In this document: positions 1 through 64,000 of the stretch, piece after piece
How the letters are laid out: every line of letters begins with the position of its first letter
How positions within the stretch are numbered: position 1 is the first letter of the stretch
Assembly (NCBI GenBank): GCA_002633005.1
Contig: NMRA01000686.1
Coordinates: 124,001 to 188,000 of the forward strand
Length of the DNA stretch: 64,000 nt
Direction of reading: 5' to 3'
From: Phoronis australis
Taxonomy: Eukaryota; Animalia; Phoronida
Notes under the pieces: generated by a model
Databases searched by the model: none
The model's input: the letters and a program-made list of their open reading frames with translations, nothing else
What the model was told of the DNA's origin: nothing
Made by a program: the position numbers and the translations under genes

Positions 1-134
1 GCAGATGACAATCAATTTGACATTACTTAGGGACACTAGATTGTGGAAAATATCAACAGAAATGGTTCCACATCAGTTTAGTCATTGTAAACACCTAGTT
101 CAATCAAACAATCTGTATGTCATTAATTACGTAC

Positions 135-232
135 GTTATCATGGACATCAATTGTGGCCTTGTTGGCCACTAACAGCTCCACTATCTGTGAATGACCACC
201 CTCTACCGCCCAGTGCAGCGGTGTCTGCCCCC
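135..232 (-). CDS. Gene A exon 6, ankyrin repeat (xGQTPLHWAVEGGHSQIVELLVANKATIDVHDN), 1 nt short as assembled; gene continues off the window
   Basis: The ANK motif is clear, but only 5 G lie between the acceptor AG and CAG ACA CCG (98 nt exon). This is a frameshift in a G run, so either a real lesion or a homopolymer error. Confidence 0.7.
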
Positions 233-569
233 CTATGTAATACATAATAGAGATGTTTGAATGGACGATCAACGTTGAATGCAAATTACATGTAACATAC
301 ACGGAGGAAAGTGAACTTGTACGGTGATAATCAAAAGCAGACGGTATTCAATTTGCTTTAACGAATTCAGGACACTTTAGTGGGCTAAAACATCATTTCA
401 CCAGTTCAGGTAAGTCACACCGTATTGTTTATCCAAATCTAGGCAGCTTTGGAAGTTATTGAGGCGAAAGCAGACGACATTTAATTTGGCAATATTTAGG
501 GTCATTGAATTATGAAAAATATCAACAAAATCTGAGCTATGTCCCAATAAAACATGGATGTCTTCAAAC

Positions 570-790
570 TAGGTGTACACCTTACTTGGATGACAACCAA
601 CAAGTTGAGAAGCAAACGCCACCTTTAGGTATCCATTTATATTTAAACAATCAGCTAAATTGGTTGCTCCATCGGGAGGGGAAAACAGTGATGAGTCGTG
701 AAAAAGTTAGTGGCGTTATGAAACCAGAAGCTGTTCAACCTGTTGGATAAATTTCACACCCAAAGGGTGAATAAGATGGTTGTAAAAAGT
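570..790 (+). mobile_element. Degraded CR1/L2-type LINE RT fragment
   Basis: YLDDNQQVEK..LGIHL..NQLNW..H resembles the 'IEQV..K.LG..LD..L.W..H' RT C-terminal motif. Confidence 0.4.
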
Positions 791-1780
791 TAATACATCT
801 GGCGATGAAAATAAAGCCAAGGATGAAACACAGGCATGAGTTTGGTGGTACATGTAGTCATAGACTATAGTACATGGACCGCCAACTCTGTATACTGTGC
901 TTTCAGTGGACGAAATCTGTGCCGTTTTGTACAAGCCCCGTTACGTCATTATTCACTAACGTCACGTGGCCAAATTATCTAGTGTAATTACCGGCACGTA
1001 CGTCGTCTGCTAATCATAGTCAGTCGTTATGGGACGGTTTGGAAATCCAGTTTTACATTTTATGAACTTTACCGTAGTTGGCTACAGAATGACCCTATTT
1101 TATAAAAACTAGCAACGCCGACAAACGTCTACACAAATTGCACCATGTGCAGCTCCTGGTTTAAACAAGGGCCTTTTTAAAGTTTGATCAGGTATAAATA
1201 ACGCCACAGACGTGGAAGTTCACCGAAATACTTCTACCTCACACATGTGAAATTCCCCCGTCTCCGAAAACTTGAGAACCCGACAAAAATAATAATGATG
1301 AAATACCGGTGATGATAATCTTACACTTTGTTAATTTACTTCACCTACACAATTAGGAATATACGCTAAAAATAAACTCATTCGAGTAAGAGCCACGTGA
1401 GTCCCTAGGCCAACCCCAATATGGTAGAACCAAGAAGTGTAGTAGTATAGGGGAGTTCACTTGTGAGTTCTCTGTTACCGCAAATACTAGCGCCACCAAG
1501 TGGTGAACAAGATTTCCTAAGGATCCAGAAAGGTAAGGATTATCTGTTATTCAATAATATGATACATTGCCTTTCATTTTGTGTGTTCTGCGCACGGCTG
1601 TTAGACAAGTCGATCGCAGTCCCGTTGCCACTGTTGTCTGCAGTGTAGGCTAGGCCTACTGTACAGCCGGGCTGCCGTTGAGACCTACATGATTAACCTA
1701 CGATGTGATCTTCAGTTTTTTGGATACTTACAATCAATGAATGCCAAATCAAAATGTCACAAGAACGATTGCCAGACGAT

Positions 1781-2672
1781 TGTTTCTGGGTTTGTTTAAA
1801 AGGTAGCTAGAATGTATGCTTTGAGATTGTGCGTAGATGGAGAGTGAATGATCAAATCCAGTAATTAATTTATTATATGATAACCCCTAATTAGACAAAT
1901 GAAACCTACTGTTAATTAAGTAATCAACTACAAAGAGTAACTACGCTAGCGCCCTCTTAAAGATTACTTTAATCAAACAACCAAAACAATCTAATGTCTT
2001 ATCTGCTATCCAAGATAGGACTCTCCACTTGTTGGACGTCTGTCCTGTTGGTGAATCTTCGAAATACACACACTGTATAGCGACAGTGTATTTGCTGTTC
2101 ACTGTCTCTGGTGATGTAACACTTGCAGGCAATTTCTTCTACCCGCGAATCTTCTTGCTGGTCACAGTCTCTGGCTGATGACGCAACACTCCAGGTAGTA
2201 TCTCACTACCCACAATGCAAGTGACAAGCTCTTAGTTAACTTCCTGTTCGTTAACCCTTGCCCTTGCCAAGATCCTTTCTAGAATCTTCCACGAGATGTC
2301 TATGTCGTACAATTTCGTCTGTGCACTGTAGCAAGTCTTTATACTTCAACTACTATAGCGCATCTAATTAGCTTGTTGATTTCAGCCCACAATATAACAT
2401 TCTACTTATTTAGTGATTGGCTAATAAAAACCACATGATCATATCCACTCATATTATTGGCTGTTACAATTTGTTCTCAGAATATTCTAGAATCTCTAGA
2501 GTACTTTGACCCCAGAACCCAAAGTTGTAAACACAATCTAAAAATAGATTTTGACGTTAAAATACATGTCAACAAGTCTGACCCCATGATTTAAAAGTAC
2601 ATATGCACAAATTTTGGGCAACTTAATATGGATCTATTCTTACTAATTACTTAATCAATATTTATTCTGACA
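1781..2672 (-). mobile_element. Possible solo LTR
   Basis: TG..CA ends and near-matching flanks (acgat/acaat). The minus strand has internal CCAAT boxes, TCTAGA-rich motifs and TATAAA. No coding region. Confidence 0.35.
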
Positions 2673-3072
2673 ACAATCGTAGGGGTAATATGGCTGGTGA
2701 CACGGTCATGGCTCAATCACAGCCACAGGGTCTCAAGTGTGTCAAAAGTCTCGGTGAAAAGGTGAAAAATCGGCATCATTTCAATTTGCCAGTTGTACCA
2801 ATTAAGTTAAGCAGTGCGTCATTAAAAACTTAATTCTATGTGCCAATGATCCGTGGATCGACATTTGAGTCCTATTTTTTGCCGTTGACACCAAGACACT
2901 TTTGTCTCTATCATTCACAATCACAGTAGGGCAGGAATTATGTAGTGTAGTATACATGTAGTTTAGTGTAGGCTACCAGTCTTCTATGAACCTAGTGAGT
3001 ATGAGGTTTGTTCTTGAGTCTCTCATTTATTTGTGTTCATTTGCAAGCGCTGGGAGCTGACCTTATGAATAG

Positions 3073-3205
3073 AGATGCAGCCTACTTGTCCAAGAACTGC
3101 AAGTTATGCTCATCACTTCCAGGAGTCCATGTTGATGAATGAAAAACAAGCTGGTATTGAATGCAGTGCCAGAGCAATATTTGATGTCCCGAATCCACCA
3201 AAAAG
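3073..3205 (+). mobile_element. Frameshifted THAP-domain remnant (DNA transposon relic)
   Basis: AYLSKNCKLC/HHFQESM...AIFDVPNPPK matches the THAP C..HF...AVPTIF signature. Confidence 0.5.
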
Positions 3206-3492
3206 TTCTCGGGAAATTATATTACAGCTCTGGAATAGGCTTTGTGCATTTCTGATTATCGTCTCACAAAGCAAGTACTGGAACATCACGTGCAGAAGGG
3301 ACAATTGGTCAAAATCTGTTTTTTGTATTTTACTACGGTTGATCAGATTGAAACATTTTATGAGTGGTTAGCCCGTGATTTTGAGAGAGCCAAAGTGAAA
3401 CCGATGGATCTTTCAGAGTCTGAATGGTGGGCTGAAACTTTGTTACACCCAAGCTATCTGTATCATTTTGCTTCTCGATCACAAACACCTCT

Positions 3493-4125
3493 GTGCGTAA
3501 ATTTATTTTGAACTTTATTTATAATGCATTTCTTGGGCGAAAAGTGCTGTTGTTTACTAGTGAATTAATAGAGAGTGGCAAGGTTGGTCAGATTTTCTTG
3601 TTGTATTGGTTGCTGTATGTGTTGCCTATTTTGTACGTTTTTGGAGATTGTGATTAATGTTAGCCCCAGTTGTGGCTAGGTAACTGATATGATCTTGTGG
3701 TCTGGCTTCAGCTTATCTGAAATATTTGCTGTTATTGATAATAGGAAGGGATGTCACGACAAAAATGTTATGAGGTACTAATCAGCATTCAATCAAAATA
3801 TCCAATATCCACACAACTTTATACAAAACTGAACTGAAAAGACTTAGGTGATGAGACCTAAATTTAATTCCATATGCCCACTGTTCGTCTTATCAAGTAA
3901 TAGTAAATATTTCAGGTAAGTTTCAGCCTCACCACAAGATCATATCTTTTACCTAACCACAACTAATTAAAATTCTCCAAACACGTACAAGATAAACAAC
4001 ACAAACACCAATGCAACCAGAAAATCTGACTAAACCTTTCCGCTCTCTATTAATTCACTAGTAAACAACAGTTCTTTTCAACAAAGAATTGCGTTAGAAA
4101 CAAAGCTGAAAAATAATTTACTCAC
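3493..4125. repeat. Diverged fold-back element (~250-bp inverted arms)
   Basis: 3493-3745 is the approximate reverse complement of 3890-4125 (e.g. TTGTTTACTAGTGAATTAATAGAGAG / CTCTCTATTAATTCACTAGTAAACAA). Confidence 0.75.
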
Positions 4126-4341
4126 ATTTGGCCACCACGGGCATAAGTTTTTAACTTAGTCAAACTCACCAGCTGTTTCATTTCACAATTTGACCACACG
4201 GTGTGGAAATAGGCCTACTAACGTGTACAAATAACTAGTTGGTTGATATCCATTTGTGATTGTGAGATGTAGCCCTAAATTTTTAAAGTGACTTTGTGTA
4301 AACAACTAATTTAAGCAAAAGATCTGTGTGTCATTAATTAC

Positions 4342-4440
4342 CTCTTCAGCTGAATCCACATTGGCGTTGTTGGCCAGTAGCAACTCTACTATCTGTGTAC
4401 GACCAAACCATACAGCCCAGTGCAGCGGTGTCCGGCCCCT
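4342..4440 (-). CDS. Gene A exon 5, ankyrin repeat (RGRTPLHWAVWFGRTQIVELLLANNANVDSAEE)
   Basis: tacatag| and GAG|gtaatt, 99 nt, phase 0-0. Confidence 0.9.
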
Positions 4441-4749
4441 CTATGTAATAAACATTGGAGGTGTGTGAATGAACAGCCAACGCTTAGAGCACATTAACGT
4501 CCATAGGGGAAAGTGAACTCGTGAGGTGACAATCAAAACTAGACGACCATCAGTTAGTTCTAGAGAATTAGGGATAGCTTAATTAGCTTATATTTCATTT
4601 CACCTGTACAGGTAAGTGGCAATGTACTGTCTCAACGAGTCTAAGCAGCTTTGGAAGTTAAACAATCAAAAGCAGGCGCTTTCCCAGCGTTTTTGTCATT
4701 GTGTTGTAAACAATTACTTGAGCTACATATCCTGTGTGTCACTAATTAC

Positions 4750-4848
4750 CTCATTACCGACATCCACCTTGGCCTTGTAGGCCACTAACAACTCCATTAT
4801 CAGCGTATGACCATGCCTTGCTGCCCAGTGCAGCGGTGTCCGGCCCCA
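4750..4848 (-). CDS. Gene A exon 4, ankyrin repeat (WGRTPLHWAARHGHTLIMELLVAYKAKVDVGNE)
   Basis: gcatag| and GAG|gtaatt, 99 nt, phase 0-0. Confidence 0.9.
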
Positions 4849-5413
4849 CTATGCAATACATAATGTAAATGTGTGAACGTACAATCAACACAGGGCAAAT
4901 TAATATCATTAGGGAAAGTGACCTTGTAAGTGAATATAAATGAAACGCTACTGAGATCTCCCTAAAACACTTGAACACTTGTAATTATTTCAGTGCTTAT
5001 GTGTTGCAGGTAATTTTAAAACGTTGCTGTAACAACTGAACATGGTGTAGACGTCGACTGCCAGAAATTACTGAGCGACTCCATAACTTCACACGACACA
5101 TCCATCTTTTGTTGATACACCAGTTTACCGGGTTCCTGTTTATTACAAAATTTTAATGTTGAATGAAAAATTACCATTAAAAAGAAAAAGTATCAACGTT
5201 AAGTCGACAAATAAATTGATTACACGATTCAAACATCATTGTTTCTTAAGGCACATGTAACAGGTACAGTTTGAAAATTAAATGTAGAAATCCGGAGAAG
5301 TAAACCGTGTATTTACACGCATGATATTTAGTCAGACTTCATATAGTTAAAATCTTTTGAAACAAAAACAACATTCTCTTAATTCTAAAATCGTCTCAAT
5401 TATTTTCTTTTAC

Positions 5414-5509
5414 CTCGTCTCGCACGTTTACATCGGCCCCACCCTGCAGCAACCCCCTCACCACATCAGCCCTGCCCTCCTCTGCTGCGTCGTGTATGGC
5501 TGTCACGCT
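5414..5509 (-). CDS. Gene A exon 3, ankyrin repeat (SVTAIHDAAEEGRADVVRGLLQGGADVNVRDE)
   Basis: ttctacag| and GAG|gtaaaa, 96 nt. Homologous to 41727-41822. Confidence 0.88.
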
Positions 5510-8014
5510 CTGTAGAAACAATGAACAAGTTATAGCACATCTTATTCACTCGTCACGGACACGTTGCAATAACTCAGTTGCACACAAAGTACCAAACATA
5601 CCCTCTGTTTACCATGCTATATATCAATCATGGTTGTGTACGTTAGAGTCGAGAGTAATTATCAGTGTGAAGACATGGCAAATTCTTTAATATGCAACAT
5701 TTTATCAATGACCCCACACATGGCTGTAGGAAAGACGAGTTATAACTGTTATACTGTAGATGAAAACGTGACCTTGATATTCACAATTAATAATCACCTT
5801 TAAGAGGCCAATTACATAAGAGCTAAATCTTCAATTCTAGTTTTGTTTCTAACCAGCTTAAACGGAAGAAATTCAAATTTCCGGAAAAACCCGCTCCTTG
5901 ATGAAAATAGGATGCAATAGACCACAATCATGAAGCCAAATATTTAGTACATGTACTGCATCGACTTCAATTTATAAAAGAGCTGTTTTTATGTGGGTAA
6001 CACCCCCGTTGTCATCGGGTTTGCTTTGATTAGTGGGTCTATCTCAAACCCTACCATTGCTGGACCAATCAATTGATAAAATAGCCAAACTCATGAAGTC
6101 TAGTCACAAGAAACAGGGAAATATCCACTTTCACTTAGGCCAGAAAGTGTTTTTAAAATTGCTTAAGAAAGCAAATGGAATACTGGGGCGAGAAGACGTT
6201 AATACATGGTTGAAATGACATCAGGTTGGGATACTAATGGACTGACGTATGGAATTGTTTAAGAAAAACGCTGTTGGGCAATGTGGAGGACGGTGGTATT
6301 ATGCCGATTAGGAACACCCGCAGCGGGAAACAAGTTAAAGAGGTTAATGGCATCGAACAAATTGCTACTTCTGGCAAAATTAACTGGCACAGACAAAATC
6401 TTTATACACAGTACACGTTGAACACAAGTATAGTTGTCAGATGGGCGTCAGAATTGTACATGTAATGTCCACATTATGGATTTCACTGGGCAGAGATCTT
6501 GATCAGAAAAAAAGGATTCATTTGTATGTGAACACTGTACTTCATCACATTAATATGTTCAAAACGTGATAGACATTTGTGAAGTAAAAATGGCCCTAGT
6601 GAAAATCAAGTAGTCATTGCGTCCATATTAAATCTTTTGAGAGATAAATCTTGGGTTGGCAAATTATATGTGATGTTCAGGGTACATGTACATATAGTGC
6701 GTGTACTTTAAAGAACAAGATTACGTCGCTCTCGCTTACATTTACAAATGCCATTGATATTAATTCTCAAATATCACTGTTCTTTAGTGACCTACAGTTG
6801 GATGATATTCACTCGTAGTGATTAATTATGTAACCAACTTTCATCTAAAATAGGCCTACGTAAGCTAAGGACGGCCGCACGACAGTGACAGAAATGCTCC
6901 TATCCAATTACAGATATTATACGTCGTTACCGTTTCCTGAGAGCTACCATTGCACTAAATTCACACACGTTAGAATAATGCAGTAGTACTGTATTACTTT
7001 ACAATTATAAAAACAATATCTCAATTGTGGCACCTTTGACAGTTTGGCCCATAAGTGCTAACGAAAACTGTCAAAATTCACAAGAAGATTGACACCTGGC
7101 CTTAAATTTAGAGAAAGTTATCCTAGCACGCTTCGCAAAATTTGTTCAGCTGGACCCCTTTGCATAAAGTTATACTGTACGTCGTACAGCAACAATGATG
7201 TCGCATTATCACGCATCACCTTGTTATTGTTGAACAATGCTGCTGACGCCTTGCAACAATCAAACTTATCCAGTGGATAACTTTTGAAGCTTCATGCAAC
7301 TCAGCCTTGGTTTATTTCAGGAGTGGAGTGACAGTGTCCTTAGCTTAATTATTTTATTCTATTGTACTGTTAATGTTCTAGCTTGTACATGTGCTTTTTG
7401 ATTTCCATGACCCCTGAGGTCAGAATAGCGATGAAGTTTGCTTACCAATGAACAGTTTAAAACATTCTATAAGATTCTACCATGTAAATGATCAGTGTAA
7501 TCTGGAACTTTCTGTATCGTAGTATATATTTGTAGAGTGACGGATAGAATGTGTTTGATTTGGTGGAAAGTTCTAGAACTTTGCGTTAGTTTATAAATAC
7601 CCAAACACGGGTTTTGTGACAGTCAGTTGAAAGTCACTTGGAAGTTAGTTACAGGAGAGTTACAGTTCAGTCGCTGAAAGTGTCTCAGAAGTCCATCACA
7701 ATGCAAGGACGTGTTGGAACAATTATCCATCCATAGTTTGTAAAAACAGGTTCTAATTCGAAAAGTTGTTTTTATAAGAATAAAGGGATTGAAGCACTAA
7801 TTTCATAAAATTAGAAATTAAGAGTAATGGTAGATGGTCTAACATAACTTTAATTCACGATATTGATCAACTTGGGTTAAAGCTTCCCTTATCCGTGTTC
7901 ACATACAGGGTGTTTATAAAATGGTAAATTGATCATCTTCAATCCTCCCACGGCAAAATGTTGGATAATAACTTGGCGATTTACTTAAACAGCTTACGCT
8001 TCAAAAATAGCCGA

Positions 8015-8980
8015 TGTAAGCAAGTGCGTCTGGACTTTTTAATGTCCGACCAGTTTTCTCCTTGGATTGGAAATGTCGAAACGTGCCAAGGTTATAGAAC
8101 CGATCATCGTTGTGTTGTCACTACTATACACGCTTCTAAATTTGTTAGAGGCAATGGTCTCTGGTGATTTAGCAAATCCTTATTACATGAAAAGAAATTG
8201 GACGAGCAATTAAGTCTTCTTAGAGAAATGAGTTGCAACAATAATTTTGATTTACTCCTTGAAATTTATTCAGATTTGCAGAAAGGTTACTAGGAAATTA
8301 TCAATGACAAATTGAAGGGAATGATACAGAGATCTTGGTCAAATGTTGAGAAAAGCGTCCAAATATTTTAGTAACTTAGAAAAAAGCAGATACTTGAACA
8401 AGAATATTCACAATGTTATAGACGAGACTGAAGGAAGCTTGACACAACAAGAAGCTCTACTGTGTGCAATCGAAAAATTTTATGCAAATTTAAATGCAGC
8501 CCACGAAAATGATTGCCTCCAATATGAATTATAATACTAGCTGACCCATGAAAATATATTGAAACTAGGCGCGGATTTGAACGAAAAACACGAAGAACCA
8601 ATAAGATGTAGTGAACAGCTGCTGTTCATAAATGCATGGAAAATGATAAAACCCCTTAACTGGTGGTTTTCCTGTAGAGTTTTACAGTTTTTTTTTGAAA
8701 AAATTTTCGGCATTTTTATTTTAATTAAACTTTTTGAAGCAGCGGTCTCCCTACCACTTTGCGTCATGGTGTCATTACTTTGATTCCTAAGGTCAAGAAA
8801 TGACGTCAATACTTTAAAAATTGGAGCCCAATTTCCTTACTAAATTCAAGTTATAAGCAACGTGTATTATCAGCATGTACTGCACAAAGAATAAAAAATA
8901 TCTTAAATATAAAATAGTTCACCCTAATCAAGCTATGTTTATCCCCGGTCGTTTGATCGGGGAGAACACCATTATTATAG
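8015..8980 (+). mobile_element. Degraded L1/Tx1-clade LINE ORF2 fragment (endonuclease end to RT start)
   Basis: KQVRLDF..GYRTDH..RGNGLW, EKASKYFSNLEK, LIPK..KNWSPISLLN, FIPGRLIGEN, with many stops and frameshifts. Confidence 0.8.
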
Positions 8981-9519
8981 CGATTTAAATTTAACCCATG
9001 AGACTTGATCACGCTGCGTTGAAGTTTTCTTTATATATGTACATATTCAATGTCTTTATATACTGGTAAATTGCTCCAATCCTCCCATGGAATAATTTTG
9101 AATAATAACATGACGTTTGATGTAATAAATTTGCGGTTCCAGAAAGAAGTGGTATTTTTTCCAACAAAGCAGCGAGCGGCAGAAGAGATGCTGAGGAGAC
9201 CATGCACAATCTTTGTATTATCAAAGAGTTTAAAACAATAACGCAATCAGGTCCAGTTTGCAGCATTTTTCTCAAATTAGTATTTTTATTAATACTGGGT
9301 AGTTAATTATTTTAGTATACAGCCAAATTGTACACAACGTACGGGAAACTGAATTGAAATACTTTTTCAATTATTGATTAGAAGCAGTAGCCCAAGGATA
9401 TCTTGTTTAATACTGTAGTGTATATCGTCAGACAAAAGGCGTATATTTTCTCAAATAAAACGCCCACATAAGACTGGTTGACGATCGTGGCTTTTGTATG
9501 GGTTACATTTAAAGACATA

Positions 9520-10920
9520 CAGTACGGCCACTGAATTTTTAGACTTCGTCCGGGCTAAGTCACGCCTGGCCAGACCGGAGCGCATCCGGAACACAGGCAT
9601 GGCAGAAATCAGTCACAGTCGCCTCACACCTACTCTCCGGGTAGTCCTCCGGTTTAGTTAACGCCTTCCTCACGCCTCGTTCACGCTTTCTTCGCGCCTC
9701 CGTCACGCTTACCTCAAGCTTTCTTCACGCCTTCGGTAGCTGTGGTAACCATGGTAGGGCACCAGGCTAATCAGTTGAAATACATGTAACGTCTTGATTG
9801 TCTGTCGTTTCGGTCAAGTTGCAAAGACATTATAGCATATTATAGAGTATCTTTGAAAGCGGTCATCTACCACACTTGGATTCCGACTAATTCTGTAATT
9901 CCACGTGCTGTTCATACAAACGTCTTCCTGCTCGTCCTGTGTTACACTTACATGTACATGTTCAATTTACGACTTAAGAGCCAGTCCCACCATCGACAAA
10001 CATGTACAGTAACCACGGTTAGTAAATACGAATAAAAGCGACCCTGTGCCTAGAGTCATCTTTACATGGCTGTGGACTCCGTGAAACTTGTCGTAGTTGA
10101 ATATAGTTAATTCTCCCTAAAAATAGCCTACGCATCTTGTTAAGTATTGTGTTACTCCGTAAATTTTTGCACCGCACTGGCGTACAGAAAATTTCAATAG
10201 GTCGCCCTCGTGACATACCCATCCCTTACTGCAAGCAAATGTTTTGACTTAAAAGTCCTGAATCCGTAGTGCAGTTCAATTATTTGTAGCCCCCTCCCCG
10301 TAGTACATGCGTTTCGACTGAGTACACAGTATCCCCGGGGTACTTCTTCACTAAAATAATAATAGCGGTCATCTGCTTGACTCGTCAAATGCATGGGCGT
10401 GATCAGTTTTCTCCGCATGATACCGGAACTTGGGATCAATGTGCTCAGAATTGACATGTTATGCTCCTTCATATCGTGAAGGCAATTGAATAATTCCACC
10501 GTGTACCTGCGTGATAAGATACTTTATTAGTTTATATATAAAAACAAATAATTACATATAAGTGAAAAGTTAAGTCCACAGGTCTGTTTTCTGAAGTGAC
10601 TTAAGATTTGAGACGGAAATTTTGGTCTTTTACTGCACTAGACGATTTCAAAAAAAAATTTAACCTCACATGACCAAAAGTCTATGAGAATACACACATC
10701 ATTGCTAGTTACTGATATAATTTTAATAAATTACTTTATCATCTGCGATGCAGGTAAGCTCACGCCTAACTCACGGTAAGCTCCGGGTACAGTCACGCTT
10801 AGGCTCACGCCAGCTGTCAAGCTTTATTCACGCCTCACTCTCCGGTCTGTCTTCGGTTACGGTCACGGGTGGCTAGACCGGAGACACCGGAGAGAGTCTA
10901 ATAATTCAGTGGCTGTACTG
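9520..10920. mobile_element. Non-autonomous Tc1/mariner-like DNA transposon
   Basis: TIR CAGTACRGCCACTGAATTWTTAGACT at both ends, TA target duplication, subterminal CTCACGCC repeats. Empty site in the paralogous copy at ~49895. Confidence 0.85.
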
Positions 10921-11945
10921 TAGTTACCAAGAAATACTTCAACAAGTAACAACGTCGAACAAAATGCTAGCCAGTAAACCATACTGTTGAAAAAATTTTT
11001 ACAAAAACACATGATGACCGATTTTACCAAATTTTACCTTTTCGTGTGTCCAGTCTATTGATCCGTCATGCGGTTACATATATGTCAACAATTTCAACGC
11101 AAATCTCACCCTAACTAAATTATACGAAGAACCCTGCTTTTAAAAAGACAAAGCTTTTCACGCACTCAGGCACCGAGCTGATACACTTATCTGTTGGAAA
11201 AGAAAATTTCCTTGATCACGAAGAAACGCAGTTTATGGTGAAACGTGTCTTTATCAAACTGACACAAAGCAATAATAATCATTTATAAACAAATTGCGAA
11301 CAAAACAATATATCCTGTTTTTAATCCACCAGGTGTATATTACTAAGCACAATCCATGTGTTTATTTCTTAGATTACTCCACAAATATAGCGATATACCG
11401 TCTGAATACTGACATTTGTTTGCGAACAGACTAGATCCACTGTCAAATTTCCAAGTATATGTTGCACATGACATATATTCACTAGAAAAAAACTAATGCA
11501 AACTAAAGTGACTGCACCTGATTCATGTATATAACCAATAGTATGAATAGACCCTCCATAAAATATGTCTGAGGCAACAACTCATTTATTCAACATAAAC
11601 TCTACTAGCATGAACCCAATACCATTTGAAAAATAAATTCAGTACCACTTATTCCAGGGGTCCTATAACATCACATTTTTCTTTAAATTGACATGGAGTA
11701 AAATGTACAACACATTTACTTTAAATGTTAGGTTACCAGCTTAAATTTGGTTTTATCAGTGGGAAGAGTATCGTTTCTCACTTGCATGAAATTATTCAAG
11801 AAATACACAAGAAATTTGAAAACAAATGTTGAATGTTAGATAATTAACGTCTAGATGTGGCATACGCTTTTGTCGCAGTTCCACAAGAGCTCCACACGAA
11901 TAAACGTGCCCTTGTGAAGTATTGGACACTGCACACACTCGCCAC

Positions 11946-11948
<3 letters not shown>

Positions 11949-11990
<42 letters not shown>
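11949..11990. repeat. (AT)21 microsatellite
   Basis: Direct reading; absent from the paralogous position (~50890). Confidence 0.95.
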
Positions 11991-11992
<2 letters not shown>

Positions 11993-12146
11993 AATCGTGT
12001 AGTTCAACTAGACGATGTGCTGTCAAAATCCTCAGTGACATGCTGCGTTTAGGTCTGTGTAACCCAAACTAATGTGTTATAGCTCTATTTTTTCTGCTGT
12101 ACAACAATGAGTTTCCTTCAGACATCAGGTCAAAAACATTTATATC

Positions 12147-15100
12147 CGGGTAAACCACAATCAAGATCCCTATTCGAGAGTCGACTGTGTTACGAGCTAA
12201 ACTAAAAAATGTCGGCCATTTTCCAGATGTAAAATGCTGTGCAAATCGAAAAAATGAATCTTCAGAATTGGAAAGTGTTTAAACTCAATAGATTAAACAT
12301 GAAGAATTCTGAAATCATATCCTTAATTTACTGTTTTCCGGAACAATTTATCATGTCCGTTAAGCCAAATATCAGATGTCATTTGTCATATTATGTTTGA
12401 TTTTACTTTATTACTTGGCGGAATTCTTCAAATTCCTCCAAGTATGTTACTCTGACACTGAGTTATTTTTTCCCACGATACAGGTCGCATTTTTTCATCC
12501 GATTCTCATGAAATTTGCATACAACTTATGGACCCAAAAAATCCTACAAGCCTATTGTTTTTCGTCATTATCAGGTTCAAGATGACCGACATGGCGGCCA
12601 TTTTGTATACATTTTCAGGTTAAAAGTGTCTTGAAGACCGTAATTTTTCGCGTACACAACTGATTATCGGGACAGTTGTTACACAAGGCAAGTGGTACAC
12701 ATGTGCCGGAAAAACTTTACTTCCGGTCAAAGCTGGAGGAAATAACGGCCTCGGGGCATGCGCGCTTCAATTTCTAATAAAACAGGTTTTTCCCGTAGAG
12801 GGCGCTGTATCAATATGATTACTTCAAAATTTTTCGTGAGTTAGTTTTTATTAATTAGGTATTATCGAGTGGCATTCAACCGGAAGTGGTTTTCAAAATG
12901 GCGGATCTGGCGGGTTTTGACGCATTTTCAATCGTGGGGTGCCATTTTAAGCGGGAAGGGGAAATCACTTGAATTTTTGTATGTGGATTCTCTGGGGTAT
13001 ACTAAACAAGCACAAAATTTATTTTTTTTTCTAAAAATTTATGGAGTGTTGCGAAATTATCAAACTAGATAGAGTTATGTATTGAACGGGTTTTCAGAAG
13101 ATGTTTTCCATTTTTCGCTAGGACGTCTAATTTTCGAATGACCGTATTCTAAATTTTCTGATAGCGCTGTTCCTTTGTTTAGCGCTCTTGCTGCATTGAT
13201 GTTGGTTTAGCTTCTATTGAACAAGACTGTAGCCTATTTCTTACTGACTTATGACATTTAAGTTCGTCATATGAATGTTATGATATTGGTCATCATCATC
13301 ACTATTTTCATCACATTCTTCATCTTCGTCATCATCCCCGTCGTCGTCTTTTCAGTTAATTTCGCCAAATGTCACCCAAGACTGTAACCTACTTCATACT
13401 GATATCTGATCTTTACATGTACGTTTGCCATATGAATGATGTCATATTGTTCATCATCACTACGATCATCGTCATATTCATCATCTTCGTCATCATCTCT
13501 ATCGTCGTTTTTTCGGTTAATTTCGCCAAGTTTCGTTCCTCGGAGCGCTTTCTTTTTTGTTTGTTTGCACTCTACAGGTCGCAATTTTGGTCCTATCCAC
13601 ATGAATGTTACACACAACGTGTAGCTCCGGAAGACCTATAAGCCCATTCTTTATGGTCATGATCGGATCCAAGATGGTGGACATGGCAGCCATTTTGTTT
13701 CCGATTTCTGATTCAGTTGCTCATAGTACCCGTAATTTTTGACGTATCAGGCTCAAAATCGGCAAAAATATGAAACTTTACAGGTCCTCCAACTGCGCTA
13801 GAAACCATTAACTTCCTGTCAAAAATAACGGATATATTGGCAATTGCGCATGCGCACATCAATTTCGGAAAAAAACGTTTTGTCCTGTAGACGAGGCTTT
13901 GGAGGATCAATTGCTTTGAAAGTTTTCAGGTATTAGTTTTCTGTAGCAGGCTATTCTCCAATCCTAAAAAAACCGGAAGTTGATACCAGGATGGCAGATC
14001 TGGCCCATGTTGACCAATTTTCAGTAGTGTTAGAGTGCCATTTTAAACGGGAAGAGAAAATGACGTGAATTTTTGCATGTGGTTTCGTTGAGGTATATTC
14101 TTTCAAATGATCTATAACAATTTTTCTCAGACTTACTGTTTTCGAGTTATTTGACTTTGAATTTCTTAAAAAGTAGCAAAATTTTATTTTGTTTTCGAAA
14201 AATTTACAGAACTGCGTGATACTATAATTTTGAACGAACTTTCAGAAAATGTTTTTCATTTCTCGCCAGGACATCTACTTTTTGAATTATTCGAGATTTT
14301 CTGATAGCGCTGTTCCTATGTTGAGCGCTCTTGCTGCATTGACGTTGGTTTAGCGTATTGAACATGATTGTAGCCTATTTCTTGCTGATTTATGACATCT
14401 AAGTGCGCCATAAGAATGTCATGATGTTGTTCAGCATAATCACCATCGTCATCATATTTGTCATCTTCGTCATCATCTCCGTCGTCGTCTTTTCAGTTAA
14501 TTTCGCCAAGCGTCGCTCAAGACTGTAACCTATAGTTACTGATTTTTGGCCTCTATGTTCGTCATGTGAATGTTATCATTACTTGTACTGTTCATCATCG
14601 CCACCATCGTCGTAATATTCGTCATCTTCGTCACCATCTCTATTGTCGTCTTTTCTGTTAATTTCGCCAAGTTTCGCTCCTCGGAGCGCTTTCATTCCTA
14701 TCTTTGTTGGCAAAGGATGCTATTATATCCGAAATTTCAGTGATCCATTTTCGTTGTTTTATTTAGTTTTTTTTTTCTACTGTGTTTGAAAAGTGTATGA
14801 CTTGGTATCAATTTCATGCATTTTTAGCTTTGCCAGTGGCCATTTTAAAAATTCGAATTGCGAGAAATTGCTTTGATATGACACTTTCAGAATCGCTAAG
14901 ATGAAGTTGTCCTTAATCATTGAGAAATGGTAGGGTTCATAATATAATAGGACCTTGTTACGAAATTTGCAAATTCTGTGTTTCTAACCCTCATCTATTG
15001 TAAGGAAAGTTAAGAAATAAAGTTCATACTGAGTAATAAAAAGTGGATTATGTTAGCCTACGCAAGAGAGCAAATTAATTAATACCTAAACAAACAAAAC

Positions 15101-16912
15101 GTTTGCATATTGTCTGGGTTCTGCTACGTTGAAAAAGGGTCAGAGTGTAGTGTAAGTACTCCAGATGAAAATCAGTAACAATAATGGTGATTGTATATAT
15201 TCTTATTGCCTTTTAAATAACAACATGTTTCTTAATTATAATCAAAGAAAAATGAATGGCCATACAACTTTATATCACCAGTTGATGCAGAAATATTCAT
15301 TTAATGTACGTACCCCCATATTTACAAATACAGTGTACCATGCAATTGAAATGTTACTCGGTAACTAAGTGAGCAACATTAGTCAATACACAGACAGTTT
15401 CCTTCCTTAAGAATGTTGGGTTAAAAGAGTGTTGAATACAGATTATATTTTTGAGTGAAAAATATCATTTGTGTAGTGTACGCACCCCTATATTTTAATA
15501 CATTTATGTGCCTAGTTTCAAAGATTGTCAGATATGCATATGAATACTGTACTTATATATTTTCTCTGTGAATAGATTTAGTAAATCAACTAACTCTCAG
15601 TAGATTCTTAGTATTTCGTTTCAAACTTGGCACGTCATTGAAATGCAGTGTACGAACACCTGTGTCGACTACGTCCCCCATGAAACAAAATTATTTCGTG
15701 CTAAGTAAGCAAGATTTGTCAGAAACAGTTCCTCCCTTACATGTGTTAGGTTAAACGGTGTGTATTAGAAACACACATATTTTGGGTTAAATATTGCCAT
15801 TTTTATAGTGCACGTAACCCCTTTAATTGTTTTAACATATGCCTGTTTTCAAAGAATGACAGGCAGATGTCCTCATGTACATGTATGTTGTAATTTTTAA
15901 TGTTTCTCTTTGAACAGATTAGGTAACTGAACTAACGCTTACTATCAGTAGATTCTAAGTATTTTTATGAACCTGGCATGTTGCTGAAATATGGTGTACG
16001 TACACCGGTGCAGTTTACGTATCCTCAAACTTTGCTCTATAAAGTATTGCCCACAAGTAAATTTACATACTGCTGTTCCCATGAACAATATTACTATTTC
16101 CCAAATGCATCCACTCTGGCAACAAAACAATGGACATAATCAAATTTGCAGGTAATGAAATGCCAGAATGGTCTTGGCCACTAACATCTTAGAATACACT
16201 TCTTGTGACAACTAATGTTGCAGACTCAGGTTGTCTATCTCTCAAGACAACTTGGAGCAAACCAACAAGTATTGGCAGAACAAAACTCAGACCCTCCCAT
16301 ACATTTCTAACTTAGTCAAAATTTGATGTCGATTGACGGTGCGTTGAGTACGTAACCCCCAACAAGTACCATTGTTTACTGTTTACAAGTTGAACACTGG
16401 ACCTAGCAATGCTTAAATTATTTTGACTAACTGGTGGTTGTATTAAAAACTAAGTAAAAAGCACCAATAACGTTTTGAAAATTTAGTTACTTGTTTTCTA
16501 TTTGTAAGATTCATATTGCAAGGGAAGAAGTTCTCATTATACTGTGTTAAGATATGCAATGCATCATCATCTAGAAAAACTTGATTAGCACTTTTCTAGT
16601 GTTTTCTTAGTTTAGTATCTGATACTTCTTCGATTTGTTCACGAAGTCATTAAATTAACAACCACCTTATAAAATTTTGCATGATAGAAGTGAGATGGGA
16701 CCATAAATTGCGGTGTACGTACCCTTTAAGCAACTGTGGCCGGGGGTTCACAAGACCATAATTTTTATTTGGTCGTTTTTGTGCAAAAATAGTTTAGAAT
16801 ACCAACTGGAAATGGCACTTCTTTAAAATGACACGGCTTTTATAATTGATGTCATCCTTCATTTTGCACAAAAAGTGACCACACAATAAGGACTTTGATT
16901 GTCATTTCCCCG
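12147..16912 (+). mobile_element. Non-autonomous TIR transposon (family copy 1), with nested HINE-like insert
   Basis: TIR CGGGTAAACCACAATCAAGATCCCTATT..AATAAGGACTTTGATTGTCATTTCCCCG, 3-bp TSD atc/att with empty site catttat-att-agg at ~51046, and internal TAGTGTACGTACCCC motifs. Confidence 0.85.
12409..14723 (+). mobile_element. Helentron-associated (HINE-like) element with two ~1.14-kb tandem cores
   Basis: 5' subterminal CTTGGCGGAATT with a partial IR, 3' AATTTCGCCAAG, 3' hairpin CGCTCC-TC-GGAGCG and (CAT/CGT)n subrepeats. ~12470-13550 is repeated at ~13570-14695. Confidence 0.65.
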
Positions 16913-16949
16913 ATTAGATACACCGACAGTTTGATCTAAACTTCCAGAG

Positions 16950-17400
16950 CCTCTCTATCCAAATACAATGGGATCTTACTTCTAGGGCTCGTAAATGGCT
17001 CATGAATTATCAAGACTAACATCAATTATTCAGGTTGTGTTTCATAAATCCCAATAACACACTGATCTACTATTTATCTGAAGGATGAATTTCTTCTCCA
17101 AAACAGCTGTAGGCATCATAATGACATATCCGCACTGTCAGGTCCCTGAGCAGTAAAATCAAATTCTAATCAACCTATTGAAACATCCATCTCATCCACA
17201 ATGCAAGTTTTTAAATCGTTTGTATACACCCTATTTGATTATGGTGACATAATCTACTAAGCAGAACTATATGTAAGCAGGTGGTGTACAGTAAGATCTT
17301 TGTTTGAGACGCACAGACTACAGTAGGCTGCAGTAACCATTACTGGCGTCATAAAAGGGTCAAATACAATAAACAATCTTTACTGGTTCTTGTTGTCATT
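16950..17400 (+). mobile_element. Old CR1-like LINE relic, predates the gene duplication
   Basis: FVYTLFDYGDIIY..AAVTITGVIKGS motif; homologous copy at ~51090-51560. Confidence 0.6.
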
Positions 17401-18536
17401 AAGTGATAACACATTAAATTATGAACAAAGTAAATAATATACCCAATAAATCATCTACGACAGAACACTAGATTTGGGTATAATTCTACAGCATAAGCAT
17501 CTCGCCAGAACCTTCGGAAGGGAACGCCGTGGATTTGCTCGAAAGTATCAGTTTATGATTGTCTGCACTATCGTTGAACGTTTGTCTGATCGTTGTTCCG
17601 GGCCCTAGAGATATTTGCCCAAGCTAGTGGAATGAAAATAGAATGTTCGGCTTATTAATTTTGATGGTGCAACAGAGGGGAGAAGTAAAAAATTTGTAGT
17701 GACAAAGAATTTCCCTTTTAACGATACCATCACTTCTACAAAATACGACCAAATAATACAAAACATTAAAATTGTGAACAAAGTTGCATAAGTAATACAT
17801 TTCAAATTTTGATGTTCTATCACGAATGGTCAACTACTGCTTGGACCCCATGGTTAGATAGAATCCATGCTTACTTAAGATAACGTCAAAACACAACGAG
17901 TGATGACATAATAAAATGAAAAATATCGCAATGACATCGATCGATGAAATAATAATCCATGTCTGTCGTGTGAAGTAATTGTTTGAATGACAACGACCAA
18001 GACAATTGTTTAAAGCTAGTAGTTCTGTATTGAATTATACTCAAGTAATTTGTAAAACTTATGCAAATTTAAATGACCTTCATTTTTGATTCCCTGATTT
18101 AGAGAACGTTCAAAGACACGCCTAATAACAGAGTCTCAGAGTGAACAAATTACAACAGCTACTAAACTCCAAGTTCTTGCGGCAAACAGCACTGAGGTAA
18201 AACAGCTTAGATTCCGGTGGGTGATTCTCGAATTATGAATGTTCTATGCCGTATTCTTGTAGTGCACATTCACTCAAATGTCATGTGATGTGAGCTACTA
18301 AAGCGACGCCCAGACGCCAGATTTTCTTTCACAGTATCAACGGTCCAGAAACTAAAGTAGAAAGGGGCAGTGACCGTGACTAAAAATGGAGCACGTGCCT
18401 TTGGAAATCCATTTAAGTCTACTCAAGCGGCATTAAACCCTTTCATCATGGCAAAAACAGTTTTGATTAAAGGCATGTAGGCTACCAATACGAAGTTGAT
18501 CTAGATCTAAAAAAATCTATGGCCAAGTCAAATAAC

Positions 18537-18664
18537 TTGAGGCGCTGTAGTTTCTTCAGAATGACGTTAGAACTGCATACGTGTCTCAAACTGTCGTGAA
18601 ATCACGGCAGTTTGAGACACGTATGCAGTTCTAACGTCATTCTGAGGAAACTACAGCGCCTCAA
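18537..18664. repeat. Near-perfect palindrome, 63-bp arms, 2-nt loop
   Basis: TTGAGGCGCTGTAGTTTC...GTCGTGA aa TCACGGC...GAAACTACAGCGCCTCAA, with two mismatches. Confidence 0.95.
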
Positions 18665-19017
18665 TATTACATACATGTACACTTTGACTAGGTCTCACTC
18701 CCCTAAACAAAATCAAGTTCTGGCACACTGTAATTGTAAAACAGCTAAGTCATATACCGAAAGAATATCACTACGGATGCTTTGAAAAAGTGCACACCTG
18801 CTTTGCAAAGACAAAAGTTTCATTCAGCTGATTGGATGACAGTTTGATCAGAATTCTCGTGAGCCCTTCTAAGCTATGACAAATATAAGATTTTAACAGT
18901 GCTATCATAAAAATATTCAACATAAAACATATAAAGAAACGGTTGCAATGGAAACGTTTTTAAAGGTGCACTTCATGCCAGTGAGGATCAGGTGAGTGTT
19001 CATGCGTGGAGACTTAC

Positions 19018-19107
19018 ATTCGTATCCAGTGGTTGGTTGACGTTCCATCCGCAATCTAAATATTTCACTAAATGTGTACAATTGCCATGTTTCACAGCTG
19101 TTCTAAC
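19018..19107 (-). CDS. Gene A exon 2, ankyrin N-cap (VRTAVKHGNCTHLVKYLDCGWNVNQPLDTN)
   Basis: tttttcag| and |gtaagt, 90 nt, phase 0-0. Homologous to 55382-55474. Confidence 0.85.
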
Positions 19108-19151
19108 CTGAAAAAATACATACATATACATGCACTTTAATTCAATAACAA

Positions 19152-19251
19152 ACAGGCATACTCATCTTCTGATCGTCCCCAATACACTACATGTAGTATT
19201 ACAGGGTGTATATGTAGTGTATTGGGACGATCAGAAGCTGAGGATGCCTGT
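19152..19251. repeat. ~100-bp hairpin / MITE-like inverted repeat
   Basis: ACAGGCATACTCATCTTCTGATCGTCCCCAATACACTACAT..ATGTAGTGTATTGGGACGATCAGAAGCTGAGGATGCCTGT. Confidence 0.85.
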
Positions 19252-20662
19252 GATCCAAACACGCCTTCCATGGGCTTTGTACACTCGGCAACTGTATGTA
19301 TTCACAGTCACAATTTGTGTGATAATAACTAAGACAGGTGATACTTGGAGAACCCTTAAAAACCTCTGTACATGTACATGTACAGAGTCAGCGATTGTTA
19401 ATGGTAGGTTAACCCTTCTGCCAGTTGATCTTGTAGGAATTTATTGAGGTTCATTCCATTTTTACTCGGTTTCAAATAACGAATTTTCCAGGGGCATGGC
19501 TTAGTTAATTGGTAATGGTTAATTGACAAGGGTTTGGTGAAGACGTAACTTGTATTGAATACTGTGGTGAACAAACACGAAAACCGAAGTAGCGCTGCGT
19601 GTTTTTTGAAAAAAATGAAGCCTCACTGTTACCGGAAACGGGGTACTCACTGCAAGTGTGGCACGGAACCGAGGGTGACATTTCCACAGCAAGATTCCCA
19701 ACTAATGGGAACCTGTGCCCTTTCTGAGCAATTCCCTTTGGAAAGATGATTTTTGACATTCATTTATACGAAAGTGAACTGTGTCAAGTTCGAAACTCCA
19801 ACTGGAAAAAAGCTGCCAGTGTGCTCCCTTTCCACCTTCAAAACTCTATGGAAATGACATTTCAACAAGGTTTCATTAAAACACCAGTGTTGACTTAAAA
19901 AAGTCTAGGCTTAAAAAGCAGCTGTCCTTGAGTTCTTGCGAAATGGTAGTATCATTGCTCTAACCTCTCTGGCCCAACGAATCTCTAGAATGGGTGAGTT
20001 TTCATGGAAGCTTTCCTGCAAATTGTTCCCCTTTTTGGGCCCACTCTCTAAATTGGTGTGTATCCTAACTTTCCAGTAACGTGAATTGCATCCCGTCATT
20101 CGAGTACTGCCCTCCCGCATTTTGATCGATAATCAGACGGATTTCGTTATGGCAAATAGCGGATAGCACAACAGTAGGCTATCACCCAAAGTGTTGAATG
20201 TCCTGTAGGTTAATATTTATGTTCTGTATCATATAACTCACAAGTATTAAGTAATACGGCTTGTCATACGCAGTGTCAAATGTTGATAACAAAAGACCTA
20301 AGCAAAATGTACAAATCTGGCTAACCTTGGAGCATCAAATATGAATCTCACAAACGCCGATAGGAATGTTTCAATTCTTTCCTATCATGCTTTATGTACT
20401 ATTCTCCAAAATACTTTTAGGAGATCTTTCAAAAATGTTCCACATTGTATGAGTGGTAAGAGTAGGACTACTGTGATTTCTATAGAAAAACTCTGAAGTT
20501 GCGTGACACAAAAGAATTCGGATCGTTTCAGGCAGAACGTATTGAAATCTCCTTTTGAACATTGATATCAAACTAGCTCCCGGCTCGGTCGAAAAAGGCT
20601 CCTTGGACTTGATGCACTCCCCGTCGGTAGCTGTGTGACCGCCCCTTTCCCATACCCAGCCT

Positions 20663-20803
20663 NNNNNNNNNNNNNNNNNNNNNNNNNNNNNNNNNNNNNN
20701 NNNNNNNNNNNNNNNNNNNNNNNNNNNNNNNNNNNNNNNNNNNNNNNNNNNNNNNNNNNNNNNNNNNNNNNNNNNNNNNNNNNNNNNNNNNNNNNNNNNN
20801 NNN
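20663..20803. other. Assembly gap (N run)
   Basis: Run of n characters. Confidence 1.
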
Positions 20804-22067
20804 GATCCATTTTCTGAACACAAGAGACGTGGAAAAATTTTCGAGAAACAACATGAAATTTGGATCAGCAACCTCTGAGTACTCCTGGTAGTCACCTAGG
20901 CTATCGGCAAATCCGATGGCAAAATAGTCAGCCACAAACTTGACTTCAAAATGAGCTATGCGCTCAAATAGTGGCTTCCGGACGATCGTTAACATAGGCC
21001 TGAACGGGGTAACCTTCAAACTTCAAGAGACGTGGAAAAATTTTCACCATTGGCGCTGTTATTTGGCGGTAACATGTCTTAACATACACTCTATGTGACA
21101 GGCTATCGGCAAATTGTGTAGTTATCTCCCCTTGCTTATAAATTCCTGATTTTTGCCTGCTCTTGTGTATTTCTTATGGAGGGCTGCTGGCAAGATTTAG
21201 CGCATGCGCAGTAGTGCATGTTACAAATTTCTGGCGTTGACCCCTTCAGCAGCGCCTGGAAGCAGCTGCCTTTATCTGGCACCCACTTGCTACGCCACTG
21301 ATCGCGTGTGAGTCAAGAAAAGCCAATTTCAACCAATATACTAACCAGGACACAAAGCCACTGACAGCATCACTCAAGCTATAATGGACTATTCCTTGAA
21401 TCAAGGGGTCAAAGGGTGTGATCAAAAGGCTAACACTAAATATGGGGCTTGACATGGTGTAATCGACGTTGCGAATACACAACGTACACAAAGGCACCTA
21501 GATAGGCAGGCAGTTTTATGACTCTTAGTCGAACAACGCAAAACACCTAGTGGAGCCTCCACGACAAAAAATCGTTCCTAACTCAAAATGCTCGGTTACC
21601 GAAAGAAAGTAAATAGCGACTTCAATTAACAAAACGAAGGCGGTTGCATAATGCTGACTGACTGTATCCAAACGTTCCGGAGGTAGACTTTATACACCGC
21701 TTTCAAAACAGTGGAGTTCGGTCTCAAAACTACGCCCCTCGTGACGTTGGAAAATTTCCAGCTCAAGCCATTTTGACCGTACGAGGTCATTGTAAGAGTA
21801 TATGGATCAGTAATAAAAATTGGTTTCATAACACGACCTGCGACTGGATCTCAATGATGTACATGCCGTAATTTATCTAATCACCCATCTTCACAAATCG
21901 TGCACAGTCGCTTGTGATGTAATGACAGACACATTGTGACTTTAGCACCTGAGGTCAAACATTCAAACTTAGATCAACAAATTCAACATAAAACAAGTAA
22001 AGGACGTGGAACTGAACATGTCACAAGGATGGAGGAAAGACTTCTTTGAGACAATTTGGATCCTCAC

Positions 22068-22124
22068 CTTTTTTAATTCTTCCTCACCGAGAAGAATTCC
22101 TCCGGATTGTGTGCTCTCAGCCAT
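22068..22124 (-). CDS. Gene A (paralogue) exon 1 (MAESTQSGGILLGEEELKK)
   Basis: acaacATGG start and AAG|gtgagg donor. Homologous to 63560-63616. Confidence 0.8.
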
Positions 22125-22177
22125 GTTGTAAGTCAGGTCTTGCTACTAGGCCTACACCGTCTTAAATCAGAGCCTAA

Positions 22178-22232
22178 TGATAACACGGTACTTTCTGTAT
22201 CTATAGGATTTACCACAAGTTTCGATGCGTCA
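22178..22232 (-). promoter_or_regulatory. Putative proximal promoter cluster of gene A (GATA, degenerate ISRE/kB, conserved CAAGTTTCGATGCGTCA)
   Basis: Homologous to 63661-63714, with the same motif order upstream of the ATG. Confidence 0.4.
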
Positions 22233-24210
22233 TCAGTTGCTGATAAATAGGTCGCCAACCCACACGATAGATGGCCGGTAAAGTGGTAGCCGTCACGGCC
22301 GTAGGAAGCGCGGGGAAGAGTGGAAGGGGAGATGGCAAGTTCCTCCCAATAACTTGCAGATGTCAGGGTAAAACCGCGGTAACCACGTCATAGATGTGGG
22401 GCCGGGGACAATTCAAGAAAAATACAAACCGAATCATATTGAGAACATTCAAGAAAATATTTCAGTGTATTAACTACCGGTGCTTGATTTCGACTTTAAT
22501 TGTGGATTCTGACCATGACATCTTCATAGGGTGACCCAATTTTGCAGCAAATGTGGTCTAAACGCACTCGAAAACGTTTACTTCAACTTTCATAATTGCA
22601 TTTTGGAAAAGGCGATAAAACTTGTAAACGCAACTTCTGCAGAGAAATCGTACAACATTTAGGTTAAGCAATGTCACTTTATGGACAGTCACACGATGAT
22701 GTAACAGACTGCGACTTTTTCCGGGCATTTAGCCTTCCATAGTAAAATGTCACCTTTCAGACTGGGCAATCTGTTGGATAGGTGGCCAGGGCAATTGCCT
22801 CCTTGCCTCTCTGTAAATCACGCACTTTATTCCAAATTCAATATAATTCGTGCAAATCACAGCAGTATCAAAGAATCCGACCCAAACAACATAAAACCAT
22901 GGGATTGGAAAATTCCATTGAATAGAATTTGAGGAACAATGAGTTTAAATATCTTAAAAGGAATATTTACGATAGTTTTCATAACGATAACATGTCCATA
23001 CATTTTCCCGTAATATGAGAATATTTGTTTTACAGTGAACTTGCACCAGTATTGTCGGGAGCTTTATTGGGGGACTGTAAAAAAACCTGACCCATCTTAC
23101 ACAGGTTTCTTAAAGCAACGTGAACGTGAATTATCTAATGTACATGTATGTTATTGCATATATAATTACGCGTGGCGATTCCCGTTATAGTAAGAAAACT
23201 GAGCACGTTTAGCAACAGTGATTTTTTTGCGTGAACGTGAATATAAACGTGAACTGGATAATTGAGCTCAGGGTGTCCAGTTATTGTAGGCCGAGTACAT
23301 GTCAGCTAGTTTACAGAAACTCTGCCAATGCAAATTCTTTTACTCACAAAAAGTAGTTTGTAAGACCTCCTTCTCCAAATGGTTAACTTTTAAAATGCGG
23401 AATTTGTTTGCAGTTTAATTTAAATAGATGCATGTATTAGCAATTTCATTGATTGATTATACATTTTACTCACCAACACCAAACATCGCCTCCGAGACGG
23501 TCCGTTGCGTGTTCCGTGACAATTTTTCGGTTTTCCCACTTCTGTTTCACTTCACTAGGATTCTCTGGTTAGAACATATACGGCGCGAATCCATCCAAAC
23601 GTTGTTTCTGCATTTCCTGAATCTTCCATTTCGCATTAACATTTCATTGAACTCTTGCGCTGTCACAGCGTTACGGTAACGTCTGTCCATGGCAAGGTAT
23701 TAAGCTTTTCTGACCCAAGTGCGAAATGTCTCGGGTCCGGCATTCTTTTTTATCATGCTTGGGCGTAATAATCACGGAGCGACTATAAACAGATTAGTTC
23801 TCTGGTACACGCAGGATGTCGCCCTGGGTCCGACGAATCTCCATTCATTGCCAACCGGTCCCCCAATGCACGCAGGGACCCTGTATTTTAATTGGTTCGT
23901 TAGACCCCGACGTCTTTGTGAATAAGCGTTGTTAGACTGAGAAAGTGGTCCCCACCGAGAACGCGCTACTGACTTCGGCGACGCTAGACAATCGAGACAC
24001 ATATTACATGCACGTTGATGTGTCGAGATAAGTGTCCTATACTATTGTTTTAACTTAGGTGTGTCTAACAGATGTAATTTTGAAAATCTGTGATTTGAAA
24101 CATGCACCCGTCACCGTAAGGTAAGTTTCCTGTGGCAACGGACTGTACAGTATGTCTTGGGTCACATCTAGATGATGTCATTTACGTCGTTTAGAACGTG
24201 CCCCATTTAA

Positions 24211-25480
24211 AAGGGAACTGTATTTTATTCTGAATAAATTCTGGATAGTTTTCTAAGAATTGTAGATTAATTTCACAAATAATTCAACACCAAAAATTAA
24301 ACTTATATTCTCTAACGAAGCTCAAAAAGATACCGGCTTGGAGCGCTGCTTAGTCTCGTGACGTATTTGGCGGGGGCCAAGTCACTGTCCTGTGTTAGCG
24401 TGCAATCAAGTAGCGTTTTTCATATTGTCGGAATAAGAAATTTTAGTGTGAAATGTCGTGTCACAAGGGATACCTGTTTGAGCCGAGGCAACACAAAGTG
24501 ATACCCAGTCATAGTCATCGTCAGACGAAAATTTGCCGGTGCAACTGGTGTCAGTGACTGTGCCGATCGAGGGCAATGTGGACTCTAGCCATCCAGTCAG
24601 CCAGCTGTCAGCCAATGCTCAGCTCTGTAAACTTAAAGGGTTGGTAAGTTACCGACTGTAGCTGTATGAAGACTATCGTACCACTGTGTGTTGAGCTCCA
24701 TTGACCCCGAAATTTCAGACAGCCGTTGACTACCAGGGTATAGTTGACTCAGTTATGCTCGTCACCTCGTCGTAAAACTTACGCTACTGTTCAACATATA
24801 AAGCTAACGGACCGGCGGGGGCGCATGGTAAAGGTCAGATGACGTAATCGCAAAAAGCCGAGGCAAGAGAACACATCACAATTTTACTAGCAGCAGTCGA
24901 TGAACGATCGCTAAAATTTCCAACACCGGTAAATACAGAAGTTAGTTTACTCTAGGAACCTGATTCCTAGGTTTACTCAAGGATGACTTAGTTTTCAAAA
25001 TGACATTTATTTGAGTCAGATTTTATTTTTACATTTTTACCCATATCGGCTTAAACCTGTAGGCCTATATCTACACAGAGCTTTGGGCCAAGGCTTGGGT
25101 AACCCGGCGACGGTATGCGATGACCATCCCTTTAGAAGACGCCTTTTTCGAAGACTTTGAGCCACCGGGTGCCATACAAAAAGGCATAGCGAACCTTTTA
25201 CAGCACTGTGGCAAACAATAAAAATTAAGGACGATTGATACAATGATAAATTACGATGTAAACTCTTCAAATATGACATAAGCAATGAATGTGTAAAGCA
25301 GCCGATACCCCGCCGTTCACGTCACTGACACATCAGCCAATCAGCGATCGCTTTCAGAATTCAGTGTTTTGGCCATGAATTCGAATTGGCTTTTGTTTGA
25401 CACGCAAGTCAGGCAAATGTGAGTTTTATTTGTATGTTAGAACCGATTAACTGCAACATTATTTTGACTACAGTCCCCTT
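24211..25480. mobile_element. Kolobok-like non-autonomous DNA transposon between the two genes
   Basis: TTAA|AAGGGAACTGTA ... TACAGTCCCCTT|TTAA: a short TIR with TTAA target duplication. Confidence 0.55.
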
Positions 25481-26960
25481 TTAAAGTTTTTTTTTCGGCG
25501 CTAAATGGGATTCCTGATGGGGTCGTACGTCAGTAATTGGCGTAATTATCTAATGTCAGGAGTAAAGGAAGGTATCATATGTTTGTGTCGATCAAGGATA
25601 CATATATTTAACATGTTTTAAAGTCATTTGGCCGTTATATGGGGTCTTTAAGTTTAGTCCCTGTTTGGGACTGTTTTGTGCAGCGCAGCACTGAAAACCT
25701 AGCCAAGCTCTGTGGACACGCAAGTTTACCGTTATGTAACCAAAAACTGTGAGGAGCCGTGTTTCCTGGACTTAGCCGCATAAAGCTTCAAAAGTTTTCC
25801 GCTGGATAGGTTTGATTGTTGTATGACGTCAAGTGCATTGTTTAACAATAACAACGTGACGCGTGATAATGCGACGTCATTGTTGTTATACGGCGCCAGA
25901 TGTTGAAATAGTCTAGCCTCAAAAATAATATGCAAGTCATGATCACTCATACATGTATTACTGAGATTGTTGTCCATAACTTTCTGGTACGATTTAATTC
26001 AATGGCTGTTTAAAAATGTGAATTATTCCGTCGTCCACAATGTTTTCTTCAATAGAAATGTTTAGTTTACGCATTTGTTTTTGCGACAAATTTGCTAAAA
26101 TACTTTCAAAATGAAAAATTAATTTATATGTCGAAAATCTTGAATGTGAAAAAGAGACGATTCTCTTTTTCTCTTCCGTTCCTGTTATTATTAGCAAAAC
26201 CTTAACTTTAGCGCGTGGTCTTGAAGTCTGCATGTGGGCGCCTGCGTGTGTGTCAAATAACCACACTCTCCTTTACATGTATTTGCCCATATTAGTGTCA
26301 ATAAAGTAGCTGTGAAAAGTAGAATTTTGACAAGTTTACTCCCACAAAATTAATATTGCTTTTTTTCAGCGACTTCATCTTATTTATGTTGGTGTTGGCC
26401 GGGCAACTCTAGAATTGTGGAATTCAAAATTGCACTTTTCTCACTAAGATCAGTTAAGCGTGCTGTTTTTTAAAAGCGCTTGGGTTAAGACTTTGACAAA
26501 TTGCAGTGTCGTAGACAAAGTAAACCGGAAATACAAATTTAAGGCCAGAAAATTACAAAGAATGTGTCACGACTGAAAGTGGACATATAAGAACAACACA
26601 CGAGTCATTAAATAAATTCCCTGTATTACTGAAATATTTCAGCATTCAGACACCATGTAACACGAGCAGCCAATAAAACAGGATTGAAGTATTGATCACA
26701 CGGAAATCTTGAGAACTGTATACACATTACAGACTGCTGCGAAGATCTTTTATGGCTTCACAGCAGCTATACAATGTATCCCAAAATGTTCAAATTAATA
26801 TTCTGAAATAAAATTAACAATGCACGGTATTGCTGTGCATCCGTGCTTTAACAGTAACAAAATTTAAGATTACTATAGATTGTTTGATGAGGGTCAAGTC
26901 AGGTTCTGATTCTGCTGAGGTGGTTGAGGTTGCTGGCCTAATGTGTCTGCACTTAGCTCA

Positions 26961-27272
26961 CTACTTGGGGCGTCCTCCGGGGAAGATATGTTGACACAAG
27001 TTGGCGTCATGCTGATGAATAAAGTCATAGATGCACTCTACTCTGACTCCTTGCTCAACGGTATTCAGATGGAATTGACCTTGTGGCAACACTATATTAT
27101 GTCCACTCGTGTGCATGACAGCCAAACACGCCTCCTGTTGGTCGTCAGCTACAAACCCTGGGCTTCCTGAGCTGCCGGGTCCGAACCTTGAGCTAGATTG
27201 GTAAAGCACTCGACGTCTGTCAGCTAATGTGTTGTACGTTTCGTTGTTAGATTGTGTGTAAAGTTGAAGAAG
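26961..27272 (-). CDS. Gene B exon 12, protease C-terminal part with catalytic Ser (..LYQSSSRFGPGSSGSPGF..LAVMHTSG..VEQGVRVECI..) and stop
   Basis: attgcag| acceptor in phase 0, TAG at 26961. GxSGSP + MHxxG + ExG..I pattern as in FAM111 proteases; Ser codon at 27168-27170. Confidence 0.9.
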   Translation of the reverse strand, partial: LLQLYTQSNNETYNTLADRRRVLYQSSSRFGPGSSGSPGFVADDQQEACLAVMHTSGHNIVLPQGQFHLNTVEQGVRVECIYDFIHQHDANLCQHIFPGGRPK

Positions 27273-30200
27273 CTGCAATTGTAATAAGCTGAATCAAAAA
27301 AACGGTGTCTTATACTAATGAATAGTTACTGCCACCCATCCATTGCCACGTTATGAACACACTAGCTCATGCACTGATATACAAGCTGTACCCGTCTCGT
27401 GTCAAACTTTTCTAAAACCTACTTACTGGTATGAAAACTGGTCTCAAATGGATTCCTACTCAAATTTGAAGTGATTTTGGACTTATATGAGTTAATTATT
27501 TAATGTCACTTCCAAAGCGCAAATCACGTGAATTTGAGCTTACCCAATACACAGCACTTATCGATACAACTGGACTTATACCTCACATAAAATGGGCAGT
27601 CCTGTCAAGTCATCGTGTTGTGAGCTTAGGGAATTAAATTGCAGGCACTTAAAACAAAAATTTGTCTAAAGTTTGTTTCACTGAAGAAAGACGTCGTAAG
27701 TTTGTATGTTTTTGTCTTAATTTTGACTAATTTACCGGATGTCGAAGTCCCGAAGTTGAGAAAAATCTTAGACTTAAGGGAGAAAGGAACTTGAGTCGTT
27801 TTCTTGGAAGGGGTCGTCTGGCTGGTTGTATGAAACAGTCTGAAATAGGGACTCAACTAAGGTCCCTAAGTCTTTTTGCGTATTTGTGTCTCTATGGATA
27901 ATACATGTATAACTAAAATCTGAGCCCAGAGTCCTTTGAAAATAAATAGGGACTCGGCCCTTTACTTGGAGGTGTTGCTTGAAAAGATCCCCAATTATTT
28001 TTGATACTGACAATTCAGCGTAGAGTTTACTCTGGATTTGCAGCGAAAGTTGACTTAGTAATGAAACTTAAACAATTTAAGAAAAAGTAATAGGTATTTT
28101 CACAAGTCCAACATTACCCAGTAGATTTGGGGAGCATAGTTGAGTCCCCATTTGGTACTGTTTCAAGCTACAGGGTGCTGGTCTCTAACAAGCTCAGTTC
28201 TTGGTGAGATCCTAACAGTGTGAGAGGTAATAACCGGATGAACGGGTCTAAGTCAGAACTTGATATTCACAGTTTATCAAAGAAACTTTATACAGGGTTT
28301 TGTTTTGTAAATGTGTTGCCCTCGTTTATAAGTGCACTGTGGGCTTTAATACTTTATATTTCACAGATACTGTAGTTGTGTTAGACATCGGTAGTTTGCT
28401 GCACGACTTAAAAACAAGTGCAACACATTTTGTTTGACCAAATAATAGAGTGACGTAACGTGTACCTGTGCTCTATGCATGTCGGATAAGTGCTCAATTT
28501 TACATTGAGTATCCAAAACCTTCTCGTGGCCGTCAGGATGGCCCGCAAAGTGCAGGTATTGCTGTCCCACGATAACTTTAAAACTAGTCAGTGGTGTCGG
28601 CAGCGAATGATGGTCTAGCCTCTGACACTGATTGAAGGCTGCCGGAAGTGTAGCGTTGAAATCTAGATCCACGATAGCCACGTCGAGGTCATCGTCACAA
28701 GCTAAGACTGAGAGGATGGGCGCTGCTTGGACTGAGCTCATACATTGCATTAGTGCCTTGTTAAAGTGAAAGAGAACAGCGTTGCTTCCAACTGAAACAG
28801 AGAGACAAAATACATGTAAATGATAAAGTGATCTGTAGAAATCGGGAGCCACACAGTGGCGCTACATGTGCATGTAATGGCCATCTCGGTGACAAAAGTA
28901 ATTTTCTGAATATAGTAGCGCAAAATCGAATCCACCAGCTCCGCGGAGCAGCCTAACGCTCTACTGCAAGGCGAAATTCCGCACGTTTACTAGCTGTAAA
29001 AATAGATTATAGAGTATTTAAATGGTAAAGATACCCGCTGATTTCTGCCAATGTCTTGCAGACAACAGCGAGAATTGGCAAATCGTAAGGTCAAAAACAA
29101 ATCAAAGGATGTTGTTTTTTTATAGCTATGATCCAAATTAATAACTTCAAGGTATCAATCCAACCCAACAACAATCCTAAGGAGGCCGTCGTAGAACCGG
29201 CAATGAGGTGATTTACAAATCAAATCCAACTTGAATCGTTCAGTTAGTCCATATTTTTGCAAAATATAAAAAGCTATGAGTGTAGGGATATTCAAACTAG
29301 ACGACTGCAGTCTTGAAGTAATTTTTAAGTCCACTTCATCAGAGGTGATGTGGAGCCGGGAACTACATGGCACTGGTTGAAATGTTTGGTTTGAAGGGTC
29401 ATCTGGAGGTGACGATCACTACAAAAATTATATATACTCGAACAGTCGATACTCCGAAAGGCAGTTATATCATACCAATTCTGTGCGGTACAGGCCAAGT
29501 AGTCTTACCTTTACTGGTTTTGAGTATGATCTAATTTTAAAGTATAGAACTTGAAGGATAATAGAGAGATTAAACTGCCACACCCAACCGCACATGGACC
29601 CATGCTAGGATGTCACCAGGGAATGACGTAACAAGAGGAATTAACGCAGCGTTCAATTTCAAGCCGTGTTTTCGGTCACCATTTTCTAATTGAGGTCACG
29701 TGATGTTCTGATGCTGGCATGATACTGTTCTTTGGCCAAAATAGGGATGGTGGGTGGGATCGCACAGAACTCAGACATTATTTATTCAGATCGGCCAACG
29801 AGTGACCTCAGATCTTAGGAGCTTTCGTTGGAATGAGGAATCAAGATTAAAGAATCAAGAATTAAGAATCTTTATTTAACGTCGTTCAAAGAACATATTG
29901 ATGTTAGCCGGTAGGGCTAATTCTACGACATTAACTTTAACAGAAATATGAAGAAAATAGGACTTAATTTAAAGATGGATAATAACACATAGATACAGGT
30001 GTGAATAAAAGTGAAGTTGCCATAATCGCTAAAGTCTAGTCTAGGAAATGAGGTAGTAATTCCTAAACTTTATTTTTTTGTGTTTAACGTTAGGATTATG
30101 CCTTTAAATTTCCAGTTAGCCTGGGATAGAACACTTAGCGAGTTATTGCTAGTAAACTTGTATTATAAAAATACATTTCGTCAGCTTTGGGGCCTCCTTG

Positions 30201-33200
30201 AAGTAACAGTAAGCATGTTGTAAACAGCGCCCGAGGCAGTTTAAGTTTTGTAATGGAAAGTTAGAAGTCAATGTTTGTAAACAAAGTTCGACATGCGTTG
30301 CGTTTTGTAAAACTACCGATAACTAACGCAGGAAGTTATTTTAATGACACAGTTTGTAAGAATGAGCGCCTTTTTACAAATAGACTTGTACTCAATGCAT
30401 TTTGTTTCAAGGGTGATAATACATGTATATGTAAAACGCAACATATTTTTGCCAAAATTGACCCCGTGTAGGGTAAACACGGCAACGAAACTGGACGGTA
30501 CTATGGGAACCCAACTATGAAGTGTGAGGCAAAATCACCAGAATGAAATTATGTCCACTAGAAAACATTTTTTCCAATTCGGAAACTTGATTTGAAAACC
30601 TAGCCTGTTGAAGACCAATCATTTTCATGTTCAACTAAATGATTTTGTGAAGTGCCCACTTGGGAAACCCCGTTCCAGAAGAGAGAGTCTCCGACTAGAT
30701 GACGTGGATGTGGTACGAGGTCGCAGTGCGTATTCAGAGTTCGGATAGGGGGCTAAAGAAAGTTAGAAGGGGCTGCATTTAATAACATAAATGTACTAAA
30801 AATGGTGCCATTTGGCGTGGTAACCCTCAGTCCGAATCACCAACCCTTTCCCGTTCAACTTGCTAAAAACTCAGTTTTGTCTTTCTTACAATTTATTGAC
30901 TCTAGATCCGCCTCTGCAGCAAATACCGAGGCAAAGCAGACAGACTTTATATTTACACAGCTGGTCACAACAACATGTTTCGGTGTTCACAGCACATATC
31001 ATCGCGATAGATGTCGATGTTGACGTAATATAGGGTGACAATATGTGTCCAGTTCAACAACGTGGCTTCTGCTTGTCGCAAAGCTCAGCACTTCCAAGTC
31101 AAATAATTCACAAATCTATGTACATGTAGTAGGCTCCACCGAATTTTCCTTACATGATTGAGGAAACAGTCAATCCTGCATTGACCAGGTCGTCATAATT
31201 ATTTGTCACTTAGAAAAATGACATTGCTCCCAGAACGATACGCAAAATCAGATAGTGAAAATAAGACAACGGGGGCATAAACTACGCAACGCCTTAAATT
31301 CTGAAGAGTTTATGAAAAACAACGTTTTCAAGAGGTCTGTGTTGATTCTCCGACACATACATCTGTACATGTACAGTTAACATGTACATGGACATGTAGC
31401 AGCAGTATCATCAAGGTAGGAATTGTGAATGACAATGGTACTGGATACCTGTATGCCACTGCATATCATGCGTGCACCCAGGGGGGGGACTCGGGAGTTC
31501 GAACGAGCCCCTCCCCCAATTTGGCGAAGTGGGCAAAAAGGTCCGCCTCAGAAAAACAAAAACTCCGAAAAAAGAGGCAAAAGTCCATTGAAAACACGCA
31601 GACGCTCAATTTACAATTTCCAAGGTAGTACCCTCATTTTTTGTTTAGTCCTACCGATATTTTGTCGGCAAAAGGTCCGCACCGACAGAAATTCGAGCCA
31701 TCCCACATTGAAGGCTGGGTGCGTGCATGCATACACAGAAAAGTGGACTTCAAACCGAGATTTCAAGTGGCGAGCTGATTTAACCGGCATCAGCTTGTAC
31801 TTACGCGGGACACTGAGCTCTTTTACAACGTGGCAATTTGTCATAACGTAGGTTGGACCAACGCGGAACCCAGATCCCAATCCATATCCATCCGACCTTG
31901 CAAGTAGAACGACAGACGGGAGCGCACGTGCTAAAGACTCGTGTAAGTGCGCCAACATCACCTTCTTATTAACATCATGGAACAGTGTGGTAGAGGCTGT
32001 GGGCGGTGGAGGAGGCTGTATGAGTGGAAAGTAATCTGAAACACATACACCTAATGCATGTTACAATAGTGTACTCGACAAGGAACAAAAGTGACACTTT
32101 CAAGATTTCCATTGAAACAGGCAATTGGCTATCAACTTAAATTCCTCCTTGGAATTAATCATTTACCCGACAGCCTTGTATTCACACCCAATATGTCCAA
32201 TATGCCGTCGTTTCTCCTCTTTACTTTTAGGTTGACGTCTGCTTCTCCGTCGGGGATAAATTTGCCTTCAGATTTGGTAAATTCTTCGAGTACTGCACCA
32301 AACTGCTCCTCAACCGGAGGAGCACACGCTCCTAAAGTTTGGTCGGATGCACGTTCAGTAGCTCCTCTGGCCCCACGCAATCGAACTTCAATTGTATGCC
32401 CGTGCTTTTTTTCCAGTTTCGTTATATCTCTTTGAAGTTCCATTTGCTTCTGAAAATGACATTGGAATATCTTTTAATCCCAGTGGCTGTTCAGGATAAC
32501 TTTCTAACACACTAAAAATCAACAACGAGCCATCTTGCGTCATGAAATTTTCCTTCGTAAATTTAAAGACGGGATTTTGAAGAACTGAGAGTTTGTTATC
32601 GCTTTAGATCCGGCTCAACATGCTGGTTTATATCGACGTGTCACTTTAAGCGCCGAACGTGGTCTCTTCAAACAGCATATATTCACAATTATGCAGAACG
32701 AGGTTCACATCAAAAGTTCGCCTCTTGTGCTAAGTATGCTCAAGTGGACCATTTGACTGCAGGTGGCTCGAGATCGTATTACAGCTAGTGTGGCCTGATA
32801 ATTACACCATAGTAACAAGTATATGTATATGGACCATTGTTATTTGTTGAGTACCTTAAGGATAGTTTTCGTTTTCTTGACCTCATCTTTGTCTGCATAA
32901 CCGTATATACCGCAAACGTCCAGGGCTGTTTTATTTTCCTGTAAATATAGAAATGCACGAATCTATGATGGACTATTGCGAACACCAAGAGGCGAAAGGG
33001 AAAGAAAACTGGTTGTTGAATCGTATTTAACGAGACACAATAAGAACAAAAACGACAATAGTATGTTGAACATATAGGATCTGACGAACGAAGTTTATGT
33101 TTCGAAATAATTTGAAGGTGTGCTTCACAATGACGTGGAGATAAATTTGCAATCTTAAGTTCATCACTTGTTTACGCAGAGTCTAAGAACTTCCCCATCA

Positions 33201-36200
33201 CTGAAATAACATGACCACAATCCGCTTTGCAAAACATTTTCTGAACTCATCCTTTTAGACGATCAGCCAGTTTTCTTTTGTTTTACACTTAAGTTGTATG
33301 CTTATCTGAGACCAGGATCATTATGCTCATGGGCATTAGACTGAATGTGCGCAATTTCACGTGGTTAAGAATCCGCCAGCGCGCTAAAGAAGGCGTCTAA
33401 TTTTATCGGGTGTCGACAATTGAAAGGCTCGAAATCAGATAACCATGCAGGACAAAGTTGAAATCATCTCAGACAAGTCATTGTTCTTATTTACGTGTAG
33501 GTTTCAGGAAGTTTCTTTAAGTGGTTACGAAATATAATGAGAATTGGACTTGTAAGATGGATTGGATATTTGTCACCTACAGTAGCTAGTTAAGGTGACA
33601 CCTTAAGAAGCCAGCATGGGAACAGAGTTTAGACAACATCAAAAGACAAACGAGTTCCCACGTGACCTGAGTTCCCGCCACTAGGAGTTTATACCGACAC
33701 ATCGGAGGAGACGCGAGGTCTCCCAGGTACTAGTCATATTGTAAATATCCAGTCTAGAACATAAGTCTGTTTCTGAGTTGCTCAAGCTCTGCATTGTATT
33801 AATAGGTAAGAAGAGAGATATCCTATTATAGATTAATCCATTTTAAAACATCAGTCCACGGAATTACACAACCACGACACTATGTAGTCGACACGTGTAT
33901 TTGAGGTGTACTATTAACTCCAAGGAACATTCACAACAAAATATGAATAAAGACATGGCTGTATAATTTCATTTGATCTTTAAACACGAAATTATTAGAT
34001 CGTACATGTAACCTGCGTTGATACCGTGCGTACTTGAACGGTCGATTGCCGACAATAACTAAAGAATACGTTACATCAAATCTTAACGAACTGTTGTTGA
34101 TTTTAACACATGCGATCATCTACATGTATGGATCGTTTTATTTAACACAGGTAATTTCTAATAACTTACTGAAAATTAGACCATTTTTGTCAAAACATAG
34201 CTTTCTACGCATGGCTGATGTAACCAAAGACACTGAGAGCTTGCTCGTTTTGAAATAATCTGGTGTAGACGGCAGGCGCATACCAAAAATGTAAGTGCCA
34301 CAAAAACTTTTAAGTTTTGGAAGATGAGCCTATGAAAGTTGAAATGGTATACCGTAATTTTTAATTCAAAACACATCCGAGAAAACCATTTTGCCTGGAA
34401 CTTAGAACCTATTGAATTTACGGGCTCTTCTTTTTCTGAGTTGTTGTAAGTTTGTGGGAATTTGAAGTGTACATGTACAATATTTGAGATCTACTTCGGA
34501 CAAAATACTGTAAACCAATTGACCAGTCTGGTACAGGACACCAACTCTTGTCAATAAAAATATGAGCACTTCCAACATGTATCGTTGTTAACTGAGCACT
34601 CCTTGCACGGGGGAGAAAGGCAAGCAAACATTGATATTGAAACTTCAAGACAAATGTCAAAATGTGTCTTCGGAACATCATACATTGTACTGTACGCAGG
34701 CTACCTCTGAAGTGGATTCATACAAAAAAGGTCTGATGATATTTTATGCCCTCTTATAGTAAACGCCGTTTGCGTTGGTTTTAAAATGTTCCATTTTTGT
34801 ACGAGGAGCTACCTATTTTACAGTAGCATAAGGAATACCCTGATATCATAACGTTTAGTGACCTAAGTCCAACGACAATCTTGTGAAGGAAGGTGGGTTT
34901 AATGCCGCTCTATTATCGGGGTTGGATCAAACTGGCGTGATTACTTCAGCAGGACATGAATCAGAAATGTTTAATTCCTGTGCTAGTGTGATCCACTTAA
35001 AGGTGGCTGAGACATAAGCAGGGTGTAATTCTTGTTCCACCCTACCAAAAATGAAACTTATAAAACAAATTACTCTATGACACAAGCGATGTCCTCAACC
35101 TAATCAGGTCTTTCACTCAAATAAAATTGGTCTCAAAGTATTTCTTACAACAGTAGGATTCTATTTCCGTTACCAAAAAGAACGCAATGACCAAAAATCA
35201 ACTCAAAGAAATGACCCAGTGTTCATTGAGGTTTGCAATCTCTAAAATTGCATTATCTGAACTGGCGCTTGTACGCATGGCGTTTGACTTAGAGAGTTCC
35301 AACCATGACCGTAAATCTCAAAAGCAATTTTATTCGTACATCTTAAGAGATTTAATGCCTTTAGTATGCCTGTTGTAAACAAACAAGCCAAAAGTTTTAT
35401 TTTTTTTTCTGTAACCGGGGTTGTACGTAACTCGTGGGAAGACCGACTCCGCCGTTGTCGTGTAGGCCAGTGCGATTTTGAGGAGTTGCGAGGAAAGTCC
35501 GCGGAGAGCCGCCCTTTTCAGAAAAGAAATGTTGGAGGCCGTACTAACAGCAACTTGACTGAGAAAGTCTCAAATTTCCGAAACACGTGAAACTTGCATA
35601 GAAATGGCATCAGTTTGAGCGGCCGCCGGTACGAGAGTGTAGAACGTCGTTAGGCACATGTTTTGACCACTCACAAAAACGACGTTACGATAAACTACTT
35701 GCCGCCTTTTAAGTGTATTTGCAATTTTATAGATAACGAACACACTGTTTCCATTCTGGGGCGAGTGAGGCCAGGCCCTCGATCCCAGGGGTCCAGACCG
35801 TTTGCTACGGCACGTAGGCTTATGCATTGTGTATAACGTGCTTATTAGATCATTGCCGTGACCCAGGTTTACTGTGCCCTTTGTCAGTAATTTTAAGGAT
35901 CTATTTCGCGAATATTGACCACCCCTTGCCTCAGTTGGTTGTGGCTTGCATGTGTCTGCAGTATTTCTCGTGGAAGTTGGTGGAGTTCATTAAGGCCTGA
36001 AAATCGGGAAATCGACTTCACAAGTTCATTGTATGATTCTTCAAGTACTTGAGTGTGAGGTCCATAGCCTGTCTGTATAACCGTTGTCCAGTTCTCAATC
36101 AAAATCGTCCTCGTATTCTGATCTGATTTGTTCCGCCATTGAAATTGATTGTCAAGTGACCAATAGTCTTCCAACCATTACACCATTTGGCGGGAAACTT

Positions 36201-39200
36201 GGAAATAACTAATTTTTCTTCACAGTTATACCATTCGCGACTTTTTAGATAAAAAGTGCTTAATTTGTTAGATTTCGACATCCGTTTCATATTAGCTAAA
36301 TAAAAACTCAAAAACTAAAAAATGCACGGTGAGATGTCTACATGTAGGTTGATCACTGACTGAAATACACTCCCATGGAGGTAAAGAATATATACGAGAC
36401 TGATTTTTACGAGAATATTGTGTCACTTGAGTTTCGTTTTGCCTAGCTAAAAAGAGCGAAACATAGCTCAAAGTTTCAAATTCGAATCTTATTAGAGCCT
36501 AATTCTTTAAATTAGATTTTCTGGGCACAGGGTGCTTTACTCAAAAAGTTGTGAATGGCAAAAATTCTTTGAATTTCGTTTGGACAAAATTTATTGATCT
36601 ATAAAAATCTTCGTAACCAGCGGGCGCAACCCGTGTTCACGAATGTCCATGTCCGACTTGTTACATAAGAGAAATCAAAAATTATCATGGGTTGAAAAAC
36701 ATTGTCGTGCCTCTACATTTCAGCCAAGACTCCCTGCACTCTATCCACGGACCATCAGACACAAACTCGCGGTATAACTCGTCAGACGAGCGCACCTAAT
36801 CCTCACATACCCGGTAACTGTATCTCATGCAATATGACAAAACGCAATTTTTGCTGATCTAGGACAGGGTTTAGAGGATCGTAACTGGAAATTAGTGGAA
36901 TAACAAAGGAACCATTTCCATCTACATGCACAAACCATGTGCGTTTTTTCTAAACCTGCACTTATTAACGGATCACTTGTAACTTATATAAACCGACCCG
37001 GTAGCTTCTCGCTAACTGAGTCAAGTTAGAACGCTAAATTATATTTTTTTGGTAAGTAAGTGATGAGCAAGTAAGAAACATTTTTTTCCTCTCTGAATAA
37101 AACCGTGTTGAAACCGTGTATACCAGGTAGACATTGTTCTTGAAATCATGCAGGCGTGTTCCTATTGTTCAATCTCGTAATTACTTACCAAGTTGCGCTG
37201 GGTAAAAAGATACCTTTCGTCATGTTATATTTCTGTTGAAGACAATCTTATTAAATCTAAAGAGTACCTTGAATATGTGCCTTAAAGTACGTTGCTTTGT
37301 TAAAAAAATAGGCTAAAAGTCCATGAGCACAATACATTGCAAAATGTAGTTAAAGTTGTTATGTTCCAAAAGAAGCTGGACTGTGAAAACAAGCAATGTA
37401 TCACTAATGGTTACTAAGAGACAACGTTCTTTCCAAGACCTGTTGAAAGGTTGTCAACATTTGCCGAGAATTGAAAAACGGGACAGCCAGATTTGAAGAA
37501 CGAGGCACAATAATAAAAAGCCATAGACTTGTGTATACACCAAACCAAGCGGTGAAATAATCCCTGCAACAAACAAAACTGAATCCGAACGGAAGACCCC
37601 CGACGGTTTTTTGCTTTTAGGGAATGGGAAGTTGGAGGGTTCGGCAGAAAATTTGGAACTTTTCATTTATCTTTGATAAAAGGAAAAATAGGACAAGACA
37701 CGTGGTGGTAAGTTAAACAGGCCTTGCGTCAAAAACATTTTGAAAGCTTGCGAGACTCCGCCAAGAGCAGGTCACTTAGCAGGTACACTGGGTAAGGAAA
37801 GGTAGGCTATTACATTTTACACGCAAACATTCCATTGCTTGCATTTAATTCATGGACATAGGTAAATGCCGTAAACACACCATAACTGCTACCCGGAAAT
37901 CTAGATTGCGTTCCAATCGCAGGACTTGAATACAATGTATGTTTATTCCAATTTCTCCAGTTAAATTTGGTGGGCCAATTGCTCACTGAACAAACAGAAC
38001 ATTCCGTTGAGCTGTTGATTGCAAGAAACAATGCATGTTTTCTGGGAAAACGAAAATTTCACACTATGTCGATCTCAAGTTGACCATTTTTGCATTACCA
38101 GTATCGTGGTTTTTAACTTGGGTATTGAAGACTCAGTTCCTCATCCTACCGATATAGTGTTTACAAGTACAACAAACCTCACCGCCACACGTACACAATC
38201 AAAACACGCACACATCGAAATCTTTAGCCTAAACAACGAGGCAAAAAATGGCATCAAACTGGCATTTTATTGCAAAAATTACCAATGACATGTAAGCGCG
38301 TTTCGGCCAATTTCAATTTTTATAGACGGCAGACACATAAAATCAATGCAATATTTTAGGCGTAAAGATATGCCGACATAAGTTTGAAGTCTTTCAGATT
38401 GAAGTTGGCGAATTTTGGTAATTGTATTTACTATATATGTACGGGCTTGAACGATATATAAAACAAGAGGCCAGAATGGCTCCATTCACAAGTGTATGGT
38501 GTAATAGTGATGACGTCTGGTTTCAGTTTTGCCAATTTACCATTAAAAACGGTGCGTGGTGCACACGGAACAGTATCAATATAACTGGCATGAACCAAAG
38601 CGTTTTACGATTACGAGGCCTAAAGTAAGAATAAATAAGCTGTAATAAAGCAAAATAAATTTGCACCAAAGTGATTTTAAGAGCAAGAAGTGTGCCATAT
38701 TGATGAAATGGTTATGTTGAATGAATGAATCCTAAAACTCAAGGTATTATGTGACTACTGTTCACAAAAATTCCATTAAAAGAAGACGTTATTACCACAA
38801 AATCAAAAATAGGATATCTTTGAACCAAGTGAAGGACTCGAAAGTCGAAAACGTGAGACTGTACGTTTCCTACACCTATATTCACCTTACAATCATGAAC
38901 AAATCAGTCCGTTAACACATTTTCAAGAATCTAAACCCAGACCTCATATTTGCAGTGGAAAGGAAAAAAGATCATCGCTCTTTACAAGTATTGCACAGTT
39001 CTTCTTTTTCTAGGCTTTTGCACATTCAGGCTTCTGGGACTGTGAAAAAGGGGGTTGCCCTTTCGAATGGCTGGGCTTTGCCCAATTCACACAATACATA
39101 CATCTAGGCATAAAAGAATTAATACTAAGCCACTGGGCTACGCCACTGTGGGAAATTGATTACTAAATATTCTTTCTGTTAGAGTAAACATGATTAAAAC

Positions 39201-42200
39201 CTTCTTAAACGAGGTGAGAAAATTATATGTGCCCGTTGTCGACCATTTATGGAGAGGTTGGTATGTCTTTAGTTTGTGCCAAAATATTACAGACAAGAGG
39301 CTTTGATTTACTGAGTGTTCTAGTGAAGGTACATGCAGTGAAGAAGTGGCTCTTTGTTTGACTCCAGGCAAGAAGCAGGTCATTTTCGATGATATATTTG
39401 TTATAAATGAATAATTCCACGAACTCAATGTTCGTTTAAAACACATTTAATGCAGTCTCAACTAAACAACGAGTAGAACACTCTTGCGATACCTTGTTGA
39501 CGGTATTGACGTCGCATCCGCTTTCCCTGCACAGTAGTTTCACTACCTCTGTACGTCCACGTTCAGATGCGTTGTGCAGCGGTGTGTCACCCGACTACAG
39601 TAAGTGAACAAAAATAGATAATGTTGATCAGCATTATACAGTAGTGATGTGGGTGGGTGAACAGGTCGCCAACTTAAAGACTTTTTAAGTTCAAAACTTC
39701 ACCATCACTTGTCATACTTATGAAGTGAGTGACTCAAAATGACGAGAGTAAAAACTGACCTTTAAACTCAGACATAATCTGCCCCGGAATTTTTAAAGGT
39801 CAGTCTGATTAGATGTTATCCGATTGAAAAGAGTACTATTCTAAAATATGACATCAGGATTTTATATATAACAACAGAGTGACATTCATGCATATAGTGA
39901 GTGCTGTGGAAATACAAGAACCAAGTCACCGTGCAAGTCTCAGTGAACTGATTGTACAGAGCGACGGTTTTTTAATTATTTAAAGTCGCGTGCACGTCAC
40001 GTCACGTGCGGTGGAATGCAAGGAAAAATGTCAAAGTTTGCAACTAAATCATAATGGTGATTTATTAATGAAATCACCGAAAGGTTCAATCTAGTCGCGC
40101 GTTGTGTGTTCAACTAAACAACCTGTGTGTCATTACTTACCAACATATCACGTACATCTACACTGGCCTTGTGGGCCAACATCACCTTCACTGTTTCTGT
40201 ATGACCACCCTCTGCTGCCATGTGCAGCGGTGTCACGCCCATCTATGTAATACATAATGGAGATGTGTGAATGGACGATCAACGTTTAGAGCTAATTAAC
40301 ATACACAGGGGAAAGTGAACTTATAAGGTGACATAATGAAACATTACTGACCCCTCTAAGACGCTACAATACTTGTAATGATTTCAAGAACCAAGCGTTA
40401 CAGATTTTAAAACGTTACAGAACATGTTACAACTCTACGCAGCTTTGGTTCTTCACCAATCAAAAGCAGACGACATATAACTTGTCATTGTTTTAGGACA
40501 ATAAATTGTGAAAAATATCAACAAAATTTGTTCCTAAACAGTTTTAATCATCGTGTGTGTAAACAACTAGTTCAACTAAACAACCTGTGTGTCATTACTT
40601 ACCACATCACGTACATCTACACTGGCCTTGTTGGCCAACATCGCCTTCACTACGTCTGTATGACCACACTCTGCTGCCCTGTGCAGCGGTGTCCGGCCCT
40701 CCTATGTAATAAATAATGGAGATGTGTGAATGGACGATCAACGTTTAGAGCTAATTAACATACACGGGGGAAAGTGAACTTGTAAGGTGACACAAATGAA
40801 ACATAAGTGACCCCTCTAAGACGCTACAATACTTGTAATGATTTTAAGAATCAAGTGTTAAAGATTTTAAAACGTTACAGAACATGTTACAACTCTACGC
40901 AGCTTTGGTTCTTCACCAATCAAAAGCAGATGACATTTAATATGATATTGTTTTAAGGACATTAAATTGTAGAAATATCAACAAAATTTGTTCCTAAACA
41001 GTTTTAGCCATCTTTATGTGAAACAACTAGTTCAACTAAACAACCTGTGTGTCATTACTTACCACATAATCACGTACATCTACACTGGCCTTGTTGGCCA
41101 ACAATACCTTCACTGTGTCTGTATGACCCCACAGTGCTGCCATGTGCAGCGGTGTCCCGCCCAACTATGTAATATATAATGGAGATGTGTGAATGGAAGA
41201 TCAACGTTTAGAGCTAATTAACATACAAGGGGGAAAGTGAACTTGTAAGATGACATAAATGAAACATTACTGACCCCTCTAAGACGCTACAATACTTGTA
41301 ATGATTTCAAGAAGCAAGTGTTGCAGATTTTAAAACGTTGCTGTAACAACAGAACATGTTGTAGACGTCGACTGCAAGAAATTACAGAGTTCCTCCATAA
41401 CTTGACAGCGATCCCGCCATGTTGTATTTCTTCACTGGTTTAATTGCTTCGTGTTTAATATAAAGTTGTAATGTTGAATGGACGATTGTCATTAAGAATA
41501 GAAAAGTGGACGTTATTAAAGTCGCTAAATGTGTTGGTGACATGATTCAAACTTCAGTTTCTTAAGATGATTGTGCCCCTGCAAGTTGAAAAATACATGT
41601 CAAAATATTGAGAAACAAAACGTGCATTTACAAACAAAATATTTAGTTGAACTTCAAAGTCTACAGCTTTTGTAATAAAGATAACATTGTCTTAATTCTA
41701 ATGTCGTCTCAAGTAGTTTCTATTACCTCGTCTCGCACGTCTACATCGGCCCCACCCTGCACCAGCACCCTCACCAACTCCGTCCTGCCCTCCTCCGTTG
41801 CTATGTGAAGTGCTGTCTGGCCCTGCAGAAACAATGAACAATTTATAGCAAACTTCACAATCATTAACTTCACTGTGAATCTTAATTACTCATCATGCAA
41901 ACGTTCAAATAACTCATTTCCACACAAAATTACCAAATCTACTCTATGTTTACCTGTTAATTAACAGTCGTGGTTGGAATATATCATCGTGTCAGTGTCA
42001 ATAGTAATTCTTTCAGTGTAGACATGAGATATTCCTTAAAAGTATGCAACATTTATGAAATTACGCACACCTGGTTGTAGCTAACACGAGCTATCACTGT
42101 TATTGGAGAAAACCTGTCCTTGATATTCGCACTAATAATCACCTCTAAGAGCACAATGTCATGAGAATAAAATGTTCAATCCCATTTTTGTTTTTAGGGG

Positions 42201-45200
42201 CATAACCAGCTAAACAGGGGGAAAAGCAACTTGCTGGAAAATCAATTCCTTGATGAAAAAAGGAGGCAATAGACGACAATGCGCGGCACATGTACTTTAT
42301 CGGCTATACGCGGAAGTTGCGAATATATTGGTAAAATCGTCGTACTCATGCGGTTTGCTTTTATTAGTGGGTCTACCTGAAACCAACACTTACTGGACGC
42401 ATCGATTCAAAAGCATGCTTAAACTTATGAATTCTAGACTCTAACAATAGGGATATGAGACTATTTTCTTTGGCAAGAAATTATTTCTAAATTTGCGTAA
42501 GGAAGAAATGGAATAGTGGGACGAGAGAACACAATGATACAGCTTTACAAGGTCAATGTGACATCAGGATGGGATAATACTGGGACTGAAATATTAAATA
42601 GTTTCAGGAAAAAACGGTTGGAGTGTATTGTTGATTAGGAACCACAGGCACGGGGAAACATGTTCAAGAGGTCAACACGACAACAGCATCGAACAAAATG
42701 CCAAATGGCAAAATCACTTCGCCAAAATGTGCTGGCAAAGACTAAACCCTTGTATAAATTTTGAACACGTTGAAACACATGTTACCAAAACCTTTTTCCG
42801 ATGTGTAAAATCAATTACGCGAATGTTACCATTCCAACGCACATCCAAACAGTTATAAAATTATTCTCTTGTGCAGACTTCAAACGACGACGTCCAGACA
42901 GGCGAAGAGTTGCCTTCAAAATGCAGCACTTAGTCAGACAGTTTTCACGTGTACACGCGATAAATTGATACAACAGCCTCTTGCTGGGTAGGAACAGGAG
43001 AAGAATTGCTTTTAAAATGTAGCACTTTGCCTGCCAGTTTTCACGTGTATACGCGATGAAATGATACACTTGCCTTATCTTGATTATATTTAAAGGAACA
43101 TTTCCTGATGATAGGGAAGTGATTAAAGATACAATGCAGCATGACCAATCTCAAGAAAAATGATCGCAGTTTGAACTTTTGATAGTCGTGTTGATCCCAT
43201 TTTCAACACAGACGTTCTGAAAGATGCGTTAGCGCAATTATACCTCGTTACTGACAGTTTTAGACAATCAGCTTGTTCAACACTTCGTTTAAACAGATGG
43301 TGCGATAGGTTTAAGTGATATCAGAAATATGCGGTGCCAAGTAATTTCATTTGTAACGGTATGATCTCGACAGCTTTTACTGATGGCAAGCAACAAACGT
43401 GTACGGAAAATTAAACGTCAGCCTCAATTTGATGTTCTGTCACTAGACTAAACTAGCCGACTGATCTTGAACCCCACTTCGACACAAACAGATAAAAGAA
43501 TTTACAATTTGTACACATTAGGACGAGTAATATAAAAGGGAAATGAAAAATACCTTACTGAATAATAGCATTGGCCCCTTAAAGAATAGAAATATTATGC
43601 TGTACCTTAAGCCATTTATCGTTTAAAAACTAAATAAATAAAATCTTTAAAACGTCATTGGTTTTTAAAAAATCACCGCCGTGGTAACAATGAGTTGCGC
43701 TTACGTCGGTCCATCTACATGTAATTATAGAAGAAAATTTGGAAATCAATCAGTAGACATTTATTTGTACGTGAACACTGTACTTCACGTGACTAAAATG
43801 TTCAAAATGAGATGGGTGGACTTTTGTGTGAAAAATGGCCCCTGATGAGAATGAAGCACTCATTGTGTCCATTCTAATAGGTTTGAGAAGCTTATCTTGG
43901 GTTGGCAATATAAGAGTGACGTTTACAGTAGTGCATTGATTTTATTTATTTATTTATTTATTATTGTGATATTTACATGTAAAATGAGGGTGGCCTCTTC
44001 AGTGATAGCACTGCTTTCCAAGAGGGCCCTCAACAAGAAAAACAGTAATATAATACAATGAAGTAATAAAACAACAATGAAATATACGTAACAAAGATAC
44101 AATTAAAACAGGTAGAGAATTAAGACAATAACTAAATGACAAATAATGGTAAAAATTAACTAAGACAGATGAAATATATTAGAGATGATTCTAGACAGTG
44201 AGAGTATTTACGACAAGGAAAAAATGACATGATTAAGACAGGCAGGGTATAAAAGGTCAAGTAAATTACAGCCACTTTTAATATTTACTTTAAAGGTAGT
44301 AATTGAATTGGCCCGTTTAATTTCTGGGCTAAAAGAATTCCACATTACAGCAGCTGCATAGATAAAAGACCTCTTGCCCGTCTCGGGTTTAATTTTTTTA
44401 GAAGAAACATTGCCAGAGATATACTGAAGCCAAGCCATTGATACATCTGTACATACAACAGGCAGAGAGATATTTATTTCTTTGATTTACTTTCATAAAT
44501 CCCAGCTTGGAATACAAGTCGTCAACCCTGGTGTCCCCAATTCTAGTACCCAGGATAGCCCTGGCGGCTCTATCTTGGATTACTTGGACTTTGTTTACAA
44601 GTGTGTCACTAGTGTGCCCCCAAACCGGTAAACAATAATCAATATGAGGCTGAATAATAGAATGGTAAAGTGTCTTAAGAGTACTGACATTAAGAAATTT
44701 GTCTAGACGTTTAAGTACACCGATTTTCTTTGATAATTTCTTTGTGATATGATCTATGTGCATATTAAATTTAAGATTGGGATCTAAAGTAAGGCCCAAG
44801 TACTTAAAGTTGTCAACATTCTCGATGGGAGAACCGTTGATAGAAAGGGATAGTTTTAAAGAACAAGATTACGTCGCCATTGGTACCAATTCCCAAACAC
44901 GACTGATTCCTGTAACTTACAGTTCACTCGTAGTGGTTAATTGGATAACCAACTCTCATCGATTGTACCTCTGTGAACATCTAAAATATGTCTTAGGTAA
45001 GACCGGCCGCATGGCCATGACTAAAATCTTCCTAATTTACTAACAAGGTTACGTCGTTCCTGTAAACTGACGTCTAATAGAGACGTTTTGAAAAGCGACG
45101 TGAACGTGAACTATCACGCAATTTCTGTATAATACCGAGTCATACATGCCACTGTTGGATGTGGCACAATCCCGGTAGTGTCCGAGTATTTTACGCGAAT

Positions 45201-48200
45201 ACGGAGAGATTCGCGTCGTTTTCATCGCGAAACCTGGTCACATTTTTTAATTCTTGTTTGGTAAGACATCGAGATAATTTCATTTTGATGGGGTTCTCAT
45301 CCTTTCTAACTTGCTTCAATTTAAAATGAACACATCTCTTTTGTCTATAAATGTTCTTAAAGTTTCTTTGCATGTAAGGTCCTTTTAATTTCGCATTCTA
45401 CATAGCTGACGTTTTTTCGAATGAACTCGTAGAAACGATTTTGTTCACCTAAAAGAAGTTGTATTGGAAGATTGACTTTGTAAACTAGCTGACATGTACT
45501 AGGCCTACATAGCTGGACACCCTGAGTTCAGATATTCAGTTCACGCTTTTTTACACGTTCACGTAAATATTTAGATGTTGCAAAGCTCACTTTTGTTACC
45601 GTAACGTGAATCGACAGAGTAATTAAGTATGCTTTGCGAAGTCTCTCTATGATAACATATAACCAGTGTGATATGTGTAACGTTCAAACATTGTTTTAGT
45701 TTCGAGAGCGATATTTGAGCTTTCAAATCTATAGGTCTACAATCTTTTGGATTAAACCCTTCTTCCGTTACATTAAACAGCATTGGCGTACATTCGATTT
45801 CATTTGACGGTTTCCAAACACCTTTTTCTGAATATCTTCCCATAGTTCTATTTTCGGGTATTCTCGGCAAGTCGTGCTTGGTCCTACAAGTGCTGAAAGC
45901 ATGTCTTATTTAACCTTATTGATGCTGAGCCCGCTTTTGGCCTGTACTACATTACACATCTATTAACAACGACTTCTCATCCAGAACTCAAGAACGAAAT
46001 AATGCTCAGTTGGGCAAGACAGCAAGAGCCCTTATACCCATTCTGTGACCCGGTGATTACAGTATGTGTATTTTAGTATAATAGTGGTTGTATCACCCAA
46101 GTAAGACGTGGGTTATATGGCAGTAGTCCGAAGGTGCACTAGTCCGAATATAGTCAAGATTTCGGACTGGCGGATGTTTTTCACATTTTTGTACATTCAA
46201 CTATTCAGAAACTTCCGAAAGCACCAGCCCGCCGGGCACCAAAAAGACCCTGCATGCAGAAAATTCGGATTTCCATGCAACACACTGTGTTATTACAGCG
46301 CAATGTTCATGAAACCAATGCAATTCAAGAGCAGTGCTACACTTGCTCCAATGTATCAGTACGCATGTCTCAAAAATTTCTCTTAAGTGGTTTATGGTGT
46401 ATTTCCCACTTATTAGTGAGAAGCCTTTAGGACCATTGCACATTCAGACTAGTGAGCTGCTTTCAAGAGGAGAATGAATGTTACCAGGAGACAGAAAGGT
46501 GATCGGTGGAAATCACCAAAATAGGAATCCAATTGACTTTGTCTGCTAAAAGTACTTTTTAATTCACAATTTTCTAAATCATGACACGTGTATCTTCCAC
46601 TGATTTTTTTAAGAAATGCAAGCTCTCCCTTACTAACGACATTCAGCCATGTTACGAAGTGTTCACAGCTGGCCAGTGAAAGGGAATTCGCATCCAAAGG
46701 ATAACATGATTTGAGGAACACCTCATAAACCCCGAAAATAAGGACTTATATATTTGCATGAGGATACAATGAGTAAAACTTTTGTGATGTCATTTCTGTT
46801 GCTAGTTTTGGAAGGGTAGTTGCGAAACTCCGTTTACGTAATCGCCTTACAATCGTGTAACTACCCAAAAAAGTTGACTTCCAAGAATTTCAATAATCTA
46901 GCCCAACTCACACGTGTAGCCGTTGTGATTCGTAAGATATCGGATCCAAGTCAATACTCTGTTATATGTTATGTGACGTTTTACACCCATAAAAACATGG
47001 ACACTAGAAAAACATTTGCATTTATCTTACATTTCATTTTGAAGTACCTTCAATGGTCTATAGTACATGGGTTATCGTATTGCCTGGAAGACAAGGTCTT
47101 GGTATTACAGAGTAGTCAAACAAAACGTTTTAGAACACGTTTCAATGGTATAAACAATGCTTTCGCTCACACCAGAATGAAAATGAATCAGACTGTAAGA
47201 CTACTTCCTTATCTTCGAATATGAGAACATACTTCTCATTACTTATAATTTTTGTAACAGAGCAAGTCTCCACTGAGCATTAAAAATGTGTATTTCACCT
47301 CATCAGGCATACGTTCAGTTCAGTTACACATGATAACGATCAATTTCATGTAGGTAAATGAAGGAAAAACCCTTCTCCTAAGCCTGTCGCTAGCGAAGTG
47401 CCCGACACCTACAGTCGCGCCCGCATGCCCACGTAACAAAGGCGCACTGAGACGCAACAAAGACATAAGCATTAGAATAACTGAACATTTGCAACCAACT
47501 AAGAACAACCATAAGCGTAAAGTTCCGGACGTCCCGTCACATTTTCATCACTTAAGAATGTAGATGTGGTATCTATAAACATAAATAACACATGCGTGGA
47601 AATGTAACAAGCAAGGAAGATCACAAGATACAACAAGGAGACAAAAGGAAACAGAAAAATTAATTGGATAAAACTGACTCAAAATCTCTCAAAAGCTGTA
47701 ATTATACATGTACATGTGTTGCATTCTCATAGATTTATCTATCTCACATTATTTAGTATTTTGTGAAAGACAAACTGTAGAATGCTACCTTCTCGTTTTT
47801 GTTGAAACATGGAAAGTCTAGTTTAGTAAAAATCTTGTTTTATACCACTGCCTTTTTAGGAAAAAAACAAACAGAACTACTACAATTCATACATGGTTTC
47901 AACAATTCGGTAATCTAATCCACAAGGGTTGTATAACACTCCAAGCCCTAACAAAACACATATATCAGATTCAGGGACGTCATAACAGAAAGATAAAAAT
48001 CGACATTTTTTAATAAACAGTGGGTGAGGATAAGTTTGTGAATCAATCACAAATTAAAACCATATCATGAGACCTTATAGAAAATATTCGATGCAATAAC
48101 TGATTCCTAATAAATATTCTGATAAGTCATGCAAAGGTTCCTTAGTATTTTCACAAAAGGTCGAGTGTATGCACTACAAATACACATACATCTGCAAATA

Positions 48201-51200
48201 TATGATATCAAAATCATGAACGCATTTCCGTGATCATTTGATTAATACAATATGAATTTTGCTTGGTTGGCTATCACCACGAATAAAACAATTGAAATCT
48301 TACCTTATGAAATTTCTTCAAACTAAACAAACATCATACAAAAGTTATTTCAAAAAGTGCTTCTAATTTGAAGGGAAAGATAGATCATAATAAACGGCTT
48401 AAACCGCAAACTTCATAAATCAAAAAAGTGTAATGGAAAGTGGTCTAACATAAATTTAGCGCACGAGACTTGATCAACTTGGCTTAAAGTTTTCCTTATC
48501 CCACAACATTTTCAACTTGCTCATAAAAAACGGTATATGGGTCATCTTCAACCCTCCCAAGGCTTTATTTTCAACAATAACTTGACAATTCCCGTTATAA
48601 ATGTTACGGTTCCGGACAAAACAATGTTTTCCAACTAAGCAGCGACTGGACGAAGGAATGCTGAGGAAAACATGTATATTTTAAATAACAACCCAACCAG
48701 GTACAATTGGCAGTATTGTAGCCCAATGTGTATTTTTTAAGAATACTGGAACTTTTTATCAATATAATTTAACTTCAAAGTATTTTCCAGGCTTGTTGTA
48801 AAACTTATATCCAAAAAAAGAAAAATTCTTACTTCCCCAAGTTACGTTTATATCTTGACAAAATAACGTTTTCATAGAGCTAAAATCACACAAACATTTT
48901 GTTTATTAGGGGCGGATCCAAGGCACAGTATTAGCCAGGATTTTGCCTGTGAGACATACGCCTCCCAAAATGCCAAATGTAATCTGGGAGACCTTTAAGG
49001 GGCATAGCCCCCTTGACCCCCTTTTTAAATCTGCCACTAAGGACGAGAATACTGCATCGAAAAATTTTAAAAATTGATTAGAACCAGTAGTCAAAGGACA
49101 TCTTGTTCAATAGTGTATAATGTCATACAAAAGGGTATATTTCATCACGTAAAAAGTCCAGCTAAACTGTTTGATTACCATGGGTTAATTCAAGATTATT
49201 TTAGCAGTTTTGTAGCATGAAAGGAGAAATTGTAATGTGTGTTAAGCAAAGACAGGAGTCCCCAATCACGAGGAATAACGGTTCTTATGATTAGACTTGT
49301 TGATTCAATGAATCTGAAGCTAGATACAAATATTTTCCGAAACACTGAAATTTTGATGAACCACCTTCGGACTAGGAACAATTGTCGTTTTTGATAAATA
49401 CATGCTTCTTCGTACGTACTACTTATTCCACGATTCAAAATTGTTACATGCAGCTAGCATCATATAATTTTGGAATGACAATTGCATTGCTTATGGGGGT
49501 GCCTTCGCTACTGTCGCACACCCTTGGCTACAACCATGGTTCTGGCTCGAAGTTACACGTACACTGTATCAGTAGGCCTAACCCAGACCAGTCCATGTTC
49601 GACGCAAAGGCCTAATCATTTTATAAATAGATCACAAAAAATCACGAAGCCCATAACTTAGCAAGCTATACCAAACTTCTCCAAACCACTTCTGAAAACA
49701 CCCCGAGCGAAGTTGTTGAAAGTTCAAAACGTAACGGAAAGGTTTAAAGATCAAAACGTAATGGAGAGGGATAGGGAGCATCAAAACAGAGTGAATACGA
49801 AATTGGACGATATCAAAATAGGTTATTGGCTGAAGATTAAAGTTGTTAGAGGTGAATGTCTGTTAGAAAACCTTTCGTATGGGGTACATTTAAGGATGCA
49901 CTTACGAAGAAATCTTTCAACAAGTAACGACGTCGAACAAAATGCAAGCCTGTAAAGCGTACTTTTGAAACACTTTTCTTACAAAACCTCGTTGAAAGAG
50001 CTTTTTCCAAATTGTTCCTCTTTATTTTCGAGATCTCTGCCCAGTCAATGAATCAATGATGGGGTTATAAGTAGACCTACCGTTTCGACGTCAATCTCAT
50101 CCAAACTGAACTGTACGATGAACTGTGCTTTTAAAAAGGCAGAGCTCAGCTGGGCAGTTTCCACGCGCACACGCACCAAACGATACATTTTGTTGTTAAA
50201 AATATTTTAAAGGACAATTCCTGATCGCGGAAAAAAGGCGGTTTATCATCCATAAACAAGATGTGAACAAGACTACCTTGTTCTTAAATCAACAGATGGA
50301 ATTCCCAAGCACAGTCCATGTGCTCCTTTCTTGGATTACTTCACACACAAAGCAAAATACGTGCAAAATTTGAATACCCACATTTGTTTGCAAGCAGTCT
50401 AGATCTACTATCAAATTTCCATGTGCCCAATATATAAGACATTTACTGGAAAATACTATTGTAAACTAAAGTGGCTGCACCAACTATACAACAAATAGTA
50501 TTTCTAAATTAACCATAAAAATATTTCTCTGGTAGCCACTCATTTATTCAACAAAATACTCTTCCATTTGAAAGCTGGAATTACGGTACCCAAATTAGAA
50601 AAAAATCACTATCACTTATTTGTAATTTCAGCCCTATAACACTTCAAAAATCTTGCTCCAAATTTGACATGGAGTAAAATGTACATTTTTACTTTACTTG
50701 TTTTTAAAGTTACCAACATCAATTTGGTTTCATGAGTTGAAAAAGTACCATATCTCACCTGGATGAAATTGTTCACGAAACAAACTAAAAATTAAATGTT
50801 AGATAAATAATTTTAGATGTGGCATCCGCGTTTGAGGCGGTTCTACAAGACCTACTCATGCACGAACGTGTCCCGTATGAAATGTCAGAACGCCCTATTC
50901 ACTTGGTAGTACAACTACACGGTGTGCTTCCAAAACCCTCACTGCCAGGCTTTGTTTAGGTAGGTGTAATGCAAGTTAGTGTCCTCGAACTCTGTTTTTT
51001 TCTGCTGTATAACAAAGACTTTCCTTCAGACGTCAGCTCCAAAATCATTTATATTAGGTACCTCACATGTAATCCATATCTCAAGAACCTTTCCATCCAC
51101 CTAGAATTGAATATTATTTCCAGAGCTTGTAAATAGCTCATGAACTTCAAGGTTGACATAAAGTGTTGATTTTGCATTTCCAAAAAGCCCCTGACCCACT

Positions 51201-54200
51201 TTATATCTGAACCTGAATGGTGGAGTTATTCTCATAATTATAGACGTCTATGCATTGTATTGGCCGATGAACTGTCACTTGATCGCACCATCGAGTCTCT
51301 GGCAGTAAAATCAATTTCTAATCAACCTACGGAAACATGTATCGCATCTTCGTTGCATGTTTTCAAATCGTTTGCATACACCTACTTTGACTATTATGAC
51401 GTAATCTACTAAGCAGAACTTCATGTAAGCAGATGGTGTAGGACCTTAACTTTGTTTGACACGAACAGAATACAGTACCAGGCTGCAGTAAACATTACCG
51501 GGCGGTGTCACGAAAGGATCGAACACAATCGAAAGTCTTTAATGGTCCAAGTTGTCATTGTGTTGAAAGCCGCATTCAAGTGTTAACACATCAAGTTCTC
51601 AACAAATTAAAAAATATACCCAAAAAAAAGTTCGAAAATCATCTATTACAAAAACCTAGATGTGGGTATAATTCAACAGCATTAGAATCTCGCCAGGACC
51701 TTTGCGAGATTCTGTACGCCTGTGATCTGATAAATATCTTCTTTAATGTTCCCCTGTTGTTCATGTTAATTCGATTCCCGAACTTAATTTTACATATTGC
51801 AATTGCCCAATCTAGAGAATTGGAAATGACATACCTTATTCAGCATATTAATTTCGACGGTGCGTGAGAGGGAAAAACTAAAAATTTGCGGTGACGTGAC
51901 AAAGAATTTCCCGTATAAGAGTACGATTACTTTTACTACATACGACAAAAGCATACAAAAAATTAACATTGTGAACAAGTTGCGTAAATAATACATTTCA
52001 AATTGTGATGTTCAATCACGACTTCACAACTGCTTCTTGGACCCCGTGGTTAACAAAAATTGATAGCCGTAGTACTAGAACGTCAAAAAATTGATAACCT
52101 CCATTCATTAAAATAACGCCAAAGAGCAACCAGTGGTACCAAAATAAATAAAGAACGTCACTATAACATCTATAGATGAAATAATAATAATTGTCTTTTG
52201 TGCGACTTATTTGTTTGAATGTCAACGGCTTAAGTAAATGTTGAAAACCTGGTACATGTACTTTTGTATTCAATTTAAGTATAATTATTATAATCGAGTA
52301 ATTTGCAAAACTCCTGCAAAATCAAATGACCATCTGATTTAGCAAACGCTAAAACACACGCCTAAAAACCAGTTGCGGATTTAAGGGGGGGGGGGCAAGG
52401 GAGTCATGAGCCCCCTAAAATTCTCCCAGGTACCATGAACAAACCCCGTTTTCGGCTAAATCACAATCAAGGTCCATATTCGAGAGTTGACAGTGTTACG
52501 GTCTAAAATAATTTTTTTGGTCACTTACCAAATGCCAATTAAATCTGATATGCAAATAGTTATTCAGTTGTGCAAATTAAAAAAAGAATCATCAAAATCG
52601 GACAATGTTTGAGAAACTTATGCATGTTTTTGTCTATGAATTTCTTGCATTTTTAGCGTTACGAGTGGCCATTTTAAAAATAACAAATTTCAACTGACAC
52701 CAGTAGTAAATAAATTTATTTTATCAAGCAAGCAAATGCTTGGATATGGCTGGGAACAACTTGGGTCACTTTCAAGGTTAATTAGATGAAGTTGTTCTTA
52801 ATCACTGAGAAATGGTAGGGTTCATCGTAAAACTGGAACTCGTTACAAAATTTGTAAATTCTGTGTTTCTAACCCTCACCTACTGTAAAGAAGGTTAAAA
52901 ACTAAAGTTCACACCCTGTAATGAAAAGAACTGCAAAATATGTCAGCCTAAGCAACACAGCAAACTATTCACTATCTAAACAAACCAAAAGTTTGGATAT
53001 TGACTGGGTTCTGCTATGTTGAAAATGGGCCAAAAGGGCTAACAAAATGTAGTGTACGTACCCCCTAGTGGAATTCAGTAACACAAATGGACATTGCAAA
53101 TGAAATTATTGCCCTTTAAATAAGAACATAGTGCTTATTATCACCAAAGAAAAATAAATGTCCATACAACATTATGTTACCATGTGATGCAGAAACAGTG
53201 ATGTAGTGTACGTACCCCCTTTTGTAGTGTACGTATCCCCATATTTACAAATGCCATGAAATTAAAATAACACTCGGTAAGTTAGCAACATTGTTCATAG
53301 ACAGTTTCCTTCCTTAAAAGTATTAGGTTAAAAGAGTGTTTATTGCCAATGCATTTGTTTTGAGTGAAATATTAGCGGTTGTGTAGTGTACGTACCTCCA
53401 TATTTTAATTTGTGCCTATTTTCAAAGTATGGCAGATATGCCTATGAATGTTGTGCTTTTATTGTTTCTCTTTGAATTGATTTAGTAAATCAACTAACTC
53501 TCAGTCGATTCTTAATATTTAGTTACAAACCTGACATGTCATTGAAATGCAGTGTACGTACTCCTGTGTAATGTGCGTACCTTCAACCTCTGTGCTATAA
53601 ACTATTGCTCATTAGAGGTTTTACATACTGCTGTTCTCATGAACAATACTGATATTTCCAAAATGAATACAGTCTGACAAAAAAAACAATGGACATTATC
53701 AAATTTGTAGACAATAAAATGCCACAAAGGACTTGGCTAGTACTCAAAATCCTAGAAGACACGTCATGTGATAACTGATACTGCAGAGGCAGGTTCTCTA
53801 TCTCCCAAGACAACTTTAACTTGCAATAAGCCAACAAGTAGAGGAGGCACAAAACTCAAGACCATTCCATACAGTTGTAACTTAGTCAAAATTTGACGCT
53901 GATTGACTTTTCGTAGTGTACGTCACCCATCAACCAGTAACATTTTTACTGTTTACAAGTGGAACACTGGCACTAGCATTGCTTAAAACTATTTAAACCA
54001 ACTAGTGAATTTATTGAAAACTAGGCAAATAGCACCAATAAAGTTTTTGAAAAAAGTAGTTACTTGTCATTTTCTTTTTGTAAGTATCATATTGCAAGAG
54101 AAGAAGTTATCATTATACTGTGTTAAGATAAGCAATGTAATGATCATCTAGAACAACTGGATCAGCACGGTAACGGCTTTTCTTACCTTACTATGTGACA

Positions 54201-57200
54201 CTTCTTCAAATTGATCAAGAACTTATTAAATTAACAGCTACCTTATGAGTTTTTGCATGATAGAAGTGTGCTGTGACCACAAGTTGTAGTGTACGTACCC
54301 TTTTATACAGATGTGATGCATTAGGCCATAAAACTTTATTCGGTGGTTCTTGTGCAAATATATTTTAGATTGCAAACCTGGAATGATGGTACTTTATAAT
54401 AACCTAGCTTTTATAGTTATATGACAACCTTAAGTTTTCACCAAAAGTGGCCACCGAATAAGGACCTTGATTGTGATTTGCCCGTTACCGTTTTTTGTAA
54501 TAAGGTCTACAAACCCCAAGATTCGAGACCCCTGCATCCCTACATTTTAGGCTGGGCGCTCTCGTGGCAATATTCTGGTTATTCCTGTGCCTTGGCCCCT
54601 CCTAACTCAAAATCCTGGATCTGCCCCTGACAACAGTGTCTCGGAATCACAAAATCACAACATGGTCATCTACTAAACTCCAAGCACTTGCGGCTAACAG
54701 CACTTCGGGTAAAATAGCTTAGATTCTGGTCTGTATTTCTCGAAATATGAAGTCCTACACCGTATTCTAGTAGTGCACCTTCACTCAAAAGTCATGTAAT
54801 ATAACCTAAATTGACGCTTTGACACCACCAACGGTCCAGTAACTGAAGTCGAAAGGGGCTGTGACTGTGACCAAAAATGGAACACTTGGCTTTGGAAATG
54901 CATATAAGTCAAAAGAAGCGGCATTAATCCCTTTCATCATGGCAAAACAGTTTTCTTTGTGGACATGTCGATTACTAATACGAAATTGACCTCGGTCAAA
55001 AAAGGTAATTTCATAGTATTTTAAAAAATGTATGCAGTTCCAATTTCATTCTGAAGAAATGACTGCGCCTCACTATTATTAATCATCCACTAAGTCCATT
55101 CCCCTAAGCAAAATCCGAAGTAATTGTACAACAGCTACGTGGATGCTTTGCAAAAGTGCACACCTGCTTGACAAAGACAACTCCTTCATTCACTTAACTT
55201 TACCTAAATGTTTGACCGAAATTCTCGTGAGCTCTGTTAGCAAAGATAAAAATGGTTAACAGTTACAGTGCAGATATCAAATAGATTCGACCTATAAGGC
55301 AACACTTGTACAGAAACTTTCTTTTAAAGGTGCACTTCAAGCCCGTGATGACGAAAATAGTGTTCATGAGTGAATACTTACTAAAAGATTATTCAGTTGC
55401 TGGTTTACGTCCCATCCGCTCTTTAAATACTTCTCCAGAGTAGTACAATCACCATTCCACGCGGCTCTTTCAACCTGAAAATATTAATAAGTAAATATGG
55501 ATTATACATGACACAGCGTATGTGCACTATAATTATGGAGTCAACTTTACAAGCCGGGAGCTCTTTAGATGATATGAAAATTCCAAATACATGATTTTCT
55601 ATTTAACATTTTGCTTCTACTAGCTAAACAGTACGTTTACAAAGAGAGATGTCACAAAAGTATACCTAATTTTCTCAAGTTCGATAAAAAAACTTATGAA
55701 TACTATAATGCTGAAAAATTAAATGCACATAAAAACCTTGTAGATGACAGATTCTCTGCAAAATGGGAAAAATTTATTGTTCATGTTAACTTCATGTAGA
55801 AGATACTTACTTTAAACGAGATATGAGAATGGTCTTCCTGAGGTGTGCATGCGTGTACTTATTTGTTTTGTTTTGTTTGTTTTTGTAATTGTTTGTAAAC
55901 GATAATAAATACATAAAAACATGGAAAAAAATTCCAAAAGGGTCGGGTTGCCGCTGGGTTTTGATAATTGAAACAACGTGAACACGATCAATGTATTTGG
56001 TAGACTTCTTCCTCCAGAGAATCCTTCGTGATTGGACCATTTTATTGTCATTTTCATTTCAATGTATTATGTTTAATTTCAGTTTCCCCACAAGATGCCA
56101 ACTGGGGTTGGTATCCTGCCCTCTCAAACAATGTTTGGATAGGTACATGTAGTTGGCCCTTAGGTATATCTAGAGGACATTTATCCATTTAGGCCCAGTC
56201 TCGAGTTGGAATACATTGACTCATGCATTGTCCAGGTGCATCTCCTAGTGTCTTTGTCCGTTGAGGTTACGGTTCCTTTAGGTATTCAAGGTTTTGGTGG
56301 CATCATCTTGAGAATGTGCGGAAACGAGGATGTTAAGTGGGTGGGAAGGACGAAACAGATGCGTTTCAGAAATCATCTTTTATCGATGCCTACGGTACGC
56401 ATTTCACACTAGCCAAAACATTAGATTGGTCTGGAATATGGCTGTGTGCAGTCACCGACTAGAATCTTGATTCAGGCAACATGACAATTTTTATGTGTTT
56501 GCACTGCATTATTCTAGAATCTGAACGTTAATCATAAAAAGGACTGTGATGCGCGAGAATTAAATCAGTGCAAGATAAGCGCAAATAATTGCAATTGTGC
56601 CAATGTTATATTTACCCCCCCCCCTCTTTCTCACGCTCACCTGTTCCGTGTTCTCATAACCCCTATTTAGGGAACTTTGGCGCACACAATCACTTTTATA
56701 TTTGGTTGTTTGTACTTCATTCTAGCCCGGATTAACCCTATCCAATATTACATGTTTCTTTAGTATTATTTTTTTGTATTGCTACATATCATTTCCATGA
56801 TCAACTATCGTTATTGAATAATAGCATTTACCAAACTTGCCTAGTATTCTTGTACAGCGAACCAACTGGAGTTGATATAACGTGCTACTATGAACGACAT
56901 TAGTGATGCACCGTATTTGAATCATGTCCAAATTTCTCGGTCAAACTAACAATCGCTGGATACACGACGAATAAATTCGTCAGTGGCCTTGTGTTCGTGT
57001 AGTGAATTGCCTCTTATTCGCACACAGAACTTGTCGGGACAAAGAATATGAACTTGACACTATAAAAATGCTCAGGGTGGAAAACCTGATATTGTACACG
57101 TAGTTTATTGTTGGATTTGAAAAGAACTTTTAGTAGTGTATATATTGTTCATTGACGTGGGCTCAATACGCGAACTTGCTTATGGTTCGCGCCGGCATCA

Positions 57201-60200
57201 TTTTAATACCGCACATCACAGCTAAAAGGCATCTGCTGCATCACTTTTACAAAGTATGTTTTCGTCTATTAAAAAAAACTATTGATTATGCATATATGAA
57301 AAAACAAACCTGTTATAACTTTAAGTATCTTTGCTTTGAATATAAGCATGTATAGTCAAGTGGCCGAAAGTCACATATTTGACATTTTAACCCATAGCAT
57401 TAGCCGTCAAACTTTTGTTTTCTGTGCACGTGACCAGAGAATAACCTTTTGGACAGCTCCTCTGGCATGTGACACGGTTATAAAACGGCCGCACAGAGAC
57501 CTCTACGGCATGAATTAATATAAAATTTCACCCAATGAGGGATTGTCTTCTTAGCAATAATTTCTTAAAATGACTTTGAATACCTGTGAAATTTATCAAC
57601 TATCGGGCAAATCACAGTCAAGATCCATATTCCGTTGCCACTTTTGGTGAAAAAATGAATTTTGACACATGACTGTAAAAGCTGGATTATTTTAAAGTAA
57701 CATCATTCGAGGTTAGTGATCTAAATATTTTCGCACAAGAACCACCGGATAAAAGTCATGGCCTTATGCATCACGGTTGTATAAAAAGGTTCCGTACACT
57801 ACAACTTGTGGGCACTGCCCACTTCTATCATGCAAAAATTCATAAGATAGATGTTAATTTAATAAGTTCTTCGTCAAATCGTTGAAGTATGACATACTAA
57901 AGTAAGAAAAGTTATTACCTTACTGATCAAGTTGCTCTATATGATGATATATTGCATATCTTGTCACAGTATAACAATAACCTCCTCTCTTGCAATATGA
58001 TTCTTACAAAAAGAAAATGACCAGTAACTCCTTTTTTCGAAAACTATATTGGTGCTATTTGCCTAGTTTTCAATACATTCACCAGCTGGTCAAAATAGTT
58101 AAAGCAATGCTAGGCCCAGTGTTCCAATTGTAAACAGTAAAAAATGGTACAGCTTGGGGGGTACGTACACTGCGCATAATCAATCAAAATCAAATTTGAC
58201 TAAGTTAAAAGTCTAAAGGATGCATGGTCTCGAGTTTTGTGCTGCCACTGGTAGGTTTGTTGTAAGTTGTCATGAGAGATAGAAAACCTGCCTCTGCAAA
58301 TTTAGATGTCACATGACGTGTCTTCTAGGATGTTATTAGCCAAGTCCTTTGTGGCATTTTATTGCCCACAAATTTTATCATACGCATTGTTTTTTTTGTC
58401 AGACTGGATGCATTTTCGAAATATCAGTATTGTTCATGAGAACAGCAGTATGTAAAAATACTTGTGAGAAATACTTTATAGGTCGAAGGTACGTAAACTG
58501 CACAGGGGTACGTACCCTACACTTCAATGACTTCTCAGGTTTATAAAAAATATTTAGAATGTACTGAAAGTTAGTTCATTTACCAAATGTAGTCAAAGGG
58601 AACAAATAAAAAGTACAGCAAGCATATGCATATCTGTATGTCATTCTCTGAAAAAGCCACAAGTTAAAATATAGGGTTAGGTACACAAAATGCTAATAAT
58701 TCACTCAAAACAAATGTATGTGCAATTAACACCCATTTAACCTAGCATTTTAATGGAGAAAACTGTATGTGTCAAATGTTGCTTACTTATCGCGTAGTAT
58801 TTTTGTTTCATGGTATTTGTTCACATCGGGGTACGTACACTACACAGGGGTACGTACATTACATTACAATGACATGTCAGATGCGTAACTGAATATCAAG
58901 AATCTCCTGAAAGTTAGTTGATTTAATAAATCAATTCAAAGAGAGAACAAATAAAAACCACAGCATTCATGTGCATATCTGCCATACTTTAAAAATAGGC
59001 ACAAATTGAAATACATGTATAGGGTACGTACTATACACAAATACTAAAATTTCACTCAAAACAAATGTATTTGCAACAAACACCCTTTTAACGTAACAGC
59101 TTTAAGGAAGGAAACTGCCTATGATATGTTGCTAACTTACCAATTGATATTTTAATTTCATGGCATTTGTATACATGGGGGTACGTACACTACAAAAGGG
59201 AGTGATAATAAGCACCTTGTTGTTATTTAAAAAGCAATAAGTTCATTTGCAGCAAATTCTTACTTAGTAAAATATATTTCTTTTCTAAATTTGACAGTTG
59301 AAACTTGTAATTTTTAAAATGGCCACTCATTAAGCTAAAAATGCGTAGAATTTATAGACAAAAACATGCATAAATTTCTCAAACGTTGTCTGGTTTTGAT
59401 GGTTCTTTTTTAACATGCACAACTAAATAATACTTTGCATGTGAGAATATGGACCTTGACTGTCATTTAGCCGTATGTTGAAAATGCATCACGACCCCCC
59501 CCCCCATAAACATCGCAATATAATCCTCGTGTCTCCTAATTTTGGCAAAATTGCTTCGAGAGAAAAAATGCTGAACGAGTCAGTGAGGTTTTTGAGTCTA
59601 ATGAAGTCATGTTATTTATAAGCAGCAGTTTGCACAAACTACGATTTAAAGTACTGGTTCAACAGGTTTCACAACCCCACGCACCCGGAGAACAATGGTC
59701 TTCACTCACCGGGCAACACAGTCTAAAATAAAGAATTAATGAGGAAGTCCTCATCATAATAACATTGGTATGAATGACAGGGTTCCCGTCAGTGACCACC
59801 ACAACAGGCTCAGCTACAAACGAGAAAGCCAAACAATCATTTCCCGTCCAATGAATACTAGAACAATGTTGGTGTGCAAAACGACTGGACTCGTATGACA
59901 AGAGAGAAATGATTCAACGCAAATCATTTTACAACCAAAAAAACACCTCTAATATTCGTGTATCCTAATTGTCCTCGTCATCTTGTCACGTGTTCCTCCC
60001 CAAATAAAGCTTCAATATTTCTTTACAGTCCGGTGTAAGGGAAGAAAGCATGACAAATAAATGAACAACAGTAAGAAAGAAGAATACAGTGAACATCACT
60101 GACTCTTCACTAAGCAGATAATATCCTTCTGAACCAGTAAAACATCAATACCCGGTATTACATTTTTGATAGTTTAATCCGATGATTTCTTTCGTTCACG

Positions 60201-63200
60201 GCGAAGCAATAAATGATGCCGAGATAAGTATATTGAGTATTGGTCCATTTTACTTTCCAATCTGAAAACATTAAATCGTGTATCACTCTATTTTATTTCC
60301 CAAGGTTGTCATTGAATGTTGTTTATTTAGTTTAGAACATTATCCAAGACCCTCGAGTTATTCTGGTGTAGATGAAATTGCAGCGATCTACTTAATAGTT
60401 TTGGACGAAATTCCAGTCCCACCATATTTCAATTCAAAAATAAATTTATCTATATTCATGTGAAAATGTGAAGTGTCTTTATTCGGCCACTGAACATGAA
60501 TAACAATCTCCAGGATAAGCTTCCAACAAATACATGCACTTCAATGGCTGTAAGCTGCCCTGCACAGTCACATTTCTCTGACCCAAATTTATAGTCAATA
60601 TCACTCTTCAAGATTCGTGTACACACCCCTCTAGAATAGGAACTACCACAGCTCATAAACAATCAACGCCCCATTAAACATACATTGTTTTAAGATTGTT
60701 TCCACAAATATGTATCCCGCGAGCAGTATCTGAAAACAATGTATATATCATTGCTTACATATTTTCTTTTTCTGTGTCCTTCACTACACTACATAAACAG
60801 TTAATTAATTTACACTTAAGTGACCTTGGCCATCAACACTTCAATCGCATACGTGTACACACAGAAGACGAGATAGTTGAAAACAAATAGTCTATAGACT
60901 ACACATATCTTTCCATTTTCTGAAATAATCAATGACAAATCGGTAATACATGCACATTTCACTTCTTTTTCAAAAAATAATTCACATGTGAACTTAAACT
61001 ACAGAACGCCTGTCATAGAAATCTATAGATACAAAGAAAACAGATAAGACCTGAGTTATCGTTGAAACGAGAATAAATCACCCAACTTATGATAATAACT
61101 TTCAAACAATAATGAAACGATAAATAATGTTGGCTATAACACACTCAAACAAGCCTTCCGTGGGCTTTGAACACTCGACAGTGGTTAGCCATTGGACTCG
61201 TGCAAAATAAACGCGAAGCCCATATTATTCAGATAACAAAACCGTTGCTCATTTGCTGAGGTAGGTTAATCGAGTCCACTCTGTGCAGAGTAACCAGGTT
61301 CCAGGAAACGAATTTTCTCCGGGTCATGGCTCTGTTCAATAGGGTTTGACGACGCTGTACATTACCTGTATTGAATACAGTTGTGAACAAACACGAAAAG
61401 CAAACTAAGGAGCGTTGCGTGTTCTTTGAAAGAGTAAATTGACATCGTTACCAGAAGCTAGTTACTCACGGCATGTGTGGCTCAGAACTGAGGGTGACAT
61501 TTCCACAGTAAGTTTCCCACCGAATGGGAACCGTTGTAATTTCTGACCCAATACCCTTTGAAAGGATGTGACATTCATTTCTACAAAAGTGAACCTTTTC
61601 CGAATTGATTCGACACAAAAAGGCTCACCGTGTCTAGTTCGAAACACCAACTGGAAAAAAGCTGTCAGCTTGTTCTTTTTTTATCTTCGTAATTCTGTAG
61701 AAATGATATTTTAATAAACTGTCGTTAAAACACTGGTGCTGAGTTTAGAAAAGACGGGTTTAAAAGGCAGTTGTCCTTGAATTTTTGCAAAAGTGTAGTA
61801 TCATTTATTTAATCTATCTGGCTGAACGCATCTCCAGAATGGGTGACCTTTTCATGCCTGGGAGTTTTCCTGCAATTTGTTCCCCTTTTGGGGCAACCTC
61901 TCTAATGGGTGTGTATCATGACCCTAATTTTACACTGAGTAAAATGGCATCCCGTACTGCCCTCCCCCATTTTGATCGATAAGAGGACGGAATTTGTTAT
62001 GAAAAACAGAAGGCACAACTGTCAGTATCACCGTTAAAAGTGCTGACTGTCCAGCCTGGTTGTGTTTGTGTCAGGTATCATAAAAATCCCAAGAGTTAAT
62101 TAAGTAATACCGCTCGGCAGTACGCAGTACGTGTCAAATCTTGATAACAAAAGACCCATGCAAAATGTCAAAATCTGGCAAATTTTGGAGCATCTTAAAT
62201 GAATCTTACAAAAGTAGATCGGAATTGTTCGCTTCTCCCCCATACTATGCTTTATGTACTATTCTCCAAAACACTTTTAGGGGATATTTTATAAAAGTTA
62301 CACATTGTACGAGTGGGGTATAAAAGTAGGACTTCTGAAGTTGCATGACACGAACAGGAATTGCTATTTCAGAACGCATTGAAATCCCCCGTTTTGAACA
62401 TTGATATCAAACTAGCGCTAACTCGTGAGGTGAAGAGTGCGCCCCCCGGCGGCCGGTTGACACTGCCTAGGCGCCCAGCTCGGTCTACTATAAGGGTTCC
62501 GTGGATTGATGCACCAATGGTCGATAGCAGTGTGATTGCCACTCCCCCCCCCCCCCCCNGGCCCCTCCCCCTTTGTCGACACCTCTTTGCCCTCCCTGTC
62601 GACGGTTCTATTTGGCGCCCTCATATTGATCGGGTTTCGACCTGCTTGGTGCCCCCCCTGGCGCCCATCAGGTGTCCTCTCGGCCTCCCCTTCTGCAGGC
62701 ACTTGGGAGCTGCAAGCCTTCCCTGAACCCCACTTGCTACGCTACCCCTATCATGTGAGTCAAGGAAAGTCAAGTGTGCGCAACACCAACCAGGACCCAA
62801 AGCCCACAGACTAATCACCCTTCAACCTATAATGGACTATTCCGTGAAGCAAGGGGTCAACGGGAGTGTTCAAAGGTCAACTGCATTAAAAAAACACAAG
62901 GGCTTGCCATGGTGAAAACGACCTTACGAATACAATTGTTCACAACAGCACCTGGATAGGCAGGCAGTTTTATGACGCTTAGTCGCACAACACAAAACAC
63001 TCAGTGGAGCCTCCACGGCCAAAAATCGTGTTTAACTAAAAAGCATGCAAATAGTGTCTTTGCTTTGGTCGGTTTCAAAATGCAAGTAAATAGTGACTTC
63101 ACTTGACGTAACGAAGGGGGTTGCATAATGTTGCCTGTCTAAAAGTTTGGCTGCATCTAAAATTGCCGGAAGTAGTCCTTTTACACTGGACCACTCCGAA

Positions 63201-63616
63201 GCTCCGCCCCTCGTTTGCTGTGACGCTGGAAAATTCCCAGCTCACGCCATATTTTGTGACTGCACAAGGCCATTGCAAGGGTAAATGGGGGACTAATTTA
63301 AAACTGTTGTTTTTTAATGTGACCCGAGTTTGGATCTCAAACTGTACATGCTGTAATATCTAATCAAAATATCTTTACAAATTCATAAAACTTAGGTTGT
63401 GATGTTATAATTATAATGTCAGCTAGACCGGTTGTGAATATAGCGCCTAGGCGGATTAAACAATCAAATTTCGATAAACATATTCAGCATAAAACAAATA
63501 AAAGACGAGGACCCAAACATGTTTCAAGGACGACGAAATGAGGGAGTTTAGACTCTCACCTCTAGCAGTTCTTCCCTACTGAGACGAACGCCGCCTGATT
63601 TTTTGCTCTCAGCCAT
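26961..63616 (-). CDS. Gene B: spliced ankyrin-repeat + FAM111-like trypsin-fold serine protease, 12 coding exons, 628 aa; join(63560-63616, 55382-55474, 41727-41822, 41063-41164, 40603-40701, 40141-40242, 39493-39594, 32855-32938, 32167-32449, 31805-32035, 28466-28791, 26961-27272)
   Basis: All 11 introns are GT..AG with compatible phases (0 for introns 1-8, then 1, 1, 0). The spliced length is 1887 nt with no internal stop. Ankyrin TPLH/TALH motifs are in exons 3-8, and the protease motifs GSGFRVG..VMTNCHVV, DDDLDVAIVDL, HFAGHPDG and GSSGSPG..VMHTSG are in exons 10-12. Confidence 0.85.
28466..28791 (-). CDS. Gene B exon 11, protease middle with catalytic Asp (..DDDLDVAIVDL..HFAGHPDGHEKVLDTQC..)
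   Basis: ctgtttcag| and CAG|gtacac, 326 nt, phase 1-0. Matches the FAM111-type LDxA..L and GHPxG..K..D..C pattern; Asp codon at 28682-28684. Confidence 0.9.
29860..30270 (-). mobile_element. 3' end of an L2/Crack-like LINE
   Basis: Short tandem tail and AATAAA on the minus strand, a 3' stem-loop, and a degraded 'LKLPR...GPK' C-terminal remnant. Confidence 0.4.
31467..31729. mobile_element. GC-ended MITE in intron 10 of gene B
   Basis: TIR CATGCGTGCACCCAG ... CTGGGTGCGTGCATG with a G-run and C-run interior. Confidence 0.65.
31805..32035 (-). CDS. Gene B exon 10, protease N-terminal part with catalytic His (..SVVLLARSDGYGLGSGFRVGPTYVMTNCHVVK..)
   Basis: gtttcag| and C|gtaagt, 231 nt, phase 1-1. 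GSGF..TNxHV is the trypsin-like (PA clan) His motif; His codon at 31830-31832. Confidence 0.9.
32167..32449 (-). CDS. Gene B exon 9, linker (KQMELQRDITKLEKKHGHTIEVRLRGARG...VNTRLS)
   Basis: cattttcag| and G|gtaaat, 283 nt, phase 0-1. Coincides with ORF 32159..32443. Confidence 0.82.
32855..32938 (-). CDS. Gene B exon 8, ankyrin C-cap (ENKTALDVCGIYGYADKDEVKKTKTILK)
   Basis: atttacag| acceptor, AAG|gtactc donor, phase 0-0. 'TALD' is the typical terminal ANK motif, and this exon bridges the ankyrin block to the protease block in frame. Confidence 0.8.
39493..39594 (-). CDS. Gene B exon 7, ankyrin repeat (SGDTPLHNASERGRTEVVKLLCRESGCDVNTVNK)
   Basis: ctgtag| and AAG|gtatcg, 102 nt, phase 0-0, TPLH motif. 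Confidence 0.9.
40141..40242 (-). CDS. Gene B exon 6, ankyrin repeat (MGVTPLHMAAEGGHTETVKVMLAHKASVDVRDML)
   Basis: tacatag| and |gtaagt, 102 nt, phase 0-0. Confidence 0.92.
40603..40701 (-). CDS. Gene B exon 5, ankyrin repeat (EGRTPLHRAAECGHTDVVKAMLANKASVDVRDV)
   Basis: tacatag| and |gtaagt, 99 nt, phase 0-0. Confidence 0.92.
41063..41164 (-). CDS. Gene B exon 4, ankyrin repeat (LGGTPLHMAALWGHTDTVKVLLANKASVDVRDYV)
   Basis: tacatag| and |gtaagt, 102 nt, phase 0-0, TPLH motif. Confidence 0.92.
41727..41822 (-). CDS. Gene B exon 3, ankyrin repeat (GQTALHIATEEGRTELVRVLVQGGADVDVRDE)
   Basis: ttctgcag| and |gtaata, 96 nt, canonical ANK consensus. Paralogue at 5414-5509. Confidence 0.92.
42904..43068. 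repeat. Two-copy 96-bp tandem duplication
   Basis: GAAGAGTTGCCTTCAAAATGCAGCACTT..CAGTTTTCACGTGTA.ACGCGAT is repeated at 43000. Confidence 0.8.
43941..44853 (-). mobile_element. 5'-truncated Crack/CR1-clade LINE (RT C-terminus, 3' UTR, (TAAA)n tail), recent and B-specific
   Basis: FKYLGLTLDPNLKFNMHID..LYHSIIQPHIDYCLPVWG..QDRAARAI..GKRSFIYAAAVMWNS, a terminal GAGGG..CCCTC stem, and an empty site in copy A at ~6705. Confidence 0.92.
48908..49039. mobile_element. Small MITE
   Basis: TAGGGGCGGATCCA ... TAAATCTGCCACTA ends. Confidence 0.6.
51090..51560 (+). mobile_element. Old CR1-like LINE relic (paralogous copy)
   Basis: Homologous to 16950-17400. Confidence 0.55.
52370..54629. mobile_element. 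GC-ended MITE split by the 52453-54484 insertion
   Basis: CAGTTGCGGATTTAAGG ... CCTGGATCTGCCCCTG ends; empty site in copy A at ~18125. Confidence 0.6.
52453..54484 (+). mobile_element. Non-autonomous TIR transposon (family copy 2)
   Basis: TIR CGGCTAAATCACAATCAAGGTCCATATTC / GAATAAGGACCTTGATTGTGATTTGCCCG, homology to 14770-16912, and repeated GTAGTGTACGTACCCC. Confidence 0.88.
55382..55474 (-). CDS. Gene B exon 2, ankyrin N-cap (VERAAWNGDCTTLEKYLKSGWDVNQQLNNLL)
   Basis: ttttcag| acceptor, |gtaagt donor, phase 0-0, AAxxG..L..G.DVN pattern. Paralogous to 19018-19107. Confidence 0.85.
55500..55920 (+). mobile_element. 3' end of an L1/Tx1-clade LINE
   Basis: LLLLAKQYVYKERC..P.F..F..Y.AEK..F.AKWEKF followed by a T-rich 3' UTR and AATAAA. 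Confidence 0.7.
57604..59473 (-). mobile_element. Non-autonomous TIR transposon (family copy 3, inverted)
   Basis: TIR CGGGCAAATCACAGTCAAGATCCATATTC / GAATATGGACCTTGACTGTCATTTAGCCG, perfect TAT target duplication, and GGGGTACGTACACTAC motifs. Confidence 0.88.
60150..60720 (-). mobile_element. Degraded, internally deleted L1/Tx1 LINE fragments
   Basis: SCGSSYSRGVC..D..G (endonuclease 'SNSRGVAIL' motif) and KWTNTQYTYLGII (RT 'YLGI' motif). Confidence 0.55.
63560..63616 (-). CDS. Gene B exon 1 (MAESKKSGGVRLSREELLE)
   Basis: ATG GCT start and GAG|GTGAGA donor. Same length (57 nt) as, and homologous to, 22068-22124 in gene A. Confidence 0.8.
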
Positions 63617-63660
63617 ATCCAAGTCTGGTCTTGTCGGTAGCTGTCGTTAATCTGCGCCGA

Positions 63661-63714
63661 AAGATAACACAGTAGTTTCTGTTTGAATGGGTTTTTCCAA
63701 GTTTCGATGCGTCA
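63661..63714 (-). promoter_or_regulatory. Putative proximal promoter cluster of gene B (GATA, ISRE-like AGTTTCTGTTTG, kB-like GGGTTTTTCC, CRE/AP-1-like TGCGTCA)
   Basis: Lies 45-100 bp upstream of the ATG. CAAGTTTCGATGCGTCA is identical in the paralogous promoter at ~22216-22232. Confidence 0.45.
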
Positions 63715-64000
63715 CATGCCAACCAACACAATAGATGTAGGCGTTCACGAGTATAAGGTCGCTAAACAAATTCACAAACTAGTACTTGTGAATCTGATTT
63801 TAATAGCCAAATTTGGTCGAGTAACAATCAAAGATTCCTCCATCGAACTCCTGGTTTTTCTATGAAAATTTTCGGATTAAACTTAGAACTATATTTTTGC
63901 GATATTTTATTGCGCGCGTAGATTATGACCAAGTTACTGCCAGATTTTGGAACTCTTTCGTTTAGTGAAATAAGAATTTGGAGCATTGTCTGCCAACCAA

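Follow-up and report, generated by a model that had tools for sequence, protein, structure and literature searches.

An expressed ankyrin-repeat gene with a FAM111-like protease domain in Phoronis australis: a candidate intracellular sensor-protease

The closest described relatives of the protein considered here are the FAM111 proteases, of which the human FAM111A is a member. The isolated protease of FAM111A is more active than the full-length protein, and dimerisation through its alpha-1 helix is required (PMC10920703, in excerpt), while poxvirus is restricted by FAM111A by way of its protease (PMC10469034, in excerpt). Two questions about these enzymes await an answer, namely what directs them and holds them in check, and whether they began as antiviral proteins (PMC9798293, in excerpt). 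Here we describe a gene of Phoronis australis in which a protease of this kind follows an array of ankyrin (ANK) repeats. The gene lies in a stretch of 64,000 nucleotides, the whole of which was analysed and is referred to as the window.

Twelve minus-strand exons, rebuilt from the window, join into a single open frame of 1887 nt and 628 aa with one terminal stop, and all 11 introns are GT-AG with compatible phases (0 in eight, then 1, 1 and 0). The chain runs from an N-cap through five ANK repeats and a C-cap to a linker of ~95 aa and a trypsin-fold protease (Table 1). The window holds no further ANK exons within the long introns and no second protease copy, and a poly(A) hexamer is absent within 960 nt downstream of the stop codon. 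Pfam, run on 11 of the 12 exons, each singly, found Ank in each of exons 3-7 (E 2e-9 to 3e-10), which bears out one half of the domain assignment in the original prediction; for the other half, Trypsin_2 matched exon 10 weakly, below the cut-off (E 0.0017). On a hydropathy proxy, which is not SignalP, the protein has no hydrophobic N-terminus (best 11-residue value -0.05), in keeping with the predicted absence of a signal peptide, and no strong transmembrane stretch (best 19-residue value 1.45), so that the protein is likely intracellular.

Table 1. Features of the ankyrin-protease gene and its tandem neighbour, with positions in the window (Pfam results are for exons scanned singly)
Feature	Position	Strand	Description
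Exon 1	63560..63616	-	start ATG, aa 1-19; in-frame stop 11 codons upstream; 11/19 identical to gene B exon
Exon 2	55382..55474	-	ankyrin N-cap-like, aa 20-50; no Pfam match; joint to exon 3 in RNA; 15/30 identical to gene B
Exon 3	41727..41822	-	ANK repeat 1, aa 51-82; Pfam Ank E 1.4e-9
Exon 4	41063..41164	-	ANK repeat 2, cassette copy, aa 83-116; Pfam Ank E 9e-10; ~90% identical to neighbouring copies
Exon 5	40603..40701	-	ANK repeat 3, cassette copy, aa 117-149; Pfam Ank E 2.5e-10
Exon 6	40141..40242	-	ANK repeat 4, cassette copy, aa 150-183; Pfam Ank E 3e-9
Exon 7	39493..39594	-	ANK repeat 5, aa 184-217; Pfam Ank E 2e-9; RNA joint to exon 8
Exon 8	32855..32938	-	ankyrin C-cap-like, aa 218-245; RNA joints both sides; no Pfam match
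Exon 9	32167..32449	-	linker, aa 246-340; no Pfam or Atlas match; model pLDDT 48
Exon 10	31805..32035	-	Pro-rich spacer, F358 (predicted autocleavage P1), alpha-1 helix, catalytic H408
Exon 11	28466..28791	-	catalytic D453, GHP motif; Atlas trypsin-like lead 0.91
Exon 12	26961..27272	-	catalytic S560, S1-pocket H579 and E598, stop
Cassette, three tandem copies	40108..41360	-	~460-bp exon-plus-intron unit; self-BLAST 90% identity
Gene B, tandem paralogue	1..22124	-	exons 22124-22068, 19107-19018, 5509-5414, 4848-4750, 4440-4342, 232-135

The gene is real and expressed, and its splicing is shown from ANK exon 7 through the protease. In stranded RNA from four runs (X1-X4) all joint-bearing reads imply minus-strand RNA. 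Both junctions on which the predicted single gene turned were recovered: that of exons 7 and 8 (39493/32938) exactly in one X1 contig and 11 X4 reads, with a variant form in a further X1 contig and 21 X4 reads, and that of exons 8 and 9 (32855/32449) in X1 and in 17/2/22 reads of the further runs. The remaining joints towards the stop codon are carried by 51/39/12 reads (exons 9-10), by X1 and 10/10/28 reads (exons 10-11) and by X1 and 12/12/16 reads (exons 11-12). Upstream, the joint of exons 2 and 3 appears in one X1 contig and 5 variant X3 reads. Among the joints listed (15 of 86), X2 and X3 gave no reads for exons 7-8, and exact joints for exons 3-4, 4-5, 5-6 and 6-7 are absent; in-frame variant joints between the near-identical exons 3-7 are present in RNA. 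No single read or contig covers both the ANK and the protease parts.

The protease is akin to FAM111 rather than to HtrA, as had been proposed. On a profile of 24 FAM111-like hits from which this gene was excluded it scores 101-105 bits over 271 of 292 positions, against 6-14 bits for DegP, DegQ and DegS and at most 2.5 bits in 200 shuffles of the region (101 for the real one); on an HtrA (DegP/Q/S) profile it scores 5 bits. The protein ends 5 residues past the FAM111-like match, without the C-terminal PDZ of HtrA/Deg (S1C) proteases. A Streptomyces trypsin-AAA protein (P0030) reaches 46 bits on the FAM111-like profile. By BLAST in a set of 29 sequences the nearest proteins are FAM111-like proteins of amphioxus (e.g. 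XP_035698175.1, P0003), which align across about 250-280 aa at 27-30% identity (E 1e-12 to 3e-22). The sole genuine match of exon 12 among 1.84 billion proteins (E 1e-4, one of three matches) is an amphioxus protein that itself matches the human FAM111A structures 8s9k and 8s9l (E 3e-14 to 5e-14); P0001 and P0002, long repeat proteins (HYR, Giardia VSP), were rejected as repeat artefacts. In a tree with three HtrA outgroups only, and without mammalian rows, the gene falls with the FAM111-like proteins of amphioxus (support 94/83), but on a long branch (2.16) of unsure placement beside the long bacterial P0030. A word-based search for longer proteins, with exon 12 as the query, yielded 36 candidates, none significant, scans with the same exon gave 334 metagenome and 2 viral contig pattern matches and no relative, and single exons found no significant match among PDB sequences. 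NAL1 structures are absent among the structure matches listed (60 of 84).

The His, Asp and Ser of the predicted triad were placed by motifs and by alignment to the family profile, and the H408-S560 spacing of 152 lies within the family range of 135-174; the His and Glu that line the S1 pocket are retained. F358 stands 22 residues ahead of the beta-1 anchor, as does F334 in FAM111A (numbering deduced from the structure matches and an excerpt of PMC10920703), and Phe or Tyr occupies -21 or -22 in 23 of 23 anchorable homologues, one of the 24 being not anchorable. By analogy with FAM111A, we infer that the enzyme prefers Phe at P1 in the chymotrypsin-like manner, that the full-length chain has low activity and must dimerise through alpha-1, and that it cleaves itself after F358. 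The analogy is less sure at the dimer contact: the V347 and V351 positions of FAM111A correspond, ungapped, to His371 and Ala375, and since His371 takes a site that is hydrophobic in 22 of 23 homologues, alpha-1 dimerisation may not hold, while a one-residue register shift puts Leu370 at V347. Variants in the protease exons lean silent (7 replacement, 6 silent, where about 3.4:1 is expected), and those in the linker comprise 9 replacement and 3 silent changes.

The PIP box is a feature of mammalian FAM111A only, and its pattern is not matched in the 628-aa protein. The two-UBL region was not found either, as the profile built on the N-terminal parts of 24 homologues matches only at E 0.18 and ANK repeats occupy the region, so the replacement of a UBL/PIP N-terminus by an ANK array stands as envisaged. 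The linker model, which is poor, consists of an amphipathic helix followed by beta-alpha-beta-beta, and a fold search returned no match at Z >= 5 (best Z 4.9 of 48,161 chains); a TRADD-N-like reading of the linker was dropped, there being no clear second helix and no clear sign of the conserved small-Ser motif. The ANK array, 95-aa linker and protease account for the 628 residues, with neither a kinase-RNase module nor a STAND NTPase. ANK was carried by none of 26 FAM111-like matches (27 distinct proteins, one bacterial) in an insensitive search, a weak blank because human FAM111A itself was not returned. The original prediction knew of no characterisation of this architecture, and an insensitive literature search found no ANK-FAM111-like fusion; such fusions may have gone unremarked in the network of FAM111 sequences in PMC9798293.

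Within the array, which has one repeat per exon, exons 4-6 are three recent cassette duplicates, with introns 4 and 5 diverging by 6%. The exon copies differ by 16 replacement changes and 1 silent change (pN 0.12-0.16 vs pS 0-0.07), a ratio with p 0.056, falling to 0.019 on the assumption that chance makes 30% of changes silent. We take as the binding face of these exons the strict DARPin position set, which replaced a five-position set that included position 10. On it 8 of 15 bases are variable, while outside it the figure is 8 of 78 (Fisher p 4e-4), any ANK array varying most on its face, and comparison of face with intron gives p 0.044, 0.049 and 0.0025 for three non-independent pairs. The apparent signal of selection on the face is thus modest, with dN over dS borderline. 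Such signs of diversification nevertheless lend the original prediction a support that it had not itself seen. In the RNA, the variant joints (14 examined) stay in frame and alter hairpin-tip residues or repeat order, and other individuals show different repeat orders and tip residues; the reordered-repeat joints, mostly single contigs of one run, may be paralogues. The protease part of gene B is outside view because this paralogue runs off the window edge.

The explanation that we prefer, and on which our judgement is evenly balanced, is that this expressed gene likely acts in intracellular innate immunity, its variable ANK face being predicted to bind a foreign (e.g. viral) protein and thereby to switch on the FAM111-like protease. 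Target binding would gather copies of the chain, the gathered protease domains would dimerise, and the dimerised enzyme would cleave the target that is bound, or host proteins close by, and free itself by a self-cut at F358, with destruction of the invader protein or death of the infected cell as the outcome. The biochemistry of FAM111A favours dimerisation and autocleavage at least as much as simple steric masking. A wider proposal, which we put forward only tentatively, is that marine invertebrates possess a family of programmable proteases, in which a DARPin-like repertoire of binders arises as ANK cassettes are copied, change their order and acquire mutations at their tips, each binder being joined to a self-releasing protease of the FAM111 type.

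Alternatively, though we consider it rather unlikely, the ANK array may merely deliver a constitutively active protease to foreign or host substrates, without any switch. Substrate choice would explain diversification of the face equally well, full-length FAM111A is described as an active dimer (PMC10920703, in excerpt) and its UBL/ssDNA-binding and PIP regions as serving targeting (PMC10551639 and PMC9798293, in excerpt). However, unrestrained FAM111A is cytotoxic, the FAM111A N-terminus reduces activity, and the conserved F358 suggests a release step. A role outside immunity, in replication stress, development or protein turnover, with ANK bound to a conserved host partner and the variation due to neutral turnover in a very polymorphic genome, seems to us quite improbable. 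FAM111A does act in DNA replication, the selection tests are borderline, and RNA reads depart from the assembled sequence at hundreds of positions, introns included; yet PIP and UBL are both missing, the cassettes show more replacement than silent changes, and a tandem paralogue with repeat-order variants is typical of lineage-specific immune expansions (PMC8195603, in excerpt). That two adjacent genes were recently fused by chance, or are read through, with no selection on a joint function, we hold to be very unlikely: the 6.5-kb intron leaves the C-cap exon 8, which completes the solenoid, with the protease exons, the model contains no separate start exon for exons 8-12, and the exon 7-8 joint occurs in two sequence variants, both in frame, against which can be set the lack of that joint among those listed for two of the four runs, deeper RNA coverage on the ANK exons than on exons 8-9, and the failure of an insensitive search to find a homologue of the same architecture. 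Least probable of all is a bait or guard, in which the protease acts as a decoy that draws the protease inhibitors of pathogens, or the linker as a bait that draws their proteases, while ANK signals onward, since the triad and S1 residues are intact, the protease-exon variants lean silent and the chain has no signalling domain, for all that viral inhibitors of FAM111A exist (SPI-1, SV40 LT; PMC11847056, PMC13640560), the protease domain evolves fast and linker variants favour replacement.

Should the wider proposal hold, programmable ANK-proteases would do in animals what sensor-protease defence does in bacteria, and action against pathogens would be the ancient job of FAM111. The gene offers a natural test case, in that it retains the autocleavage Phe but has an apparently diversifying ANK array where FAM111A has its UBL/PIP head: targeting can be viewed apart from catalysis, and the prediction is that the FAM111-like protease serves as a transferable immune effector. 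Animal innate immunity would thereby gain a class of one-chain sensor-proteases, and the design of targeted proteases a template from nature. Were the variation neutral, the gene would amount to another lineage-specific shuffling of domains, in a marine invertebrate.

With human FAM111A and FAM111B (PDB 8s9k, 8s9l) the protein shares an intracellular trypsin fold, a His-Asp-Ser triad, the GHP and GxSGSP motifs, the S1-lining His and Glu, the alpha-1 helix and a Phe at autocleavage spacing, but it has an ANK solenoid and linker where they have a PIP and two UBLs, His where FAM111A has the dimer-face V347, and about 22-29% identity even with the closest members of the family. The amphioxus FAM111-like proteins differ in that none carries ANK, nor does their N-terminal profile match this gene. 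RNase L likewise has ANK repeats added to an existing enzyme, and ligand on ANK leads to activation by dimerisation (PMC10400998, in excerpt), a possible working model, although its kinase and RNase domains are missing here and it binds a single, unchanging small ligand, unlike the variable face of the present protein. Bacterial sensor-fused trypsin-like proteases (Avs, MBL-protease, Pepco) also join diverse sensors to a trypsin-like protease, infection-gated in their case (PMC12642450, in excerpt), whereas here there is a spliced animal gene with no STAND NTPase and no linked effector gene seen. Finally, although ANK stands here in place of LRR and a protease in place of a GTPase or NTPase, the layout of one exon to each repeat and the duplication of such exons are shared with the brown-algal LRR-ROCO genes (PMC11378527, in excerpt) and the fungal NLR repeat arrays, and the selection that diversifies the repeat face in those genes may be shared too.

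The gene under study, gene A, joins ankyrin (ANK) repeats to a FAM111-like protease and lies in AT-rich animal DNA (GC 34–44% across the window) that is rich in introns and contains repeats. Its closest homologues and the divergence of the RNA reads suggest a polymorphic marine invertebrate as the source. A six-frame motif scan of the window detected ANK-bearing segments at nine places and a single GSSGSP motif, on the minus strand only. Reading of the splice sites gave a model of 12 exons (E1–E12) and 11 GT–AG introns, and the single open frame of 628 aa that had been predicted was recovered on rebuilding. Exons 3–7 are phase-0 exons encoding one ANK repeat apiece, and the expected array was confirmed by Pfam, each exon matching Ank (E 2e-9 to 3e-10); exons 2 and 8 are cap-like by eye and had no Pfam match. 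Exon 9 encodes a linker, to which no fold beyond an amphipathic helix could be assigned by domain, structure-model and fold-match searches, and exons 10–12 encode the protease, with the anticipated catalytic triad at H408, D453 and S560.

Features of the window (window-relative coordinates)
Feature	Coordinates	Strand	Description
Gene A	63616–26961	minus	ANK + FAM111-like protease gene
Reverse transcriptase fragment	44398–44868	minus	LINE-type frame fragment in intron 2 (family by eye); reads cover both strands
Inverted element copies	57601–59203; 53198–54487		1.3–1.6-kb element in gene A long introns
Gene B	22124 to beyond window edge (<1)	minus	tandem paralogue; same exon plan as gene A
Assembly gap	20663–20803		141 N, gene B intron 1
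Gene B ANK exon	232–135		98 nt, one base short within G run
Palindrome	18537–18664		128 bp, near-perfect
Tandem duplication	12463–14712		1.1-kb, with GATGAC-rich repeats

Exon 12, when searched against 1.84 billion representative proteins, gave three matches at E up to 0.001, two of which were discarded as repeat artefacts, the third being the amphioxus FAM111-like protein P0003; this in turn matched human FAM111A among structures at E 3e-14, with nothing else below E 0.39. Two further homologue searches yielded 27 distinct proteins, several named FAM111A-like, and 24 of these were used for a FAM111-like profile, with gene A left out and two P0003 isoforms and the bacterial protein P0030 dropped. 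Gene A scored 101 bits on this profile (E 2e-33, aa 358–623), against a maximum of 2.5 bits in a shuffle control (n=200) and 6–14 bits for DegP/Q/S, and 5 bits on the reverse HtrA profile, upholding the predicted affinity to FAM111 rather than HtrA. A 29-row tree grouped it with amphioxus FAM111-like proteins (94/83), its exact place being unsure owing to a long branch next to a long bacterial row. An N-terminal profile of the 24 proteins did not match gene A and its protein contains no PIP pattern, which agrees with the original prediction that ankyrins stand in place of the FAM111 N-terminus. Judged from sequence, the protease is a FAM111-like domain and the gene is not a FAM111A orthologue by architecture; the available part of PMC9798293 describes FAM111-like proteins lacking the UBL in amphioxus and a soft coral. 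The homologues also include an unnamed FAM111-like clade (P0018, P0022–P0029; support 99/99) encoded on metagenome contigs that reach 400 kb. On the FAM111-like profile the Streptomyces protein P0030 (trypsin + AAA/STAND-type) scored 46 bits, far over HtrA, hinting that bacterial conflict-system trypsins may be near kin of FAM111.

Four RNA runs were used, one contig set (X1) and three stranded raw-read sets (X2–X4) sampled at 18–19% of reads, and exon coverage in them derives from the minus strand. The joints E8–E9 (32855/32449, as predicted), E9–E10, E10–E11 and E11–E12 were present in 4/4 runs, with E9–E10 of X1 in a shifted register. The predicted E7–E8 joint (39493/32938) was exact in one X1 contig and in 11 X4 reads (9 starts), while a second X1 contig and 21 X4 reads (14 starts) carried a variant of it that keeps the frame; none was seen in X2 or X3 among the 15 of 86 joint rows listed. 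E2–E3 was joined in X1 and, in variant form, in X3. No read or contig in the four runs bridged ANK to protease, and we infer a single mRNA from the chain of joints, supported by the position of the C-cap exon beyond the long intron, together with the protease exons.

Exons 4–6 are copies of a ~460-bp exon–intron cassette, 90% identical with introns included, in which 8/15 bases of the binding-face codons are variable, against 8/78 bases elsewhere (p 4e-4), the face positions (3, 5, 13, 14, 33) being the DARPin set. Between cassettes pN was 0.12–0.16 and pS 0–0.07, with 16 replacement changes and 1 silent by hand count (p 0.056–0.019), and face divergence exceeded upstream intron divergence in three non-independent pairs (p 0.044, 0.049 and 0.0025). 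Hairpin length differs by one codon among the repeats. Translation of 14 RNA joints that carry extra letters gave an open frame in every case, 11 checked directly and 3 offset by one acceptor base; variant joints between ANK exons, mostly single X1 contigs, showed altered tip residues or repeated or reordered cassettes, and may represent alleles or paralogues. Among the 40 of 1009 sequence-variant rows listed, 31 were classed and 9 intronic rows at 35259–36164 were dropped; the classed variants included 7 replacement and 6 silent in protease exons, the triad untouched, and 9 and 3 in the linker. From these counts and the ANK variation, the enzyme part looks constrained and the front end free or driven. 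Gene B has introns 65–77% like those of gene A and different ANK faces; its 98-nt exon reflects a broken copy or else an error of assembly.

According to the available text of PMC10920703, FAM111A cuts after Phe, with autocleavage at F334, depends on dimerisation through alpha-1 (V347, V351) and gains activity when its N-terminus is removed. Counted from the beta-1 anchor, F358 of gene A occupies the F334 position, where F/Y occurs at -21/-22 in 23/23 anchorable homologues, and lies, probably exposed, behind a Pro-rich spacer. The S1-lining His and Glu are retained (H579, E598). The V347 position, hydrophobic in 22/23 homologues, is His371, which may reflect a weakened dimer needing outside help or merely an alignment shift; as speculation, the amphipathic helix (aa 237–257) could offer a second contact.

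We give roughly even odds to a sensor-protease: a cytosolic or nuclear protein, presumably of low activity at rest, whose ANK face would take hold of a foreign protein, whereupon clustering would dimerise the protease domains, which would cleave Phe/Tyr sites in target or host proteins and free themselves by cutting at F358. That the ANK array serves targeting only, the protease being ungated, is a doubtful second reading, and a non-immune role is less probable again. Chance fusion seems improbable, and the protease acting as a decoy slightly more so.

The supposition that such a fusion was undescribed held in the literature searches, which turned up no ANK–FAM111 fusion among the records listed; the available portions of PMC9798293 and PMC10551639 do not contain 'ankyrin', nor those of PMC8195603 and PMC12642450 'FAM111'. 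ANK was present in 0/26 FAM111-like relatives, in searches insensitive enough to miss even human FAM111A, leaving absence elsewhere unsupported. The fusion is less surprising since lineage-specific ANK fusions are frequent in marine invertebrates (PMC8195603, in part). The proposed sensor-protease has parallels, each drawn from partial texts, in RNase L, which acquired ANK repeats and becomes active on dimerising (PMC10400998), in bacterial trypsin-like proteases fused to many sensors (PMC12642450), in brown-algal ROCO genes, whose one-repeat exons are shuffled under diversifying selection (PMC11378527), and in FAM111A itself, which restricts vaccinia via its protease (PMC10469034).

What the first reader, a model, noticed from the sequence alone, without database searches (positions are those of the whole stretch)
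40141..41164. Natural-DARPin pattern: duplicated ankyrin exons differ almost only at binding-surface codons
Seen in the sequence: exons 4/5/6 have codon 1 TTG/GAG/ATG (L/E/M), codon 3 GGG/CGG/GTG (G/R/V), codon 8 ATG/AGG/ATG, codons 11-12 CTG TGG/GAG TGT/GAG GGT (LW/EC/EG) and variable ends (DYV/DV/DML). The framework codons (GGC..ACA CCG CTG CAC..GCA GCA..GGT CAT ACA..AAG GCC AGT GTA GAT GTA CGT GAT) are identical. I find only one clear synonymous difference (GTA/GTG, codon 20). Gene A repeats vary at the same sites (W/R, RH/WF/EG). Established: these beta-turn and helix-1 positions form the ankyrin binding face and are largely those randomised in DARPin libraries, and similar hypervariable high-identity repeats occur in fungal NLR sensors. 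Inference: diversifying selection for ligand recognition.
Basis: partly seen in the sequence, partly recalled or inferred. Interest (0 to 1): 0.85.

Follow-up and report, generated by a model that had tools for sequence, protein, structure and literature searches.

The report
Hypervariable ankyrin array on FAM111-like protease
In an expressed animal gene, three near-identical ankyrin-repeat exons change far faster at the codons predicted to form the binding face than at silent or intron sites, and they are predicted to sit on one protein with a FAM111-like protease, likely a fast-evolving defence sensor that cuts, or is switched on by, what it binds.

Summary
The listed codon differences are real, but 'almost only at binding-surface codons' overstates them: five further codons (16, 17, 20, 21, 24) also change amino acid. 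The selection signal holds up. Binding-face codons show 0.79 amino-acid changes per site against 0.076 in the duplicated introns. A home-made codon model gives omega about 9 over six exons. In RNA of other samples, 9 of 13 binding-face non-degenerate sites vary, against 1 of 18 fourfold-silent sites. The exons are expressed and spliced to each other. There is no NACHT or NB-ARC domain, so it is not an NLR. Best reading: a one-exon-per-repeat, concertedly evolving ankyrin sensor likely aims or activates an intracellular protease in defence; the function is inferred, not shown. I found no ankyrin-FAM111 fusion in 28 fetched relatives or in two paper searches pairing the terms. The scan's notes hold no earlier finding of this architecture.

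The parts
63560..63616 (-). Gene B exon 1, start codon; no signal peptide
   Evidence: homologous to gene A exon 1
55382..55474 (-). Gene B exon 2, probable N-terminal capping ankyrin-like repeat (inferred; no Pfam hit)
41727..41822 (-). Gene B exon 3, ankyrin repeat
   Evidence: its end is joined to a B4/B5-type exon in 17 RNA reads of X7 (loose ends)
41063..41164 (-). Gene B exon 4, hypervariable ankyrin unit (34 codons)
40603..40701 (-). Gene B exon 5, hypervariable ankyrin unit (33 codons)
40141..40242 (-). Gene B exon 6, hypervariable ankyrin unit (34 codons)
40108..41339 (.). Tandem array of the 463-bp exon+intron unit, 2.7 copies
39493..39594 (-). Gene B exon 7, ankyrin repeat; a B7-like exon is joined to itself in RNA of X6 and X7 (41 and 30 reads) but not X8
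32855..32938 (-). Gene B exon 8, probable C-terminal capping repeat (inferred from its T-A-L-D start)
   Evidence: RNA coverage
32167..32449 (-). Gene B exon 9, linker or unassigned domain (94 aa)
   Evidence: donor at 32167 fixed by RNA joints, 51/39/12 reads; no Pfam hit (on the 32162-32473 frame), no Atlas hit and no FAM111 N-terminal match; fold low confidence
31805..32035 (-). Gene B exon 10, start of FAM111-like protease with the catalytic His motif (H408)
28466..28791 (-). Gene B exon 11, protease with the catalytic Asp motif (D453)
26961..27272 (-). Gene B exon 12, protease with the catalytic Ser motif (S560) and stop codon
22068..22124 (-). Gene A (tandem paralogue) exon 1
19018..19107 (-). 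Gene A exon 2
5414..5509 (-). Gene A exon 3, ankyrin repeat homologous to B3
4750..4848 (-). Gene A exon 4, ankyrin unit
4342..4440 (-). Gene A exon 5, ankyrin unit
135..232 (-). Gene A exon 6, ankyrin unit, one base short at its start as assembled (run of G)

Best explanation
Gene B carries ankyrin repeats encoded one per phase-0 exon, whose binding-face codons diversify far faster than silent and intron sites, and it is predicted to join them to a FAM111-like serine protease, likely forming an intracellular defence sensor-protease. Steps: (1) shown: exon+intron units have duplicated in tandem, and phase 0-0 exons let units be gained, lost or swapped in frame. (2) Shown statistically: beta-turn and inner-helix codons (1, 3, 8, 11, 12, 33/34) accumulate amino-acid changes far above the neutral rate while silent sites stay nearly uniform. 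(3) Inferred: unequal crossing-over or gene conversion keeps units alike, and selection keeps new binding faces. (4) Inferred from an open 12-exon model: the array and the protease lie on one 628-residue cytosolic or nuclear protein. (5) Inferred by analogy with FAM111A: binding a changing foreign (likely viral) protein either delivers it to the protease or relieves autoinhibition and promotes dimerisation, so that the protease cuts the invader's protein or a host target.
For: Surface nonsynonymous rate 0.79 per site against 0.076 in introns, p 2e-6. Home-made GY94 model: surface omega 9.2 over six exons (p 2e-8), 5.6 for gene A alone (p 0.001); M1a vs M2a p 4e-4 over six exons. RNA of three other samples (444, 398 and 462 reads laid): 39 exonic variant rows shown, only 2 synonymous; 9 of 13 surface 0-fold sites vary against 1 of 18 fourfold sites, p 3e-4. 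The third positions of codons 3 and 11 show no variant while their first position (codon 3) or first and second positions (codon 11) vary, and the silent position of the CpG in codon 5 shows none, which argues against a local mutation hot spot. Exon-to-exon joints and minus-strand coverage show that the units are spliced and expressed. The model has no internal stop, matches a profile of 18 FAM111-like proteins at E 1e-35 (Z=1) and keeps His, Asp and Ser. The amphioxus protein that led to that family matches human FAM111A chains 8s9k/8s9l. FAM111A degrades a poxvirus protein and is blocked by a viral inhibitor (PMC13245274, passages); it needs dimerisation and appears autoinhibited by its N-terminal region (PMC10920703, passages).
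Against: No ligand, substrate, activity or infection response was tested. Among the joints shown, none links B7 to B8 or B8 to B9 (153 joints were not shown), so the fusion rests on the splice model, the open frame and coverage. The RNA reads mix alleles and paralogues (82% cut-off), come from one study, and X6 and X7 look like one genotype. Six variant rows were hidden; if all six were fourfold-silent, the count test falls to p 0.15. Seven of the 37 'N' rows (five at codon 1, two at codon 8) cannot be classed cleanly without phasing. Non-surface codons are not constrained as a class (omega 1.2; B-only 2.9 on one silent change), and M1a vs M2a is not significant for gene A alone (p 0.08). Recombination among units breaks the single-tree assumption of that model. 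Part of the intron is more diverged (24 mismatches in 94 columns, partly a gap-placement artefact), so the intron rate may understate the age of the units.
Confidence: 0.55

Rival explanations
1. The diversifying array recognises a polymorphic self or conspecific ligand (allorecognition, gamete or paralogue incompatibility) rather than a pathogen, and triggers the protease as fungal het-type NLRs trigger cell death.
For: The same signature (near-identical repeats with a few hypervariable contact sites) controls allorecognition in Podospora (PMC13449251 and PMC4986451, passages).
Against: No partner locus is seen in the window. The known FAM111A functions read here are antiviral and replication-linked.
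Confidence: 0.15
2. A nuclear genome-conflict factor: the array tracks fast-evolving transposon or other selfish-element proteins bound to DNA and brings the FAM111-like protease to clear them.
For: FAM111A acts at protein obstacles on replicating DNA (PMC10920703). The protein has no signal peptide or membrane segment.
Against: No PIP-box match and no similarity of the linker to FAM111 N-terminal regions.
Confidence: 0.12
3. Ordinary ankyrin tolerance plus gene conversion: surface codons are simply free to vary, and short conversion tracts from many paralogous units shuffle old variants in without selection for diversity.
For: Non-surface codons evolve near the neutral rate. Several codons differ at two or three bases. 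Many related units exist (134 X1 contigs on one exon). The intron is a mosaic of closer and more diverged parts. An earlier scan note on another genome judged old ankyrin duplicates with variable faces ordinary.
Against: Tolerance can bring omega to 1, not to 5-30. Neutral conversion would move silent differences too, yet fourfold sites are nearly uniform (1 of 18 variable), also at the third positions of hypervariable codons 3 and 11.
Confidence: 0.1
4. The ankyrin array and the protease are separate transcripts (an ankyrin-only gene plus a downstream protease gene), so the diversifying repeats are an adaptor with no built-in effector.
Against: All 11 introns are GT-AG and the joined frame is open for 628 codons. 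B8 looks like a capping repeat and lies about 0.4 kb from B9, whose join to the protease exon is seen in all three RNA runs.
Confidence: 0.08

Closest known systems
FAM111A/FAM111B trypsin-like serine proteases (PDB 8S9K, 8S9L) and amphioxus FAM111A-like proteins
   Same: Intracellular trypsin-fold protease domain at the C-terminus with His/Asp/Ser triad; 22-31% identity to fetched family members, best hits amphioxus.
   Different: The N-terminal part is an ankyrin array, not PIP box, UBL and ssDNA-binding regions. None of 28 fetched relatives has an ankyrin match.
Fungal NLRs with highly internally conserved ANK/WD40/TPR repeats (Podospora Pa_3_8560, het-e/het-d)
   Same: Near-identical repeats, hypervariable sites on the concave helix and beta-hairpin face, concerted evolution (PMC4986451, PMC13449251; passages).
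   Different: No NACHT or NB-ARC switch; the sensor is N-terminal and predicted to be fused directly to a protease; one repeat per exon; animal host.
Brown-algal LRR-ROCO and NB-ARC-TPR candidate immune receptors (Ectocarpus)
   Same: One repeat per phase-0 exon, exon shuffling, positive selection on the concave face, tandem genes (PMC3341825, passages; PMC11378527, abstract).
   Different: Ankyrin rather than LRR or TPR; protease rather than GTPase or NB-ARC; no inverted spare exons found in this window.
Designed ankyrin repeat proteins (DARPins)
   Same: The repeat aligns in register with DARPin repeats, and codons 3, 11 and 12 fall on positions that differ among DARPin repeats; randomised positions lie on the concave face (PMC8229355, passages).
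   Different: Natural, with a scaffold that is only partly fixed; codon 8 and outer-helix codons also vary; repeat length varies at the beta-turn.

Membership tests
FAM111 proteases | Trypsin-like domain homologous to FAM111A | tested here: met
   Profile of 18 FAM111-like proteins, E 1e-35 at Z=1, residues 358-623; link to human FAM111A is through P0003
FAM111 proteases | His/Asp/Ser catalytic triad | tested here: met
   H408, D453 and S560 align with the family motifs
FAM111 proteases | Intracellular (no signal peptide or membrane segment) | tested here: met
   Hydropathy scan only: maximum 19-residue mean 1.45, N-terminus hydrophilic
FAM111 proteases | N-terminal PIP box | tested here: not met
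   No match to a recalled PIP pattern
FAM111 proteases | UBL domains before the protease | tested here: inconclusive
   The linker has no hit to fetched FAM111 proteins, Pfam or the Atlas; single-sequence fold pLDDT 48
FAM111 proteases | Dimerisation through the N-terminal helix of the protease domain; Phe-P1 cleavage | not testable with these tools
   The segment before the first strand aligns with the family profile, but no activity or dimer was tested
NLRs with highly conserved repeats (fungal HIC NLRs) | Central NACHT or NB-ARC ATPase | tested here: not met
   The 628-residue model is ankyrin, a 94-residue linker and protease, leaving no room for one; no such Pfam hit in the 9 gene B frames scanned
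NLRs with highly conserved repeats (fungal HIC NLRs) | High internal conservation of repeats | tested here: inconclusive
   DNA identity 86-88%, protein identity 76-78%; T-REKS Psim was not run
NLRs with highly conserved repeats (fungal HIC NLRs) | Positive selection on the concave binding face | tested here: met
   position on the fold inferred from alignment, not from a model of this protein
NLRs with highly conserved repeats (fungal HIC NLRs) | Repeat-number polymorphism among individuals | tested here: inconclusive
   B7-like exon joined to itself in X6 and X7 but not X8; allele and paralogue cannot be told apart
Brown-algal exon-shuffling receptors | One repeat per phase-0 exon in tandem genes | tested here: met
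Brown-algal exon-shuffling receptors | ROC-COR or NB-ARC domain; inverted spare exons in introns | tested here: not met
   Neither domain is in the model; all nine good ankyrin hits in the window are on the coding strand

The most novel reading that the evidence does not exclude
An invertebrate family of germline-diversified 'natural DARPin-guided proteases': interchangeable ankyrin exon cassettes, shuffled within and between tandem genes, retarget a FAM111-type protease to new viral proteins without any NLR ATPase switch, giving an antibody-like, individually variable intracellular defence.
Probability: 0.35. Interest if true: 0.87.

Novelty: new variant of a known kind. Interest (0 to 1): 0.66.

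Why it matters
Hypervariable, near-identical repeat sensors are documented in fungal NLRs and brown-algal receptors, and highly conserved repeats are rare in animals (0.8% of metazoan ANK/TPR/WD repeats in Dyrka 2014). If the reading holds, an animal has put such a cassette array directly on a FAM111-like protease. That would point to an immune role for FAM111 proteases in invertebrates, add a minimal two-part sensor-effector design, and offer a natural model of a retargetable protease whose specificity can be tested by swapping single exons.

Tried and rejected
No whole genome is held, so genome-wide collection of units was not possible. The word-based protein search with exon 11 found nothing (weak evidence by the tool's own note). 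Two of three phmmer hits to exon 12 (P0001, P0002) were repeat-driven false hits. The Atlas gave no usable hit for exon 9 and did not answer for the protease. The exon 9 fold was too poor to search (pLDDT 48). No RNA run was listed as an indexed holder; RNA runs came by species label and were laid directly. Summed contig depth of X1 is far higher on the ankyrin units than on the protease exons, but the tool says it is no copy number, so I use it only as a hint of many related units. Assembly error rejected for most of B5 (table 8). CpG hypermutation as the cause rejected: the silent position of the CpG in codon 5 shows no variant. My first B9 donor (32188) and first B12 acceptor were wrong and were corrected. 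M7 vs M8 and MEME were not run; the codon model is my own small implementation. No complex prediction was run. Paper searches pairing ankyrin and FAM111 (25 of 35 listed, judged by title and abstract start) showed no such fusion, and two wider ones none either; the library lacks most subscription journals, and no supplements were read.

Full report
Observation. The three exons lie on the minus strand at 41164-41063, 40701-40603 and 40242-40141, each a Pfam ankyrin repeat with AG and GT ends in phase 0, inside a 463-bp tandem unit of exon plus intron. But codons 16, 17, 20, 21 and 24 also change amino acid, so 6 of 16 nonsynonymous events in codons 1-32 lie off the quoted positions. The title's 'almost only' is too strong.

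Is it more than chance? Among the three units, 16 nonsynonymous and 1 synonymous event are borderline by themselves (p 0.049-0.060). Using the co-duplicated intron as the yardstick (16 events in 211 shared columns, 0.076), codons 1, 3, 11, 12 and 31 show 9 events in 11.4 sites (0.79; p 2e-6), the rest 7 in 61.6 (0.11; p 0.45). That set is the DARPin randomised set as I recall it (positions 2, 3, 5, 13, 14, 33 of the 33-residue consensus; from memory, not from a call), placed by the alignment to DARPin repeats, and chosen after I had seen the exons. A home-made GY94 model on B4-B6 and A4-A6 gives omega 9.2 for the set (p 2e-8 against omega 1) and 1.2 for the rest; gene A alone 5.6 (p 0.001); M1a vs M2a p 4e-4 for all six, 0.012 for B, 0.08 for A. 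Recombination between units weakens such tests. The intron is also uneven: 24 of the 35 mismatches between units 5 and 6 sit in 94 columns, partly through gap placement, which hints at patchy homogenisation.

More copies. No genome is held, so I laid public runs. Three RNA runs of the same species (one study; X6 and X7 have nearly the same variant shares) and one DNA run were laid on exon 5 at 82% likeness. Of 46 variant rows, 40 were shown, 39 in the exon. Against the majority codon 2 are synonymous and 37 are not; 7 of these cannot be classed cleanly without phasing. Variable sites: 9 of 13 non-degenerate sites in the surface codons, 16 of 52 in other codons, 1 of 18 fourfold sites (surface vs fourfold p 3e-4; surface vs rest p 0.023; p 0.15 if all 6 hidden rows were fourfold). 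The most variable codons are 8, 1, 11, 12 and 33, then 16, 20, 17, 21 and 3. The third positions of codons 3 and 11 show no variant, nor does the silent position of the CpG in codon 5, so a mutation hot spot does not explain the pattern. The reads mix alleles and paralogues. They also show unit-to-unit splice joints, length variants at the beta-turn, and exon 3 joined to a unit with Phe at codon 1.

The whole gene. Comparing the two tandem paralogues in the window gives a 12-exon gene B from 63616 to 26961. RNA fixes the exon 9 donor at 32167 (51, 39 and 12 reads) and shows the exon 10-11 and 11-12 joints in X8 (28 and 26 reads); coverage is on the minus strand. The B7-B8 and B8-B9 joints are not among the rows shown (153 hidden). 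The joined frame is open for 628 residues: about seven ankyrin repeats with caps, a 94-residue unassigned linker, and a protease. Exon 12 found an amphioxus protein among 1.84 billion representatives (E 1e-4), which matches human FAM111A. A profile of 18 such proteins matches residues 358-623 at E 1e-35 (Z=1) with His408, Asp453 and Ser560 in place. There is no signal peptide, membrane segment or PIP box by simple scans. Identity to the amphioxus proteins is only about 25-31%, too low to place the organism beyond 'animal, likely a marine invertebrate' (inference). Gene A has the same first six exons and runs off the window, so its protease is not seen.

Mechanism. Shown: cassette exons, tandem duplication, diversification of binding-face codons, expression. 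Inferred: one protein; homogenisation by unequal crossing-over or conversion with selection keeping new faces; and a defence role. FAM111A degrades vaccinia I3 and is inhibited by poxvirus SPI-1 (PMC13245274, passages); its protease needs dimerisation and is more active without its N-terminal region (PMC10920703, passages). So an ankyrin array in that N-terminal place would plausibly recruit a foreign substrate or release the protease on binding. I put this at 0.55, with the selection pattern itself near 0.9. Rivals are allorecognition, a nuclear conflict role, neutral tolerance with conversion, and separate transcripts.

Comparison. [quoted passage not shown] It is a member of neither: there is no NACHT, NB-ARC or ROC domain. 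The protease domain is FAM111-like, but the architecture is not FAM111A's. None of 28 fetched relatives carries an ankyrin match, though those searches are word-limited and length-limited. PMC8195603 (passages) describes expanded ankyrin-bearing immune architectures in marine invertebrates and trypsin effectors in bacteria, with 0 mentions of FAM111. PMC8683736 and PMC8229355 (passages) confirm that DARPin randomised positions form the concave paratope but did not give the numbers in the passages seen. Paper searches (listings only) showed no ankyrin-FAM111 fusion. The scan's notes hold nothing for this genome or sequence and one unrelated, ordinary ankyrin duplication.

Verdict. A real, expressed, positively selected ankyrin cassette array, predicted to be fused to a FAM111-like protease: a new variant of the known hypervariable-repeat sensor kind, with an architecture I could not find described. 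Interest 0.66.

Noticed in passing
window 135-232 (gene A exon 6): One base short at its start relative to all six homologous exons, in a run of G; as assembled it shifts the frame. Either a homopolymer error or a dead exon or gene.
   Followed up: partly
window 1-22232 and 40108-63714: Old tandem duplication of the whole locus (about 65-80% DNA identity in blocks), giving genes A and B head to tail.
   Followed up: partly
window 39493-39594: A B7-like exon is spliced to another B7-like exon in RNA of X6 and X7 (41 and 30 reads) but not X8: possible repeat-number polymorphism.
   Followed up: partly
window 40585-40720, loose ends: RNA reads show further ankyrin unit types that share the first half of exon 5 but have a different second half, so the family is wider than the units in this window.
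   Followed up: no
window 41165-41515 and 39600-40003: Sense-strand RNA covers these introns at depth like the exons: retained introns or ankyrin-only short isoforms are possible.
   Followed up: no
window 53198-54487 and 57601-58867; 15302-16914: A 1.3-kb segment is present twice in inverted orientation (80% identity) around exon 2 of gene B, with a homologue in gene A.
   Followed up: no
window 44398-44868: 156-codon open frame that reads like the C-terminal part of a LINE reverse transcriptase (by eye; no significant Pfam hit).
   Followed up: no
window 32167-32449: The 94-residue linker exon has no assigned family; a low-confidence model suggests strand-helix-strand-strand.
   Followed up: partly
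window 20663-20803: Assembly gap of 141 N inside intron 1 of gene A.
   Followed up: no
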